A DNA stretch of 63,725 bases, counting the filler, from Stramenopiles sp. TOSAG23-3 (lineage: Eukaryota): NCBI GenBank assembly GCA_900128585.1. It is 28 parts of 28 records of this genome, joined end to end, with 100 filler letters (N's around TTAATTAATTAA, not from the genome) between each part and the next. Parts side by side here need not be neighbours in the genome. Positions count along the whole stretch, not along the records: positions 61,564 to 63,725 come from LT645028.1; 27 more parts are not named here. One strand, given 5' to 3'. Position 1 is the stretch's first letter. Each line of letters opens with the position of its first letter. Positions 1 to 63,725 of the stretch are shown one piece after another. The notes beneath the pieces were generated by a model that was not told the DNA's origin, did not search any database, and was given only the letters and a program-made list of their open reading frames with translations. A program made the position numbers and the translations under genes.

Positions 1-1766
1 AGGTCGAGTACTACGCTCAAGTTTAAATTTCATACCAAAAATAGAGTATACAGCTTTCATAAATTGAAGTGAACCAACAACTTCATCTTTCACTTGTTCA
101 GGGGTGCAAAATATATGTGCATCATCTTGCTGGAAACGTCTGACACGTGTCAATCCAGTTAATGCACCAGAACGTTCATTACGATGTAAAACACCAAAAT
201 CAGCCATTCTGATGGGCATTTCTCTGAAAGTTCTGATTTGTTGACGAAACATTAAACAATGTCCAGGACAATTCATTGGCTTCAAGGCAAATTCATCCTG
301 ATCACTTGTATTAAATAAAAACATATCATCTCTGTAGTGCTGATAATGACCTGAAATTTTCCATAAATCAGTTGAAAAAATATTCGGTGTAACAACTTCA
401 TCATAACCGCGCTGCCAATATTCATTTTTTATGAAATCGATTAAAGCATTGTATATACGAGCACCATGAGGAAGAAAGAAAGCTGATCCTGGAGTTAAAT
501 CATGAAAGAAAAATAATTGTTGACGAGGCCCAATGCGACGATGATCATTCATTCTTTTCAATTCCATCACAGCTTTCCATTTTTTCATTTCTTTTTTATC
601 AGGGAATGCAACACCATGTATTTTGGAAAAATATTTCAAAAAAAAAACCTAACATTTGTTAGGTACAAAATTGCGTACGAAAAATAAATTCGAAATTGAA
701 AAAAAATAAAACATACATATACACGCTGTAGTGAGTCACATTTTTCATCACCCATCCAATATGTTGCACTATGTTTTATAACATCCATACACGTAATTGA
801 AGAGGTTGTAGGCACGTGTGGTCCCATACATAAATCAATAAATGGTCCATTTTTGTACACTGTCGTAAATGTATTATCTGTGACTTTTGTTCTTATAATT
901 TCTAATTTAAAGGGATTATACTCAAACAACTCAAGTGCTTCAGCTTTAGAAACAATCATTCTTTCAAACACTTGTTTTTCTTTAATTGTTGTAGCATTTC
1001 TCTTGCTTAGTACCTGGTACCACTTTTCTTCTGTGACAACGTCTTTACCTACAAAAGCATCATAATAAAAACCATTTTTTAGTGGAGGACCAATGGTCAA
1101 GACAGCACCGAATTCACGCTCCATACTTTGACCTAGAATATGAGCTGCAGAGTGCTTAAATGTTGTTTTACCCTCTGGTGTACTGTAATTATGAAAAATA
1201 ATGTCACAATCGCCTTCTAGTGGTCTATTTAAGTCCCACAACTCAAATTCTTGTTTCTCACTGGCGGTAGTTGTATCCATCTCGTCTCCACCAGCCTCAG
1301 CCATCATTTCTTCTTCAGCGTGTGTCACAATATCAGCACCATATCTTACACCAGTATAGCGAACTTCTGCAACAAGTTGACGTTTAGCCATTTGTTTTGA
1401 AATGTTTAATGCAATCATCATTGGTGTAGTTTCCCACGTTGTTCCAGGGTGAGTCTTCTTATCTGGCATGGTGACTGTCATTGCCTCCCGTGGTTTTTCA
1501 AGAAGACGTTTTTCATACGCAGCTTTTACACGATTATATACATCTTCACGAGCAGCAATAAACTGTGGCGATTTACACCCAGAATAAGAATCGCCTCCAA
1601 TTTTACCTTTAGATTGAAGAGTATGGACTTGACCTTCGACAGCACGGTCTTTGTTGACACGACCTAATGTGCTCTGGAGCACATGGACATCCCCACTGCT
1701 CACTTTCAAGCGAGAAAGTTCTGCTTCCAATTCAGCAATACGTTGATCTCTTTCGTTTGGCGTCAT
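1..1766 (-). CDS. TARS: Cytosolic threonyl-tRNA synthetase, two exons (717-1766 and 1-615), 3'-partial
   Basis: Exon 1 has TGS and editing motifs ([31 protein letters not shown]). Exon 2, translated by hand, gives GVAFPD...[10 protein letters not shown]...[17 protein letters not shown]. Confidence 0.97.
616..716 (-). other. 101-nt intron in ThrRS with non-canonical 3' boundary
   Basis: AT-rich insert splitting the conserved LQRVY|GVAFP motif. It has a GTATGT donor and a CTAAC branch-like motif but ends ...AAATACAT. Confidence 0.85.
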
Positions 1767-1993
1767 TTTGCACTACCAAAGATAAGACAACAATCTGAGA
1801 ATTTACTCAAAAGAATAATTGGATTATTGTTTATTACCTATGCGCGAGTAAGTAGTATATACTGCGTGCGTGCGTGTTTACGATACACGTGTGTGAGTGG
1901 TAGCTGAACTAGTTTTTTTGCCATTATTGGCCCAGCAGTTTTGTGCCAATTGAAAAGAAAAAAAAAAAAATTTTATTGTTTTACAATAATGTT

Positions 1994-2195
1994 TTACATT
2001 TTCATTGCAAGTAAAAACTCCTCATAACTAATCACTCCATCAGTCCCACCATATTTCTCAAGCATTTGTGTTGCCTCTGTAGAGTCAAATTGTGATCCCA
2101 AAACTTCTTTTAAATTTTTTTTTGTAATTTGACCTGAGTGATCAACATCTAACATATCAAAGGCCTTTCGTAATTTTGTTTCATTCATGAACATT
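1994..2195 (-). CDS. C-terminal EF-hand pair, CDPK/calmodulin-like (5'-partial)
   Basis: AFDMLDVDHSGQITKKNL and DGVISYEEF EF-hand motifs. Confidence 0.85.
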
Positions 2196-2295
2196 NNNNN
2201 NNNNNNNNNNNNNNNNNNNNNNNNNNNNNNNNNNNNNNNTTAATTAATTAANNNNNNNNNNNNNNNNNNNNNNNNNNNNNNNNNNNNNNNNNNNN

Positions 2296-2390
2296 GGAAT
2301 GCAAACCTAGAATGTCTAAATCTAGATTTCAGTTCGCAGTACATTAATTTTAATTACTTAAATAACAGCCAATTAATTTTCTTATTTTTA
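2296..2390 (+). mobile_element. Interspersed element family A copy
   Basis: GGAATGCAAACC...CAGTACATTAATTTTAATTACTTAAATAACAGCCAA, the exact reverse complement of 43413-43489 over 77 nt. Confidence 0.85.
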
Positions 2391-2532
2391 ATAAGAAAAA
2401 ACAAAAAACTGGCTAATGATATAACCAATAATTTTTTTAATTTTACCACACATTTACTCCTACAAAATATCGTAACACAGAATTAATGAAGATTCTTCTT
2501 TGTTTTCAAAAAATATAATCTCAGAAGATGTA

Positions 2533-4490
2533 TCAGTCTTCCTGTATTGACGCTGCAAAATTTACCATTTCATCCATGGAAATGTGGTCATCTTCGTTGA
2601 CATCCATTTCTTTCCACTTCATTCCGGCCTTTGCCGGGTTCATTAAACTCTTAAGAACCTTGTTTTCCGCAAGTATTCCCTGGACGTCCCCATTGAGCTG
2701 TATAGCTTTCATGAATGTGGCGCGAGAAACTGAACCATTGTGGCTTGGGTCTATAATATCAAACACCGATTGGACCAACGCAATCTCCTCGTATCCTACA
2801 GGTAACATTCGCGCTTTCTGCTGTCTCAAGGAATCAACCCGGCGCTTTGCTGCTTTTTGTCTACCAATATTTTGTATTTTAATTGCTGCGTCTACTTGCT
2901 CATTGTGCTCTTCCCTTCTTTGCTTCACGCGTTCCTTTGCCGCTGCTTGCCTTCGAAGGCTCTGGATTTTAATGGCAGCGTCCGTTTGTTGTCGCCGTTC
3001 CTCCTTCAGTCCTTCCACCCGCTTCTTTGCAGCGTTTTGTCGGCCAACGTTCTGTATTTTAATTGCCGCGGCCTCTTCCCGCTTATCTTGGCGTATTTTT
3101 TCCACGCGCTTTTTTGCCTTTTTTTGCCGACTTATTTTTTGGATTTGAGTCGCGGCCGCGGTTTGTTCGCGCTCAATCCTTTTCTGTTCACGGACCGCCT
3201 CCACTCGTTTCTTTGCTGCTCTCTGCCGTCCCACCTGTTGGATTCGCAACGCCGCTGCTTCTCGCTCCGGGTTGTTCACCGCATCTTGGAGTCCCGCGTG
3301 CATGACATCCCCCAGCAACTCTATGGTAGACTCGTGCACAATGGCTTCTGGTGTTTTTGGGCGCGTAAGTGTGTTTTTCTGGTACGCACGCTTTCCACCA
3401 GGAGATTTTAGAATGTCAGAGCTTCGGGGTCTCAACTCGGCACTTTTTACAGACAGCAACTTCTTTCTATTTTTGCGTTGCTGCTTCAAACGCTTCTCCT
3501 CTGGACTTTTCATATGATCCGGAGTTTCGTAGCGTGGGCGCCGGACTTTAATGTCCAGCTTTGACGACGCACTGCGCAAGGCCTTCTTTATGCTTGGGCG
3601 CATGTCTGGAGGTGCATCTGTGGTGGCTTCCAACCGTTGTAAAAACCTGGGCATACCCTTCGGGGCAGAGGTGGGCCTAATGGCTTCCCACAAGTCTGGA
3701 CGGGGGGGCGGGTTGACCAACGGAGAAACACTTAATCGATACAGGTGGGCAATGTCGTCGGTGGACAATTTAGGCGTTCGTTTTCTCCTGCCGTGCGATG
3801 TTGAGCTCCTCTTGCGTGTCGCCTTTCTCTTGCTTTCATCCTTGGGCTCTAGCACGGACTCGAACTTGGCTGATTTAGATTTCTCCTCTGCGAAAAATTT
3901 CACTTTCTTTTTTGGCTTTGGCCTCTTCCGAGAACCTGGAGGGCCGTGTTTTGTCCTCATTTTTTGGGCCTGCCTGTATTCGCGATTCTTTATTTTCAAC
4001 AGTTGCACTTTTTGTTTCCGCTCTAAAATTCTATCCTGCCAGTCCCTATCCATTGCCTCTCGTTCCATTTTTTCCTTTAGTCGCTTTAACTTCACCGCTG
4101 AATTTTTCTCATCGCAGAAAAGTGAGTGAGCATGAGAACTGCCACGACTCTTGGACCGCTTTTCGTATTCTTTCTCTTTTTCGATGTGTTTCTGCACTAG
4201 CAATCTTTCTTGTTTCTCCTGTATTTTTTTCTCTTCCCACTGCCTAAAGTAGACGTCCCTGTCTTCTTGGGTGACATCTTTGTACTGGAGGCGCTTGTCT
4301 ACTTTTGTCGGGCTTACTGTAGGATTGTTCCATAGAGGCTTTTCTTTTTTTGAATCCTCAGCCTCTGTTAATTGAGTTGGCTTCCACCCAGGACCCTCTT
4401 TATGCTGCTTAAATTCCACACCCCTTTTCATCACGTAGTTTTCTACGCTTCTTTGGACGGCCAAATCTTGTTCTAAATTCCTCAGCCACA
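2533..4490 (-). CDS. Tandem IQ-motif (calmodulin-binding) protein with C-terminal EF-hands (5'-partial)
   Basis: Five AA(I/L/T)xIQxxxRQxxAKxRV repeats; DPSHNGSVS and DVNEDDHISMDE EF loops. Confidence 0.85.
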
Positions 4491-4590
4491 NNNNNNNNNN
4501 NNNNNNNNNNNNNNNNNNNNNNNNNNNNNNNNNNTTAATTAATTAANNNNNNNNNNNNNNNNNNNNNNNNNNNNNNNNNNNNNNNNNNNN

Positions 4591-6403
4591 CATACTGTCG
4601 TTTTACATGCTGCTCTGGGTTCACTTTGTCCACTCTGCCCCCTTGAATTTTTTGGTACACCACAGAATCACCAGGTTTGAACGTGCCTGTTGGGGTTTGT
4701 TCGCAGCCCATGCACTGTTTCTCCCCTTGAATCCGGGTCGAACCCCATGATACAAAACTGCAAAAGGCGGCGGGCAACGTTTTGCAACTTTCCAGGCAGG
4801 ATTCAAGGGTGATCCGTGGACCAAACTTTATGGTGTTATCTTGCTCAGAGCAAGCGCGACTGGCCAGTGACCACAGAGGAATGAAGCTGGTTCGAAAGTC
4901 CTTCCCTGAAGACAAGTGCGAACTAGGAATCCCATGCGCTAATTGGCGCTCTTGCATCAGTGTCGATTCTGAGTGCACCACGCTGGCAACTCTGCGCTCC
5001 ATTTGAACCACGAGGCTGTTCCACTCTGCAGTACCAAAGCGAAGGCATTTGGCAAAAGCAAACTGTTGACAAAATTGAACGTTTTGAGGAAACACTGCAT
5101 ACAAACGAAGGCGTGCTTTGTTTTCCAGCGCCGTTATGGCTGCGATTGTCTTCCAAGTTGAGATCGCTGCGGTCTCAAAAAACATTATATCCAGGGAAAA
5201 ATGGCCCCTATCATACGTACAGCGCCCGGGACACACCGTTAAGATTTCAATCGGAATCCTTGTCCCGAGTCGAAGCAATGAACGGAACGTTTTATAGCTT
5301 CTTCCTTCGTCTAAGTACAACAGCAATTTCGGGGTTCCATTGTTGGGGGGAGCCTTCGAAAGTTTTGCCATGACCAGCGCGCCAATTGGATCGTTGCCCC
5401 CTTCTACCCCGCTTTTAATGATACTTTTTGCCTTGTTGCCAAGACACTTGACTTCGTCAAGCTCATTGGCGCCTTTGTCCGAATAAAAATGAACATTGTC
5501 CAGGAAGTGAAAATTGGGGTTGCTGTCGGTGGTCATTATCAGCTCAATATCATCGGGTCTTAGGTCACTGACCCTCGTAAAGTGCCGAGATTTGTGCATG
5601 CACAGAATGCTATTGTACCCCGCGTCGCTCACAAAGTAGGACGATTCAGCCAAACTCCCGTTAAGAGTTTCGTTATCCTTCGTCTCTAGCCAAGCAAACA
5701 CATGGTGAACACCGACTGTCTGTGACATAGAAATAGACGCGGAGAGAATCATGCCCGCATTAGGGATTTCTGGTGGAGGCTGCTCTGCCTTTGACAGGGG
5801 TTTGCACAAGCGTACGCCTCTCCTTGATCTTGGGAGCTTGGACCAGATATTCCACCCTTTCTGCAGATCAGTCCCGAGGCAAAGGTTTAGGGATGGGTAC
5901 AAATTGTGCGCGACCAAAAGACGGACTCTATAATCAATAACAAGGTTTGTGGCCCCATTAACCGTGGCAGTTGTATTATAGGGGTGGACCACTTCCCCCT
6001 GTCGGGGGTATTCAAATTGTACCATGGGGTGCAATGATTCGTCTACGTATGCAAACGGCATGCTTGAAAGGCAGGAACTTCCTTTAAAAATCTCGAAACA
6101 GGTCCATCGTGCGATGTATTCAAAAACTTTCGGCAGTAAATGCGGCAAGACAAAATTTTCAAACTCCGACTCAGATAGTCCCACTAGACGATAACAGCTT
6201 GAAGAGAGTAGTTTGTACCACTCAGACTCAGAGACCAATGCCGGTTCTTTCGGCTCTTGTATTCCACAGAAAGCAGTTTTGTTGTTGACTTCTAGACGAA
6301 ACAACAGAGTCACGGGTGGTAAACCATTGCGGCCATCGTGCGGCTTTGCTGCAACGGCAAGGAGCCCGAACGACCATAACAGACAATGGAACACACCGGG
6401 CAT
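4591..6403 (-). CDS. Secreted hypothetical protein with a PAN/apple-like Cys module (3'-partial)
   Basis: Signal-peptide-like N-terminus; C-terminal TLESCLESC...CSFVSW...C pattern. Confidence 0.6.
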
Positions 6404-6883
6404 TATGTTGAGATCCTAATTTTGGACGCAGACTCTTATATAACAATTATTGGCCACTTTTAATTCGTTGTGCCTCTTCAAAAAATTGCAAGAAGATATG
6501 CCTTCATACATTATGAAATCCTTTCACCACTGCGAAAGCAAATCTTTTCTTTGTCGCAGACATTTGTCATAATTTTGTTGACGATTGTCTGAGGAAGAAA
6601 ATAGTCATATATAATTATTTTATTAATTAATTTATATCTTCTCTTCTTCTTCACATCATCTGATATCATATTATTTCATATTTTATAAACCTATTATTAT
6701 ATAGTCTATTATTATACGACACGAACGTAGGCGAAAGCCAATCTGCACACCCTACTCCCAACTCTAAACTTTACCTCATCCTTNNNNNNNNNNNNNNNNN
6801 NNNNNNNNNNNNNNNNNNNNNNNNNNNTTAATTAATTAANNNNNNNNNNNNNNNNNNNNNNNNNNNNNNNNNNNNNNNNNNNN

Positions 6884-6960
6884 AACAGGTACAGGTTCCT
6901 GGTTCCTGGTTCACCTGGTTCAATTTCACCTGGTGCCTGTTATTACCTGTACCCGTACGG
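6884..6960. repeat. Short (A/C)CTGGTT-type tandem repeat bounded by a 9-bp inverted repeat
   Basis: GGTACAGGT 6888-6896 and ACCTGTACC 6945-6953 flank CCTGGTT units at a contig end. Confidence 0.55.
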
Positions 6961-7468
6961 TATAAATACAATATTTCATTTGTGTTGCAACTTTTCCTTC
7001 CCTTCCAACGTACATGATGATGCAAATGACAAAGTATCTTCTATATAATTATGACTACGTAGTTATAATAATATGAAAGAGAGGTATATTCCTATTCCTT
7101 TATTAAATTGTTGGTGGCTTCGTTGATTGGTTCATTCTCCTTCTATTAACCCTAATTGTATTTTAGATTTTATGTTATTAATTATGTATTATTATTATAT
7201 TCATATACAGCAGCTATATATATTATAGTAAAAAATATTTTATTTTTTAACGTTTATTATTATTATATTATTATATTATAGTCTCTAAAAAATAGACAAG
7301 AACGATAGACGACTAGATTATTGCTCCAATTTATATGTTAAACGAACCAATGACCGTATAAAAGGGACTTGGCGATTCAATTAAAGAACAAAGAACGATA
7401 TTTTTTTAGAAACGGCGAGGAAAGTGTAGTTCTGGTTGTTGTTTGAAAAAACCTGGTACACGGGTGAC

Positions 7469-7810
7469 ATGAACCTTTGCAGCGACACCGCGCTTCTCCG
7501 GTTGGTGCTTCTCCTGTCGGTTTTCAAGTCGTTCAACGGACAACGGCTTGCCAGTCATATCAACGGCGCCAGCAAACTGTATTTTTGTGGAGTACATGGT
7601 AATGCTGGAATTTTAAAAGACAACGCGTGTGTAAGCGTATTGATGAATATGATTTCTCTTTGTTCACAGAGATTGACAGCAAATTAAAACAAAAACTAAC
7701 AATGTTTTCTCTTCGTGATATATGGAAAGGATAAACACATCACAATCGAGATAATAAGGAATGCTTTTAATGATTTCTTAATGATAAAAATTGGTCTTAA
7801 TTATATATAA
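7469..7810 (+). CDS. Possible small secreted protein with one intron (7631-7729)
   Basis: Hydrophobic N-terminus; removing a GTAAGC...CTAAC...AG segment gives an 80-aa frame. Confidence 0.25.
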
Positions 7811-7927
7811 AATAATATAATAAAAAAATCATTCTGTTAGTTTTTCTTCTTCTTTCTTCTCTTCTTTATTATCTTTCTTCTTGATATCTTCTTGTATTTT
7901 ATTATACCGTTCAGTATTATAAGTATC

Positions 7928-8107
7928 ATGGGCGTTTCACGGTCGAAAGCCTATCGCGCCTCGGTCGCCGCTGTCACCGAAGGAGGACTCTTCTATAATT
8001 TAATGTTCGAGGATTCAAGCCCGTTCGGTTTGACGCTGAACAATGGAGTGGAAGAGTTGAAGAATGTGCCATGGGAGGAAATAACAGACCCAGATGAATT
8101 TTTTTAG
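7928..8107 (+). CDS. Small hypothetical protein (59 aa)
   Basis: GC-rich island with an ATG-to-stop frame in AT-rich surroundings. Confidence 0.35.
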   Translation: MGVSRSKAYRASVAAVTEGGLFYNLMFEDSSPFGLTLNNGVEELKNVPWEEITDPDEFF

Positions 8108-8135
8108 AGCAATAAATATTCTAAAAGATTTAATT

Positions 8136-8308
8136 AAAAACAAGAAAATTGGCTGTTATTATAAGTAATTAAATTTAGCTTCCTCATACCCTAATCCTAA
8201 CTTGATTCTGTAATTTTGTTTCTTTGTTGGTTGTCAATCGCCGAAGGGATATAATTTCCAATGAACAATTAAAATATGATAACATTTTTAAAAACAAAAA
8301 ATTGGCTG
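8136..8308. mobile_element. Cluster of element fragments: family B (8136-8187, -), family D (8188-8228, +), short core (8290-8308, -)
   Basis: AAAACAAGAAAATTGGCTGTTATT...AAATTTAGCTTCCTCAT followed by ACCCTAATCCTA..TTGATT. Confidence 0.75.
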
Positions 8309-8325
8309 CAAAACCAACCTAATTT

Positions 8326-9076
8326 TCACCAGTGGTCCTCGTTCGAATCGTAGTCGTCTTCCATTTTTGACGCCAGTTCTCCTGCTTTCGTACCCCCACC
8401 GGCCGCTTCAATACGCTGCCGATGTCGCAGTTTGGCTTGCATCAGCGAGTGTGTTAAAACTCCCATTCTAATCCCCATTTCTTCAATTTCTTCTTTTAAA
8501 CGCTTTATGGAACTCTTGATCTTGACGAGAGGAGACGTATCCGTCATGTTACTCCCCCTTTCTTCCATCGTGTGTTTCACTTCTTCAAGTGCATCAGAGA
8601 CTTCCTGTAGGTCGACGGTCAAGCAACTTAGATGTTGGCTCTTTGCGTCTCTTTCGGAACGCAGGCTTACCATTTTGTCTAAAGTTTCTTTGTAATCCGC
8701 AACTACACCCGCGAGCGATTTGTTCAGGTAACCCTCTCTGGTGGCAATAGATTCAAGGGAGTTTTTGACATTTTCTGCTACGCGAGCTAGCATCAATTTA
8801 CTATCCGGGAGCGTCTGCGTCACTACTTCTTTGTGCCGTCTCGAAAGGTCGAGGTGCGACCTCCACTCTTTTGTGCCCTCTACCTTTGGTGCAGTCAGTT
8901 TCGGGCGTACCCGCTCTAGTTCCGTTTTCCACAAAATTGGGTCAATTTCTGACTCCATTTTTTCTCGATCTTCGTCTTCGTCTGCAACCTTGCTGTACAC
9001 TTCTTCGTTGACAGTTTCACTGTAAAAAATCTCTTCTTCCCCAGAATCTTCCTGGAATTTCTCTGCCACGTCGTGG
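8326..9076 (-). CDS. IFT57: Intraflagellar transport protein 57 (5'-partial)
   Basis: IDPILWKTELERVRPKL, KEWRSHL, MEERGSNMTDTSPLVKIK motifs. Confidence 0.93.
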
Positions 9077-9182
9077 NNNNNNNNNNNNNNNNNNNNNNNN
9101 NNNNNNNNNNNNNNNNNNNNTTAATTAATTAANNNNNNNNNNNNNNNNNNNNNNNNNNNNNNNNNNNNNNNNNNNNATTGTT

Positions 9183-11174
9183 ATGTTTTTTTTAACGAGG
9201 AGGGTGACCTTGGCGGCCGTGCGGCCCAAACTGTTCTCCACTATGACGGCAGTGCAAGTGCACGAGTTAGGGGACGAGTCAAAGCTTGTTTTGAACCCCA
9301 ACGTACGTGTCCCTGAGATATCGCCCACGGAATGCTTGGTGGAGAACCATTACGCTGGGTTGAATTTCCACGACACGTACACTCGCAGCGGGTTGTACCC
9401 GTTACAGCTTCCGTTTGTCGTTGGCTGCGAAGGCGGTGGCGTTGTGAAGCGGGTCGGCAGCCACGTAACGCACGTTAAGGAAGGCGATCGGGTCGTGTAC
9501 TTGCAAGAGGGCGAAAACGGCAGCTACGCCCAGTACACGAACGTCGAGCACACAAGGCTCATGCCAGTACCGGACGATGTCGATTTGGACATGGCGACTG
9601 CTGCAGCTGTTCAAGGGCTGACTGCCCACTACCTGGTAAACGACAGTTACGCCGTTCAAGACGGTGACTGGTGCCTCGTCCACGCTGCAGCCGGCGGCAC
9701 TGGCCAGATTATTGTTCAAATGGCAAAGAACAAGGGGGCAAGGGTGATAGGCACGTGTTCTACCGCAGAAAAGGCAGAAATAGCAAAGGCCAGGGGCTGC
9801 GATTTTGTTATTTTGACCAAGTCGGACGAGCTTCAAGCCGACGACGACGTTTGGCCCGCATTGGCCGACAAAGTCAAGAAAATCGTGACTGAGAACACGG
9901 ACGGCCCCATTCTTGCGGCAAATTACGGCCCATTGAATTTGAACGACGGTGTACACTGTGTGTTTGATGGGGTTGGAAAACTTAGCGCAATCGCAAGCTT
10001 GGAAAGCTTGCGCCCGAGGGGCACCGCAGTGTTCTTTGGAAACGCAAGTGGTGCGCCCCCAGACATTCCCCCATTGCTACTCTCAAAGCTCGGCAGCCTT
10101 TCCATGACTCGCCCTAAAATGCACGACTTTGTTAGGACGCGCGAGGAGTTGGTGGAGCGGAGCTCAAGTGTGTTTCAAATGCTGCAGAACGGCCAGATAG
10201 GGTTTAGTATTCAGGAGAACGTAAAGTTTTGCAAAGAGGGCGTGGCAAGGGCAACAAAGCTGCTTCAGGAAAGAAAGACGGTGGGGAAGGTCTTGTTCGA
10301 CATTCAGCAAGGTCTTGCCTCCAACCACCAAGCCGCAACAGACATCCTGGCGTCTAGGCAGGCCCGTACTGTCGAAAAAATTGGGAGGATGGAAGCGGCA
10401 ATTATTCCGCTGACGCTAGAAGATGCGTACAGTGTGCAAAATTCTGTGAAAGATGCAATTATTCACCGAGGGAGCGGCGCCACGGAGGTCGTTGGAAAGA
10501 AAATTGCGGCAACGAGCACAATGGCGCAGGAGTCGGTACGTGTCAACGAACCATTCTACGGAAATCTTTTCTCTCACTCGACATTTTCGTCCCCTGCAAA
10601 GATTAATGTCAATAGTGCAGAGTTGGGGCTTCAGGACCAATTCATTTTGATCGAACCGGAGTTTGCCGTCATGATGGCCGAAGATTTGGAGATTGGCACA
10701 GAACACACGTACGACAGCATCAAAGGGAGCATTGGCAGTATTTTTCCAAGCGTCGAAATTGTCACAAGCGCGTTCTCGGTGGAAAACTTTGAAGATTTTA
10801 AAAATGTCGGAGCTCCTTCCCTTATTGCGGACAACGCTAGCCATGGGGGACTCGTGCTGGGGAAGCAGTTTTCTGCCACGGACAACACGAATTTTCCCCA
10901 GGTCTTAGAGGGTTTGAACGATCACAGTTGTTCGTTAGAGGTCAATGGGGACTGGTGTGCGGAGGGAACGGGTGACCGTGTCCTGGGGCACCCTCTTCAC
11001 GCCCTTTGCTGGCTTGCCAACCAGATGGGCAAACGTGGGGAAACGTTGAAAAAGGGCGAGCTGATTACTACCGGGGTAGTCGTTGACAAACTTGTTGTTG
11101 TGAACGTTGGAGACACAGTGAACGTAAATTATGGAGATCTGCTTGGTACAGTGACATTCAGCTTTGAGAAGTAA
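9183..11174 (+). CDS. Fusion of NADPH:quinone oxidoreductase (MDR/zeta-crystallin family) and 2-keto-4-pentenoate hydratase-like FAH domain
   Basis: N-half: GLNFHDTYTRSGLY, GCEGGG, VHAAAGGTG, FGNASG. C-half: EDAYSVQ, IEPEFA, LIADNA, VLGHPL, LKKGELITTG. Confidence 0.9.
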   Translation: MFFLTRRVTLAAVRPKLFSTMTAVQVHELGDESKLVLNPNVRVPEISPTECLVENHYAGLNFHDTYTRSGLYPLQLPFVVGCEGGGVVKRVGSHVTHVKEGDRVVYLQEGENGSYAQYTNVEHTRLMPVPDDVDLDMATAAAVQGLTAHYLVNDSYAVQDGDWCLVHAAAGGTGQIIVQMAKNKGARVIGTCSTAEKAEIAKARGCDFVILTKSDELQADDDVWPALADKVKKIVTENTDGPILAANYGPLNLNDGVHCVFDGVGKLSAIASLESLRPRGTAVFFGNASGAPPDIPPLLLSKLGSLSMTRPKMHDFVRTREELVERSSSVFQMLQNGQIGFSIQENVKFCKEGVARATKLLQERKTVGKVLFDIQQGLASNHQAATDILASRQARTVEKIGRMEAAIIPLTLEDAYSVQNSVKDAIIHRGSGATEVVGKKIAATSTMAQESVRVNEPFYGNLFSHSTFSSPAKINVNSAELGLQDQFILIEPEFAVMMAEDLEIGTEHTYDSIKGSIGSIFPSVEIVTSAFSVENFEDFKNVGAPSLIADNASHGGLVLGKQFSATDNTNFPQVLEGLNDHSCSLEVNGDWCAEGTGDRVLGHPLHALCWLANQMGKRGETLKKGELITTGVVVDKLVVVNVGDTVNVNYGDLLGTVTFSFEK

Positions 11175-11467
11175 AGGGTTTTCTGTAATTTACGAACTCC
11201 AAATCATTGAACAGGGGTCGTTTTTGGGAATAATTATTATATAGGTAAAAATTAGTACATTAATTAGTATACTATATTATTATTCTACTATTTTTTCAAG
11301 GAGACGTTGCGACGAGAGCAAGGATGCAAGTATCTTTGGCGCGGAATTGAAAAATGGTCAACAACTTNNNNNNNNNNNNNNNNNNNNNNNNNNNNNNNNN
11401 NNNNNNNNNNNTTAATTAATTAANNNNNNNNNNNNNNNNNNNNNNNNNNNNNNNNNNNNNNNNNNNN

Positions 11468-12758
11468 CTACGAGTTTAACGATAGCGACCTTCAAACATC
11501 AATTGAAGTTTTGCGTAACTTTTTGCTGGAGTGCAATGATCTTGTTCCATGGGATTCTTTGACGTACGTTACGGGAGAAATTAATTATGGTGGCAGGGTC
11601 ACTGACGACTGGGATCGGCGTTGCCTGCTTCAGGTTTTGGGGAAATTTTACAGTCCTGAGATCATAAATGATACTTATGCTTTCTCTGGCAGTGGCGTGT
11701 ACCGTGCTCCTCGTGGTGAGGCCACGTATGATACCTGCATGGAATATCTTAAAGCTCTCCCTCTGAAGGATGACCCCGAAATTTTTGGAATGCATGAAAA
11801 TGCAAACGTTGCCTCTCAAATGCAACAAACTAATGAGTTAATTCAAGTAGTACTGATGATGCAGCCAAGATCAAGCGGTGGCGGTGGTGAAAAAACCGGG
11901 GACCAAATCGTCCAAGAGGTAGCAGAACGCTTAGAAAACAGTTTTCCCGAAGATTTGCGCATGGAAAATGCGGGTAAAACAACATTTAAGGTGGACTCCG
12001 AAGGCATTATGGACTCGTTGGGGACTGTGTTAAGCCAAGAGCTGCAAAAATTTAATAGGTTGTTGCGATTGGCCAGAAAAACAATAGCAGAGTTACAAAA
12101 GGCAATAAAGGGCCTGGTTGTCATGAGCGCTGATTTGGAGACCATGTACGAAGATTTCATGTTCAACAACATTCCGCGGCTTTGGGGACAGGTTTCGTAC
12201 GATTCGTTAAAATCTTTGGCCTCCTATGAACTCGATTTACAAACCCGAATTGAGTTTATGAGAAGATGGCTCCACAAAGGCCGACCATCCGCTTTTCCTT
12301 TATATTTGTTTTTCTTCCCTCAGGGATTTTTGACAGGGGTCCTGCAAAATCATGCTCGACAGTACCTTGTTCCAATCAATACCTTGGATTTTTCTTTCAG
12401 AATTGTCAGGGACGTAGAATGCATTGAAAAGATTAAAGCGCCCAAAGACGGTGTTTACATTTATGGCCTATGGATGGAAGGGGCTAGATTCGACAGGGAG
12501 AAAGGCCATTTGGAAGAATCTTATCCAGGTGAAATGTTCTCGGAAATGCCAACAGTTCATTTCTTGCCTACTCGGGGCCACGAATCAGCGAAAGAGAATT
12601 ATCTATGCCCAGTCTATAAGACGACTGTCCGAGCGGGGGCGCTCTCAACGACTGGCATTTCTACAAATTACGTTGTTGCAATAGAGTTGCCTACGAAAGA
12701 GAAACCGTCGCACTGGATATTTGAAGGTGTAGCGTGCGTTTTGAATATGAACGATTGA
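11468..12758 (+). CDS. Axonemal dynein heavy chain, C-terminal region (5'-partial)
   Basis: YEFNDSD, GEINYGGRVTDDWDRR, FFFPQGFLTGVLQNHAR, YLCPVYKT. Confidence 0.96.
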
Positions 12759-12962
12759 TTTGAGATTTTTTAATAAGTATTACTTTCCTTCTCCGGTAGA
12801 AAGACTTCCTAAACGATTATGGTTAAACTTATTAACAACAGGCTGATAAAATTATTTTTTGTGAAAAAATTCTCTCTCTCTTTTAAAATGTTTTTGATGT
12901 TCTTTTATTTTTGGGGTGCGTGCCCACACACGGGCGAATTTTCAGAAGTCTTTTTCCATTTT

Positions 12963-13656
12963 TTATACATCTAGTGGAGCTAATTTCAATGCAGAAGTCT
13001 TAGGTGATGGGGAATTGAGGTGTTTCTCCACCTTTTCTGTATCCTCACCCTCAGCTTTCGCAGCATATGCATTGGAAACTTCCTTCGCTCCATCTTTTTT
13101 AAGCCCTACAGCGGCGTCGTCGTCCGTATTTGCTGTCCCTAGCATGTGGTGATCTGCTCGTAAATTAAGAACGTAATCAAGTGCTAATGCGCAAAAGATT
13201 AGATTGAGAATATGAGCGTATACCCCAAACACTTTAGATCCTAACGTGGTCATCTCGTAGTTACGAGTTGACGCGAGCGGAGATGCGTTTAAAGTATTAC
13301 CGAATACCCATAGTACCCCTTCCCACAGGGTCCAACCCTCCAAAGTTGCCATCACGTCGCCTGTGACAAGCGCGCCAAAGGCAACCACTATTGGGAAAAC
13401 GATCAATAAAAATACTGCAGATTCCAGCAAAAGTTTTTTATCATGCCCCTTGACACATTTCACCAAGCAAGCGGAACAGGTTTTAGCTAACTTTTCCCCC
13501 AACTTGAACGAATTAATAGCGTTCATTATGAACCCGAAGAGCGCTAGGCCGACAATGGCAAGGTAGCATTCAATGACTTGTCCATCAGCAGTTTTCAAAG
13601 GTACTGAAACCATCGGCGTAGTCATTCGCAATATTGCTGACAGTGCAAACTCAAAC
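12963..13656 (-). CDS. Two-pore (K2P-like) channel-fold membrane protein with degenerate filter (5'-partial)
   Basis: TM-EGWTLWEGVLWVF-pore-TTLGSKVF-TM layout, with a similar first repeat (PLKTADGQV); no GYG/GFG. Confidence 0.5.
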
Positions 13657-13756
13657 NNNNNNNNNNNNNNNNNNNNNNNNNNNNNNNNNNNNNNNNNNNN
13701 TTAATTAATTAANNNNNNNNNNNNNNNNNNNNNNNNNNNNNNNNNNNNNNNNNNNN

Positions 13757-13758
13757 GA

Positions 13759-13830
<72 letters not shown>

Positions 13831-13831
13831 A
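13757..13831 (+). repeat. (GAAA)n microsatellite
   Basis: Perfect tetranucleotide run at a contig start. Confidence 0.97.
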
Positions 13832-14193
13832 TTAATTAAGCCTACCTAATTACCTATTAATACTGGTAGTCTATAATGTAATCGAAGAGTACGAAGTCAA
13901 CAGAGATAGAAAAGAATAGCGTACGTAGACCTTGTAACCCTATTATATTTATTATTATATATTTGGTGTGGTGTGGTGAGTGATTTAGTGAATTTCTTCT
14001 TTTGTTTTTCATTTTGAACTTTCATTTTTTGTTGAAGGGTACAGTTGTTTGAATTATATGAGTAAGATTAAAATTATATATAATTTCTATTTGTATAAAA
14101 GATCGAAAGAGATCTTCACAGGGGAGTGGCGATCTTCACATTTCTTAAGCATAAATAAAATTGCAGTAAATTTCTACTATAGAAACCCTTTGC

Positions 14194-14819
14194 ATGATGG
14201 GATGGACGGCTGTTCGTGCTCGATCGTCATTGCAGATTTCCGTCCTTGTCCTTGTCCTTGTCATGTTTCGGGTTGTGGTTCATGCGTCCAACCCCCGCGC
14301 CAACGTTTACAATTCACACGGGCCTGGGTTGGTCTACAAGATGCCGTTGGGGGGTGAGGCCCCGGGGACAGAGGGGTACGATTACCGCACTGGGTTCGGG
14401 CATCAGGGTTCAAGAACGAAGGACTGCAAAGAGAAAATTGCAGGTTACACCAACCACTGCCAAGGAAAGGGCCTCCGCAGCGCCAAGGCAGAGGAGTGCG
14501 AAGAAATGCTGAGCGAGTGGCAAGCCCAGTGCCTCTTTAAAGACGGACGGTGAATGGGCCGAAGCATGGGATATTTGTAGTTAATGGGAAGGCCCCGTTG
14601 ACGTACGCAGTGCGCACCGCCAACGTGGAAATGATAAAGACCTTGGTGGTCGACGGAAAAGCGAACCCGAACTTTCCAAACGCTCACGGCTACAGCAGCC
14701 TGTTCTTTGTGTACGAGGAATGGAGAAAGGAGGATCAAGAATGGAACCTTCATTTAAGATTTTTTTGTGCGATGTACTCGGGTTATTTCAAGATAGTTGC
14801 GTATAGAAAGTACAAATAA
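14194..14819 (+). CDS. Signal-anchored protein with ankyrin repeat, split by a frameshift at 14541-14550
   Basis: ORF 14194-14553 has a hydrophobic N-terminus. The overlapping -1 frame encodes GKAPLTYAVRTANVEMIKTLV...ANPNFPNAHGYSSLF. Confidence 0.55.
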
Positions 14820-15009
14820 CATGTTTCTGGACACGGTCGTTCCTTGCCTCCTTCAAAACATTCTCCAAACTCTCTTTTGCTTTCATAGAATTTGACATGC
14901 TAGCATCACAGGCATGGTCAACATTAGAAATATTACGAAGTAAAAAAACAGTAATAAGATATAAAAAAAATATGAATTATTAAGTGTAACTGAGTAAATT
15001 TTACGTACT

Positions 15010-15944
15010 TTATACATACCCAAACAAATGCTGCCTTTTCTCTGCTTGGGCATTCTTTTGGCAGGGCCCCATGTCCGCACACGCGCAAACGGGCTTCACT
15101 TTCTTATATGCTAACAAATCGGAGACCATAAAATTGAGTTTCTCTCGCATTTCTTTACATGGCCCCGCAAAAATATCGGGTTGGTCATCGCAAACATCTT
15201 CAAAGGTAGTGGACAGCTCGTCCCGGTCCCATTTGTTCGCTTTGTTTACCACCGAGTTCCACACGAAGCTACAGGCTTCGCATGCTTCAACGTCCGTCCA
15301 GGTCTGGTACGTGCCGTACGTGAACCGTTCAACCCGTTTCGGCTTCTTCATGATCTTCTTTGCTCCGAACAGCGCCAAAGCACCCCCGGCAACCGCACCG
15401 CCGACGCCAGCAAGAACCTTGACGACGCCGCTTTTCTTCTTCTTCCCTCCTTTCTTGCCGCCTTTTCGTGAGACAACTTTATGGTCCGCTCTAAACAAAG
15501 CGTGTTGACTGACTTCTAGAAACTTTACCTCGTTGTCCCGAGCCTCGCTTGTTTCAAGCAGAGACGTTGCGGGTGCAGCGTTTTTCGCGCACGAATACTT
15601 AGGGCCGGGCGAACTCATGAGCCCCGACCCAACGATAATAGCACCGGTGCCGATAGCGCCCCCTGCAGCTCCCGCCGCAAAGGCCTCCAGGGCTCCACCT
15701 TTGCTCGCTCTTCCCCCCCTAGTTGCTTTATTCATGGACTTTACTTTTTGAGAGGTACCTGCGAAACGGAACTCCGTGGACGCCTTGTCGGCCGGTTCGC
15801 TCGCATCGTCTTCGGCAGTCCTAAGCATCGCCTCCTCCGGAACACCCGAGCCTGGGAGACCGAGCAGGCGGCGCCTGGACCATCCGAAATCGATCTGTTG
15901 GGCTCGTAGAATGGCGTTCTTTCCAAGCTCTTGCCCAATGTGCT
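15010..15944 (-). CDS. Saposin-B domain protein with glycine-zipper segments (5'-partial)
   Basis: CEAC...C...C...VC...C saposin Cys spacing; the frame is open to the contig end. Confidence 0.75.
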
Positions 15945-16569
15945 NNNNNNNNNNNNNNNNNNNNNNNNNNNNNNNNNNNNNNNNNNNNTTAATTAATTAA
16001 NNNNNNNNNNNNNNNNNNNNNNNNNNNNNNNNNNNNNNNNNNNNAGAAAGAAAGAATTCTCAGTTTTTAAAATCGCTTATTATCCTCCTAATTATCTAAA
16101 GCTGCAGCAGTGGTGTCAGTGTTATTCCATTGTCTTTTGCTGCTTCTTCTTCTTCGTCGTTCGTGCTTCTTAATACCTCAATGAGAAAAGTGTTGCTGTT
16201 ATACTGTTGTATCGTTGTATTATTATTTTTTATTTATTATTATTCTCTTCTTTCTTCTTCTTTTTTCTTTTTTTTTTTGATTTTCAATTTTTATTATTAA
16301 TAATTATAATTATCAGAAGAAGATCATCAGCAGCGCCGCCTAGCAACTAATTTTACACTACCGAAACAACTAACAAACGATGGAACTCCTCCACCCACGT
16401 TCAAGATGAGATATTACACATTTTCTGCGGCCGTGTTTCCAGTCACTTGTTGAAAAAATAGATGATTATTGTCGGTTATTGTTTAATGATCGGCAGATAA
16501 AACCAGACACAGTTAAGCTTTTTTAGGCACTGGTAAACGTTAGGGGTTGAAACTCGGTTTGCCTAATAA

Positions 16570-17676
16570 ATGTTGGTGGCAAAGAGGAGCAGGCGAAACC
16601 ACGGTCCAACTAGTGGGCTGTTCCTGAGACAAGAAAATGCCATTGATATTGACTACGAACGCATGCCTCGGCCAGAGTGCAAAAGTAAAAAATGCGAACT
16701 GGACTGCTGCAATGGAAACAAGGAGGAGGTGAGGGACGCGTCGTACGTCATGGAGTGCAGAAAAGCTGCGGTCGACGGCTACTTCCAAGCTGGCGGGCAT
16801 TCAAACGGGCAGTTTGTTATGTGCTTGATTATTGCACGAGGGTTAAAAAAAACAAGGTTGCAGCCGTCCAAGTCCCGGCGATTTGACTCGCGCCCAAGGC
16901 TCCAGGAAGGGCGGTGCATCTGGTGCCGGACCCTCGAGGTAGCGGAAAAAGACGCAAAGCACAATTACCACCCAAGACGATGCCCTAACTACGAGGATGG
17001 CATTAAATGGTTACAAACCCATCCAGTAAGAGTCGCAAAAAAAGAATGGGAGTACTCACTTCCATCATATGATCATAAATTTGCCCCATATGTTGTGTCA
17101 AGGACGTTCTTCCAGAGTTTTTATTGCATCGCTAGTACGGAACGGTTGATTAGGCTGAAACAGATAAGTGCGTCCACAAACCCAAACAAGTGGAGACAGA
17201 AAAGCGGCGCTGGGGGAAAGAACAAACTAGACCATAAAATTCGGGAAAAGTTTTTTGAATTTTTGGGCCGGGTGCCGAAGAAGAGAGTCGTGTCATCCTC
17301 TGGGGAGTTAGAGCGAGTCATGTTTCAAGAGGGTGTCACGAAAGAGGCTTTATGGTACGAGTTTTGCTCCGTTGAAGATCCCTCCTTCCATGGACAGTGT
17401 GTACGAGTAGGACATAAGCTGACGTACACGACCACGCACAAGAACTTTATAACACCTGAAGATGCAGTCTACGAAAATGATTTAGCGAAAGGCAAGATTT
17501 ATCCAGTCATCCGATATCACATGGCCCTGGAACTTATCAAAGCATATAGTGAAGAGAATCATGTCCTGTTTCAAAAAATACCACCTGCACAACGCAGAAA
17601 GCGCAAGCGCAGCGAGTTGGACGAACTAATGTTGGTGGACGATGACAACATGGACATTGAACTTCTAGCTGTTTAA
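16570..17676 (+). CDS. Hypothetical Cys-rich basic protein resembling the N-terminal half of a DNA transposase
   Basis: CKSKKCELDCC, YSL...VSRTFFQSFYCI, TKEALWYEF pattern; C-terminal RRKRKR NLS; no DDE domain. Confidence 0.5.
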   Translation: MLVAKRSRRNHGPTSGLFLRQENAIDIDYERMPRPECKSKKCELDCCNGNKEEVRDASYVMECRKAAVDGYFQAGGHSNGQFVMCLIIARGLKKTRLQPSKSRRFDSRPRLQEGRCIWCRTLEVAEKDAKHNYHPRRCPNYEDGIKWLQTHPVRVAKKEWEYSLPSYDHKFAPYVVSRTFFQSFYCIASTERLIRLKQISASTNPNKWRQKSGAGGKNKLDHKIREKFFEFLGRVPKKRVVSSSGELERVMFQEGVTKEALWYEFCSVEDPSFHGQCVRVGHKLTYTTTHKNFITPEDAVYENDLAKGKIYPVIRYHMALELIKAYSEENHVLFQKIPPAQRRKRKRSELDELMLVDDDNMDIELLAV

Positions 17677-17686
17677 ATGATAAGCC

Positions 17687-17750
17687 AGATTTCAGTTCGC
17701 AGTACATTAATTTTAATTACTTAAATAACAGCCAATTTCCTTGAGTTTTT
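17687..17750 (+). mobile_element. Family A copy
   Basis: AGATTTCAGTTCGCAGTACATTAATTTTAATTACTTAAATAACAGCCAATTTCCTTG. Confidence 0.85.
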
Positions 17751-17960
17751 GATCAATTTAATAAGCTAAGCCATTCGTTCAGCACACAGGAGAAGATTCG
17801 AGCATACGAAACGTTTCTTCGGCGTTGGGCTGTATTAGAGAGGAGAGGGGTAATTCTTAAAACGTTTAAATTGTTAAAAAAATGCGTGCTTAAGTATCTC
17901 GCAGTTGCACGATATGTTGAATCAACATTGAACGCATATATGCTGTTTACGGCTCTATAT

Positions 17961-18230
17961 TCATGGTTGCGGTGTATGTTCTTTTCTTGTTGGCATCGCC
18001 CGCTCCTTTTGGTAGTCTTCGAATGGTCGTAAAAGTTTTTCTCCCTCGTCTAGTAAAACGCTTTCCACCCTGTTCACAGTTGATTTAAACTCTTTTCCCA
18101 ATTCGATTACTTTATCAAAATTTGTTTTCCCGTCTGGCCCCGCCATGCCAGCATCTTCGGCCACCAGCTCTACCTCTACCAGCTCCATGGTTTTAGCCGC
18201 TGTTTCCAACAAGTGCAGAACTAAACTCTC
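17961..18230 (-). CDS. Small helical protein, possibly Mediator Med11-like (5'-partial)
   Basis: LLETAAKTMEL...EFKSTVNRVESVL two-helix pattern. Confidence 0.4.
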   Translation of the reverse strand, partial: ESLVLHLLETAAKTMELVEVELVAEDAGMAGPDGKTNFDKVIELGKEFKSTVNRVESVLLDEGEKLLRPFEDYQKERAMPTRKEHTPQP

Positions 18231-18330
18231 NNNNNNNNNNNNNNNNNNNNNNNNNNNNNNNNNNNNNNNNNNNNTTAATTAATTAANNNNNNNNNNNNNN
18301 NNNNNNNNNNNNNNNNNNNNNNNNNNNNNN

Positions 18331-20455
18331 TTTCAAAAACCACAGTGACGTTTTGGACAACTTTTGCGGCGACCATGCGGCTGTTGGGAGTACACTGTTG
18401 GTTTACGCTGTTGAAAATATGATAGAAATTAATGCACCCAAGAAAACGGTCCCTGCCGCCGCGTCGGAAACGGCTTCCAAGGCCGAGGAGAAAACGGACG
18501 AAGTAGAAGAGAAAAAGCCGGACCCAGAAGGAGACGCGGCCGCGCTGGGAATGAACGGCGAGGGTAAAGTGGGTCAAAAGGCCCCTGAACACGCGGCACC
18601 GGAACTGGAACCAGAGCGGGAGTACAAAGTAGTTCGGGCAATTAACATGATTGACAAGGGAACCCTGCAATCCAAGTTAAGCACGAACGAAGGAAAAGAT
18701 ATTCTCGCCGCCATGAAACAAGGCGTTATTTACTTCGTTAGAAAAATAAAGGGGGCTCTGGAAGTAAAACCCACCACACACTTCGTATCCACGGACAGTC
18801 GATCGAACAACGCGGAGTTGGTTCGAGATCTAAGCATGTCACTTTACATGGAATGGGGGTTCGTGTACGGACCAACCAATACCTCGTTGGTCGAAATGAA
18901 GAAGCTGCTGAAAGGGCTGTACACCCCAATACTTAGCGCTTCCAACCCGACCAGCCCCGACCAGCCCGGCCTCGACCAATCTGGTGTACTCCCTGCCGAT
19001 GCCGGACCATCAAAAGGCAGCGAGTTTATCGCCCGAATGTCAAAGTTTGTCGGAGAGCTAGGCAGCGTCATAAATCAAGTCAAGAACCGGATTGAACTTG
19101 TCATGCCCGACCCAGATGTGATATCTGCATCCGTTGACGAAATTGCGGCTGACGTCCATAAGTTCAACGCCGTCGAAGACTTACTTGGCGAATGGACTAT
19201 TAAGATCAAGAACATTGTGTCGAAGCAAGTGAGGGCAGAGCCAGAAGGCAAAGGTCCCATGGCAGAAATCGAATTCTGGCGAAACCAGAATGCCGCGCTG
19301 AGCGCCTTGTACGAGCAAATTCACGGAGATACAGCGAAGAAAATGGAAAAGGTTCTTGCGACGGCAAGCTCCAGCACCCTCGACGAGTATTTGAACTGTT
19401 GCAACGAGTTGAACCGGCTTTATGTCGAAGCTGCCGACAACATCAAGTTTCTCAGCACCCTTGAACGCCATTTTAAAAATATATCTGGGGGAAACATGTC
19501 TATCCTGGTCGATGCGTTGCCTTCCGTCATGAACGGGTTGAAACTGGTATGGGTAATCTCGCGCCATTTCAATACGGACGAGCGCATGGTTCGCTTGATG
19601 GAGCGCATTGCAAACGAAATTGCCGATGTTGTGGCCTCCAAAATTAATGTCGCACACGTGCTAAAAGGGAGGCTTCGAGTGGCAAAACAAACCATTGAGC
19701 TGGCAAAGTCAGTGCTTGACCAATGGCGTTCGGCATACATGAAAACAAGGGGTGACATAGAAAAGGCCGCGACCCACCACAGGTGGGAGTTTGACAAGAA
19801 GATTCTTTTTGAACGGACGGACTACATGGCAAGCGTGTGCGACGATCTGCTGTACGTCGTGAACGCGTTGGTACAGTTCCGAATGTTCCTGGGGCCAGAC
19901 CTGCGCGAAGTCACGGGCGAGGGCGACATGATTGATGATGTCATGTCACAGGTTGAAAATCTAGTTGTACCGCTTGAAACCATGCCGTTCGATGTGTTTG
20001 ATCGCAATTGTCGTGCAAGTTGGTTGGCATTGATGGCGCAGTTCAAAGAGCGCGAGGCTGTCATCGATCACCTTTGCCGCACATTTTTGGACACGGCGTT
20101 TGATCAGTTGCGATCGGCAGATGGGGCATTCGAAGTTCTGCAAAGGTTTGAGAATATGCAGAGTCGAAAGTCCCTGAAAACGCAAGTAAAAGAAAAGTAC
20201 GATAAAGTGTTGGTGCGTTACGGGGAGGAAGTGAACATGTGCAGAGAGCTGTTTAACAAGCACAAAGAAAGCAAGTCGCAGACGTACAAGAACCAGCCAG
20301 CGGTGGCGGGGGCCATTTCATGGGCCTTATCGCTGTATCACCGAGTAAAACGTCCTATCATGCGGTTTAACAGAAGCGAAGTGCTGAAGAAAAGTGAAAT
20401 ATGGGAAAATGAGCGGGGGCGTTACGTTGAGTTTGCCATTGAGCCTGAACATTAG
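18331..20455 (+). CDS. DNAH10: Axonemal dynein heavy chain N-terminal stem (DHC_N1), DNAH10-like, fragment
   Basis: GPMAEIEFWR, EAADNIKFLSTLERHF, VWVISRHFNTDERM. Confidence 0.88.
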
Positions 20456-20761
20456 GTAGACGATACTCCCCTGAAGTTAATGAAAGCAAAAACCAAAACA
20501 CTTAATTAACACTTTNNNNNNNNNNNNNNNNNNNNNNNNNNNNNNNNNNNNNNNNNNNNTTAATTAATTAANNNNNNNNNNNNNNNNNNNNNNNNNNNNN
20601 NNNNNNNNNNNNNNNACATTGATTTTGAAACTGTTGTCTCACGAAGAAAGCACGCGATTGAGAGAGAGAGAGATAAATATTCAGTGTGTGCGAGAGAGTG
20701 TCTGTATGCGACTCCGAGGTTTTCTTTTATTCGTGCCTATAAATCGCCAAAAGTTACAATA

Positions 20762-21487
20762 ATGTCTGATTCGTACGGCAAGGAACATGCCGCAAAGTAC
20801 CCTGGAGGGCTGGGGCACTATAAACTGTATGAGATTGAAACTAAGCGTGGAAACAAGTGCAAAGCGGAAACGTTTTTTTCCGTCATACTGCTGATTTCAT
20901 GCTCGTTTTGCCTTTGCGCGTTTGGCACCCAAGTGTCCATGTTGCCGTCGCAGCAAGCGGAAATTATGCAGTACATGTTGTACAATGAAGGCCCTGGCGA
21001 CATAGCAGCGGGCGTAGCGTTTCAAAACATCGAAAACTTATGCGTTGCTGCCTGCATCATGAGTGCCGTTATAATGCAGTGCTCGGCGTGGAATTGGTAC
21101 TGTGCGAATTTCTCGAGTCGGGTGCAGCGTTACCGCACTGGGGTACCACTCAGCTTGCTTTGTTTTCTCGCGTCGTGGGGTTTGGGGTGGTATGTACTCG
21201 GGCATTCCATCTCCGACGTGTACGACAGGTGCCACTCCCACAACCCAACGATTAGTGATGTGAACAACCCCTCCTACAATTACGAGGGTTACAAGTACTT
21301 GTGCAAGCATGGAAACGACAGAATTGGACTTGGGAATTTTTTTAACGTCATCATACTAATCATGTCACCGCTATATTTTCTCTCAAACTGGTGCGGGAAA
21401 GTTTTGAAGTGCCTGAAGGGTGTCCAAAGTTTTGCTGACGAGGAGCTCTCCGCAGCCAAACAGGCTAAAAAAGCGCGACGCTCGTAG
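20762..21487 (+). CDS. Four-TM hypothetical membrane protein
   Basis: Four hydrophobic segments, with a Cys pair in the second loop. Confidence 0.65.
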   Translation: MSDSYGKEHAAKYPGGLGHYKLYEIETKRGNKCKAETFFSVILLISCSFCLCAFGTQVSMLPSQQAEIMQYMLYNEGPGDIAAGVAFQNIENLCVAACIMSAVIMQCSAWNWYCANFSSRVQRYRTGVPLSLLCFLASWGLGWYVLGHSISDVYDRCHSHNPTISDVNNPSYNYEGYKYLCKHGNDRIGLGNFFNVIILIMSPLYFLSNWCGKVLKCLKGVQSFADEELSAAKQAKKARRS

Positions 21488-21637
21488 GGCATGTCCACGG
21501 GAGGGGGCATATAGTATTTGGGGAGTACGAAGTAAATTTACGCTCGTCGTTTTTAGTCGCTTTCATCTCATACATAATTAGCTAAAAGAGTTACTGTTTT
21601 ATGAAATTGTCGCGACCGCGGACGCAACATCCCTCCT

Positions 21638-22408
21638 TCACTGCCCCCGCAAAAATGGTCTCAAAATGTCGGTTCCCTCTACGCCCATTTTTGCCAGGTC
21701 TTTGTTTTCTAAAATTGCACGTTTCAATGAAATGGCTCCCAACGCACCTATTCCATTCTGCGACAAATCTATGTGCTTTACCGAAACCCGTGAAGAACTC
21801 AGCATCCGGGACAGCGCCGCTGCCCCATCGTTTCCAATTGCATTCCCGTGAAGCTGCAGGGTGTGAAGGCGAGAAACGAAATGCAACGGAGGTCCCAATG
21901 CTTTTGCGAAAACTTCTGCACCTGCCGGGCCGATTTTATTGTTTTCTAAAATCAACGATTCAAGTTGGGAAGGCTGGTGAAGGCCTAAGCGTGCAATTAC
22001 GTCGACGTGGTGGTCCGTCAACCCGCAGTCGTTTAGAGCGAGGACGCGCAAGGATGGGGAGGCTGGAATAGCCGCAGCCAGCGCGGATATACTTTTTTCA
22101 CTGATGATTGGCTCTTTGTTTATGTAAAGTTCTTGCACGTGTGATTCTGGGCGCTGTAACGCCTCGCACAAGCGGATGGTTCGTACCTCGCCCAGCTTTT
22201 CTTTGTTCATGATCACCTTCGTGCATTGCGGGAATGTTGCCTTGTTGAACTTATAACCGTCGAACAGGTCTTCAAAAAAGCACGTTGTTTCGTAACCGTT
22301 GACATCGAATTTTATGGCCGTAACGGACGCGAATAGCACCACGGTGACAAAAATTGAGACGGCAAGCGTGCAATGGAATGATGGGCGCCACCTTCGAACT
22401 TGCTGCAT
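21638..22408 (-). CDS. Signal peptide + p24/GOLD-like start + RI-type leucine-rich repeats
   Basis: AIKFDVNGYETTCFFEDL, then LILENNKIGPAGA, LHGNAIGNDGA, LSQNGIGALGA. Confidence 0.75.
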   Translation of the reverse strand: MQQVRRWRPSFHCTLAVSIFVTVVLFASVTAIKFDVNGYETTCFFEDLFDGYKFNKATFPQCTKVIMNKEKLGEVRTIRLCEALQRPESHVQELYINKEPIISEKSISALAAAIPASPSLRVLALNDCGLTDHHVDVIARLGLHQPSQLESLILENNKIGPAGAEVFAKALGPPLHFVSRLHTLQLHGNAIGNDGAAALSRMLSSSRVSVKHIDLSQNGIGALGAISLKRAILENKDLAKMGVEGTDILRPFLRGQ

Positions 22409-22906
22409 TACGTCTTTTCCTAATACCCCTTGGTACTACAACGAAACGACGATAATTTAAAAATGCAAGATAGAAAGCTTGTAACCAATTAATAAACCAA
22501 TGTTTTCGTGTTGTATATAATCTTTTCTATACTCATTTATCATTCAAATGTATGAATTGCTGATCATTCAAATTCATATATATACTTCTTCGATTACGTT
22601 TTATAACAACACACACTTCTTGACGACTCTTTCATATTTTTTCTTCTTCTTTCTTTCTTCAACCAACTATAACGACGACAATAAAAAATAAAAAAAACCA
22701 ATACTAAACAGCTGTATAAAAAACATGTTTGAATATACTTTTTTTTATAATTTATATAAAGGCGCTATTTTAACACCTCTTCTTCTTCTTCTCCTTGTTC
22801 NNNNNNNNNNNNNNNNNNNNNNNNNNNNNNNNNNNNNNNNNNNNTTAATTAATTAANNNNNNNNNNNNNNNNNNNNNNNNNNNNNNNNNNNNNNNNNNNN
22901 TGCAAG

Positions 22907-23713
22907 ATGGGCAACTCAGTGTATTCCGAACAAGCTCACGACGCATGCCGAACCAAGAATATATACAAATTTAGCTCACTGCTGAAGGACGCACCAGATG
23001 GGCAAGAGGTGCTAGACTCTAGGGGAGAGGGTAATATGACCCCGCTAATGACTGCGTCGACCGTAGTTGGAAACCACGACCTTGTTGTTTTTCTTTTATC
23101 CAAAGGCGCAAAGATGGACCTGGTAGATAAGAATGGTTGGACAGCCATGCACCACGCTGCCTCTATCGCAGAGTTAGATATAATTAAAGTGCTGATAGAA
23201 AACGGAGCAAAAAAATATTTAAGGAACAACCTGGGGCTTACACCTATGGATTTTTTTCTAGACCAACAGAAGTTAAAGGTTTTTGAATTAAGCGAGAGCA
23301 AAGAATCCGACGAGGGCCCGAGCGTATTGGTGCCCTCGTATGTAGTCCATGGAGCACAATTTAGCGTCGAGTATGCATGGGGTTCTTTTGCGTCTGGGGC
23401 GTACCTGCAGATATATACCCAATCAATGAAATGTTTGTGGAAAATTGTCCCTAGAATAGGGCACTTCAAATACATCCAAAGGCAAAGCTCAACGCCCGAA
23501 AAAGGGGAGGAGAATGCGTCTGCCATCGGTAGCATTTCATTTAGTTCGGATTTGCTAAAAACAGGAAAGTATTACAGAGTGCTTTTACACTTGTCTAGTT
23601 CTAAAGCAATCGCCTCCAGCAAGCCCTTTAAAGTGGTCCAGGACGACTCCAACGACGACCCAAATTTTGATTACGAGTTTAGCCTCGAAGAAGAGGGGAT
23701 TGAAGACTATTAA
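22907..23713 (+). CDS. Ankyrin-repeat protein with N-myristoylation-like start and beta-rich C-domain
   Basis: MGNSVYS; TPLMTAS, GWTAMHHAA, GLTPMD. Confidence 0.85.
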   Translation: MGNSVYSEQAHDACRTKNIYKFSSLLKDAPDGQEVLDSRGEGNMTPLMTASTVVGNHDLVVFLLSKGAKMDLVDKNGWTAMHHAASIAELDIIKVLIENGAKKYLRNNLGLTPMDFFLDQQKLKVFELSESKESDEGPSVLVPSYVVHGAQFSVEYAWGSFASGAYLQIYTQSMKCLWKIVPRIGHFKYIQRQSSTPEKGEENASAIGSISFSSDLLKTGKYYRVLLHLSSSKAIASSKPFKVVQDDSNDDPNFDYEFSLEEEGIEDY

Positions 23714-24769
23714 AATGAATGTGCGCGCACTGTACGTTCGTCTGCGCGTTCGTACGTACGGTTTTATCACTTCACCTTTTTTCTGGTTGGTTCAAAACAT
23801 TTTTCTTGTCAATTCGTTTCAAATGATATTATTATACAGTACCTGTAAAATAATAAATTAAGAAAGTGATATAGCTCTAGTCTAGTCTTTATAATAACTA
23901 AAATAATATAACACTGGTAATTTAAATTTAGTCTAATAAAAAATATTATTATTATTTTTCTTCTTCTTCTTCTTCTTTCTTCTTCTTCTCTAAATCAATT
24001 CATAACCAATTTTTTTTGAAGTTGGGCAATGAGCTGATACCTTGGTAGCTAGACTATTTAATGAAGAATGAAGAAGCAAGGAAAAACGTTGTCTTAATTT
24101 ATTGATTTGTGCGTGTTCAGCATTTTTTGTAATTATTTACATTTAATAAATTCGTATTCAATAACAATTTATACCTATTAAAATAAAACATTAACTATCA
24201 TAAAGTATAAAATCTTTCTCATTCTCTTCCTATCATCATTTACTATAATTAAATTATTTAATATATATAGCTGAATAGTGAGTCTTCTGCTAGCTTCTAG
24301 CTCCCTCCTACGAGATTATTGTTTTCAATGATTATTTTTATAAATGCTGTATACCTGTACTTTGAAATAAAAGCTTTTATAAATAAATAGTCCATCACTC
24401 TTCTTCTTCTTCTTCTTTTACCGCACCGGTACCGGTAGTACAAACATGCAAACAGCATTGAAGAAGAAAGAAAGTAAGTCGATGATGTTGAAATAGCGGG
24501 TGAATAATATGATGAAGAAGTGATCTCGAGCCTCAACAAGGAGGAGCGGCGATGGTGGCGAGCGAACGGCACAGGCGACGAGAAGAGGAGGTGGTGGTGG
24601 GATTTTCTACAGTATTCAATTCAAGCTTGAGAATTTAGGATGGAATAGACAATAGTTCAAAAGAAAGAACGGCGAATATCGAATTGCAGCGGGAAACTCT
24701 ATAGCTTTGTCGCCTCATCAGTTAAAGCGATAAACACAATTTATATATTTGCTACCTGGTATTGCTGAG

Positions 24770-25084
24770 ATGGACGAACCGAAGAAGGGTGCTTTGTTGG
24801 TTCCTGGCCTTGGGGTTGAAGGGGTTGACTCTAATATTCCAACAAATGCTCAACTTCGAGAAGAGGCGCCGCCAGCACCTTGTACATCCCCGCAAGGGCC
24901 TCCATTGCCGCCGAGGGAAAGAGCTGCATCACCGCCGCCGCCACCGCCTCCACCAGCACCCGTTGGCAAGGCTAGCGGTAAGCTTCCCACCCCCGAGTTA
25001 GCAGGCCAAGGAAAGGCTTTGCCGGTCGAGACGAAACCAAAAAACACTTTTGCTGAAGAGGTAGAGCACATTAAAAGTTACCAG
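24770..25084 (+). CDS. Proline-rich protein N-terminus (3'-partial)
   Basis: ATG-initiated GC-rich frame with a poly-Pro tract, open to the contig end. Confidence 0.6.
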
Positions 25085-25728
25085 NNNNNNNNNNNNNNNN
25101 NNNNNNNNNNNNNNNNNNNNNNNNNNNNTTAATTAATTAANNNNNNNNNNNNNNNNNNNNNNNNNNNNNNNNNNNNNNNNNNNNTTGTAGTTGTGTGTTG
25201 GTTCTTCTTCTTCTTTCTTTTATTATTTTATTACATAAGATCAAAGAAAGAAGAAGAAGAAGAAAAGAAAAAAAGAAATAATAAAATTATAACGCCTCTA
25301 TTATCTATATAAATTATATACATAGGAATAGTATCACTGCAGTGCAATTGATTGGCTTATTTTTGCCTTTGTGTTTTTTTTGTGTTTGGTTTATTTGGTC
25401 GGTTGGGGTTCTTTCGTTGTCCATTGAATGGATTGAAGTATTATAATACCAAAGTATATCATGCGTGTGTGTGTGTGTGTGTGTGTGCAGGAATCAACCT
25501 TTTGTGCGTGTTGTATTTCTGATTGAAATGTAAGCTGAGTAATGGATGGAATTTCATCACAAAATTGAAAAACGAATGGTCTCTCTTTTGCTATTTTTAA
25601 TCTAAAAAGACACTTTACTTTGACCCACATTTTAAAGATAGACCGCTGACTTTAACAAATCCGAAACAAAATATTTCTTAAATAAAAAAACACTCTCTCC
25701 TTTTACATACACCTTTCTCTTTTCTTCA

Positions 25729-26835
25729 TTAGGCAGCAGCATGTGGCAGCGATGCGTGTTTGTCACTGTTGCTTACAACCAAGTAGCCGCGGGGCAACTT
25801 GCTGTCGCTGTCAAAAGGTTTCATGGCTTCAAAAAGCAGGCCCACGGGCGCCCAGAACGGAAAATACTTGAACCGTGCGACGTCCATAACCAGGGCCATG
25901 TCGTTCTGGTCGTCGTACGCGCCGACGCAGGAAAAATGTCCGTGCTCGCCTGTCTGTCCAAGGGACGCTCGAGAAAAACTAGCTATCATGCGTTGCCTCG
26001 ACCCAGCTGTGTTCGGCTCTTCGAAGGCGTGGGCGGAGTCGACCTCCGCGCAGACCCGTAGGATGTCTTTCCGCAACTCGTCCTCCTCCAATATTAGGCC
26101 GGTATGAAGGTTTCTGCTGTCTTCGACGCCATGCCCGGTCACCACCCCGTTCTGTTCCATTGCAGCTGCCAGGCCGCAAACGCTCTCGCTTGAAGCAGCG
26201 TAGCGTTGTTCCACGTACTTGGCATTGCACGACGCTAATCTGGCGACCTCGTGCAAAGGGAGACCGTCCCTACGAATCCTTTCCAAGCCGCTGTGCTTGT
26301 CGCAGCAGCCGAGAAGGCTGGTTTCAGTGAACCAGCGCCATGGGACTCGTAAATCGTCCGGCCATGCTCGGCGTTTGGGGTCTACCCCAAGGCTATTCAG
26401 CGCCATGCACAGCGACGTAAGCGCGCAGAATGCCGGCTCGGACTGCGTCGTGTAGTTCTCGGCCAGGTTCCAGTAGCTTCCATTCAACATTCCAGACCCC
26501 AACGCGTTACCGAACATCTCCCTCCCTGCTGTAGAGTTGAACGGGACCAGGGAGGGGTGAGCCTCCTCCAACGGTTTTTGATAGCAAGATGGGACTGCCT
26601 CGGGAGTCACTAGCTTCGGCGGGGCGTCCGTTTGCGAAACCTCCACACGCACGCTGTACGGCCGTTTTCCTGCCTTGAGGGCACTACAACCACGCCCCGC
26701 CGCCCCCCCCGCGACAATATCTTCAATGTCCACCAACTGACACCCAGCTTTCCCCGCGTTAGGGCACGAGCCAGCAAAAGAACAGCCCCCACCACCAGGC
26801 CGAAAAAATAGTTTGCATATCCGCGCGGTCGCCAT
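25729..26835 (-). CDS. PCS: Phytochelatin synthase (glutathione gamma-glutamylcysteinyltransferase), catalytic domain
   Basis: Cys-His-Asp triad motifs TQSEPAFC, GHFS, DVARFKY; also PWRWFTE. The first in-frame ATG is at 26835. Confidence 0.92.
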   Translation of the reverse strand: MATARICKLFFRPGGGGCSFAGSCPNAGKAGCQLVDIEDIVAGGAAGRGCSALKAGKRPYSVRVEVSQTDAPPKLVTPEAVPSCYQKPLEEAHPSLVPFNSTAGREMFGNALGSGMLNGSYWNLAENYTTQSEPAFCALTSLCMALNSLGVDPKRRAWPDDLRVPWRWFTETSLLGCCDKHSGLERIRRDGLPLHEVARLASCNAKYVEQRYAASSESVCGLAAAMEQNGVVTGHGVEDSRNLHTGLILEEDELRKDILRVCAEVDSAHAFEEPNTAGSRQRMIASFSRASLGQTGEHGHFSCVGAYDDQNDMALVMDVARFKYFPFWAPVGLLFEAMKPFDSDSKLPRGYLVVSNSDKHASLPHAAA

Positions 26836-27245
26836 AATTACGTAAAAAGAAAGGCCAGAAAAGGAAAGGACAAGAAAAATACCTACATACACAACAACGC
26901 GCGTTCAGTGACGTCGGTCTTTTTTAAAACTTTCAATGATTTAATCGCTGGAAGTATATAACTCTTCACTTTTATATATATATATATGTACATAATCTCT
27001 TGGAGAAAGTACAAATTTTTGTGGTGGAATGTTCGTTAGTTGTTTGATGATGGATGGGTGGGTGGATTGTATGGTGTTAGTTATTGTATGCTGTGTGTGT
27101 ATGTTTTAAAAAAAACGCGCGAAATAATAACAAATTATTATGAAGTACAAAACATAAAAAATAGAAGTACAACAACCAAAATTGTACATTGCAATGCTGT
27201 ACAAGTTCTTAGTGTACAATAATTTATATCCTATCTGAAGGGAAT

Positions 27246-27367
27246 TTACGCCTTGAGGACAACTTCTGCTGCCGCAACCCCCGGTCCCTGTGGCTGTCCT
27301 GCGACAACCGCAGGGGCAACTGCTTGGACCGGTGGCCTGGGCAAGATTCCTCTCTTCTCCATCCAGC
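27246..27367 (-). CDS. 3' end of a hypothetical protein
   Basis: GC-rich frame WMEKRGILPRPPVQAV...VLKA* running in from the contig end. Confidence 0.4.
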
Positions 27368-29053
27368 NNNNNNNNNNNNNNNNNNNNNNNNNNNNNNNNN
27401 NNNNNNNNNNNTTAATTAATTAANNNNNNNNNNNNNNNNNNNNNNNNNNNNNNNNNNNNNNNNNNNNGGCAAAAAAAAAAGAAAATCATCTTTTTTTTTT
27501 TGTTCGACCGACCGATGATCCCAAAATTAATTAAATACCCTAATTTTAACCATTATATAGATTCACTTGAGGATTCCAAAGACGACGTACAAAGAGACCG
27601 AAAAAGAAGGGCGGGACGAAGATAACCCTGATCACAACCAATACACTTTTTTTACCAGTACTGGTACTACTAAAAAAACCACGGAATAAAATTTCGAAAA
27701 TATAGACTACGAGGACCTAACAAGAGAGAAATAAAATTTAATAAAATGTCAGATGAAGAATCCATTGTTCTGTTGTTCTTTGTTCTTCAATTGAATAAAA
27801 TCAAAAAAAAGTAAATCATCATCGGGTCAAAAAAAAAATCCTGTAGTAATATTAATAATATTAAAATATTTGATTGAATGATCTGTTCTTCAATGTTATT
27901 TCTATATTATTAAAAAATTAAAAAATCCAAAAAAATGTCGGCTTTTTTTAAAAACAAGAAAGAAAGAAAGTTCAATCCTATTTTATTAGAACGACTATAT
28001 GTAGTACTATTTTATAATAAAGAGGTATAATAGTCTAAATAGCACGGTAGCACGGTTGGGATATATTTTTTATTATACCAGCCCTTCAAAAAAGCATGTC
28101 CTCCACGTTATTTAGGCTTATTCTTATTAGAAAATACCCCCCCCGCGCCTACCCACCATCCAACTATTTCATATTAGACGACCCACTATTTATTAAAACT
28201 TATTATTTCTTCATACTGTATACAGTTAATATGGACTTCTATTAAATATAGTCTTACCACCATCTTCCTCCACCTATATGTACACCACGCTCTTTCATAT
28301 TTTCCCACTATTTACCTGTTACCGAGCTATTTTTTTAATTATTTTTTTTGGAATTTGTTTTGTCGGCGTCGCCCGCGTGTCGCCAATAATTTCCATTGTA
28401 CTCCTTTATATAGATATGTACACCACATACATGGATTCAACTTGTGCCACCGTGTGCCACATAAATATCCTTCATCCCTTCCTTCTTTTCAGATTGAACC
28501 CATATTCTTTTTTTACATTACACAGCATTAAGTAACCCACTGGTTTAGGGCACCCCAATCCTATTTTTGAGTTATTTAGTTGCTCCTTGTTAATCCCATT
28601 GTAATCACACTGTAACTCTACTAACCCACTGATTTAGTGCTATTCAATGTTATAAAAGTAGGTAAATGGAAAATTATCCACCTAGGTCGATTTTTTTGGT
28701 TCATATCCTATGCTATTACCTTCTTATAATGTTAATGAGATTAAAACGATTTTAGGAGGTGGTGTCCTGTTATTTAAATGTAAAAGAAACACAACTTTCC
28801 CGACTAATGTACTCACTCTTTTTACAAGGTATAGGTGTTCTAAACCAAAAGAGTTAGACAAGATTTCACGTTTAAAATGCCGAGAAACACGATCTCAAAC
28901 GATTTGGTTGATTATTTACTACGCCACGCCGCCAGTTGCACACCACAAACAATCACTACGTAATCCGCTGCCGACCATTTGTCGCCGCATCACGGAACCC
29001 TAGCTACCCCCCTTGCGCTCCCTTCACCCCTCGCCCTTTCCACGCCCTACACC

Positions 29054-29650
29054 ATGGAAGTGCCCAAGATGCCGAATGCCCTAAACATTGGATTCTCTGC
29101 CTTGATCTCAGGAAAGAAAGAGCTGGACGTCTTCTCGTCTCTCGTTGACGTTACTTCTCCAGATATTCTTAAAGGAACCTTTGTCTCCGTGCCTCCCACC
29201 ATAAAGAAGGAGAGCTGGATCATTAAGCAAGAAAAATTGGAGCGCAAGAAGCGGAAGCGACAAAAGGAAAACCTACTCTTCGCAAAGAAGAAGGCCAAGC
29301 TCAAAGCCATCGCCAAAGAAGAGCGAAAGAAAGCTAAGCGGGCGGCTGCAAACATGTGGTCCGGGCGCTGCAGTAAATGCCAGAAAAACGGGAAGGGCGC
29401 CAACTACTGTCGAAACATTGTGTGCCACCGCGGCCCGGACTGGCGGGTAGAACGGGATCGTATCCTGATGCTGTCCAACGGCGGCATCCTTCCCCCGAAA
29501 TCGTCCGCAAAAAAGAGAAAGCTCGCAGCTGCAAAAAAACTGCATCAGCAGCAACAACAAAAACTCAAGGGGTCGAGACAGTCAGCCTTGGGAAAACGAC
29601 CAAAACCACCAACAGCTCTCAATAGAAACCCAAACATCGTTCGCCTCGAG
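29054..29650 (+). CDS. Lys-rich nuclear protein with CxxC-x9-C-x5-H zinc-binding motif (3'-partial)
   Basis: RCSKCQKNGKGANYCRNIVCH; multiple basic NLS-like runs. Confidence 0.6.
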
Positions 29651-30099
29651 NNNNNNNNNNNNNNNNNNNNNNNNNNNNNNNNNNNNNNNNNNNNTTAATT
29701 AATTAANNNNNNNNNNNNNNNNNNNNNNNNNNNNNNNNNNNNNNNNNNNNACAAAAAAGAAAACGAAACATTTCTTCAGACAGTCGATTTCAAATTTATA
29801 AATTATTTATTGTTTTTGTTTATATTAAATTATTAACATTAATTATTATGTCAAATTATTATTATATATTATATATTTTATTCCTCCTTGCGACGTTATT
29901 AATTTCTTGGCGGTTAATTTCACTGGTCAAGCAAGATGGGGGTTAATTGTGAGGGTTAAATCGTGAGCTCTCTACTCCTCACTGTTCTACTCGTCTCACT
30001 GTTCTTCCTCATCGCTGCTTGAAAACGCCCAGTGGCGTTCAACTCTTCGGAATCCTTTAAACAAAACAAAAAAAAAAAATTTCCTGCTTAAACTACTCT

Positions 30100-30298
30100 G
30101 TTGAGTCAACGCTTTGAAGTTATCACAGTAGCTTCAAACATCACGAAGACTGAACTCTTCGAACGTTCGTCACCACTTTTCGCCCTTGCTCGAGTTTCAC
30201 TCATGGCGAAGGCTTGACAACTAGACCTCTGTTAGTGAACGTCGTTATGCCCATTGCGTTATGCATGGACTTCACTGGTTGAGGTCATACTATCCAAC
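30100..30298 (+). ncRNA. Candidate structured RNA of unknown family (four consecutive hairpins)
   Basis: Stems at 30113-30138, 30144-30161, 30169-30218 and 30224-30286. G-U pairs favour the + strand; no credible ORF. Confidence 0.5.
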
Positions 30299-30736
30299 TT
30301 CTTCTTCCTTCCTCGCTCTTCCTTTTCTCCTCCACTTTTTATTCGCTCTTCCTTCTCCTTCTTTCTTCCTCTCTATGCATACTCCCCATCCATCTTCATG
30401 CTGCTGTCTCTATTCTCCTCTCTGACTTCCTGTGCTGTTACCCCTCTTGAAGAAATTATCGTCCGTCCGTCGTAATAAACTTATATATCTAATTCTAAAT
30501 ATAGTCGAAATATTATTATATAATAAAATAATAATAAGGCTATTTGAAAATGATAATGATGAAAAATCGAAACTTCATGAGATACATACTATGTACTATT
30601 ATTATTATGTTAGTAAGTAGTGGCGGAAGTTAACGGTGTCGTTACCCATCCGCCGTTTATAATTGTTGTAAGTAAGTGCGTGACTTCAGGAAGGCCGAGA
30701 CCGCACGATCTCATTGCAAACGGGCCTAGGCATCCC

Positions 30737-31639
30737 ATGGCTTCGATCGCAGCAGAAAAGGGCGAGCGGAGGGACATGATTAAAAAGTTGCTAACCGAAG
30801 GCCGACTTCTTGATGCAATATCTGAAGGGTGTACGGACAAAAAAATCAAAGTTGTGCAAAAGAAAATAGAGGCATGTCTAGTTGAGGCCGCAAAAACGTG
30901 CGAAGAGTCGAAATGGAAATGCGTTTACGGTTCAGAGGCTGAACCAGGAAAGCTACGTTCAGATTTTTTTCAAGAAAATGGTACATTATCAATTAGATTT
31001 GTTGCCCCTTTTGATGTTCCTTGCACATCTTTGGCCGCCATTGCCCGAGAGTTTGATTTGGTAACCTCATGGAATAAATTTTGTACTAATGCTTTGATTT
31101 TATCAGTGCATTCCCTAATGTCTTTAAGTGCCTACGCGGAATCTTGGTTGCCATGGCCGTATGCAAACAGGAGCTTGGTACTAAAAGCGCTTGCGTGTGA
31201 CGTCTTGGATCAACATGGCTGTTATTGTATACTCCTGGAACAAATTGCTGCATTAGATGAAGAGAAAAGCCAGTCGCCTGAAGTTGTTTCAGTCAGAAAG
31301 ATTGTTCCAGAAAGTGCAAGTGTTGAATGCGATGTTAAAGAAGGTTCTTTTATTAAGCTGGTCCCAATAGCAAAGGACAAGACCGAGGCCACTATGGTTT
31401 TTCATATTGATGCAAAAATGGCAATGGCGCCTGATTTTTTGATACAGTTCTTTTTTTACTTTATGACTCCATGGATATACAATATGATGAAAGGTGTTGT
31501 ACAAAATGCCGTTGAGGAATCTTCTCCCTACAGTAAACGGTTTAAAGAGCATGAAGATTTTTACAACTTGATGAACCAGCGCAGTCTTGCTTTTATCGAG
31601 GCGTCCGAGAGTGGAGGAAAAATAAAAAAAGAAGGATAA
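30737..31639 (+). CDS. START/SRPBCC-like lipid-binding domain protein
   Basis: AREFDLVTSWN, WLPWPYANR, IDAKMAMAPDFLI pattern. Confidence 0.75.
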   Translation: MASIAAEKGERRDMIKKLLTEGRLLDAISEGCTDKKIKVVQKKIEACLVEAAKTCEESKWKCVYGSEAEPGKLRSDFFQENGTLSIRFVAPFDVPCTSLAAIAREFDLVTSWNKFCTNALILSVHSLMSLSAYAESWLPWPYANRSLVLKALACDVLDQHGCYCILLEQIAALDEEKSQSPEVVSVRKIVPESASVECDVKEGSFIKLVPIAKDKTEATMVFHIDAKMAMAPDFLIQFFFYFMTPWIYNMMKGVVQNAVEESSPYSKRFKEHEDFYNLMNQRSLAFIEASESGGKIKKEG

Positions 31640-31851
31640 TAATATGTATGAGAAAAAAAAAAGAAGAGTAATAAGAGAGAAGACATTATATAATCGTTGA
31701 AGCAGTAAATTAGTATACAGGATTTTATTTGTATACATCACCACAGCGTTCTTTACATGAACTGATGTTTGTTTTCTGTGTTCTGTGTTGTTGTTTATTT
31801 AGCTTTGTGTCGGCCGCGCCCGCCCGCATCTTCACCATCATTCTTCTTGTG

Positions 31852-31870
31852 TTCTTCTTTCTTTCTTTCT

Positions 31871-31933
<63 letters not shown>
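31852..31933 (+). repeat. (TTTC)n microsatellite
   Basis: Tetranucleotide run at a contig end. Confidence 0.97.
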
Positions 31934-32856
31934 NNNNNNNNNNNNNNNNNNNNNNNNNNNNNNNNNNNNNNNNNNNNTTAATTAATTAANNNNNNNNNNN
32001 NNNNNNNNNNNNNNNNNNNNNNNNNNNNNNNNNAATTTATGTCCAGTAAAGTTTTACTTCCTTCATGTGCTGCGAATTTATTTCTGCTTTTGTCACTTTT
32101 CATATATAGAAATACCATAAGCGTTTTGTCACCTTTTCATATAAAGGACAGTGGAAAAACGAAAATTTCCGAAGCCTATGACTATTTCGTTTTTAAGTAT
32201 TAAACAAGTACAATACAGAGGATGAGATGAAGGTTTGAAATTTCCTTATCAGTACTCCGTGGTTTGCATTTGACCCTTCAGGACACACACGCCTGGCCTG
32301 GTTGGGCCGTTTTCATAATGTACGTCATCATCCATAGAGAACTATTCGGAGCCGCTTGTGGGAGCTGCAAACGCTTGCTAACTCCGAGCGGCTCTACATT
32401 TATTATATTATGTTTTGGTAAATTTTTGTGAAAAGGCCATATTGCGAGGCGCGTCCCGAAGAGTAATTCATTATTAAGGTAATTTGACTAGATATGCTCA
32501 TTTTTGGTCAAATTCCAAAAAAAAGGAGAGAGGGGGTTGTAATACATACGCCTACTTTATGAGACTAACGCTCAGTAGTGATGTGCTTTTGTATATCAAA
32601 TACTTCTACGCAGCTATTTTTATTTCTGTCAAGTAGTTACACATCATCTTCTGTTCTTCAGTTATAAATACAAAAAAAATTTGACTCACTGCACACCATC
32701 GAAAACAAAAATCCGGTTTGGTATCATGTCAAGAATCAATGATAAAACAATGAAGAAATGGGAAATGTTTATCGACCACAACGCTTTGTTAAAGAAAGAT
32801 AATAACGTCACCCCATACGCCGATTGTATCGTTCTGTGAAGAATTTCCAAATCTCA

Positions 32857-34213
32857 ATGTCTGATTTAGAATGTCAAGAATGCTATATGAAATTTGCTTC
32901 AAAGGCAGAACTAGCAAATCACAAGGAACATTTTTGTGTTGAAAGTGAGTATAGAAAAGCATTGTCGTTCAATGAAGTAAAGGACTATTTAAAGAAACGG
33001 ACATTAGCAGCTGGTGATCCACATGTGGCCTCCATGTCATTGAAGGATATGCGGCGCAATTTTCAGAAGGATGGAAAAAAATTGGAGGAATTGCATTTAC
33101 ACATAACTCGACAAAGGGAAATTGAAAAGGCAGAAGAACTGCGGCTTTTGAAAGTTAGGCAGCAAAAGGCAAGGGCTGAAAAAAATAAAGAAGAACGTGA
33201 ACTGCGAGATTTAATATCTAAGTTAGAGAAGCAAAAAGAATCAGAAATACGAAAAAGAATGGAAAAGGAAATGATAAAACGAGAATTAAGGGATCTTGAT
33301 GCAATACAGTTAAAACAGATCGAAAATGATAGGAAACAAGAAATTGCGAAATTAGCTCGAGAACGTGCCGCATTGAAACAAAAAGAAGAGGAAATGGAAA
33401 AGGAAGTAGAAAAATTGGAAAAGCGATTCACAAACCAAGAAAAACGATTTAGAGAAGAACAGAATTCTGTAAATAAATATTTTGAAGAAAAAATGCAAGA
33501 AGGCAATGACAGTAAGAAGAAAGAACAAATGCGATTAGCACAATATCGAGGGAAAAGATCCGCCGAATTGAAGGTACAAAGAGCCCGTTTAATTGATAAG
33601 CAGAAAGATTTGCTGAAAAGGGCGGAACAAATGAAAGTCGATATAGGCAACGGTATTGCCACAATGGACGTCCCCAATACATGCGCGGAAGATTTGCTGG
33701 GAAGGGATGAATTGACTCAGATTGTTGGAGAAGTTCAAGAAAATTTGGGCGAAACACAAGCCAAAGTAGTAAAATTAAAAAATGATATTAAAGTTGCGAG
33801 TAGGAGAGATAAAGAAGATTTTTGTACTTTGGAAGCGGAATTGGCAAATGTAGCAAAACCCACAAAGGAATCTTTCAGCGTGCAAGCAGAGGAATTAATG
33901 GGGAAATGGATATCACAAGAACAACTAGTTCAAGATGAATCCGAAGTTTGTCCAGATGGCCACAATGTAAATGAAAATTATGGCATATTAGCGGACACAC
34001 TAGATGAAATTATATCCAAAACAGCACCAGTTGATAACACAAGCAACAACCCGCAAAGCAAAGTTGATAAACTCAGCACTGTAAAGCAAGCAAATGCCCC
34101 GCCTGTATCCCCGGTTTTTGACGCAGCTGATTCGCGAAGTAAAACTGGACAATTTAGTCCTCCGACTTTATCCCGTACATATATATCACAATCTTATGTA
34201 CCAGCTGGCAGTA
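32857..34213 (+). CDS. N-terminal zinc finger + long coiled coil, CCDC17-like (3'-partial)
   Basis: CQECYMKFASKAELANHKEHFC followed by an E/K/R-rich coiled coil. Confidence 0.7.
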
Positions 34214-34645
34214 NNNNNNNNNNNNNNNNNNNNNNNNNNNNNNNNNNNNNNNNNNNNTTAATTAATTAANNNNNNNNNNNNNNNNNNNNNNNNNNNNNNN
34301 NNNNNNNNNNNNNAGGGATATTTATAACATAGGCATATCATTGGGTTGGTTTCCAAAATAATTTTAAAATGCGACATGAATCACTTGGATTAAAACACTA
34401 ATAATATATAATAACCGATTCTTCTTCTTTTCTCTCTCTTTTCTATTCTCTACTACCTTGGTACCTGATGACCCTGACAACCGTTCGACCGACCGATGCT
34501 ATTATATATACACTGATCAATTTAAAAGAGTTGATGTTGCTGGATGAAAGTGTTCTGAAATGAAGGGTCGTTGTATACCAGTCGAGGGTTAAAAGGTCGG
34601 TGTCCGTGTGGTACGTAGACGATAGAGGGGCGTTCTCTACGACCG

Positions 34646-35500
34646 ATGAGTTCCGTCGCTCGGGACAGCGGTGGAGGGGGGAGGGGGGCGTCGAGCAGCA
34701 ACAAGCCGAGAAACCTTCCGGCTGCTTTGCCACGGTCATCAGTTGCGAGGAAACATGTGCATTTGGTGTATGACGAAATTGCGAACCATTTTCACAAAAC
34801 ACGGGTTTGGATGTGGCCCAAAGTGATAGAGTTTATAGAGTCCTTGCCAGCTCAGTCCACAGTTTTGGACGTTGGCTGCGGAAACGGAAGAAATACCTCT
34901 ATGAGGCCGAATGACCTGTTTTACGTCGGTCTTGATATTTCAAGCCAGCTTCTGCGGAAGGTTGTTGGTAGAGGCGTATGTAGCGTTGCAGCAGGGCAAG
35001 AGCACCTTCCGTTTCGCAGCAATTCGTTCGATGCAATAATGTCGATTGCTGTCGTCCACCATATTGTCGACACCAGTGGCAGAGAAACTGCAATGTCGGA
35101 AATTGAACGGTGCCTGGCGCCCGGTGGAACGGCACTCGTGTATGTTTGGATAAAAGAACAGAAAAAGTTCGCACATTTGGGGCAAGACGTGTTGATACCT
35201 TGGCAGTTGCAGAAAAAACATGCTGCGAGTGAACAGCCAAAGTCAAATACAGAGGAGGACTACGTGCCCTCTCAAACGTTAAAGCGGAAGCGGGATGTTT
35301 CTGCCGACGACGCCGGTGAGGGGCGCAACCCCATTAAGAAGACTCTGTGGCGGTACTATCATTTGTTCGAAAAGGGGGAGCTTGAACAACTGTTCAAAAA
35401 CACCGGGAGTCTGACTATTATTGAATCTGGAAAACAGTACAATAACTGGTACGTCATAGTAAAGAAAGCGGGGGAAAGCACAGCGCAGGGAGTCAGTTAG
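34646..35500 (+). CDS. TRM9: tRNA wobble-uridine methyltransferase, Trm9/ALKBH8-MT family
   Basis: HVHLVYDEIANHF, VLDVGCGNG, SIAVVHH, RYYHLFEKGEL, NNW. Confidence 0.9.
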   Translation: MSSVARDSGGGGRGASSSNKPRNLPAALPRSSVARKHVHLVYDEIANHFHKTRVWMWPKVIEFIESLPAQSTVLDVGCGNGRNTSMRPNDLFYVGLDISSQLLRKVVGRGVCSVAAGQEHLPFRSNSFDAIMSIAVVHHIVDTSGRETAMSEIERCLAPGGTALVYVWIKEQKKFAHLGQDVLIPWQLQKKHAASEQPKSNTEEDYVPSQTLKRKRDVSADDAGEGRNPIKKTLWRYYHLFEKGELEQLFKNTGSLTIIESGKQYNNWYVIVKKAGESTAQGVS

Positions 35501-35666
35501 ATACACAAACCAGTTTATATAATACATGATACGTTTATATTTGTTTTAAAGTTTATCCACGACGAGGAATGTTTTTTTTTATATTTGTGTACTCATTCAT
35601 CTTGGGTATAATCGTGTACGCTAAAAGAATTATTAAACTGTACTTAGTATCTTGCAAATATAGCTT

Positions 35667-36293
35667 TTACGTGTTGTAAGAGTCGGCGTTTGCTTGCGCC
35701 GCCTCTTCTTTTGCCGCCTGTTTTGCGGCTTTCTTTGCTTCATCGATGCGCGCCTTTGCACGCTCGTCCAAAAGGCGGTATAGTTTTACTTTGTTTCCGT
35801 CTAGGACTACAAGCTTGCTTTGGTCCAACATTTTCTGTAGCTGTACATCATAATCTTTTTCAATTTTGCTCACCATGTCTTTCCCTCTGGAATTCAGAAC
35901 ATTTTCCCTGAGTTGCGCTTTTGTCATGCCTTTTGGCCCACCGTGCTTTTCTAGGGTTTGTGCCACCAATTTTCGGTAAGGCACAAAGCCAGGTATACTC
36001 TTACGGCGACGTTTTGCTTTCTTCCGAGGAGGAGGTTTGCCTTCCGGAGTTTCGCTACCGTCCATATTGTTATTGGTGCTGGCAGTGGGCTTTTCTGGTC
36101 CACCGTTGTCTGTATTCCCCGCTTCTGGAGGTGGTTTATCCTCTGTTGATTTTTCTGCCACTGCATCACGTAAAGTTTTACTCGATTTGTACTGCGCTTT
36201 TAGCTCTTTATACTTCCGTTTCAGACCCTCATTCCCCGGCTCCGCTTCGTGCGCATGCTTCGCGGCCTTGTACGACGCCTTCAAAGCCTCCAT
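35667..36293 (-). CDS. Basic protein with a winged-helix (H15/LYAR-C-like) module
   Basis: YRKLVAQTL...GMTKAQLRENVL...LQKML...GNKVKL; Lys/Ala-rich tails. Confidence 0.55.
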   Translation of the reverse strand: MEALKASYKAAKHAHEAEPGNEGLKRKYKELKAQYKSSKTLRDAVAEKSTEDKPPPEAGNTDNGGPEKPTASTNNNMDGSETPEGKPPPRKKAKRRRKSIPGFVPYRKLVAQTLEKHGGPKGMTKAQLRENVLNSRGKDMVSKIEKDYDVQLQKMLDQSKLVVLDGNKVKLYRLLDERAKARIDEAKKAAKQAAKEEAAQANADSYNT

Positions 36294-36844
36294 GACACCT
36301 ATTTTTGATTTCTTGCCGTTGTCCTGAGCAAGAATCCAGACTTGTCTATTTCACGGGTACTGTTTCCTCCTTTTTCAATATACCTCACGCGTTTAGAAAA
36401 TCTATGTATATGTATCACACACACGTACACATAGTTTGTTTATTATATTTTATATTATACCAAGAAGTATAATATATAATATAAAAAAGACGNNNNNNNN
36501 NNNNNNNNNNNNNNNNNNNNNNNNNNNNNNNNNNNNTTAATTAATTAANNNNNNNNNNNNNNNNNNNNNNNNNNNNNNNNNNNNNNNNNNNNCTAAGCTG
36601 GTTGGCGGTGCCGCTGTGAGATTTCTCTCCTTTTCTTTCTTTCAAAGAAGGGGGTTAATCCGTGATTCTTGCGTGTGTGTGTATGCATAGCATAAGTATA
36701 TATAGCTACGGTAAGATTTTATGCGTCTTGTTTAATTGAGAGATACTTTCGTAAAAATTACGCTCAAGGTGACGCAATGATATATTAACTAAATACATGG
36801 GATGATGTGCCCATGTTCAAACCACACCGCCATCGCGAGCCCTT

Positions 36845-38392
36845 CTAATCGGTGCTCTCTCTCCCGGCCCTCTCTACGTCACTCAACTCTACGTCACCTC
36901 GTATCGAGTTCGACAAGCCTATGGAATCCGTCGCCGCGCCTTCGTCCTCGTCGCTGTCACCCAAGAAAAAATCAGACCCAGACTCGTCGCTGTCGCCATT
37001 CTGGGGGGCATCGGACCCAGTTGCCGTTTGGGCCATGTTCCCTGCTGCCTCACTCTCGTCGACGCCGAAGGCTGGGTTTAGGGTTTCAACACTCCCGTGC
37101 GCTCGTCGCCCGCTGCGGCGTAACGATTTTCGTCCATCTGTCCAGCATGACATGGTCAATCGTCCGTAACACCATGACAACAAATTGTTCACATCAGAAT
37201 CCGCTTTCCCCTCCAAAAGCCTCATCAGAGAGTAGAGTATCAGCATGAGCGGCACGTTCAACGCAACTTCCGAACAAAGATAAGCAGCCGCAGTAGCGGG
37301 AGACAAGAACCGTATCAAGCCTGCAACGCAAGTCAACGCGCCTGCTAACCCGAGGAGGAACAGGTAAAATTTCATCGAGTGAAGCACAAACATGTAGCGA
37401 GTGCCCGACTTATTTCGGGCCCGAACTTTCGCGGACTTAGTTCGTGCCATAGAAACCATGTACCTGTCCAGTTGGCCAGCGATTCGCTTGACTTCACGGA
37501 TCAACTTGAACCCATACAAGAGCGTGAAGGATGTAAACACAAAAACGGAAAACATATCAAACAGGAGATTCCCTAGGTTGGCTGACAAAATATACGCGTT
37601 GGTCAAGTGGTGAAACATGATGTTTACATAAATGTCGTGGAGTACCCTAAGAAACAGCAGAAAGAGGCACGTGCGGCGAAGGTAGCGCCGGCGTTGCACA
37701 ATCCCTGTCCTGCCAGACCCGCAGCATTCGGCCTTCTTTTTCCCCCGTTTCGTCTTTAGGACAATCTTGGAATATGCACCAAAAAGTTGTATGAACGACA
37801 CGAACCCGCAAGAATAAGAAAAATTTACCATGAACTTCCCCGTGCGCCTTCCCCAAACCCCCCTGGTGTAGTAAGGATCTACCAACAATTTCAGCAAATA
37901 TAGCGTAATACCGGTTATCAAGGCGGCAGCAGACGTGACGATAAGCCCCGTCTTTCGTTTAAACCAGCCTTTGGAGACCCCTGACAAATTGCGCAGGACC
38001 TGCGTCGAGAGCTTGTTTGCGGCTTCCTCTCTTCGCTTTAGCTTTCGCATTAAAATCAAAAATGAGCCTACTAACAGGTAGATCAGTACAGGACCTTCAA
38101 AGGCATAAACGACGATGTTTCCCCATGTGTGGGCAACATCATCCGTTTTGAACCAGTTTTCGCAGTTGGGGCCCGCGAACGGTGCCTCGCACCGGCACAC
38201 CGTTGCGTCCAAGCACATTGCATACCTATCCTGTTCCCACCCGAATATATCACCTATGTACGTTGGCGGGCAGTTCGTAGCATTACACCCCTCGTCGAAC
38301 GTGTACTTTTTGCTCATACCATTCGCTTGCCCGATCGCTGACAAAGCCACAAGAACAACCCATAGCTCCACCCGGCCCCGCAACAGTTCCAT
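36845..38392 (-). CDS. Signal peptide + EGF-like domain + seven-TM receptor-like protein
   Basis: CRCEAPFAGPNC followed by about seven hydrophobic segments and an acidic tail. Confidence 0.75.
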   Translation of the reverse strand: MELLRGRVELWVVLVALSAIGQANGMSKKYTFDEGCNATNCPPTYIGDIFGWEQDRYAMCLDATVCRCEAPFAGPNCENWFKTDDVAHTWGNIVVYAFEGPVLIYLLVGSFLILMRKLKRREEAANKLSTQVLRNLSGVSKGWFKRKTGLIVTSAAALITGITLYLLKLLVDPYYTRGVWGRRTGKFMVNFSYSCGFVSFIQLFGAYSKIVLKTKRGKKKAECCGSGRTGIVQRRRYLRRTCLFLLFLRVLHDIYVNIMFHHLTNAYILSANLGNLLFDMFSVFVFTSFTLLYGFKLIREVKRIAGQLDRYMVSMARTKSAKVRARNKSGTRYMFVLHSMKFYLFLLGLAGALTCVAGLIRFLSPATAAAYLCSEVALNVPLMLILYSLMRLLEGKADSDVNNLLSWCYGRLTMSCWTDGRKSLRRSGRRAHGSVETLNPAFGVDESEAAGNMAQTATGSDAPQNGDSDESGSDFFLGDSDEDEGAATDSIGLSNSIRGDVELSDVERAGRESTD

Positions 38393-38866
38393 TCCAACCT
38401 TCCTTCCAAGCAACTACTTTATACAATACGGCGTGTTACTTGGCCCTTCCCAAAATCATACACCGGGTACGAATAATTAGAGCAGTGCACAAACGGCACG
38501 CGTAATAACTTTACTTTTTGTTTCTTATTCTCCATTTGTTATGCTTTTTCTTAACTCAAAAATTACAAATCTCAAAACCTCTCTCTCTCTCTCTCCTCCC
38601 TTTATCAAAATATAATAAATTATTAATGTTCATTCAAAAGAAATATTTTATTATTATTATTACCGTATTAGAGTAGAAGTCATTTAAATCCGACAGTGTG
38701 GAGGAAAAAAAAAAAAAAAAAAAGAAAAACTCAAATGTCATTTTTCTTCCTTTTTTTGTTATTTTGNNNNNNNNNNNNNNNNNNNNNNNNNNNNNNNNNN
38801 NNNNNNNNNNTTAATTAATTAANNNNNNNNNNNNNNNNNNNNNNNNNNNNNNNNNNNNNNNNNNNN

Positions 38867-40950
38867 CATGGCCGGCGCAAGCCCATCTTCATCGCCTCGA
38901 TGCGGTTGTCTTTAATAATTCTCCGCTTTTCTTCCTCTCGTTTTTCATCCAAAATTGTCTTTTTCGCTTCCTCTCGCCATTTTTTTGCTGACAACTTCTT
39001 TCGTTTCTTCAAAAATGATTCTTTGTTTTCGACAAGCTCCAGTGCTGTTAAGTTCTCTAATTGAACCTTTTCCAATTTTGCAACAGCTTGCTCAGCTTGC
39101 CTCAACGACGTGAACCCGTGCTGGTCCACTGCGGATGGGTTCTCACCATAAATATGTTTTCGTTTTCTCATATTTTCTAAGTCAACGTTGGCTTTGTTGG
39201 ACTTATTTTGGGCCAATTTCAAATCATCTTTAGTGTCAATAAGTTGGTCTTTTGTTTCTTCTTTTAGTTGTTTCATTTTCGTCCGAATCGTCTTAAGGCC
39301 AACTTTTCCTTTCAAAGTGTCCTCAGTCTTCTTTTCGATCAACATACCAAACACTTTGATATCGTACTCTTCTCTCTTTTTTCGCTTCGCTTCCTCGTCT
39401 GTGACTACAACCTTTTGAATGACGGCCGCTTCTTGAACTAAATGTTTGGCCTTCTCGTCTTCTACACTTTCATGGGGGTTTAAACAACGGCATTCTGTTT
39501 GCATGGGTTCCACAGCGCTGCATTGGCCATACGGTCCCACAAAGCCCTGCAACGCCTCCAGTATTAACGGTATTTCAATGTCCAAATGGTTTTTCTCATT
39601 AATTTTCCCCCCCATGAACCCTTCGTGAATATCATCGCGAACCAAAATATAGCCATCAATATCGTTCCCGCTCAATTGTGGCATTCTTCCAGTTACGAGC
39701 GATAAAAGGCTCCGTTTCCCATGAGCACCGTCCAGCAGTACTCTAGCTGTAAACTGAAAGCACTTCGTATCCGCGCCCTCCTCCCCCCATGGCCGTGTGA
39801 CCAACTCACTCAACACCTCATCGCCTTCGTACCACTTATTTTTTGTCAGAGAATTGGTTAGCCTCTTCAAGCAACGCAGCATGATGTTGATCAAGCAATG
39901 ATAAGTTTCTCGCCCTCGCTTGTACCTAAGATCCCCTAAATTTTGTAAGATCTCCTCACCACTCCATTTGCACAAATAGATGTCAGCATTTAAATAAGTA
40001 TCAATGCGGTTCTCAAACTCATCAATATCTTCAAGCAACAAATGTTGAGTACCACCCTGAAACAGCCCCACCGTCTTTGGGTATAAACTATTTGTTTCAA
40101 TAGTAAACTGAAGTTTCTCCATCCCCGCCAGCAGCACCTGCTCGCGGCGAAGCCTTTCCACCAAATACCGCTCAATGCTCTGAACCCCTTCCTCTGCAAT
40201 ATGAATAGGTGGGGATCGAAGTGGGTTGCCATCAAATCGACACTCCGTCAACGCCTTCAATTTGGCAAACCGCAGCGGGAGATCAATAACGTTGTTGTTC
40301 TGAAGCCACAGTTTCTTCAGCACAGTAGTCAACGGACCTCCCACAAATTGCTCTGAAAACTCTGAAATGGAATTCGAAGCGACCTGTAACTCTGCCAATG
40401 AAGCCAACTGTCCGATCACAGCTGGTATTTCCTCAAAGCGGTTATGGTTGATGTTGAAGCTCTCTAAATATTTTAGGCTGTGAAACGTGTCGGGCAACGT
40501 GCTAAGTTCATTGCGCTCAAAGTTTAAAACTTTTATTTTTCGTAAATCGGCGATGCTATCGGGTAGAGAGGTGAGTTTGTTTATTTGGACTTTTAGGGCA
40601 CGCAGGTTCCTTAACTTTCCTATCTGCACCAGTATATGATCGTTGTGACGCTGAGCTATGACGTTCTTTTCCGTTTGCACGTATGTATTTGATAGTAACA
40701 TTTGCACCATACTGGACACTACCAGTTCTGATTCCTCCCGTTGCCGATGATCCTTTTCTTCCAGAAGCATGTGTTCCAGCCCACTGATCTTCCCTTCCAA
40801 CTGACCGACGATAGTTTTATGGCGCAAGACTAACCGAGACTTGATTTTTTCTGCGTTTGCGATCAGAATTTTGGACAGATCTTTTTGTGCATTGTGAACC
40901 GCTCGGTTAACGGCGTTGGCCTCGCGTTGTGCGCTAGAGGATATGACATT
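38867..40950 (-). CDS. Leucine-rich-repeat + coiled-coil protein (partial at both ends)
   Basis: NKLTSLPDSIADL, NELSTLP, NRFEEIP, GNPLRSPP. The frame stays open upstream of the ORF call, up to the inversion junction. Confidence 0.85.
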
Positions 40951-41039
40951 TTTTGGATGAAAAAACGAGAGGAAGAAAAGCGGAGAATTATTAAAGACAA
41001 CCGCATCGAGGCGATGAAGATGGGCTTGCGCCGGCCATG
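40945..41039 (+). repeat. Inverted copy of the contig's other end (38867-38960)
   Basis: About 79 nt exact reverse complement, plus a degenerate junction. Confidence 0.95.
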
Positions 41040-41139
41040 NNNNNNNNNNNNNNNNNNNNNNNNNNNNNNNNNNNNNNNNNNNNTTAATTAATTAANNNNN
41101 NNNNNNNNNNNNNNNNNNNNNNNNNNNNNNNNNNNNNNN

Positions 41140-41280
41140 CTTTCAAGTTGTGTGGTGTGCAATGTGCGTCTGTCTCTCCGGTGTTCAAAACTTGATGGTT
41201 TTTTTATAAAATGCCAAAGGACGAAAACTCGCCATGATAACATAAAGTATCGATTAGTAAAACCAAAAGAGCAAAGATAA
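41140..41280 (+). CDS. 3' end of a hypothetical protein
   Basis: Open frame LSSCVVCNVR...KPKEQR* from the contig start. Confidence 0.35.
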   Translation, partial: LSSCVVCNVRLSLRCSKLDGFFIKCQRTKTRHDNIKYRLVKPKEQR

Positions 41281-41832
41281 GTTCGCAGTACATGAAGGAA
41301 TGTAAACCTTGAATGTCTAAATTTAGAGTTCAGTTCGCAGTACATTAACTTTAATAAAAATAAAACATACTATAAAACATACTATATATTTTGTTTTTTG
41401 ATATGTTTTAAGACTCTCAAGATTATCCCAATTGTAGAACTGATCTAATTTTGCAACTGCTAAAATTCATATGATATCATATCATATCACTTAAAGTCGT
41501 TCAGTACCTCCAATTTAAATTACTTAAAAATAACAGCCAATTTTCTTGTTTTAAGTATCGCAAGCATACTAGGAGAATTAACTGTTCTAAAAATCTGAAG
41601 AAAATAAGATTTTAAGATACTCTTTAAATACGGAGATCTTGATTACCTCAAACTCGTACGGTATCATATGATGTCCCACATCCAGCAACAACTTTGCATT
41701 TTCTAAGAAAATAAAACATTTTTGTACAAAAGTAAAATACAAGCTAAATGGACAAAAGGAGCATATTCATTTTCGCGGTACACGAGAAAGCTAAATTTTA
41801 ATTACTTCAATAACAGCCAATTTTTTGTTTTT
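41281..41832 (+). mobile_element. Same-orientation chain of element fragments (41281-41355, 41405-41418, 41502-41552, 41757-41832)
   Basis: Repeated GTTCGCAGTACAT and AATAACAGCCAATTTT(C/T)TTGTTTT segments, plus a family D start GTTTTAAGACTCTCA. Confidence 0.85.
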
Positions 41833-41864
41833 AAAGAATTCTTTAGAGAGAGGCCGCTTTGCTT

Positions 41865-42914
41865 TTACATTTTGATGCCTTTTCTTTGAATCAGCTCGAC
41901 CCAGTATCCGTCCGGGTCGTACACGAAAGCAAGGGTCTTCATGTTGCCGTCCTGGGGTTTCTTTTTGAACGCGCAGCCTTCCTTTTCAAGAAACTCGCAC
42001 GCTTTGTCCAAATCGTCGCACAAGAATCCAACGTGCCCAAAGCCACGGACTTGTCCTTTGTCTTCGTCGTTGCCATTGTGGTAGGAAAACGTCTCGTCGT
42101 TCTCCGTCCCATGATTGTGGGTAAGCTCAAGCACCGGCTCGTAAGAATTTGTGGCGGAGCTGCCGTCCGGCGCGTGGGACAGAAAGTACAGCGAGAAATC
42201 GCTGTGGTGGCTGGTTCGCAGGAGGTTCATGCCAAGCAAATTCTGGTAGAATTTCAAGGATTTCTCCGGATCTTTTACTCGGAGCATAGTCTGGGCAAAG
42301 GAATACTTCGTCTTTACAGGGCTCTCTCCGCCCCGTTTTACTATTTCAATCCAGTAGCCATCGGGACAGAGCGCAAAGGCCAACCCTTTCATCCGCCCTT
42401 CGTCCGGTCGCTTCTTGAACTTTACCCCGTTATCTTCAAGCTCTTTGGACACTTTGTAGACATCTTCGGTCATTACCGCTATGTGCCCAAATCCCCGGTT
42501 CGGCTCCACATTGCCATTGTTCACTTTGAACGTATCGTCATTTTCCGACCCGTGGTTGTGTGTAAGCTCCAGCGTAACGATACCTTTGGGAAGGTCCCAT
42601 AAAAAGTCCTCAGACTCGGACGTTCCGGCGGGTGGAGCTTTCAGACCGTCTGGAAGGATCGCCAGGAAATACAAAGAGAAATTCCATTGTGGGAAATCGT
42701 AAGAATGTATCAGATCAAATCCAAAGTGCTCTTGGTAAAACGGCACGGTAACTTTTGGGTCTTTGATCCGAAGCATGGTCTGTTGCCAACTAAAGTTGTG
42801 CTTCCTGCCGGCGTCCGCGGTAGACGCTACGCTTGTCATTGTCCTGAAGAAGAGATGTGTTCGTTGTGTCAATGGGTTCTTTAAGCTTGTCCTTAAACAA
42901 AATACCAAACTCAT
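41865..42914 (-). CDS. GLO1: Glyoxalase I (lactoylglutathione lyase), two-domain monomeric type; alternative ATG at 42839
   Basis: Duplicated QTMLR(I/V)KDP, LELTHNHG, GFGH and PDGYW(I/V)E motifs. Confidence 0.97.
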   Translation of the reverse strand: MSLVFCLRTSLKNPLTQRTHLFFRTMTSVASTADAGRKHNFSWQQTMLRIKDPKVTVPFYQEHFGFDLIHSYDFPQWNFSLYFLAILPDGLKAPPAGTSESEDFLWDLPKGIVTLELTHNHGSENDDTFKVNNGNVEPNRGFGHIAVMTEDVYKVSKELEDNGVKFKKRPDEGRMKGLAFALCPDGYWIEIVKRGGESPVKTKYSFAQTMLRVKDPEKSLKFYQNLLGMNLLRTSHHSDFSLYFLSHAPDGSSATNSYEPVLELTHNHGTENDETFSYHNGNDEDKGQVRGFGHVGFLCDDLDKACEFLEKEGCAFKKKPQDGNMKTLAFVYDPDGYWVELIQRKGIKM

Positions 42915-43412
42915 TTCTTTTGAATAAAGAAAACAGGGCAATTATTTTATTTGAATCCTTTTTATAGTTCACGTTCATCTATATCTATTGTAAGGCGGCG
43001 CCTAATAATTTATAGTAATCTGGGTGCCCACACGTGTCGTCGGAGAGAAGAGGAGTAGGGGGTAGGGGGTAGGGGGCGGCAGCAGCACGGAGCACGGACG
43101 ACCTTCAATGTTTTTCGACTCGCCGCCGCGCTGCCAGCGGAAGGACTGACTATACGATTCAGGTCGGTGATATTTTTTTACTATACTATTTTATATAGGT
43201 TAAGGGGGAGGTACGGTCTGGAGGGTGTTTTCGTCTTTTTTACAAAAAAACGATCATTTTTACTCAATTTTTATGTGTTTTACGTAATTATGTTGTTGTA
43301 GTAACAACCGAANNNNNNNNNNNNNNNNNNNNNNNNNNNNNNNNNNNNNNNNNNNNTTAATTAATTAANNNNNNNNNNNNNNNNNNNNNNNNNNNNNNNN
43401 NNNNNNNNNNNN

Positions 43413-43492
43413 TTGGCTGTTATTTAAGTAATTAAAATTAATGTACTGCGAACTGAAATCTAGATTTAGACATTCTAGGTTTGCATTCCTTA
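43413..43492 (-). mobile_element. Family A copy
   Basis: Identical to 2296-2372 on the opposite strand. Confidence 0.85.
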
Positions 43493-43517
43493 TGCTATTA
43501 TTTAGCTTAAAGTTTTT

Positions 43518-45206
43518 CTATGACGACGACTGCACCATGCACTGGTCGAACCATCGCCTCCCATTGTACACAGATCCAAAAAATTCGCTTATGTATTTCA
43601 TGTGCCTTCTTGGCGGGGACCCGTCTTGGACGAACATTTGCACCACAGCAAAACATTGTCTAATGCTGCGCTTGTTAATCTTTGAATGCAATAACTCGTC
43701 TCTTCTTTGTAGCAGATTTTCGTTTACAATCTGTTCCTCTACGCTGCCTTTGGTACCATTGTTGCTGCAACGGGGGGCAAAAAGCACAGCCAGCACACAA
43801 GTAATAAGTGGCAACGCAAACGTTTCCGACTGCTCATAAACAATTACAAATTGGTTCTTCTTTTCAATGTTACTATTGTCCGTATACACGTCCACAACAA
43901 ACTGGACCAACGATGGCAAAAGCATCTCCATCCAAAACTTTTTCTCAACCGGACCTTTCTTTCTATCACAAGGTACTGGGCACCGAACAACATGGCTGGC
44001 TTCCCGCTTGGACACGGTGCTGTTATTGTTGAACCCTCCTACAAAATTGCACCCCCCCACGGAAATATCAAATATAAATAAATTACTCAAATCGTCCTTC
44101 CCACTGATCGGCTGCACGTTCATGCCAACGGCATTCTTTTCTAAAGGCAGCAGCCCTACAATGTTTTCTTTCGAATTGCATTTCAGGCTTTCAAGTTTCA
44201 TCCATATAATACCAGATCTATAAATTTGTTTTTCAGCGAGAGTGCTTCCACCAATGCTTGTTGCAGATTTTCGCTTGCTGCTCTTCTCCTCTTGGCATTT
44301 AATATCCTTTATCCGCGACTCACAAAAATCGCTCTGTTCGATCGCCAATAGTTCTTTATGATATTTCCAAAACACCTCAGGCACCAGCCCGTTTGCCCAA
44401 TTCTCTTCATCGTCCCCCGCTCCTTGAATATAAGGCCAGCTGCGCCGCATCCGGAACTCCTCACTTGAAACAACCCTTGACGCAGAGATGCACACGATAG
44501 GGGTGAATGGCAACGACAGAAAATCGATAGGGCACAACGTGGACTCGGGCGACACCCACATGGCCCGAAGAGGCTTTTTCATGGCTGTAGCTAGCGACCG
44601 CACCACGCCCATGTGATCGTCACACAGTTCCTGCACCCACTCCCCAAGCTTTTCCATAATCATTTTGTGCTCTTCCTTCGATACCCACGCGGGCGCGTTG
44701 AGTTTTGTATCCCACTGAGTGTTGGAAGATCCAGGAACTTTCTCCTTTTGAAAAACTTGAGCCACAGCACGATTTATAACGGTGCACCAAATCGGTACTG
44801 TGACAGAAAAAGAGTCTGGGAACACCTTTCCTTTTCTAGTGCTGTCGACGAGTATGGCCCCATTGTTTTGCGCAGCCGAAAGTGCAAAATGCAGGTTCAA
44901 GCGCTTGAAACTAAAATTCCATATGTGCGAGTGCCCGTCTGTAGACTTAAAGTACGCCGTGCCGTAAAACTTGGGCAAGTACCACAGGCCGTTTCTTAAA
45001 TTTGCATACACTTCCGGCAAGCATGTTCCTTTCTCCAACCGCGACGTGAGCATCTTGATCGCCTGCTGCACAAACATTGAGTCATAGTGAATGGACTTTA
45101 GGCGATAGCACAGGCTGCTTTCCCGCCGCTTCACCAAACTTCGAAGGGACGACCCAATCGTTGTGCTGGCAGTAGCATATTCGGGCAGCGCCAGTAAATT
45201 TGCCAT
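43518..45206 (-). CDS. RIT1: Initiator tRNA A64 2'-O-ribosylphosphate transferase
   Basis: YFKSTDGH, RLNLH, VDSTRKGKVFPDSFS, YIQGAGDDEENWA. Confidence 0.92.
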   Translation of the reverse strand: MANLLALPEYATASTTIGSSLRSLVKRRESSLCYRLKSIHYDSMFVQQAIKMLTSRLEKGTCLPEVYANLRNGLWYLPKFYGTAYFKSTDGHSHIWNFSFKRLNLHFALSAAQNNGAILVDSTRKGKVFPDSFSVTVPIWCTVINRAVAQVFQKEKVPGSSNTQWDTKLNAPAWVSKEEHKMIMEKLGEWVQELCDDHMGVVRSLATAMKKPLRAMWVSPESTLCPIDFLSLPFTPIVCISASRVVSSEEFRMRRSWPYIQGAGDDEENWANGLVPEVFWKYHKELLAIEQSDFCESRIKDIKCQEEKSSKRKSATSIGGSTLAEKQIYRSGIIWMKLESLKCNSKENIVGLLPLEKNAVGMNVQPISGKDDLSNLFIFDISVGGCNFVGGFNNNSTVSKREASHVVRCPVPCDRKKGPVEKKFWMEMLLPSLVQFVVDVYTDNSNIEKKNQFVIVYEQSETFALPLITCVLAVLFAPRCSNNGTKGSVEEQIVNENLLQRRDELLHSKINKRSIRQCFAVVQMFVQDGSPPRRHMKYISEFFGSVYNGRRWFDQCMVQSSS

Positions 45207-45685
45207 TTTACCAGTGCCTTTCACCTTTCATTGCGGGAAAAGCAGGAACAGGGTGCTGGGCAAGAGAAGAAGCGATAATCTTTCTGTGCAGGGAGTTAAT
45301 ATTTTTATTTAGATTCGCCTGGAAGTAAAAAACAAGAAAACTCATATATAATACTACTGTAGTCAAAATAATTATCATAATAATTATTATTATTATTATC
45401 TCGACAATGATGTGTAGTCTCTACGACGACGACGACGAGAGAAGGGGGGAGGAGAAGTATGTATGAGTTTTCAAACTTAAAACTTATCATAAATGTTGTA
45501 ATTCATACGCGCGGGGAAATTTCCAGAATCCTTTAAATTGAAATAATACCATTTTAACAGTAATACAGCATTAATGGTATTACAANNNNNNNNNNNNNNN
45601 NNNNNNNNNNNNNNNNNNNNNNNNNNNNNTTAATTAATTAANNNNNNNNNNNNNNNNNNNNNNNNNNNNNNNNNNNNNNNNNNNN

Positions 45686-46069
45686 AGGGAAGACGTCTCG
45701 GCGCCCACCCACCGCATGCGGTCCAGGGACGAGGAGTTGGAGACGGCGCGCTTCCTGGGCGCCAAGGAGCAGGCGAAGGAAGACATGCGCATACGGCGAG
45801 AAAGGCGAAGGCAGAAGGCCCTGGCCAACCGGGGGCACAGCGAGGACACCGAGTCCGCGGGGGCCTCCACCATCGCGGCCAACGAGCGGCACGAGCGCGC
45901 GGTCGAGGCGCGCAGGGAAAAAGAGGCGAGGTACCAGGCGCTCGCGGACAAGGACGGGGCCATCAGCCCGGACGTAACGAGAGAAGCGGACGCCCACACG
46001 AAGCTTTCGAACATGTACATGGACGCCATGCAGGCAAAGATGGACGAGCTGAACTCCATGGAGAGCTGA
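45686..46069 (+). CDS. C-terminus of a coiled-coil hypothetical protein (5'-partial)
   Basis: Strongly GC3-biased frame ending AKMDELNSMES*. Confidence 0.7.
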   Translation, partial: REDVSAPTHRMRSRDEELETARFLGAKEQAKEDMRIRRERRRQKALANRGHSEDTESAGASTIAANERHERAVEARREKEARYQALADKDGAISPDVTREADAHTKLSNMYMDAMQAKMDELNSMES

Positions 46070-46171
46070 GAAAGAGTATGATAGCACACCGTAACTTGGT
46101 GTTGTTATGAATCGCAGAGAGATGCAATTGAGATCCTCTCACAAAAATTATCGTATAGAAGAAAGAAGAAG

Positions 46172-46195
46172 AAAAAAACCTAATTCAGTTTATCT
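46172..46195 (-). repeat. Family E motif AGATAAACTGAATTAG(G)TTTTTTT
   Basis: Also at 54859-54883 (+) and, as the 14-nt core only, at 50302-50315 (+). Confidence 0.6.
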
Positions 46196-46423
46196 GAAAA
46201 TTATAAAGTAAATGTTTCAATTTGAAAAACAAATCCATTCAGGTTAATTTTTCTTTTTGTTCCTTCTCTCTTTCTAAATGGACTATGATTAGCCATTAAC
46301 CTGATAATTAAGCATGCCAGCATTTCAAAAAACGAAAAAGCACAAAACAATCCAAGTATTCACGTCAAACAAACGCGTTTGAGATAAAAAATGACTCTTC
46401 TCCGTAACTCAAGCGAACCTCTC

Positions 46424-47002
46424 TCAAAAGAGTCCCTCGCGAATGATCGGCAAGGTCACCTTCAACGTCTCGGTCTTTGCATCGTACTCTGCCTTGCCCT
46501 GCTCGTCTCGTACTGCATGCGGCAAATATGTACACAACCGATACTTTGGGGACTGCGCGACTATCTTTTGTTTTTCCACTTTCAAATCCAAATCTTTCAA
46601 CTTTTCGCCCGGGAACTGCACGCGGACGACGATGACCCCCGCCGTGACCGTAGAGGGCGTTTTGCTCCCAAGGCCCAGGTAAATGTCTTCACTCCCAACG
46701 TGCTGCTTGTAGTTGATCTCGTAGTCTGGGACCGCCCTCCCGTCGTCCTCAAAGTCTGGGTCCCGTGCGTCAACTTCTTCGTCGTCCCATATGGCGTTGG
46801 GGTCCTTCTCCTTCTTCTTGTCCTCCAGGGCCTGCGCCGCCTTCTCCTTGTCCAGACGGATTCTATCCGCGGGTGTGATTACATTTACAGTCCCCCCCTT
46901 TCCCCGAGACGCCTCTTCCAGGCGCTTCTGCTGTTCCGTCTGCGCCTCTTCCATCATGCTGGTGAGCGCAGTAAGGTTGCCGACGTCCCCAAAGGCGGCC
47001 AT
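46424..47002 (-). CDS. DNAAF6: Dynein axonemal assembly factor 6 (PIH1D3)
   Basis: IWDDEEV, PDYEINYKQHVGSEDIYLG, SPKYRL, LKVTLPI (CS domain). Confidence 0.92.
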   Translation of the reverse strand: MAAFGDVGNLTALTSMMEEAQTEQQKRLEEASRGKGGTVNVITPADRIRLDKEKAAQALEDKKKEKDPNAIWDDEEVDARDPDFEDDGRAVPDYEINYKQHVGSEDIYLGLGSKTPSTVTAGVIVVRVQFPGEKLKDLDLKVEKQKIVAQSPKYRLCTYLPHAVRDEQGKAEYDAKTETLKVTLPIIREGLF

Positions 47003-47174
47003 GCTGTTCTACGTTAGTCGCTGGTGAAGGTCGTAGAAACAAACAAACAAACGGTAGTAAACACAGTACAAAAAACAACAACAAGAAATAATTCGTACTC
47101 CATGATCATGTAATTAATTTCTCATCCTTTCTTTTTAACACAATGGTTCATTAACCAATAAGTCTTAATTCTAC

Positions 47175-47770
47175 TTCACTTCTTCTTCTTTTTCTTACTA
47201 TTAATTTTTTTTGTTCTTGTGTTGTTGTTGTTGTGTTTGTTTTAAAAAAAAATGTTTTTTTATTATTTTTTTTGAATTCTTTTTCTTCTTCTTCTTCTTC
47301 TTCTTCTTCTCTGTTTTTTCTTCTTCTTCCTTTTCTTCTTCTTCTGTTGTTTCTTCTTCTTTCTTCTTCTTCTTCTTATCATTCCAGCTGTTGTTTCTTC
47401 TAATAAATTATCCTCATTCTTCCTATAGTGTTATACTATTATAGGTATAATGTAAGTTAATATAAACATAACATGGTGGTTCTCTTTTCAAATTTTTTTA
47501 TTTTTTTTATTCTTTCTTCTTCTTCTTGTTCTTCTTGTTCTTCTTCTTCTTCTTCCTCTTCTTCTTCTTGTTGTTGTTCTTCTTCTTCTTTCTTCTTCTT
47601 CTTTCTTCTTCTTCTTCTTCTTCTTCTTCTACTTCTTCTTTCTTCTTCTTCTTTCTTCTTCTTCTTCTTCTTCTTTCTTCTACTTCTTCTCTCTTCTCTC
47701 TTCTTCTTTCTTCTTTCTTCTTCTTCTTCTTCTTCTTCTCTTCTTCTTCTTCTTTCTTCTTTCTTCTTGC
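47175..47770. repeat. (TTC)n-rich low-complexity tract
   Basis: Long imperfect TTC/TTTC runs. Confidence 0.95.
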
Positions 47771-47957
47771 GAAAATTTCATCCATCAATCACATATGCAC
47801 ACACATCGAATATCTCATAATATATCTCATCAACAATTTTTTAAAATTTATTTCCTTNNNNNNNNNNNNNNNNNNNNNNNNNNNNNNNNNNNNNNNNNNN
47901 NTTAATTAATTAANNNNNNNNNNNNNNNNNNNNNNNNNNNNNNNNNNNNNNNNNNNN

Positions 47958-50127
47958 TAAAAAGTTTCGCAAACTTTCAATCTCTTTCTCGTTCGATGGG
48001 CTGTCTGCGAGTCGTGCTGCCAACGCTTCATATCTTACGACAAGCTCTGAGTAGGAATTTTTAGAGTTTTCAAGAAGTGCGTTTGCTATATGTTTTACAA
48101 TAGAATCCGCCTTTTCTGCAATTGTTCTCTTTACAAAAGAGCAATCGATTACAAACATCCCTCGATGCTCGATATCAAACGTCTTGGACAACACTTCATC
48201 TCTGATGTACGCAAAACGTCTGACTTCGGACTGAATGTCAATAGGACCATTGCCTCCCAGATACGGATCAAATAGCTCTAATTGTTGCTCCGACTTTCTC
48301 CTTCTATGCACTTCGGACAAACCGTTAGCAAACACCGCTGATACTCGCCTACCTACGTTTTTTCTTCTATTTTGCTCTGCCTGAGTCTCCTTTCTGATAC
48401 CCAGTCTAATGAACAACCGGCGCACAAAATAAGACTCGTTAATTTTCAAAATTTCAGAATACTCTCGGTATAGTTTTGCAATAATTTCAATGGCTTCCAG
48501 CTGAGTGCCAAGCAGCCTGTCTACAATTTCTTCTGTCTTATTGCACTCTTTTGCTAATTTATCCTCATTAGAACCCAACATGCTTTTCCCTTCTTCTGCA
48601 AGAAATTGGAAAACGGCACTGTCTATGTATTCAAGAGATCTGCATTCTTCAAACCCGTACCTCACAACGTCTGAAATTTTGCCTTTAATTTCTTTCAAAG
48701 AGGGCTCAAAGTTTACGAAATTATATTCTACAGACTCCATGTCTATGATCATTTGGAGAGAACATTCTCCGTTCGCGGGAGGAGTCAAAAACTGCAATAA
48801 ATTCTGGCACGTTCTCTTTTTACACTGATCATGAAAACTATACGGTTGCAATGGCGGTGGTAGCATTAGCGGCAAGCACACCGTATCCTTGTTACGGTTC
48901 GCAAGTTTCTCGATAGATTTCCCGAGAAAGTCAGTTCGAATGCATGCCAATTCACCACTGCTCAGTTCTTTGTGCTGGAAAAATCCTAACCACTTCTCAA
49001 ACGACCGCTCGATCAGTCTAGACAGCTGGTCCTTCATTTCCAAACTCAACCTCCTAATTATTCGAAAAGCTCTTCTGTCAAGTTGCTCTGCTTTAATTGT
49101 ATAAAAATCAAAGTTGGGCCGCAAAAGATGGAGATTTTGCAATGCTACTACAATTTCGTTCCGCCACATAATTGTTAATTGCTTTACTACGGCATCGACA
49201 TGAAGCATCTGGATCTTGATAAATTTCCCAAACTGTATAATGTTGCCTATAGCAGCACTGCGCAATTGAAAGAGCGGTTTCCTTCGAAATATGTGATTTA
49301 AACTTTTTCGGTGTTGTCTCGCAGTTACCAAGTTGCCCCCTTGTGTTTTTTCGGCCAAATGAATCTTCTCAATGCCTGACACAGGAACTGGGTTGGGGTA
49401 ATTTTGGTCCCTCGTTAAGTGCAAGCATATATCCGAGTGGGTCGTAAAAATATCAGTTTCGAACATTTCTACTTCCTCAAAATGGGGATACCATACCTGG
49501 GTGCCCAAAGAAATAACACTGTACACAATATCGCGAAGAAACAGAGCCGAACGCTTTAAGTTTGCATGCATACTTTCTCCCGCTCTTAATCCTCTGATGG
49601 CCCGCGCTCTGTTAAAACTAGTCATTTCTTTTGCCGGCAGTATCTGCTCCGGCGAAGGCAGTCTACAGAAAAATCGAAGAGCATCGTTTACCGGATGCAT
49701 TAAGCTGTAAATTGCCGTGGCTTTCTTCTGTGAATCTTTGTATTGAGTCCCAATTTCAAAAATAATACTTTCCACCACCCGCTTTTTTTTCTCTGCGTAG
49801 TACGGGTTTCCTGGTATTGATGACCTCCCTACGAAAGCGACCTTGTCAAGAATTCGCCGCTGCAACATTTCAGGAAGATCTAAATCTTTCGAATCGTTCT
49901 GCTTGTTAACATAGTGCATAAAACGCAGCACCGTTTTGGTGTGATTTCTCTCCTCTACTGCGTCTGCGACGGTTTTCTCTACCACCGCTTTGTTGTCACC
50001 TGGAAAGACAAGGTGCATTCGTCGAAGTTTTTTTACAATTGGAACGTCAATGAAGCTAATGATGTACAGAGAATCCTTCGGGTCATAGCTCAGGACTTCA
50101 CAGTTACGCCAAGTCCATTGGCCATCA
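47958..50127 (-). CDS. Inner-arm (DNAH1-like) dynein heavy chain N-terminal region (partial at both ends)
   Basis: Frame open across the whole contig: WRNCEVLSYD...KLRRMHLVF at the start; FEPSL, IDCSFVK and PSNEKEI near the stem. Confidence 0.65.
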
Positions 50128-50227
50128 NNNNNNNNNNNNNNNNNNNNNNNNNNNNNNNNNNNNNNNNNNNNTTAATTAATTAANNNNNNNNNNNNNNNNN
50201 NNNNNNNNNNNNNNNNNNNNNNNNNNN

Positions 50228-50315
50228 AAGCTAAATTTTAATTGCATACTTTAAATAACAGCCAATTTTGTGTACAGAATTTAAGATATGATATGATAAA
50301 TGATAAACTGAATTA
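50228..50315 (+). mobile_element. Family B fragment (50228-50270) and family E core (50302-50315)
   Basis: AAGCTAAATTTTAATT...AAATAACAGCCAATTTTG; GATAAACTGAATTA. Confidence 0.7.
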
Positions 50316-50386
50316 CGAACCCTTAATTCTTAGCTTTTGCTTTTTTTATTCACTCCTCACCAACTGGCCGTGCTAATAACAACCTC

Positions 50387-52397
50387 CTACCTCGGTAAAA
50401 TCTCTGCAGCTTCGCCCATGGGAATTACACTCACCCCAGTTGATACGACCAAAATACCCTCGTTGTGGTACCCGGACAGTTTTGTTGTCGTGTCGCAAGA
50501 ACTTGGTGAACTTCTTTTAACATATTTTAATACTTTCACAGCACTCTGCTCACACTTGGTACTTTTACATGTTCCATCATCAAATTGAATTTCATCAATT
50601 TGTTCTACTGTGCACTCTGGGGCAGGTAATCTACCAACTTTAAGCGGTACAATAGAAATGGTCTCAGAGCAGACTATCTCTTCACCTTGTCGCAGTTCAT
50701 ATCGGTCTAATTTCTTAATAATTTTTGTTTTATACCCGCGAATCATCCAAAGATGTCCCAGCGTCGGGGCGCACTTTAACACGTACTTTCTGGTTGTGAT
50801 AAGGTCATCGTGTGTTGCAGGCAGTGACACAGCAGGTATATTTAATTTTATGAGTAGAGAGATTGGGTCTCCTACGATTCCATATTTGGGAATCTCTACA
50901 GAGGCGTGGGCACTACAAATATTAGTCGCAACCGGAAAAACATCTGGCTTGTTCACACGAGGCATAGAGGCCGTACATTCTGCTATGCATGTATCTGACA
51001 TCTCCCCATCAGCATCATTCGAAAATTTGTATTTCACGATAATTTTTATGCCCGTCTCGTTTCCTTCAGAACTAGGACACTGGAATGTATACGTGAGCGC
51101 TGCTTGATCGTTGTTGTGAAGCACAAGCGGGTAGAGTGCTTGCGCGGGCCTGTTCACTATTTGTAAATTTTCCATGTGCGATTCAACAACGTGAATGCAC
51201 GGGGTATTGTCAACACCCATGCTGTTTTCATCGATCGCTGGAACAAATTCCAGGCCCACTTTTATCGCGCAGAGAGTGGCATTTATGCGTTTTATTACAG
51301 GCTTTAGTTTTAACGTGGGGCGGGTAATCAACGAAGGGTCATAGATGTCAACACAGAAACGTTTGCAAAGCCTCTTGTAAAAAATGTTCTTCGGACTGTC
51401 AAGACCGATGAATGATTTCTGTTTGGTATTAAGATCAAACCGAAGGCCATCACCAATGTATACAGATACTGTTTTTACACAATAGCACCCAGCTTCTTCG
51501 AAAGAATAATTTACAGAAAATCGATTGGACCCTCGGGCCAGTGTTCCGCCAGCATCGTTTATTTTCCCGTCCACACAAGTGCCCGTCACCTTCATCGTGT
51601 TCGTTGCTGGGGCGTTCTTGCTTGCAATATTTAAGTCGGCATATCCAGTGCTGCCGTTCATTGAATCTAACCGACACAATGTAACAATGATATCACTGAC
51701 ACGCAGTGGTTCATTTGTACAATTTTGAACATCGAAGTGAAGGGTCCACGTGCCGGTAGTCACTGCGACACGTGGCACTTCTTCTATTTCGCCAGCCCCC
51801 TTCAGTGGAGGAAACTTTAATGCCAGAAACCCTTGGCCTGAAGATCGGCGCTCATGTTCAGAAAAAGAATAACGAGAATTGACAGTTTCCGATGAAGTTC
51901 TTTCGGATTCGTTTTCTTCTCTTGCGTTTACCACAGCACGAGGGAGTTCGTCTAGCACATGGGGCAAGATGGAGGGCAGCATTTCCGGGCAAGCCTCCAA
52001 AATCGGGGGGTGCAGCAAAGACATAGCACTGTCTATGAACCCGTTTGTATTGCTTAATTTTCTATAGCAATAGGCCAGCCACGTGGTATTTACAGCTTCC
52101 GCTCTTTTCCATCCATCTTGTATGTAAACTTTGTCTATCTGCTTAAAATACTTCACAGCGCCAGCAAAGTTACCACCCGTTACTAAAATCGACGCCATGT
52201 CAGAGTACAGGATTACGGCATGGCGCTTGTACGATATCACTATAGTGTTTCCTTTTGGTTGCCCGGTAAGCTGGGACAGCTCTTCGTAAACTCGTAGCGC
52301 GGGCAAAATGAAAAGGTCGCGTAGCACTTTGATAAAGCCCTTCACAGAAAGGACCATTTCCTCCGTTCTAGAATCGAACCCCAAAATACGAATGTCG
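50387..52397 (-). CDS. TRAPP II subunit TRAPPC10/Trs130-like (5'-partial)
   Basis: YIQDGWK helical region; C-terminal WMIRG and VPLKVGRLPAP motifs. Confidence 0.65.
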
Positions 52398-53283
52398 NNN
52401 NNNNNNNNNNNNNNNNNNNNNNNNNNNNNNNNNNNNNNNNNTTAATTAATTAANNNNNNNNNNNNNNNNNNNNNNNNNNNNNNNNNNNNNNNNNNNNAAT
52501 TATTAATCAAATCAAGGTCGTCTATTACGTGTGCGAACATTTTAAAGTGTACACTAATTGCACTGCGCCAAAACTTCTTTCTTTCTTTGTTTGTTTGTTT
52601 CTTTCTTTCTTTCTTTCTTTCTTTCTTTAAATAATAAATAAAATATGTGATGATTGATTGATTATAATTTTTATCTCAATTTATTCATTCATTCACTTGA
52701 CTTATTTATAGACGACTAGTTGGTATAATTTAATGCTACCTACGTCCTGTTATTATTCGTACCGTACTTCGTTCATTCAATACAGGGGTGTTTTTGTTGT
52801 TGTTTTATTGTTAGTAGGAAGTAGCAAGGCAATAAATAATAAAACAAGAAATAATAAATAAATCCAAAATTTCGTTATGATTTTAACTCCGTGCACATTG
52901 GAAATGCTGTGATAATGTACTACTTAACTGGTAAGAAGAAGAAGAAGAAAGAAAAAAAAGTAAAATGTTGTAGTCTATTATATAATAATATATAATTAAT
53001 ATTAATAATAAATAATAATAATGATGGTGTTATATAGTCTAATAATGGTGTTATATATATTGAGAGAAAGAAAAATCAATCAACATTAAAACAATCAGCA
53101 ATCTTCAATCGAATCCAATCTAACATAATAGGCAAAATCTTTACTTTAATTTAGAAAACAGTAGGCATAGGCAAACCAGTCTATACGGGATTGTACATAT
53201 ATATATTCGCAGTTCAACAGTTTTCATTTCTTGCAACGAGTTTCAGCGCATCGAAACCATCCTTGCAAGCTTGGTAGGGTTCA

Positions 53284-53769
53284 ATGAGCGTGTTAGCCGG
53301 TGAGTCGCCCGAAAACTCTCCGAGAGATAGCAAACTTTGTAACGATGATCTTGTGAAAGCCAGGGACAGTCTGTTCGCTTTTATGGACCAGATGGACATC
53401 AGGGATAGCGTTAAATTAGAAGATCTTGAGGACGATTCAGGCGATTCAGACGATTCAGACGATTCTGCTGAATCTGAAGATTCAGCCGAGAAGTCTGCAA
53501 TGACCACAGCAAAGCATGTAAAATCACCAATTTTGATGAAAGCATTAAAGGAGAGTAGAAACCAAACCGAAAGTTTTCATGCCCCTTCCCCGACTGTTGG
53601 GCCCAAGCCGCCGGCACCAAAGGTGAGGACGGCACCGCGGAGCGCAAACTTAGAAGATCGTTTTCCGAAATTAATATCGGACGGAAAACGCCCGAAAGAA
53701 AAGAAGCCCCAAGTGTCCTCTTGGTTCGCTTGCTGTGCAGGCGAAAGAGACGACGACGATTCAGACTGA
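53284..53769 (+). CDS. Small acidic hypothetical protein with near-terminal CC motif
   Basis: 161-aa ATG-initiated ORF ending SSWFACCAGERDDDDSD. Confidence 0.7.
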   Translation: MSVLAGESPENSPRDSKLCNDDLVKARDSLFAFMDQMDIRDSVKLEDLEDDSGDSDDSDDSAESEDSAEKSAMTTAKHVKSPILMKALKESRNQTESFHAPSPTVGPKPPAPKVRTAPRSANLEDRFPKLISDGKRPKEKKPQVSSWFACCAGERDDDDSD

Positions 53770-53893
53770 GGGTTGCGTTCGTTGACATGGTGCGTGTTTC
53801 TCTTTATGCATTAGACGAGGTCAGAATTGTAATTATTAAATAGAAGAGTAGAGAGACCCGAAACGCAAGAAACTATATCATACAGATGTGCAT

Positions 53894-54159
53894 ATCATAA
53901 CATTAAATCAAGAAAATTGGCTGTTATTTAAGTAATTAAAATTAATGTACTGCGAACTGAACTCTACTGGTGTGATTTTAGTATAATCAACATTTTATCC
54001 TGAGTGAAAACGCGTTTAACGCCATAAGACCCATAATCAACTTCCTCATCCAATATCTCACTCATAGAAAAAACAAATTATGTAGTATGCTTTAGATCAT
54101 AAACATTAAATGTTTATTTGTGATGTAAGAAAAAAATAACAGCCAATTTTTCTTGTTTT
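53894..54159. mobile_element. Family A insertion 53909-54095 (-) with target-site duplication, plus opposite core 54134-54159 (+)
   Basis: Flanked by ATCATAACATTAAAT (53894-53908) and ATCATAAACATTAAAT (54096-54111). 54028-54068 matches 63673-63713. Confidence 0.85.
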
Positions 54160-54280
54160 AGCTAATTTTTTGATTATGATATTAAGTGATCTTAAAACTT
54201 GTATTTATATCATATCATATGTTGAAGAAAACAAATTTAAGTCAACGTTGAAAAACAAAAATATGTCTTTAACAAATTTC

Positions 54281-54666
54281 TCACTTTTCACCGCAGCACA
54301 TACCGAAAAAGCTACTGATGGACTTCTTTTCCTTTTTCGCACTTCTAGCTTCAATCTTAGACAACACCGTTTCGCCACCATCCATTTTTCTCAGACGCCT
54401 CGCCAGATCATTTATTTCAGACGCGAGGCGAAGTTTCTCTTGTGACTGCGACGGAGCAGCTCTGGACGCATTCTCCTCTGCCGTCTTTTTTGGAGTAATT
54501 GGTTCTAAATTCCTGCGATCCACGGCGCTATCGTCACTGTTGACGCAGTCGTCATCGTTTCCAGGTTCGTGATACAGGGCCTTTTCTGTCTCAAAAACTT
54601 TCTCTAATCTCTGCTTGTGCGCTTTAAAGTTTTTCTCCATCCCATTCAAGGTAGACGCAATCGACG
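54281..54666 (-). CDS. C-terminus of a hypothetical protein ending in a CC motif (5'-partial)
   Basis: Frame ends KKSISSFFGMCCGEK*. Confidence 0.7.
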
Positions 54667-54805
54667 NNNNNNNNNNNNNNNNNNNNNNNNNNNNNNNNNN
54701 NNNNNNNNNNTTAATTAATTAANNNNNNNNNNNNNNNNNNNNNNNNNNNNNNNNNNNNNNNNNNNNAGGAGACATTGTTCTTGAACTGACACCTTCTTCT
54801 TTTCT

Positions 54806-54883
54806 TTAATTTTAATTACTATAAAAAATAACAGCCAATTTTTCTTGTTTTAATTTATAGATAAACTGAATTAGTTTTTTTTT
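54806..54883 (+). mobile_element. Core copy (54806-54852) followed by family E motif (54859-54883)
   Basis: TTAATTTTAATTACT...AATAACAGCCAATTTTTCTTGTTTT; AGATAAACTGAATTAGTTTT. Confidence 0.8.
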
Positions 54884-54899
54884 ATTTCTCAACACATGT

Positions 54900-56276
54900 T
54901 TACACCCAGTTTGATCCACCACTTGGCTTATAAACTTGAACTTTTCTAGCCAACTTGCGAAGTATTAGTGCAAATGCATCTTCTTTTTTTGATTTCGGTT
55001 GTTGGTAAGTAAAGTGAATCCATGACTTGCGAAGTTCTTTCAGCATTTTGACAATTCTTTGTTTTGGGATTGAAAGTAAAATGCTCTTCAGATTAGAAAT
55101 GTCAGATTCCATCACTTTCACAGTAAACTTACGATAATCAATAAATTCTTCGAACGGGAGTTCAATATTGTCTGCAATAATTACAGGGATACACCCAAGA
55201 GCAACAGAATCAAAAAAACGACGTGACCATGGGGCAAAGCCTCTTGGGCATAAACAAAAAAGTGACGATTTTACTTCTTCTAAATAATTCTTAGAAGGTC
55301 CTTCATATATTTTCATCATCGGGTCACTTTTATATGTCCGCAGCAAATATTGCCGAACACCGTTACTGTAATGGGGACTAAATCCACCTTTTATCTTAAG
55401 CGCGTAGTGGCCAACATCATGATACCAATTAACAGTTCCTCGGAAATGAGCAAAAATTGATTTGTTCTTTAAATTTATAGACTTGTCCCCTTTACCCTCA
55501 TTCCACAGCCGCGAATCCTTCATCAAGGGAGGGATAACAATATCTTTGTATGTACTGAAACATCCCATGTTTAAATCGCCTAAGTGGCTCAAGAAGATAG
55601 AATTCCGCAATTCTTTAAAATATATGTGATCAGTATTGTCTAACCACGACAGGCAACCTCCAAAGTCATGGACAAAGGGCCATATATGATCGCGTCCTTG
55701 TGTTCGTTTCCAATAGGGCATTTCATTTATTATATATCTCAAAACCTCTTCAATGAGAAATCTATACTTTGGAAATTGGCTAAAGGACCGATAAACCAAA
55801 CACGTCGCATATACAGGTATAAAAAAAAAATCGGCTTGTTCAGGGTCCCAAGTCCGCACCCCATGCACGTTGTCTAAAAGTTGTTTGTGAACATAAATTT
55901 CGGAAGAGAAAACCCCATTATTGCACCAAGGATTTCGCTTACGAATGAGTACATTAGCCCACAAAGGAAGTTCATAAACGTATATTTTAAAATTAAAACG
56001 CTCATCTAGAGAGCTTGTAGTCCCAAAAGAAGTATCATGTAAGTATAACTTTGAAAGCTGATTTTTATCCACGGATATAGGTTTTGTACGACCGAAAAGT
56101 TTAAAATTCTGAGAGTTATCATTAAATGTTCGAGGATTTTCCACCATAGAAACAAAACTTAGCTTGGATCGCTCCCATATTCCATGGCGAGCACTACCCA
56201 GAAAGTAATTGTGAACCAAAATAAAAAATACCAGAATTATTAAAGTCATTGACACATACTTATAGTGACAGTTCAT
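54900..56276 (-). CDS. Exostosin-family glycosyltransferase (GT47), type II membrane protein
   Basis: KIYVYELP, DPEQADFFFIPVY, GRDH, FCLCPRG, GCIPVIIAD. Confidence 0.93.
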   Translation of the reverse strand: MNCHYKYVSMTLIILVFFILVHNYFLGSARHGIWERSKLSFVSMVENPRTFNDNSQNFKLFGRTKPISVDKNQLSKLYLHDTSFGTTSSLDERFNFKIYVYELPLWANVLIRKRNPWCNNGVFSSEIYVHKQLLDNVHGVRTWDPEQADFFFIPVYATCLVYRSFSQFPKYRFLIEEVLRYIINEMPYWKRTQGRDHIWPFVHDFGGCLSWLDNTDHIYFKELRNSIFLSHLGDLNMGCFSTYKDIVIPPLMKDSRLWNEGKGDKSINLKNKSIFAHFRGTVNWYHDVGHYALKIKGGFSPHYSNGVRQYLLRTYKSDPMMKIYEGPSKNYLEEVKSSLFCLCPRGFAPWSRRFFDSVALGCIPVIIADNIELPFEEFIDYRKFTVKVMESDISNLKSILLSIPKQRIVKMLKELRKSWIHFTYQQPKSKKEDAFALILRKLARKVQVYKPSGGSNWV

Positions 56277-57033
56277 TTCCAATGAGGCACAGTATATACC
56301 TGTTTCGGAGTGCGTGCAAGCTCTACCGTTTCACCGCGCTAAATCTACTTCCCGGAATGTACCAAGTATTTTACCGCGATGGGTTTCAGTTCTATTGCAT
56401 CACACCGCAGAATCTCTCTGGCATTTGCAAACAATATTAGATAAATACTAAGTAGAGGAGGAAAACAAATATTTACTTTTTCACAATTGTATCGCATCGC
56501 GCATCGCAGGTCGCAGGACCTCTCTCTAACCTTTTTGCAAGCTTCCAGTCATCAAGATTCAAAATGATGCTACTGCTATACTATTGAATAGAGAATTCAT
56601 CATATTATAGTGTGTGAGGAGGCCGCAGCAGAATAGTAACTTTTTACCAGGAGGTTGCTAAAATAAGGCCCTTAAAAAAGCAACTGCTTTTTTTATCTAA
56701 CGCTGTGTGTGTGATACTAATGATTTACAACACACAACATGGAATATATTTTCTCGACTTTTTTTTGTAATTAAAGTTTATTTCCTGTCTAAAATTACGG
56801 CAGGTCTGGGTAAACAAAAGAAATCGAAAGAACTGATTTTTTATAGAGAGACGAAACGAGCCATGATTTTTATTAATTATATCCTAATTGGCACTAATAC
56901 AATATGTATACATAATAGTATGAAAATATGATTNNNNNNNNNNNNNNNNNNNNNNNNNNNNNNNNNNNNNNNNNNNNTTAATTAATTAANNNNNNNNNNN
57001 NNNNNNNNNNNNNNNNNNNNNNNNNNNNNNNNN

Positions 57034-59200
57034 GTTGCCATATTTTCCTTGATATAGGCGTGCAACCCTTTTGTTGCTAAAAATGACAAATAGTAACGTT
57101 GTGCCTTTTCCATTGATTGGCTGGGAACCAAAAGAGTCAAAAGAGACATAATTCTGCCCGCGTGGCCTGCTGCACAGTGCTGATAGCCCCCCTTTTTTTT
57201 GCTGTAAACGACGTCTTTCAAAAATGTTATGTAATCTTGGTCCAAAAATAGTTTTGGGACGTCAATATGGTCATCGGGATCCATGTTCATGTGCAGGGTG
57301 GACAATGCACCCGGAGAGTCTTCATTTTTTGAACTCCCGGTCGGAGAAAGGCTCTGGTGCGATTTTAAGAGAGACATCGTCCCAACGGATACAGCCCGCC
57401 GAACCCTGCTTCCCGCACCAACAGTTCTCCTGGGGTCTAAGCGGCTTACCACACCGTTACGGAAATGGAAGGAAGCACGAGCACGGCCCTCCATGCAACT
57501 GAAATTTTTGATCGAGTTGCAAGCTGTTTGAATTGCTTCTGCCCACGATGCGGTGTTGTCCTCATCATCACCTTGGAGTGCACAGTAGTGAACTTCTTTC
57601 GTATCCTTGCTCATTACGTCAAACGACAGCTTTCCCTTTTTGCGCACTTTGCAGTTGCACAGCCACAGCCTTGATTTACAATGCGATGGGGTGTCTTCAC
57701 CGTAGAATTCGTACAAATACTGATAAGTTAGTATGAAATACCGTTTTTTCTTGCTGCCGATCATCGAAGACAACCCATGCACACTCTGCTTGAGCAGATT
57801 CCCTTCCTTATTCCGAAAGACAATGCAACTTGCAGGTCGATCAGCACTACATGCGCACTTGTCTGCTATAATTTTAAGTGCTAGGCATCGCAACTTTGAG
57901 GACGAAGTGTTTCTGGCGATCGTAAACAGCGAGGAGGGAGAAAAATGAGCAAACACTCTCTCTTCCGAGCCTTTCAGGTCGAATGATCCAGCTTGAGAGA
58001 GAACGAACGCCCCGACGTCATTTTGCCCAGGGCTTACTAGAAAAGCCGCCGCGCCCAATGCTCGACCTAGTATATCTGCAGTGGGCACGATCAGGCGTCG
58101 AAGGATCCTCGCCTGGTTCCTTTGTTTGCTCTCGGAGAGTAAGCTGGCCGTGCGCGCGATCAAAAACGTGATGTCCTCCCACAAATTTCGAGGCTCAAAC
58201 TTGGACAAAGAAAAGTCTTTAAAATTGAGCGTTTCGCCAACTGCCAACTTCCACTTCGGATCTGAAATAATTTCGAGCAGAAATTCGAGATCACTGACTT
58301 TAGCCATTATTTTAACAAGGCTCCTCCACGCTAACACGATGATTTCGCCTCTATCATAGTGACCCTGCCTACGAAAGCTTACCTTTTTGGTAAGCGTAAA
58401 ACTCATCGTTTTTGATAACTTTACGTCGGCACTAGGGCCTTGTTGGTTCTGTTTGGGAACTACGGATTTAATTATACTATCAAAGCAGGCCATGCAAGAG
58501 TCTTTGGTGCCCAGTTCTACATCAGCTCCTTCGATGAGCAGCGAGTCTAAATCACGGACAGACGTCAGAGGCACACCCCAGCTGCTCCTTGTTGCTCTCT
58601 CAAAAGATTCTCGCTGGTAGAATTTAAGCATTACCCTTCCATGGTTTTTCCTCTCACTAAAGATGTAATCAGCAATGTCGAATTGTGGGGATCTTGTCCA
58701 GTCAAAAACACTCAAATTGTTTATTCCCACGATTCTGTCTCCAGGCATGATTGACACCAAGTGCGCTTCAGAGTACTTTTCGACTCGCTTGATGCGCCCC
58801 GACGGCCCGACAATGAGCCCCAACGGAGACTTCGATACGAACGTATGTTCTTGGCAATCGGCCAGCATCGATTCGTCGAAGTCCTCGTCACTGTCCAGCC
58901 CCGGAAAAAACGATTTGTCTACAGCAATATCGATTTTGGGATTTCTTGGAGAGAAAATAATAATCTGACCCGAAATCGTCGCGGGAATGGATCGAATGCG
59001 CCCAAACGCGTTACTGGAACGAACGACAGATAGCTGGTGCAAAAGTTTTCTGTTGAAAACGGACGACCGTTGCTTCGACGAGACACTTTGAAAAGTCGAT
59101 AGTGAAAGGATTGTATTCCCAATCACTTTGGATGTGGCACAAGGCGCCCCTACAGCGTGCTGTTTGAGCAATATGTACAAGTAGCATCCTCCCAATTCCG
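57034..59200 (-). CDS. PDZ- and PH-domain protein (partial at both ends)
   Basis: PLGLIV...IMPGDRIVGIN (PDZ); KEGNLLKQ...KKRYFIL...WAEAIQ (PH). Confidence 0.8.
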
Positions 59201-59300
59201 NNNNNNNNNNNNNNNNNNNNNNNNNNNNNNNNNNNNNNNNNNNNTTAATTAATTAANNNNNNNNNNNNNNNNNNNNNNNNNNNNNNNNNNNNNNNNNNNN

Positions 59301-59538
59301 GGGCAATCAGACTGCTGTCGTCGCTGGAAACAGAAAGAAAAACATAAATAAAATCCCAAGACATGGCCCCCCAGGGAAGAACAAGGGCAGGAAGAGGCAT
59401 AAGCGGATTCTGAATAGCACACCACGGTCGCTTGGAAACCCAAACATGAGCCACCATTTGCAAAATTTTGATTACGAGACGCCGGAAGAGGCTAAAAGAA
59501 AGCACCGCGAGACCATGATGAAAGAAAAAAGAAAATGA
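59301..59538 (+). CDS. 3' end of a basic hypothetical protein (not in the ORF track)
   Basis: Open frame GNQTAVVAGNRKK...RETMMKEKRK* with TGA at 59536-59538. Confidence 0.6.
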
Positions 59539-59870
59539 CTTAACATAAAACAAGAAAATTGGCTGTTATTTAATGACTTAACATAACAAAAAAATAATGG
59601 CTGTTATTATGAGTACTTAAAATTTACCTTCCTCATGTACCGCGAATATAAATCTGCTCCTTATGACTTAAAATATGTTTATCTTATCAATACTTCCAAA
59701 TCGTATCTCTTACCAAACTGCGCATACTCTTAATTCTTACGTCTTCGCTTAAATAATAACCAAAGTTTTAAGACTCTCATTTTAAATCAAATACTACTTC
59801 AAATCCAACCCTAATCCTATCTCGATTTTTTAATTTGATTTGTGTTATTATAATTTCGCTTAAATAATAA
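59534..59870. mobile_element. Three insertions with target-site duplications: core 59549-59571 (-), family B 59587-59662 (-), family D 59760-59854 (+)
   Basis: AATGACTTAACATAA at 59534 and 59572, ATGACTTAAAATA at 59663; TTCGCTTAAATAATAA at 59744 and 59855. Confidence 0.88.
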
Positions 59871-59939
59871 GAGTATAATACTCTCAATACATTTAGTCCT
59901 ATTACTCTTCAATATATCGTCCTCCACATATGTGCGGCT

Positions 59940-61463
59940 TCACTGCGGCATTAATTTTGCTCGGATCCATTTGCCACTATCCTCAGCATTTTCGTAGCCA
60001 AATTGACATTGTAAGTGCCTGTGACGATACCCCGCGTTCTTTTCCTTTTCGTTAAGAGTTCCACAGGCATATTCGCCCAGGGTTTGACTAAACGGAGACG
60101 CGGCATCCATCCACAAATAATTCGCAGAAGAGCATATTTGCCACGCGACGGCGCCGCGCATCTCGTCCTCCCGCCTTTGCGCAATGTCGTTCCTAAAGTC
60201 CGAACCAGCGCGTACCCAAACAACATCTTCCATAGTTCTCGTGTCGAATTTACTTTCTCCTAACCCATTGTCTACGAAAGCTTTCTGAACATTCTTCATG
60301 AATTCTGCAGTCCTTGGTTCGTTCTTGAAAGGTTTTTTTGGTGTTGAATCTGCGGGTGCCGAGTTGATAGCCATATTTTTCCATTTTTTACGGTCCATTT
60401 TTTTCGGCTTTACTTTTGGAGGCCCCCTTTTCATCTGTTTCCAGATATTATCCGTTTTGCCATGGGGAGGAGCCGTTGGCACCAAGTGATGTTGTCCATG
60501 GATAAAGACCGTCAACTTCTTGCTTCCTTCGATTCCAACGCTAGATTTAACGCGATTTTATACCGTCACGGATGCACTTTTTCCTAGAGTTCTCTCCTTC
60601 CTTCGAAGAACCATGACTTTTTATACATGGTGTAGTATCATATACTATGCAGGCGAAGTGTTTCGATTGAAACAATTTCTTTCCCTCTTCAGCAACCTGC
60701 AATATTTTCGCATTCATAATAAACGCGCGATTCAATTTCGAGACTAACGATGACGATGAAAAAACAGGAGTCTTAAAATAATCGAAAGAATATGCACCGT
60801 AACATACTGCCGTGTTTGACACAGGATTTTCGAACGGAAAGGCTATTTGGGACATAAGGTTGCTTTCTCCCTCCAAAGAACAGAGCCCATCCTCATGGTG
60901 TGGTCTACATTTTGGAACTTTTCGCTCACACACTGCTCTACTATCTGAATTACAGATTGAGTTGGGGTGCCCATACTCTATTCGAATATCGTATCCGTGT
61001 GAGTGCATGATTTCTTCCATTGCATTTCTTGTTTCAGGCAAATTGTACACAGACAAAACGCCTGGGGCAACGTCATCTATTAGATATTCGCTTTTCTGCG
61101 CATCTGCTGCAATTAGCAAACCCATTATCACTTCTGCCCGTGCATCGTCAAAGCCCCCAACAACATAACACGCAAACTCACTCTGTCTCCCTAAATATGG
61201 TTTTGGTTCATGGTAGTCGGTTTGATCAGGCAATGGTGGGCACTGCTCGTCCACACCAAGGGCGCTTTGAGTGCACTCTCCGTTGTGAAGATTCCAGTCC
61301 GAAAGCCCCACAGAGTTTTGAGAATGACCTGTCCGTTTACCTGCGTTTGCATCAAACTGTATTTTGTACCGTACGTACATATCGGTGGTTTCCGTGTCTA
61401 GGCACAGGGACAACTCGTTTCCTGGAATACACCCCGGAGACTGTCGATCCAACTGATGCCAAT
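59940..61463 (-). CDS. Probable single gene with an O-fucosyltransferase-like C-terminus, split by a 1-nt frameshift near 60550-60560 (5'-partial)
   Basis: Removing one A from ATAAAATCG joins ORFs 60547-61452 and 59940-60515. AVAWQICSSANYLWMDAASPFS resembles the fucosyltransferase C-terminal motif. Confidence 0.5.
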
Positions 61464-61563
61464 NNNNNNNNNNNNNNNNNNNNNNNNNNNNNNNNNNNNN
61501 NNNNNNNTTAATTAATTAANNNNNNNNNNNNNNNNNNNNNNNNNNNNNNNNNNNNNNNNNNNN

Positions 61564-62411
61564 CTCAATATACCTTTATATGGGGCGAAGGGGTCAATTG
61601 CCCTGAAATCCCAAACTGCGACCAAAATGACGCGTCGAAATGTGCGGCCGTCACGAATAACAATTGTCGCACGTTCTGGAGAGCTGGAGCAAACCTTGTA
61701 CCCACGGTACCATACCGCAACAAGCCTGATTATTCGGTTGTCGATAAAGGTTGGTGGAAAGAAGCGAAATCAACTGGTACGCCAGGTTGGATAATACACT
61801 ATGGTACCACAGTTGAATTGCCTGTGGCAAACCGATACCAGCCAATCTTCAGAGACGGAAATTTATACGCAGTTGCCATTCACCAATTGGATGTTGGGTA
61901 CGGTTCTTCTTGCAACAAAGCGCTCACGGAATTTGTGGCTGGTGACGAATCGCTGACAGTTTTCGTTATGACCACAGATGGAGCCCTCGTTGCAACCGGT
62001 GGCGCAGACAAGGACATATGGGACAAGGCGGCAAAACGCTTGACGAAAGCATCGGAATACAGCAGTAACGGGGCCATATCGACAGTTGCAGAAGCCATAG
62101 GCAACAAGATCACAGGGGGTGCAATGACTGGAAAAGCTGGAAACTACGACTATTCCATCCAGCCGGTGGACAGCGCCAAATCTGGAAATATTGATTGGGT
62201 GGTTGTGGCAGCAAGAAAGACGAAAGAGAAGACAACAGAAGAGAAGACGACGGGAGAGAAGGCAAGCGGGGTACAAATTGGAACCCTTGTTGTTTCTATA
62301 TTGACTCTTCTTGTAGCCCTGGTGCTTGCAACAAAACAACCTGCCAGCGAACGATCAAAGCAATCTTGGGCAAATCCTGTAGGCGTTGCGATGTCAGCGA
62401 ACAGGGCATAG
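61564..62411 (+). CDS. Cache-like extracellular domain with C-terminal TM helix and short tail (5'-partial)
   Basis: Frame open from the contig start: DYSVVDKGWWKEAK..G..GW, VFVMTTDGALVAT, IDWVVVAA, then a TM helix. Confidence 0.7.
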
Positions 62412-63021
62412 ATAAGTCAACCCATTTCAAGCGGAAGAACCAATAGAATCAAGCAATATTCAATTTGGTAAGCCCACAAACAGATTTTTTATTGATTTTT
62501 TTAGAATTACCACATACATTTACATTTACAATTCCATCTTCCTCTCCAAATGTTTTCAATTCTCTGAACGGTGGTAAGCAACAACAAAAGGACGCATCGG
62601 TTACGAATAAGCCAACCTCGATAAATGCAACGACTACTGCTACAAACAACAATGTCTCAGCCGTTACAAATAATACCACAGCAACAACGTCAAATATTGT
62701 TGCCGTACTAACTCGTAGAAGATCATAACGAGAAACGAGAAATAAATAAGCTAGACTGACTAATAAAAAAACTGCTCTCCTCCAGCAGAAAGAAGAGGAG
62801 ATGAGTAGACGACTGTCATCATCATCAGTCATCGACCAGTTCGTTGTTTTGTTCGTTCGTTGATAGAATAATGAAAATATAGTTTTGTGTTGTTTTTTTT
62901 TATTTTTTATAAGTCGTCTTCTACGTAGTTGTGGTGGTGGGGGTGGTGTGTTTTCGCACCGGGCGGTTCCCTGTCTCCTGTTAGTGAATGAAGGTACCCC
63001 GACCGATTGGCGGAGCCGCAA

Positions 63022-63195
63022 ATGCTGGACAAGTTGGGACCGAACCCGTTCCCCTCGAGTATTCACATGGGAACTGCGCTCAAGTTAGGAATGATAGCGA
63101 AATGCGTCATTGTCGAGAATATGAGCCAGTTCCCTATGGACGAATTTGCTGACGCGGTTTGGACAGGGTTGACGCTGAGGAAAACGAAAATATAA
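63022..63195 (+). CDS. Small hypothetical ORF or terminal exon
   Basis: GC-rich island with an open frame ending at TAA before AT-rich DNA. Confidence 0.3.
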   Translation: MLDKLGPNPFPSSIHMGTALKLGMIAKCVIVENMSQFPMDEFADAVWTGLTLRKTKI

Positions 63196-63377
63196 AAGAG
63201 GCTCTCTACTAATAAAAAATTAAAAAAGAAGAAGATTATTTAACTGCTGCTGTGACAATATTAATATAAAAATAATAATCCTTTTTTTTCTTTTTTTTTT
63301 CGTGTGTTGTTGTTGTTGTTGTTATTATATAATACTTGCATAATTATTTAATTTATTTTTTTCTTCATAGTTAGTAT

Positions 63378-63456
63378 GTTTTAAAACTCTCATTTTAAAT
63401 CAATTACTAATTCAAATCCAACCCTAATCCTATATTGATTTTTTAATTTGATTTTT
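63378..63456 (+). mobile_element. Family D copy
   Basis: Close match to 59765-59841 (GTTTTAA.ACTCTCATTTTAAATCAA...CCAACCCTAATCCTAT...GATTTTTTAATTTGATT). Confidence 0.85.
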
Positions 63457-63559
63457 AGGTTCGTTTCGTCGTTGATGATTGTCAGTCATCACAGAGGAAT
63501 TATTTTTATTCCAATGGAGAAGAATTATTACCAGGTGATAATATTTCTTTTTTTGTGAT

Positions 63560-63725
63560 ACAAGAAAATTGGCTGTTATTTAAGTAATTAAAATGAATGT
63601 ACTGCGAACTAAAATCTAGATTTAGACATTCTCGGTTTACATTCCTTAGGTGGATTAACACTGCCTCCACATGACCCATAATCAACTTCCTCATCCGGTG
63701 TCTCACTCATAGATGACTCATTCCC
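63560..63725 (-). mobile_element. Longest family A copy, runs off the window end
   Basis: Contains all family A segments seen elsewhere; the minus frame reads GNESSMSETPDEEVDYGSCGGSVNPPKECKPRMSKSRF*FAVH. Confidence 0.88.

What the first reader, a model, noticed from the sequence alone, without database searches (positions are those of the whole stretch)
2296..63725. Short retroposon-like family found only just downstream of gene stop codons
Seen: a family with core AATAACAGCCAATTTT(C/T)TTGTTTT has about 15 copies on 10 of 28 unrelated contigs (2296, 8136, 8290, 17687, 41281, 41502, 41757, 43413, 50228, 53909, 54134, 54806, 59549, 59587, 63560). Every copy lies 3' of a gene or putative ORF (two flanking ORFs are weak), mostly within ~200 bp of a stop codon and often between convergent genes. 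I found none in the long AT-rich upstream regions (e.g. 27468-29050, 52498-53283, 56283-56933, 22409-22800, 47003-47857). Copies share the T-rich end and are truncated to different lengths (about 20 to >165 bp) at the other end. Established: a fixed 3' end with variable 5' truncation marks target-primed reverse transcription (non-LTR and Penelope-like elements). Known targeting examples use tRNA genes, rDNA, promoters or telomeres, and Leishmania SIDERs are 3'-UTR retroposons co-opted for mRNA regulation. Inference: an element targeting transcription-termination zones, or one retained there as a 3'-UTR or terminator module.
Basis: partly seen in the sequence, partly recalled or inferred. Interest (0 to 1): 0.9.

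Follow-up and report, generated by a model that had tools for sequence, protein, structure and literature searches.

The report
Retroposon family parked behind gene ends
A young family of short copy-and-paste elements (retroposons) in a compact marine protist genome sits almost only in the DNA just after gene ends, which is a real and strong pattern, though probably an ordinary safe-haven effect and not a new targeting mechanism.

Summary
The window is 28 joined ~2.2 kb contigs of an intron-poor flagellated eukaryote, probably a stramenopile. All 15 listed copies exist, on 10 of 28 contigs. A scan of public metagenome contigs gave 133+ more loci.

In 542 kb, 133 of 140 classifiable copies lie on the 3' side of ORFs and 7 on the 5' side. 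In the window alone the count is 12 versus 1, with equal amounts of flank DNA, equal AT content and equal T|A site density.

The copies are retroposed. They share a fixed 3' end (...AATAACAGCCAATTTTCTTGTTTT) with a sharp boundary. Lengths run continuously from 17 to about 330 bp. Flanking duplications are variable, 5-15 bp: repeats of 8 bp or more flank 49 of 167 copies, against 5-7.5% in controls. The target consensus is TTTT|AA, as for L1. One paralogous empty site and nested insertions were found.

There are no terminal inverted repeats, no tRNA head, no ribozyme and no stable fold. The longest copies are about 1 kb and carry a ~254-aa orphan ORF. No reverse transcriptase was found.

Targeting versus retention by selection is unresolved. 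RNA contigs give a weak hint that one host mRNA ends inside a copy.

The parts
2296..2389 (+). Copy of the main subfamily. Its 5' side is cut by the contig start and its tail is degenerate. It lies 144-237 bp beyond the stop (2533) of the minus-strand EF-hand ORF.
2390..2418 (-). Short degenerate copy in inverted orientation, abutting the previous copy tail to tail.
   Evidence: Read from the sequence; similarity is weak.
8136..8232 (-). Copy with a variant 3'-UTR body (the ...GTTAGGATTAGGGTATGAGGAAGC... type), downstream of the IFT57 ORF and in the same orientation.
8290..8310 (-). Copy of about 21 nt, 16 bp after the IFT57 stop codon (8326).
17687..17750 (+). Copy starting 11 bp after the stop (17676) of the ORF 16570-17676, in the same orientation.
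41248..41358 (+). Internal and 3'-UTR part of a copy that lacks the terminal core. It is followed by a piece of a second repeat family.
   Evidence: (loose ends at 41248 match the family consensus)
41502..41552 (+). Copy of about 50 nt.
41757..41833 (+). Copy antisense to the glyoxalase ORF, with its T-rich end 32 bp from the stop at 41865. RNA contigs of two studies end inside it, at 41784 and 41790.
41865..42914 (-). Host glyoxalase-domain gene whose RNA contigs run into the copy above.
43413..43492 (-). Copy cut at its T-rich end by the contig start. It begins about 26 bp after the stop (43518) of the Rit1-domain ORF, in the same orientation.
50228..50272 (+). Copy cut by the contig start, antisense to the ORF 50387-52396.
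53903..54097 (-). Long copy (~195 nt) that keeps the end of the element's ORF. Together with a 28-nt piece of a second family at its 5' side, it is flanked by a direct repeat, ATTTAATGTT(T)ATGAT. It lies between convergent ORFs.
54131..54158 (+). Short copy (~28 nt), head to head with the previous one.
54767..54851 (+). Copy of the subfamily with a different ORF end (...GGAGGAGATATTGTTCTTGAACTGACACC...). It is cut by the contig start, and its T-rich end lies about 50 bp from the stop (54900) of the GT47 ORF, antisense.
59547..59571 (-). Young 25-nt copy flanked by perfect 13-bp target-site duplications (59534-59546 and 59572-59584). It inserted exactly at the T-rich end of the older copy beside it.
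59585..59660 (-). Older, more diverged copy.
63557..63725 (-). Longest window copy (>165 nt), cut by the contig end. It reads as the end of the element's ORF, then a stop, then the 3' UTR and tail.

Best explanation
This is a young, abundant, lineage-specific family of non-autonomous retroposons, copied into the genome by target-primed reverse transcription of the L1 type.

The full-length element is about 1 kb. It has one ~254-aa acidic ORF without known relatives, a ~150-nt 3' UTR that comes in several variants, and a shared ~45-nt tail (...TTTTAATTACTTAAATAACAGCCAATTTTCTTGTTTT).

Inferred steps: the tail carries an AAUAA-like signal about 22 nt before the 3' end, so the RNA is probably a polyadenylated Pol II transcript with a short A tail. 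A reverse transcriptase and endonuclease supplied in trans by an unseen LINE nicks TTTT|AA sites and copies the RNA from its 3' end. It usually stops early, leaving copies of 17-330 bp between duplications of 5-15 bp.

Shown: each new copy ends in T-run|A, and new copies sit immediately behind old ones in the same orientation. Inferred: that junction recreates a good target, which explains the pattern.

Shown: copies survive almost only in the short 3' intergenic DNA, between convergent genes or 16-400 bp behind a stop codon, in both orientations. Inferred: the main cause is selection. In a genome that is about 63% long ORFs, a module carrying poly(A)-like signals on both strands is tolerated behind genes but not in promoters, 5' UTRs or ORFs. 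Self-seeding of targets adds to the effect. Some host mRNAs probably now end inside copies.
For: Fixed 3' end. In 44 aligned copies the last ~60 nt are 80-99% conserved, and identity falls to background directly after the T-run.

Range of 5' truncation. Anchored similarity runs continuously from <20 to ~330 bp in 212 copies, and 39 are <30 bp.

Target-site duplications. An exact direct repeat of >=8 bp flanks 49 of 167 copies (29.3%), against 4.8% in an offset control and 7.5% in permuted pairs. For >=10 bp the figures are 16.8% against 1.2% and 1.8%. Examples include the window copy 59547-59571 with a 13-bp TSD.

Repeated use of one site. In one contig (locus L024) two differently truncated copies each lie between the same 9-bp repeat.

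Empty site. A 25-bp insertion with a 13-bp TSD sits in another repeat in locus L071, and an uninterrupted paralogue of that repeat is seen in locus L033. There is also a 20-bp insertion with a 5-bp TSD inside an inverted copy.

Target consensus from 46 TSD-defined sites. Positions -4 to -1 are T in 23-26 of 46, +1 is A in 33 of 46, and +2 is A in 27 of 46.

Head-to-tail clustering. Of 75 neighbour pairs <=1 kb apart, 51 are in the same orientation.

Location, from 226 anchors in 542 kb:
- convergent intervals 69
- divergent intervals 1
- tandem intervals 23, of which 21 are nearer the stop
- contig-end intervals beside a 3' end 43, beside a 5' end 4
- inside ORFs 3, all on unrelated contigs
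- on segments without an ORF 83

Null model. 3' and 5' flanks have equal size, AT content and T|A or TTTT|A density, yet hold 12 versus 1 hits in the window and 116 versus 10 in the two related assemblies.

Full-length ~1 kb copies with the ORF are seen. Element sequence is present in metatranscriptome contigs.
Against: - No reverse transcriptase or endonuclease gene was found. The element's ORF has no Pfam family. None of its 122 relatives among 1.84 billion representatives is longer than 270 aa. None of the 58 ORFs lying directly upstream of a copy has an RT or EN domain. These scans used strict E-value cut-offs, and only 113 ORFs in all were scanned.
- Clear poly(A) tails are absent. Only some copies are followed by A-runs.
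- Genes were approximated by ORFs of >=120 aa, so small genes and introns are ignored.
- The extra loci were found through an exact 20-21-nt match, so they favour young copies. They come mostly from two assemblies that are 99-100% identical to each other.
- Selection as the cause of the 3' bias is an inference and no test separates it from targeting.
- About a quarter of the TSDs of >=8 bp could be chance matches, judging from the control rates.
Confidence: 0.8

Rival explanations
1. The retroposition machinery is actively aimed at transcription-termination zones of protein-coding genes. This could work through tethering to 3'-end processing or termination factors, or through open chromatin at gene ends. 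Under this reading the 3' bias is an integration preference and not survivorship.
For: The bias is extreme (133 of 140). It is not explained by AT content or by the density of T|A, TT|AA or TTTT|A sites, which are equal in 5' and 3' flanks. Copies with perfect TSDs, which are therefore recent, are in 3' flanks as well. One site was hit twice.
Against: There is no mechanistic evidence: no RT or EN protein is in hand, so no targeting domain can be examined. Orientation relative to the gene is random in tandem intervals (12 same, 11 opposite). Distances from the stop are broad, with an interquartile range of roughly 70-385 bp, so there is no fixed spacing of the kind seen in tRNA-gene targeting elements. 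Very large populations of marine protists could purge 5' insertions quickly. Repeated hits are explained by the T-run|A junction that each copy creates.
Confidence: 0.25
2. The tail is kept because it works. It would be a portable poly(A) or terminator cassette, usable on both strands, that host genes have adopted, so copies are retained by positive or purifying selection.
For: The sense strand carries AAATAA about 22 nt before the element's end, and the antisense strand carries AATTAAAAT. RNA contigs from two studies cover the glyoxalase gene and stop at 41790 and 41784, inside the antisense copy and about 15-20 nt past that motif. No loose end is listed there. This is a weak hint only: no DNA run was laid and table 7 was cut. 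Three window copies start 11-26 bp after a stop codon (17687, 8290, 43413), so those 3' UTRs must contain them.
Against: Contigs cannot show RNA ends, and repeats break assemblies at exactly such places. Only one locus was laid. The tail is no better conserved than the 35 nt before it. The copies are young, so conservation says little. Many intergenic regions hold several copies, more than a function would need.
Confidence: 0.2
3. It is a MITE or other DNA transposon whose shared end is a terminal inverted repeat.
For: Some copies lie in inverted pairs, such as 53903-54097 with 54131-54158 and 2296-2389 with 2390-2418. The copies are short, numerous and close to genes.
Against: Only 16 of 75 neighbour pairs have the ends-outward arrangement, and their spacings are scattered from 23 to 891 bp, while 51 pairs are direct. 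Flanking duplications vary from 5 to 15 bp. Copies of 17-26 bp with TSDs cannot be two-ended elements. Long copies carry an ORF end and a 3' UTR in one fixed direction.
Confidence: 0.03
4. It is a conserved, non-mobile 3' regulatory motif, or an artefact of assembly or amplification.
For: The location is uniform, the core is short, and several copies sit at contig ends.
Against: TSDs, nested insertions and an empty paralogous site show insertion. The same family occurs in independent assemblies and metagenome contigs, and in contigs of four metatranscriptome runs from four studies. Copies differ by point changes and fall into subfamilies, unlike adapters.
Confidence: 0.02

Closest known systems
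L1-type trans-mobilised non-autonomous retroposons (SINEs, SVA, ORF1-only 'half-L1' elements, processed retrocopies)
   Same: Fixed 3' end, heavy 5' truncation, variable TSDs, a T-rich|AA nick site, possible chimeric copies, and no RT of their own.
   Different: There is no Pol III head: 0 tRNA genes and 0 Rfam hits. There is no long poly(A) tail. The element carries its own orphan ORF of ~254 aa. Many copies are only 17-30 bp. The names of the comparison families are recalled and come from no call.
Leishmania SIDER1/SIDER2 retroposons
   Same: They are short non-autonomous retroposons found almost exclusively in 3' UTRs. Of 1,858 LmSIDERs, 1,356 overlap a 3' UTR, and SIDER2 acts on mRNA stability (PMC2323293, abstract and passages).
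   Different: SIDERs are extinct, with >=12% divergence from their consensus, and share the trypanosomatid 79-bp signature (same paper). I recall, from no call, that their genes are transcribed polycistronically. Here the copies are young with intact TSDs, lie in both orientations, often sit between convergent genes, and have no shown function.
Safe-haven retrotransposons of compact genomes (Dictyostelium TRE elements, yeast Ty1/Ty3)
   Same: They hold a narrow, harmless location in a gene-dense genome (PMC5006619 and PMC5391098, search listing and start of abstracts only).
   Different: Those elements are aimed at Pol III genes at a fixed distance through known protein contacts. Here the location is the 3' flank of protein-coding genes, the spacing is broad, and targeting is not shown.
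MITEs
   Same: Short, numerous and close to genes.
   Different: There are no terminal inverted repeats, the TSD length varies, and the elements are one-ended.
Penelope-like elements
   Same: 5' truncation, partial tandem arrays with occasional inverted neighbours, and variable TSDs. These PLE features are recalled and come from no call.
   Different: No hammerhead ribozyme was found in the window at Rfam gathering scores. No RT or GIY-YIG ORF was seen.

Membership tests
Non-LTR retroposon mobilised by target-primed reverse transcription | Common 3' end with variable 5' truncation | tested here: met
   There is a sharp 3' boundary in 44 aligned copies. Lengths are continuous from <20 to ~330 bp in 212 copies.
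Non-LTR retroposon mobilised by target-primed reverse transcription | Target-site duplications of variable length | tested here: met
   49 of 167 copies have a repeat of >=8 bp, against 4.8% and 7.5% in two controls. Lengths are 5-15 bp.
Non-LTR retroposon mobilised by target-primed reverse transcription | AT-rich nick-site consensus of an APE-type endonuclease (TTTT|AA) | tested here: met
   In 46 sites, positions -4 to -1 are T in 23-26, +1 is A in 33, and +2 is A in 27.
Non-LTR retroposon mobilised by target-primed reverse transcription | Poly(A) or simple-repeat 3' tail | tested here: inconclusive
   The end is a T-run followed by A. Only some copies have longer A-runs.
Non-LTR retroposon mobilised by target-primed reverse transcription | An RT- and EN-encoding autonomous partner in the same genome | tested here: inconclusive
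   None was found among 113 ORFs scanned in 481 kb of flanks or among relatives of the element's ORF. The whole genome is not held.
SINE (Pol III-transcribed) | tRNA-, 7SL- or 5S-derived head with an internal promoter | tested here: not met
   The window has 0 tRNA genes and 0 Rfam families. Long copies have a protein-coding 5' part.
MITE / TIR DNA transposon | Terminal inverted repeats at both ends | tested here: not met
   16 of 75 neighbour pairs are ends-outward, with scattered spacing. 51 of 75 are direct.
MITE / TIR DNA transposon | TSD of fixed length | tested here: not met
   TSDs are 5-15 bp.
SIDER-like exapted 3'-UTR retroposon | Location within 3' UTRs of mRNAs | tested here: inconclusive
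   Copies lie 16-400 bp behind stop codons. At one locus, RNA contigs run from the gene into a copy. UTR ends are not mapped.
SIDER-like exapted 3'-UTR retroposon | Shown effect on mRNA stability or translation | not testable with these tools
   This needs reporter assays or expression data from the organism.
Penelope-like element | Hammerhead ribozyme in the terminal repeats, and an RT plus GIY-YIG ORF | tested here: not met
   Rfam gave 0 hits at gathering scores in the window. No such ORF was seen. The related loci were not scanned with Rfam.
Helitron | 3' hairpin with a CTRR end, a 5' TC end, and no TSD | tested here: not met
   The tail folds no better than shuffles, with z-scores of +0.93 to +1.77. 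TSDs are present. The end is a T-run.

The most novel reading that the evidence does not exclude
The family is aimed at the termination zones of protein-coding genes. This would be a target class not known for any retrotransposon. Its ~45-nt tail would act as a portable, two-strand poly(A) or terminator cassette that convergent gene pairs of this compact genome have come to rely on.
Probability: 0.2. Interest if true: 0.8.

Novelty: new member of a known kind. Interest (0 to 1): 0.55.

Why it matters
It shows how a mobile element can reach roughly one copy per 5 kb in a gene-dense protist genome, about 63% long ORFs, without landing in genes or promoters. It also provides a clean natural data set for separating integration preference from selection: young copies, intact duplications, and many public metagenomes of the same population. 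If host mRNAs really end inside copies, it would be a case outside the trypanosomatids in which a whole retroposon family shapes 3' UTRs. On the practical side, the family breaks short-read assemblies of this organism, since four window copies reach a contig edge, and it should be masked before gene calling.

Tried and rejected
- Whole-genome search: no genome is held for this window, so no assembly-wide census was possible.
- Earlier notes of this scan: nothing by place, by sequence or by words.
- Rfam and tRNA scans of the window: 0 hits each.
- Pfam on the element's ORF and neighbouring ORFs: no family.
- RNA folds of the tail on both strands: no better than shuffles. A stem-loop recognised by a stringent-type RT is therefore not supported.
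- Apparent 3-kb and 1.8-kb upstream similarity between long copies: this was an artefact of inverted neighbours. Real similarity ends about 330 bp upstream of the anchor in pairwise alignments, and about 0.9 kb in the two full copies.
- Presence/absence differences between assemblies: the few overlapping segments are 99-100% identical and show no insertion difference. A looser search found only paralogues.
- A ~900-bp repeat beside copies in three contigs (L069, L002, L016): it has no ORF of note and was not pursued.
- Orientation relative to the nearest stop (87 opposite, 46 same): set aside. The core sits at one end of the element, which biases the choice of 'nearest gene'. Tandem intervals give 12 same and 11 opposite.
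In that laying, 41578-41723 has no RNA cover in any of the 4 runs. A part without cover proves nothing.
- Single-gene metagenome contigs that end inside copies: they cannot be told apart from assembly breaks.
- Literature: the core motif in either orientation, as DNA or RNA, gave only a coincidental primer in an unrelated clinical paper. Searches for 3'-end-restricted retroposons gave SIDER and the tRNA-targeting elements.

Full report
WHAT THE WINDOW IS

The 63,725 bases are 28 separate contigs of 2,162-2,195 bp. They are joined by 44 N, the spacer TTAATTAATTAA and another 44 N. Long uninterrupted ORFs encode IFT57, two dynein heavy-chain pieces, a phytochelatin synthase, a GT47 exostosin, a Rit1-type tRNA-modifying transferase and a glyoxalase. 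The source is therefore an intron-poor, flagellated eukaryote.

The dynein C-terminus has two unnamed relatives at 70-71% identity. The next hits are at about 50%, and the named ones among them include brown algae and oomycetes. A stramenopile is likely but not proven. No whole genome is held for this window.

The stated core gives 9 matches at up to 3 mismatches, against none in 100 shuffles.

Read on the strand that ends T-rich, the copies share ...GTTCGCAGTACATTAATTTTAATTACTTAAATAACAGCCAATTTTCTTGTTTT and then diverge at once. On the other side they stop at different points. Four reach a contig edge, as expected for a repeat that breaks short-read assemblies.

Fourteen of the 15 lie 16-373 bp past the stop codon of an ORF of at least 120 aa. 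The copy at 63557-63725 follows only the remnant of its own ORF.

MORE COPIES FROM ELSEWHERE

Most come from two assemblies that are 99-100% identical to each other where they overlap. They also match window contig ends at 99-100% identity. The rest are scattered metagenome contigs.

Merged, the loci give 125 segments and 480,980 bp. With the window this is 542 kb, holding 226 matches to the 13-nt core at up to one mismatch. ORFs of at least 120 aa cover 63% of this DNA, so the genome is compact and ORFs serve as rough gene proxies.

THE 3' BIAS IS REAL

The 226 matches fall as follows:
- 69 in intervals between convergent ORFs (44 of 57 such intervals are hit)
- 1 in a divergent interval (1 of 27 hit)
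- 23 in tandem intervals, 21 of them nearer the stop (median 152 bp from the stop, 688 bp from the next start)
- 43 in contig-end intervals next to a 3' end
- 4 in contig-end intervals next to a 5' end
- 3 inside ORFs, all on unrelated, bacteria-like contigs
- 83 on short segments without any ORF

Of the 140 classifiable copies, 133 are on the 3' side.

| Data set | Flank | Bases | AT | Hits |
|---|---|---|---|---|
| Window | 3' | 10,095 | 0.659 | 12 |
| Window | 5' | 9,914 | 0.653 | 1 |
| Two related assemblies | 3' | 55,829 | 0.663 | 116 |
| Two related assemblies | 5' | 62,750 | 0.657 | 10 |

Densities of TA, TTAA, TTTTA and TAAAA are about the same in both flank types. Composition and simple target availability therefore do not explain the bias.

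Caveats: ORF proxies ignore small genes and introns. The extra loci were ascertained through the motif, though not through its position.

THE COPIES ARE RETROPOSED, NOT TRANSPOSED AS DNA

Five results support this.

1. The 3' end is fixed. In 44 aligned copies the last ~60 nt are 80-99% conserved, and identity drops to background right after the T-run.

2. Lengths are continuous. Among 212 copies, anchored similarity to unrelated copies runs from under 20 to about 330 bp, and 39 copies are under 30 bp.

3. Even the shortest copies lie between direct repeats of varying length. Examples:
   - the window copy 59547-59571, 25 nt between perfect 13-bp repeats
   - repeats of 9, 10 and 12 bp in other contigs
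   - one contig where two differently truncated copies each sit between the same 9-bp repeat
   
   Statistically, an exact repeat of 8 bp or more flanks 49 of 167 copies (29.3%). An offset control gives 4.8% and permuted pairs give 7.5%. At 10 bp or more the figures are 16.8% against 1.2% and 1.8%.

4. Insertion is seen directly. A 25-bp copy with a 13-bp duplication interrupts another repeat, and an intact paralogue of that repeat is present in a different contig. A 20-bp copy with a 5-bp duplication sits inside an inverted copy of the family itself.

5. The 46 sites defined by duplications of 8 bp or more give a target consensus that is T-rich at -4 to -1 (T in 23-26 of 46), with A at +1 (33 of 46) and A at +2 (27 of 46). 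This is the TTTT|AA type known for L1-like endonucleases; that comparison rests on established knowledge and on no call.

The MITE alternative fails. Of 75 neighbouring pairs within 1 kb, 51 are direct. Only 16 have the ends-outward arrangement, and their spacings range from 23 to 891 bp.

There is no tRNA-like head and no Rfam family in the window. The tail has no stable fold on either strand, with z-scores of +0.93 to +1.77.

ANATOMY OF THE ELEMENT

Longer copies read, in the T-ending direction, as the end of an ORF (...DEEVDYGS...), then a stop, then a 3' UTR of about 150 nt, then the tail. Subfamilies differ in the UTR body, and one differs in the ORF end. They share a coding stretch (...RQRAP.K.L.RC...) and the last ~45 nt.

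Two essentially full copies of about 1 kb align at 72% over 908 nt. One has an intact 254-aa acidic ORF and the other a broken one. They share a 5' end.

The ORF has no Pfam family. Among 1.84 billion cluster representatives it finds 122 relatives, none longer than 270 aa. It is therefore not the end of a longer RT protein.

All 58 ORFs lying within 700 bp upstream of a copy and in its orientation were scanned: 31 at E<=1e-12 and 27 at E<=1e-8. Another 55 flanking ORFs were scanned as well. None has an RT or endonuclease domain, and those with a Pfam match have ordinary host-gene domains. The enzyme source is therefore unseen. That is a gap and not a contradiction, because only about 0.5 Mb was available.

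HOW IT PROBABLY WORKS

Shown:
- one-ended copies
- variable duplications
- a T|A target
- head-to-tail clusters
- near-exclusive 3' location in both orientations (12 same and 11 opposite in tandem intervals)

Inferred:
- The tail carries AAATAA about 22 nt before the end, the usual spacing between a poly(A) signal and the cleavage site. The RNA is therefore likely a polyadenylated Pol II transcript with a short A tail.
- A LINE enzyme acting in trans nicks TTTT|AA and reverse-transcribes from the 3' end, mostly aborting early.
- Each new copy ends in T-run|A and so recreates a preferred target with the same polarity. The 13-bp duplication at 59547-59571 shows a new copy inserted exactly at the end of an older one. 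This explains the direct clusters.
- At 53903-54125 a piece of a second T-ending repeat and a truncated copy share one pair of flanking repeats. This may be a template-switch chimera.

WHY ONLY BEHIND GENES

Three non-exclusive readings remain.

1. Selection. A module with poly(A)-like signals on both strands is harmless or useful behind genes and harmful in promoters, 5' UTRs and ORFs. A marine protist with a very large population would purge such copies quickly. I rate this the main cause, at about one half. It is an inference.

2. Active targeting of termination zones. The size of the bias, the matched null and the 3' location of young copies fit it. Against it, spacing from the stop is broad, orientation is random and no protein is in hand. 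I rate it at about a quarter.

3. Adoption by the host as a 3'-UTR or poly(A) module. In four metatranscriptome runs from four studies, contigs cover the glyoxalase gene. In two studies they stop at 41790 (a 1,114-nt contig) and 41784 (a 637-nt contig from a poly(A) library). Both points are inside the antisense copy, about 15-20 nt past AATTAAAAT, and no loose end is listed there. Contigs cannot show RNA ends, repeats break assemblies, table 7 was cut and no DNA run was laid beside them. Separately, three window copies start 11-26 bp after a stop codon, so those 3' UTRs must include them.

COMPARISON AND NOVELTY

The mechanism matches trans-mobilised non-LTR retroposons, and I file the family there. 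The caveat is that the partner enzyme was not found.

It is not a SINE in the strict sense, because it has no Pol III head. It is not a MITE, a Helitron or, on present evidence, a Penelope-like element.

In distribution it resembles the Leishmania SIDERs, of which 1,356 of 1,858 overlap a 3' UTR (PMC2323293, abstract and passages). Those are extinct elements with their own 79-bp signature.

The safe-haven elements of Dictyostelium and yeast target Pol III genes (PMC5006619 and PMC5391098, listing and start of abstracts only).

The core motif does not occur in the held literature apart from a coincidental primer. Four further searches found no description of a retroposon restricted to the 3' flanks of protein-coding genes in a stramenopile. 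Subscription journals and supplements were not covered.

VERDICT

The retroposon reading is well supported. The targeting claim remains open. This is a new member of a known kind with an unusually clean 3' distribution, and it is worth a population-genetic follow-up. Interest 0.55.

Noticed in passing
window 41359-41470 (minus), 54098-54125, 59766-59778, 63379-63391; also many related loci: A second repeat family (...GAGAGTCTTAAAACATACTATATAATTTGTTTTTT) also ends in a T-run. It sits in the same 3' intergenic regions, often directly abutting copies of the main family. It may be another retroposon using the same machinery.
   Followed up: partly
window 13757-13830, 31860-31933, 52585-52630, 25200-25280, 47163-47822: There are (GAAA)n/(CTTT)n and (CTT)n microsatellites and low-complexity tracts, several at contig ends or in upstream regions. 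They account for most other self-matches in the window.
   Followed up: partly
L069:197-1100, L002:114-1005, L016:6178-6681: A ~900-bp non-coding sequence is shared at 81-82% identity by three contigs. In two of them it lies just beyond the T-rich end of a copy. Its nature is unknown.
   Followed up: partly
L025/L026/L032 (one 24.6-kb metagenome contig), about 8.5-15.2 kb: At least six copies of the element cluster here in both orientations between a Kelch-repeat gene and a Sec24 gene. They include the one intact 254-aa ORF.
   Followed up: partly
whole window: The window is a size-sorted slice of a fragmented assembly: 28 contigs of 2,162-2,195 bp. Adjacency of features across the N spacers therefore has no meaning.
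   Followed up: yes
window 9183-11174: One 663-aa ORF joins zinc-type alcohol dehydrogenase domains to a fumarylacetoacetate hydrolase C-terminal domain. This may be a fusion, or two genes read through.
   Followed up: no

Follow-up and report, generated by a model that had tools for sequence, protein, structure and literature searches.

We found that the segment at positions 63560-63725 of the window (the whole stretch of 63,725 nucleotides that was analysed) is very probably what remains of the 3' end of a non-LTR (LINE-type) retrotransposon, in a dead copy that is truncated at its 5' end and has an internal deletion. Taken jointly with this identity, and with the same high confidence, the element carries an ORF for a reverse transcriptase (RT), a long linker, a Cys/His motif, an R2-like PD-(D/E)XK endonuclease and a disordered tail, followed by a 3' untranslated region (UTR). 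In the copy itself, only about the first third was formerly coding, and the remainder is untranslated tail. A sequence-only reading of this DNA had taken the segment for the 3' end of a protein-coding frame with two diverged subfamilies, and its copies for truncated copies of longer protein-coding retroelements; the graded starts and the extended ORF described below bear out the latter. The element represents a new family of a known kind, namely the non-LTR retrotransposons with a restriction-like endonuclease (RLE), here dispersed in gene 3' flanks, and is largely ordinary. In the literature on stramenopile and RLE non-LTR retrotransposons, MAST-4 retrotransposons and the non-specific HERO clade, in which sequence motifs are not text-searchable, the family was not found described.

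The window consists of 28 contigs, sorted by size from 2195 down to 2162 bases and joined by 100-base linkers (44 N, TTAATTAATTAA and 44 N; for example, 2196-2295). Contigs adjoining in it are therefore not genome neighbours, and position 63725 is the end of a contig besides being the end of the stretch. The long intron-free ORFs in the window encode dynein heavy chain N-terminal region, Rit1, GT47 exostosin and zinc-dependent alcohol dehydrogenase domains. Over the stretch, Rfam gave no family at the gathering threshold, and no tRNA, tmRNA, rRNA or snRNA was found. The best named relatives of the Rit1-like protein are from brown algae (38-45% identity), with one nameless match at 99%, and by these homologues the host is perhaps loosely near the stramenopiles. 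The last contig was found in at least 20 runs from 15 studies, nearly all of them marine or seawater metagenomes, and the host is an uncultured or little-known marine protist.

Using all-against-all BLAST of the 28 contigs, 13-14 copies of the repeat, 30-166 nt long, were detected on 10 contigs, and all but one of them finish in the same terminal module. The terminal 26-mer has 6 matches (up to 3 mismatches) against 0.00 expected by chance, and its 16-nt core occurs 12 times (up to 2 mismatches, 61 kb of the stretch) against 0.18 expected, so the common terminal ~35 nt pointed out earlier is indeed far beyond chance. The copy at 63560-63725, read on the minus strand, has three parts. First, an ORF-tail remnant (63647-63725), which translates as ...GNESSMSETPDEEVDYGSCGGSVNPP and matches residues 704-727 of the predicted protein P0121 by tblastn (E 3.5e-4), is bounded by the contig end at 63725 and by an internal deletion at 63647, where an alignment junction and loose ends coincide. 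Second, a non-coding A-type 3' UTR unit (63595-63646; AAGGAATG...AGTTCGCAGTACATT) was delimited by alignment and by its frames, and it is the stretch that had been read as KECKPRMSKSRF*FAVH. Third, the terminal module (63560-63594; AATTTTAATTACTTAAATAACAGCCAATTTTCTTGT) is common to all subfamilies and forms the 3' end of the element, according to word counts and a consensus of 76 instances.

The other copies in the window are of the same kind. A second copy with a piece of the ORF tail (MSEILDEEVDYGSYG...), also 5'-truncated and internally deleted, lies at 53903-54068 (minus strand; BLAST, alignment and tblastn). A-type 3' UTR fragments were identified by BLAST at the contig starts 2296-2392 (plus) and 43413-43492 (minus), the latter lying 26 nt beyond the stop of the Rit1-like gene, and at 41248-41355 (plus), where BLAST and sequence reading gave a fragment that lacks the terminal module and has the AGTTCGCAGTACAT box twice. 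B-type fragments, the family B of the sequence-only reading, lie at 41747-41837 (plus; BLAST and alignment) and at 59533-59681 (minus), the latter with a terminal module that is tandemly duplicated with a period of 38 (BLAST, tandem and core search). A C-type fragment at 8124-8239 (minus) matches the 3' UTR of L045, the best copy found outside the window, at 95% over 105 nt. The remaining copies are a fragment of the last ~59 nt at 17687-17745 (plus; BLAST), starting 11 nt beyond the stop of the gene 16570-17676, and, by BLAST and core search, an isolated inverted terminal module at 54131-54160 (plus), a short terminal fragment at 41502-41556 (plus), a terminal fragment at a contig start (50228-50273, plus) and another at 54802-54857 (plus).

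Four repeat copies sit at contig ends (2296, 43413, 50228 and 63725), and because several contig ends lie in the repeat, it explains the breakage of the assembly into ~2-kb contigs. Microsatellites of the (GAAA)n/(TTCT)n type at or near contig ends (13757-13831, 31855-31933 and 52575-52628) and a long TTC-rich tract (47258-47768) are further causes of assembly breaks. The contig starts 2296-2372 and 43413-43489 share exactly 77 nt at 100% identity, one being inverted relative to the other, which looks like an assembly-graph (k-mer) overlap through the repeat, and the two contigs may adjoin or may each end in the same repeat node. In another contig, inverted copies of 88-89 nt at the two ends (38867-38954 and 40951-41039; 98.9% identical) may reflect either a genuine inverted repeat or a hairpin made by the assembly.

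The assembled-read view, in which Logan contigs of two DNA-library and two RNA-library runs were aligned on the last contig, agrees with these boundaries. Summed contig depth is ~5-7 in the unique part and rises to 39439 (run X1) and 22063 (run X3) in the core bin; such a sum (39439 against ~6 in X1) does not give the number of copies. At 63560 the boundary is abrupt, with 29 (X1) and 24 (X3) loose ends of diverse sequence, and additional branch points were found at 63592-63594, 63647 and 63673. The G at 63595 is private to this copy, since T stands there in 29969.5 of 30128.9 summed contig depth (76 contigs, X1). Past 63725, 30 further letters are agreed by four X3 contigs. The same contig carries a second dispersed repeat (63378-63456, also at 59765-59841; 93.5% over 77 nt), at which the summed contig depth reaches ~5700, unique DNA having ~6. 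This repeat has the piece ..TAGGATTAGGGT.. in common with the C-type 3' UTR and a terminus of its own in other loci, and may be the tail of a related element.

When metagenomes were scanned with a 21-nt word from the coding part, 44 loci were obtained, of which 42 are related and two (L003 and L036) are chance matches. One of them, L015, is 98.6% identical over 2105 nt to the window's contig 52498-54666, which carries the copy 53903-54068, and therefore comes from the same or a sister organism. Similarity among the loci reaches far further upstream than in the window, and the copies have one 3' end in common (...AATAACAGCCAATTTTCTTGTTTTT). The consensus of 76 distinct core instances ends ...AATTACTTAAATAACAGCCAATTTTCTTGTTTTTAA / ...AATTTTAATTACTTAAATAACAGCCAATTTTCTTGTTTTTAA, beyond which conservation decays; this end is T-rich and has no poly(A), as the sequence-only reading had proposed. 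The 5' starts, on the other hand, are graded. Copies aligned to L012, the longest copy then in hand, begin at 8, 40, 258, 573, 583, 876, 942 ... 1338 of 1409, all running towards the same 3' end, and at the protein level they start at residues 356 to 734 of the predicted protein P0122 (tblastn). The loci were selected by a word near the 3' end and are thus a biased sample, but the unselected copies in the window (30-166 nt) show a like pattern. Graded starts with a common 3' end are characteristic of retroposition with 5' truncation. Clusters and nested copies also occur, as do head-to-tail joints where the upstream copy breaks off within its own terminal module, and the last 25-38 nt of the element are often tandemly duplicated.

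These repeats resemble MITEs in being short, abundant, AT-rich and intergenic, and one locus mimics inverted termini: at 53903-54160, the inverted module lies ~60 nt from the 5' end of the copy 53903-54068, so that the pair looks like an element of ~256 nt with inverted ends of ~21 nt. A MITE-like DNA transposon with terminal inverted repeats (CAAGAAAATTGGCTGTTATT ... AATAACAGCCAATTTTCTTG) is nevertheless exceedingly improbable. Across the 76 instances only the 3' end is conserved, the opposite end being graded; an inverted partner is lacking for most copies, and longer copies grade into a 1191-codon ORF with RT motifs. At a density of one module per ~5 kb, and with the copies strongly clustered, head-to-head pairs should arise by chance, and no matching flanking duplication was seen by eye at 53903/54160. 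Inverted repeats at both termini together with a fixed target-site duplication were thus not found, and the pair at 53903-54160 is fortuitous.

The minus strand of 63594-63725 translates as GNESSMSETPDEEVDYGSCGGSVNPPKECKPRMSKSRF*FAVHS, as stated in the sequence-only reading, and the stop codon TAG of this copy against CAG at 2296 and 43413 was seen in all three. When aligned with L013, L001 and L040, however, the copy lacks ~115 nt that these have, namely the last ~18 codons with the ORF stop and ~70 nt at the start of the 3' UTR; the internal deletions of L043 and of the copy 53903-54068 are different ones. The coding frame of L013 closes with ...STSENDSQD*, and KECKSRMSKSRFQFAVH* (KEC...FAVH) lies in a different frame with many stops upstream. 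The apparent joined frame of 63560-63725 is made only by the ~115-nt internal deletion. What had been described as the 3' end of a coding frame is coding in its upstream part (402 and 1191 codons in longer copies), and its last 17 codons (KECKPRMSKSRFQFAVH) belong to the 3' UTR. Similarly, an ORF running to FAVH had been proposed, but in intact copies the ORF ends 100-230 nt before the 3' terminus.

At least three variants of the 3' UTR were distinguished, which are 100-230 nt long and all end in the same ~35-45-nt module. In the 54-nt A unit, at least 5 of the 13 copies break the proposed frame (by TAG, by TGA twice and by two 2-nt insertions), and the variable sites counted by eye are spread 4/2/3 over codon positions 1/2/3. 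The B copies do read by eye as had been claimed, but longer copies show the B segment behind the ORF stop and the AAGGAATG..AAACC stretch that the A type also has, in place of ~40 nt of the A type, so that the family B peptide is not a coding C-terminus. The third type, C, is found in L045 and at 8124-8239. The likeness in SRF.FAVH is DNA homology of a ~21-nt box (AGATT..TTCGC.GTACA), of which the A-type UTR has two. The TGC/TGT and CCT/CCG differences are seen in the copy alignment, yet these differences, which had been called synonymous, and the SRF-FAVH conserved with different codons both fall in the non-coding 3' UTR. A, B and C are 3' UTR variants of related subfamilies, not coding C-termini. 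Of the two subfamilies proposed earlier, the idea of subfamilies holds, as several exist, and A and B themselves are alternative ~40-nt UTR segments behind the same kind of ORF. The sequence-only reading had also named the pattern that would speak against it, namely no long ORF in this frame in extended copies and substitutions evenly spread over codon positions; a long ORF was found in the upstream frame, and the substitutions in the A unit are spread as given above. When the 3' UTRs of six copies were folded, no excess stability was found (z -0.08 to +1.6), and a structured protein-binding RNA motif as in R2 is therefore unsupported.

The frame SETPDEEVDYGS continues upstream for 113-402 codons in several loci (402 in L012) and for 1191 uninterrupted codons in L045, and is truly coding. 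Its end in intact copies is ...TDSDH(A/K)WST.ENDSQD*. A longer-protein search gave two matching predicted proteins, P0121 (744 aa, 100% identical over 82% of the query) and P0122 (776 aa). Using HMMER, 265 representatives were found at E<=1e-3, 162 at 1e-10 and 44 at 1e-30, and all of the best 150 of the 265 are fragments of up to 419 aa. L045 (contig CALGTL010000157.1, 4101 bases) has one 5'-open ORF that is 94% identical to P0122. This contig is filed in a MAG labelled Dehalococcoidia bacterium and has a long palindrome in its 3' flank; it is probably misbinned eukaryotic DNA. Selection differs along the ORF, the dN/dS between L045 and L012 being 0.31 for the structured part (133 codons) and 1.03 for the tail (153 codons). 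The tail is disordered and acidic/Ser-rich with a conserved SDEEVDYGS motif, and apart from this acidic motif it is weakly constrained.

In the copy at 63560-63725, an ATG at 63711-63709 opens an ORF of 35-38 codons (MSE.PDEEVDYGS...), which could be read as a small peptide gene family in which this ORF is the functional unit. An in-frame ATG does precede the conserved DEEVDYGS in many copies, and 15 of 41 distinct copies keep the canonical end (13 stop exactly at NDSQD*, codon 32, and 2 after a 3-codon insertion, at codon 35). The same frame, however, is open far upstream of the ATG over the 113-402 and 1191 codons given above, the predicted proteins of 744-776 aa end in this peptide, its tail evolves at a dN/dS of ~1, and 24 of the 41 copies end early or late, with 2 more cut by a contig end. 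A peptide gene thus has next to no probability, and we read the ORF as the tail of the long retrotransposon protein.

The putative RT is seen only as its C-terminal part, at the start of the L045 ORF, which reads ...RQGTQQGDPIG... and, ~50 residues on, ...AFADDLNIV...; we take QGDP and FADD to be RT motifs B and C. Pfam gave no RVT_1 or endonuclease family for the 1191-aa ORF even at E<=10, which is unsurprising for RVT_1 because half of the domain is missing. On P0121, P0122, P0273-P0275 and P0276, Pfam gave a weak zf-primase match only (E 0.007); there was no match for the element protein in NCBIfam, and HMMER searches of PDB sequences gave no R2 protein and no relevant match. An upstream walk with P0123 led to P0275, which begins MLAAFADDLTIVAP. 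In the Atlas cluster nearest to P0275, RVT_1 is found on 20% of the members (score 0.92), which is a lead only, and the structure prediction of this RT-proximal protein is poor (pLDDT 50.7, pTM 0.25). P0275 and P0123 had no tblastn match in the 44 loci and the window, and related-locus search found no relative of P0275 among genome contigs or viral contigs; the DNA core was likewise absent from viral contigs. No locus reaches the 5' part of the element, in which an RLE-type retrotransposon would be expected to have an N-terminal zinc-finger/Myb DNA-binding domain; the L045 ORF is 5'-open.

Downstream of the RT, the Cys/His motif CPC-x7-C-x8-H-x3-C-x2-H-x2-H was found in P0121, P0122 and P0276, with a spacing that presumably differs from that of the R2 CCHC motif. 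The AlphaFold (AF2) model of P0122 has a mean pLDDT of 60.4 and a pTM of 0.48; residues ~350-620 are predicted with a pLDDT of 77-95, and the protein is predicted to be disordered after 621. When this model was compared with VIA-align, the top 7 of 855 chains were all R2 retrotransposon proteins (Z 9.0-10.9, which is above, not far above, the typical best Z of 7-8 for unmatched models). Six of these chains superpose with an rmsd of 3.6-4.2 Å over 189-197 residues, and 8gh6 with 6.8 Å over 238 residues; the aligned parts are residues 183/291-608 of the model and the last ~210-375 of R2. Next in rank were the PD-(D/E)XK endonuclease of influenza PA (PA-N; Z 7.2) and the Prp8 endonuclease-like domain (Z 7.0). 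Foldseek on the same model gave no match at E<=0.001, the best being a restriction enzyme at 0.08, with R2 at 0.16-0.69. The predicted fold of the nuclease thus best matches the C-terminal zinc knuckle and restriction-like endonuclease of R2. In its sequence, AD (strand 2), WDV (strand 3) and KGQKY (KGAKY in P0121) at the start of helix 2 were found. The R2Bm endonuclease has the motifs PD, D/E and K..KY with an unusual placement of the lysine (PMC4838377). AD, WDV and KGQKY correspond to these, and we therefore count a putative PD-(D/E)XK nuclease C-terminal to the RT among the features of the element, while the R2 motifs RH and RG.W were not clearly present in the nuclease sequence by eye. 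The domain check proposed in the sequence-only reading thus gave RT motifs and, by prediction, a restriction-like endonuclease in the extended ORF, and GIY-YIG, which had been among the domains proposed, did not appear at E<=10 in 1191 aa.

Another class of retroelement (Penelope-like, DIRS-like or Dualen-like) instead of an R2-type RLE LINE was also considered. Head-to-head and partial tandem arrangements are typical of Penelope-like elements. Such arrangements exist in L007, and the N-terminal part of the element protein is not in hand; in addition, Dualen carries both APE and RLE (PMC4640811). This assignment is quite unlikely, as searches of the 1191 aa in hand at E<=10 gave neither GIY-YIG nor any family of tyrosine recombinases or RNase H, Rfam at E<=1 gave no hammerhead or other family in 5 loci (save a chance lncRNA row, E 0.79), and the predicted nuclease domain best matches the R2 RLE. 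Further upstream, the protein could carry an APE or a GIY-YIG domain. The L007 locus itself (contig Ga0099797_100526, 4800-8750) is a ~4-kb cluster of nested, tandem and head-to-head element copies with coding pieces of 118, 160, 208 and 280 codons in several frames.

None of the 12 cores in the window falls within a long ORF; all are close to the 3' ends of genes, and both orientations relative to the nearest gene occur. Among the loci, the closest upstream non-element ORF (>=200 aa) shares the strand of the element in 23 of 25 cases, the closest downstream ORF has the opposite strand in 20 of 24 (near-duplicate loci being dropped by a hand-made list), and the distance from the upstream ORF end to the probe motif is 54-683 nt, with 11 and 26 nt behind stop codons in the window. 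Gene 3' ends thus face the copies, most of which lie between convergent genes. The ORFs upstream belong to unrelated host genes (for example, M1 peptidase, PI3-kinase, fumarase, PIGA, ion channels and hexosaminidase), and 14 of the 15 that were scanned have Pfam families. The 3' flanks of the 76 instances are alike only in their T/A-richness; a single specific repeated target such as rDNA, spliced-leader or snRNA genes or microsatellites, as used by R2, R4, NeSL and CRE, was not found, and target-site duplications were not made out by eye at two copies.

From this placement, the module could be a host regulatory signal, that is, a conserved motif for 3'-end processing or termination (AAATAAC ... 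T-rich) common to the genes of a compact genome. It holds an AAUAA-like word followed by a U-rich run, and the core is found in RNA-library contigs, which agrees with such a role as do the 12 cores and the strand counts. We nevertheless regard a host signal as very unlikely to be the explanation, because the motif ends a long ORF-bearing repeat with 5'-truncated copies, tandem and nested clusters are frequent, and both orientations relative to the nearest gene occur. Moreover, with ~12 cores per 28 contigs, most genes have no core; the RNA runs leave parts of the last contig uncovered, and their contigs cannot show transcript ends. A host signal also fits secondary co-option and leaves the origin of the repeat unexplained. 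The MITE, small-peptide-gene and pure host-signal readings were accordingly rejected. For the retrotransposon, we put forward, as a tentative and rather doubtful suggestion, that an RLE LINE integrates at transcription-termination sites, or that its thousands of terminal fragments were co-opted as host poly(A)/termination signals.

By analogy with R2, the copies would most probably have arisen by target-primed reverse transcription, in which the endonuclease of the element protein would nick DNA and reverse transcription would start at the 3' terminal module of the element's own RNA, which the RT may recognise. Reverse transcription would usually stop early, leaving copies with a common 3' end and any upstream start, and template jumping could yield the head-to-tail joints and the terminal mini-duplications. 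Many dead 5'-truncated copies may be tolerated only in the gene 3' flanks of a compact genome.

These results are useful in several respects. First, the repeat is one to mask for annotators of marine protist genomes and metagenomes, and a tempting mis-annotation as a small ORF is corrected. Second, RLE-type LINEs are mostly low-copy and site-specific and are under development as gene-insertion tools; a highly abundant, dispersed and sequence-divergent relative that is missed by Pfam, in an uncultured marine eukaryote, widens the known diversity of this enzyme class. Particularly, the tie to gene ends would, if true, be an unusual targeting mode for an R2-like enzyme, and if the bias towards gene 3' flanks reflects targeting, a different mechanism of target choice would be at work.

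In comparison with known systems, the element has its likenesses among the RLE LINEs. HERO elements, which occur in animals, are one such group. As classified in PMC4640811, the RLE-encoding LINE clades are CRE, R2, R4, NeSL and HERO, of which four are mostly target-specific and HERO has many families without target specificity. In this respect, the dispersed element resembles HERO. RLE-type LINEs are also present in stramenopiles, to which the host may belong: Utopia, of the NeSL clade, is found in oomycetes in U2 snRNA genes at low copy number and has an RNase H upstream of the RT (PMC4640811), unlike our element, whose copies are many and dispersed and in which RNase H was not seen in the part in hand. 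The closest relation is to R2 (R2Bm, R2Tg and R2Pm; 8gh6, 9dou, 9nl2, 9nl3 and 8iby). Unlike R2, the element is not in rDNA or any single target, has no sequence similarity to R2 detectable by HMMER, has ~170 disordered residues after its nuclease, and has 3' UTRs for which folding gave no stable structure. We counted ~640 residues between FADD and the Cys/His motif on the L045 ORF sequence, and the stretch from RT to Cys/His in R2 is far shorter. Like R2, the element has one ORF in which a putative RT is followed by the Cys/His motif and a C-terminal PD-(D/E)XK nuclease with its putative catalytic lysine in K..KY at helix 2, R2 is the best structural match of the predicted model, and both leave 5'-truncated copies for which a poly(A) tail is not needed.
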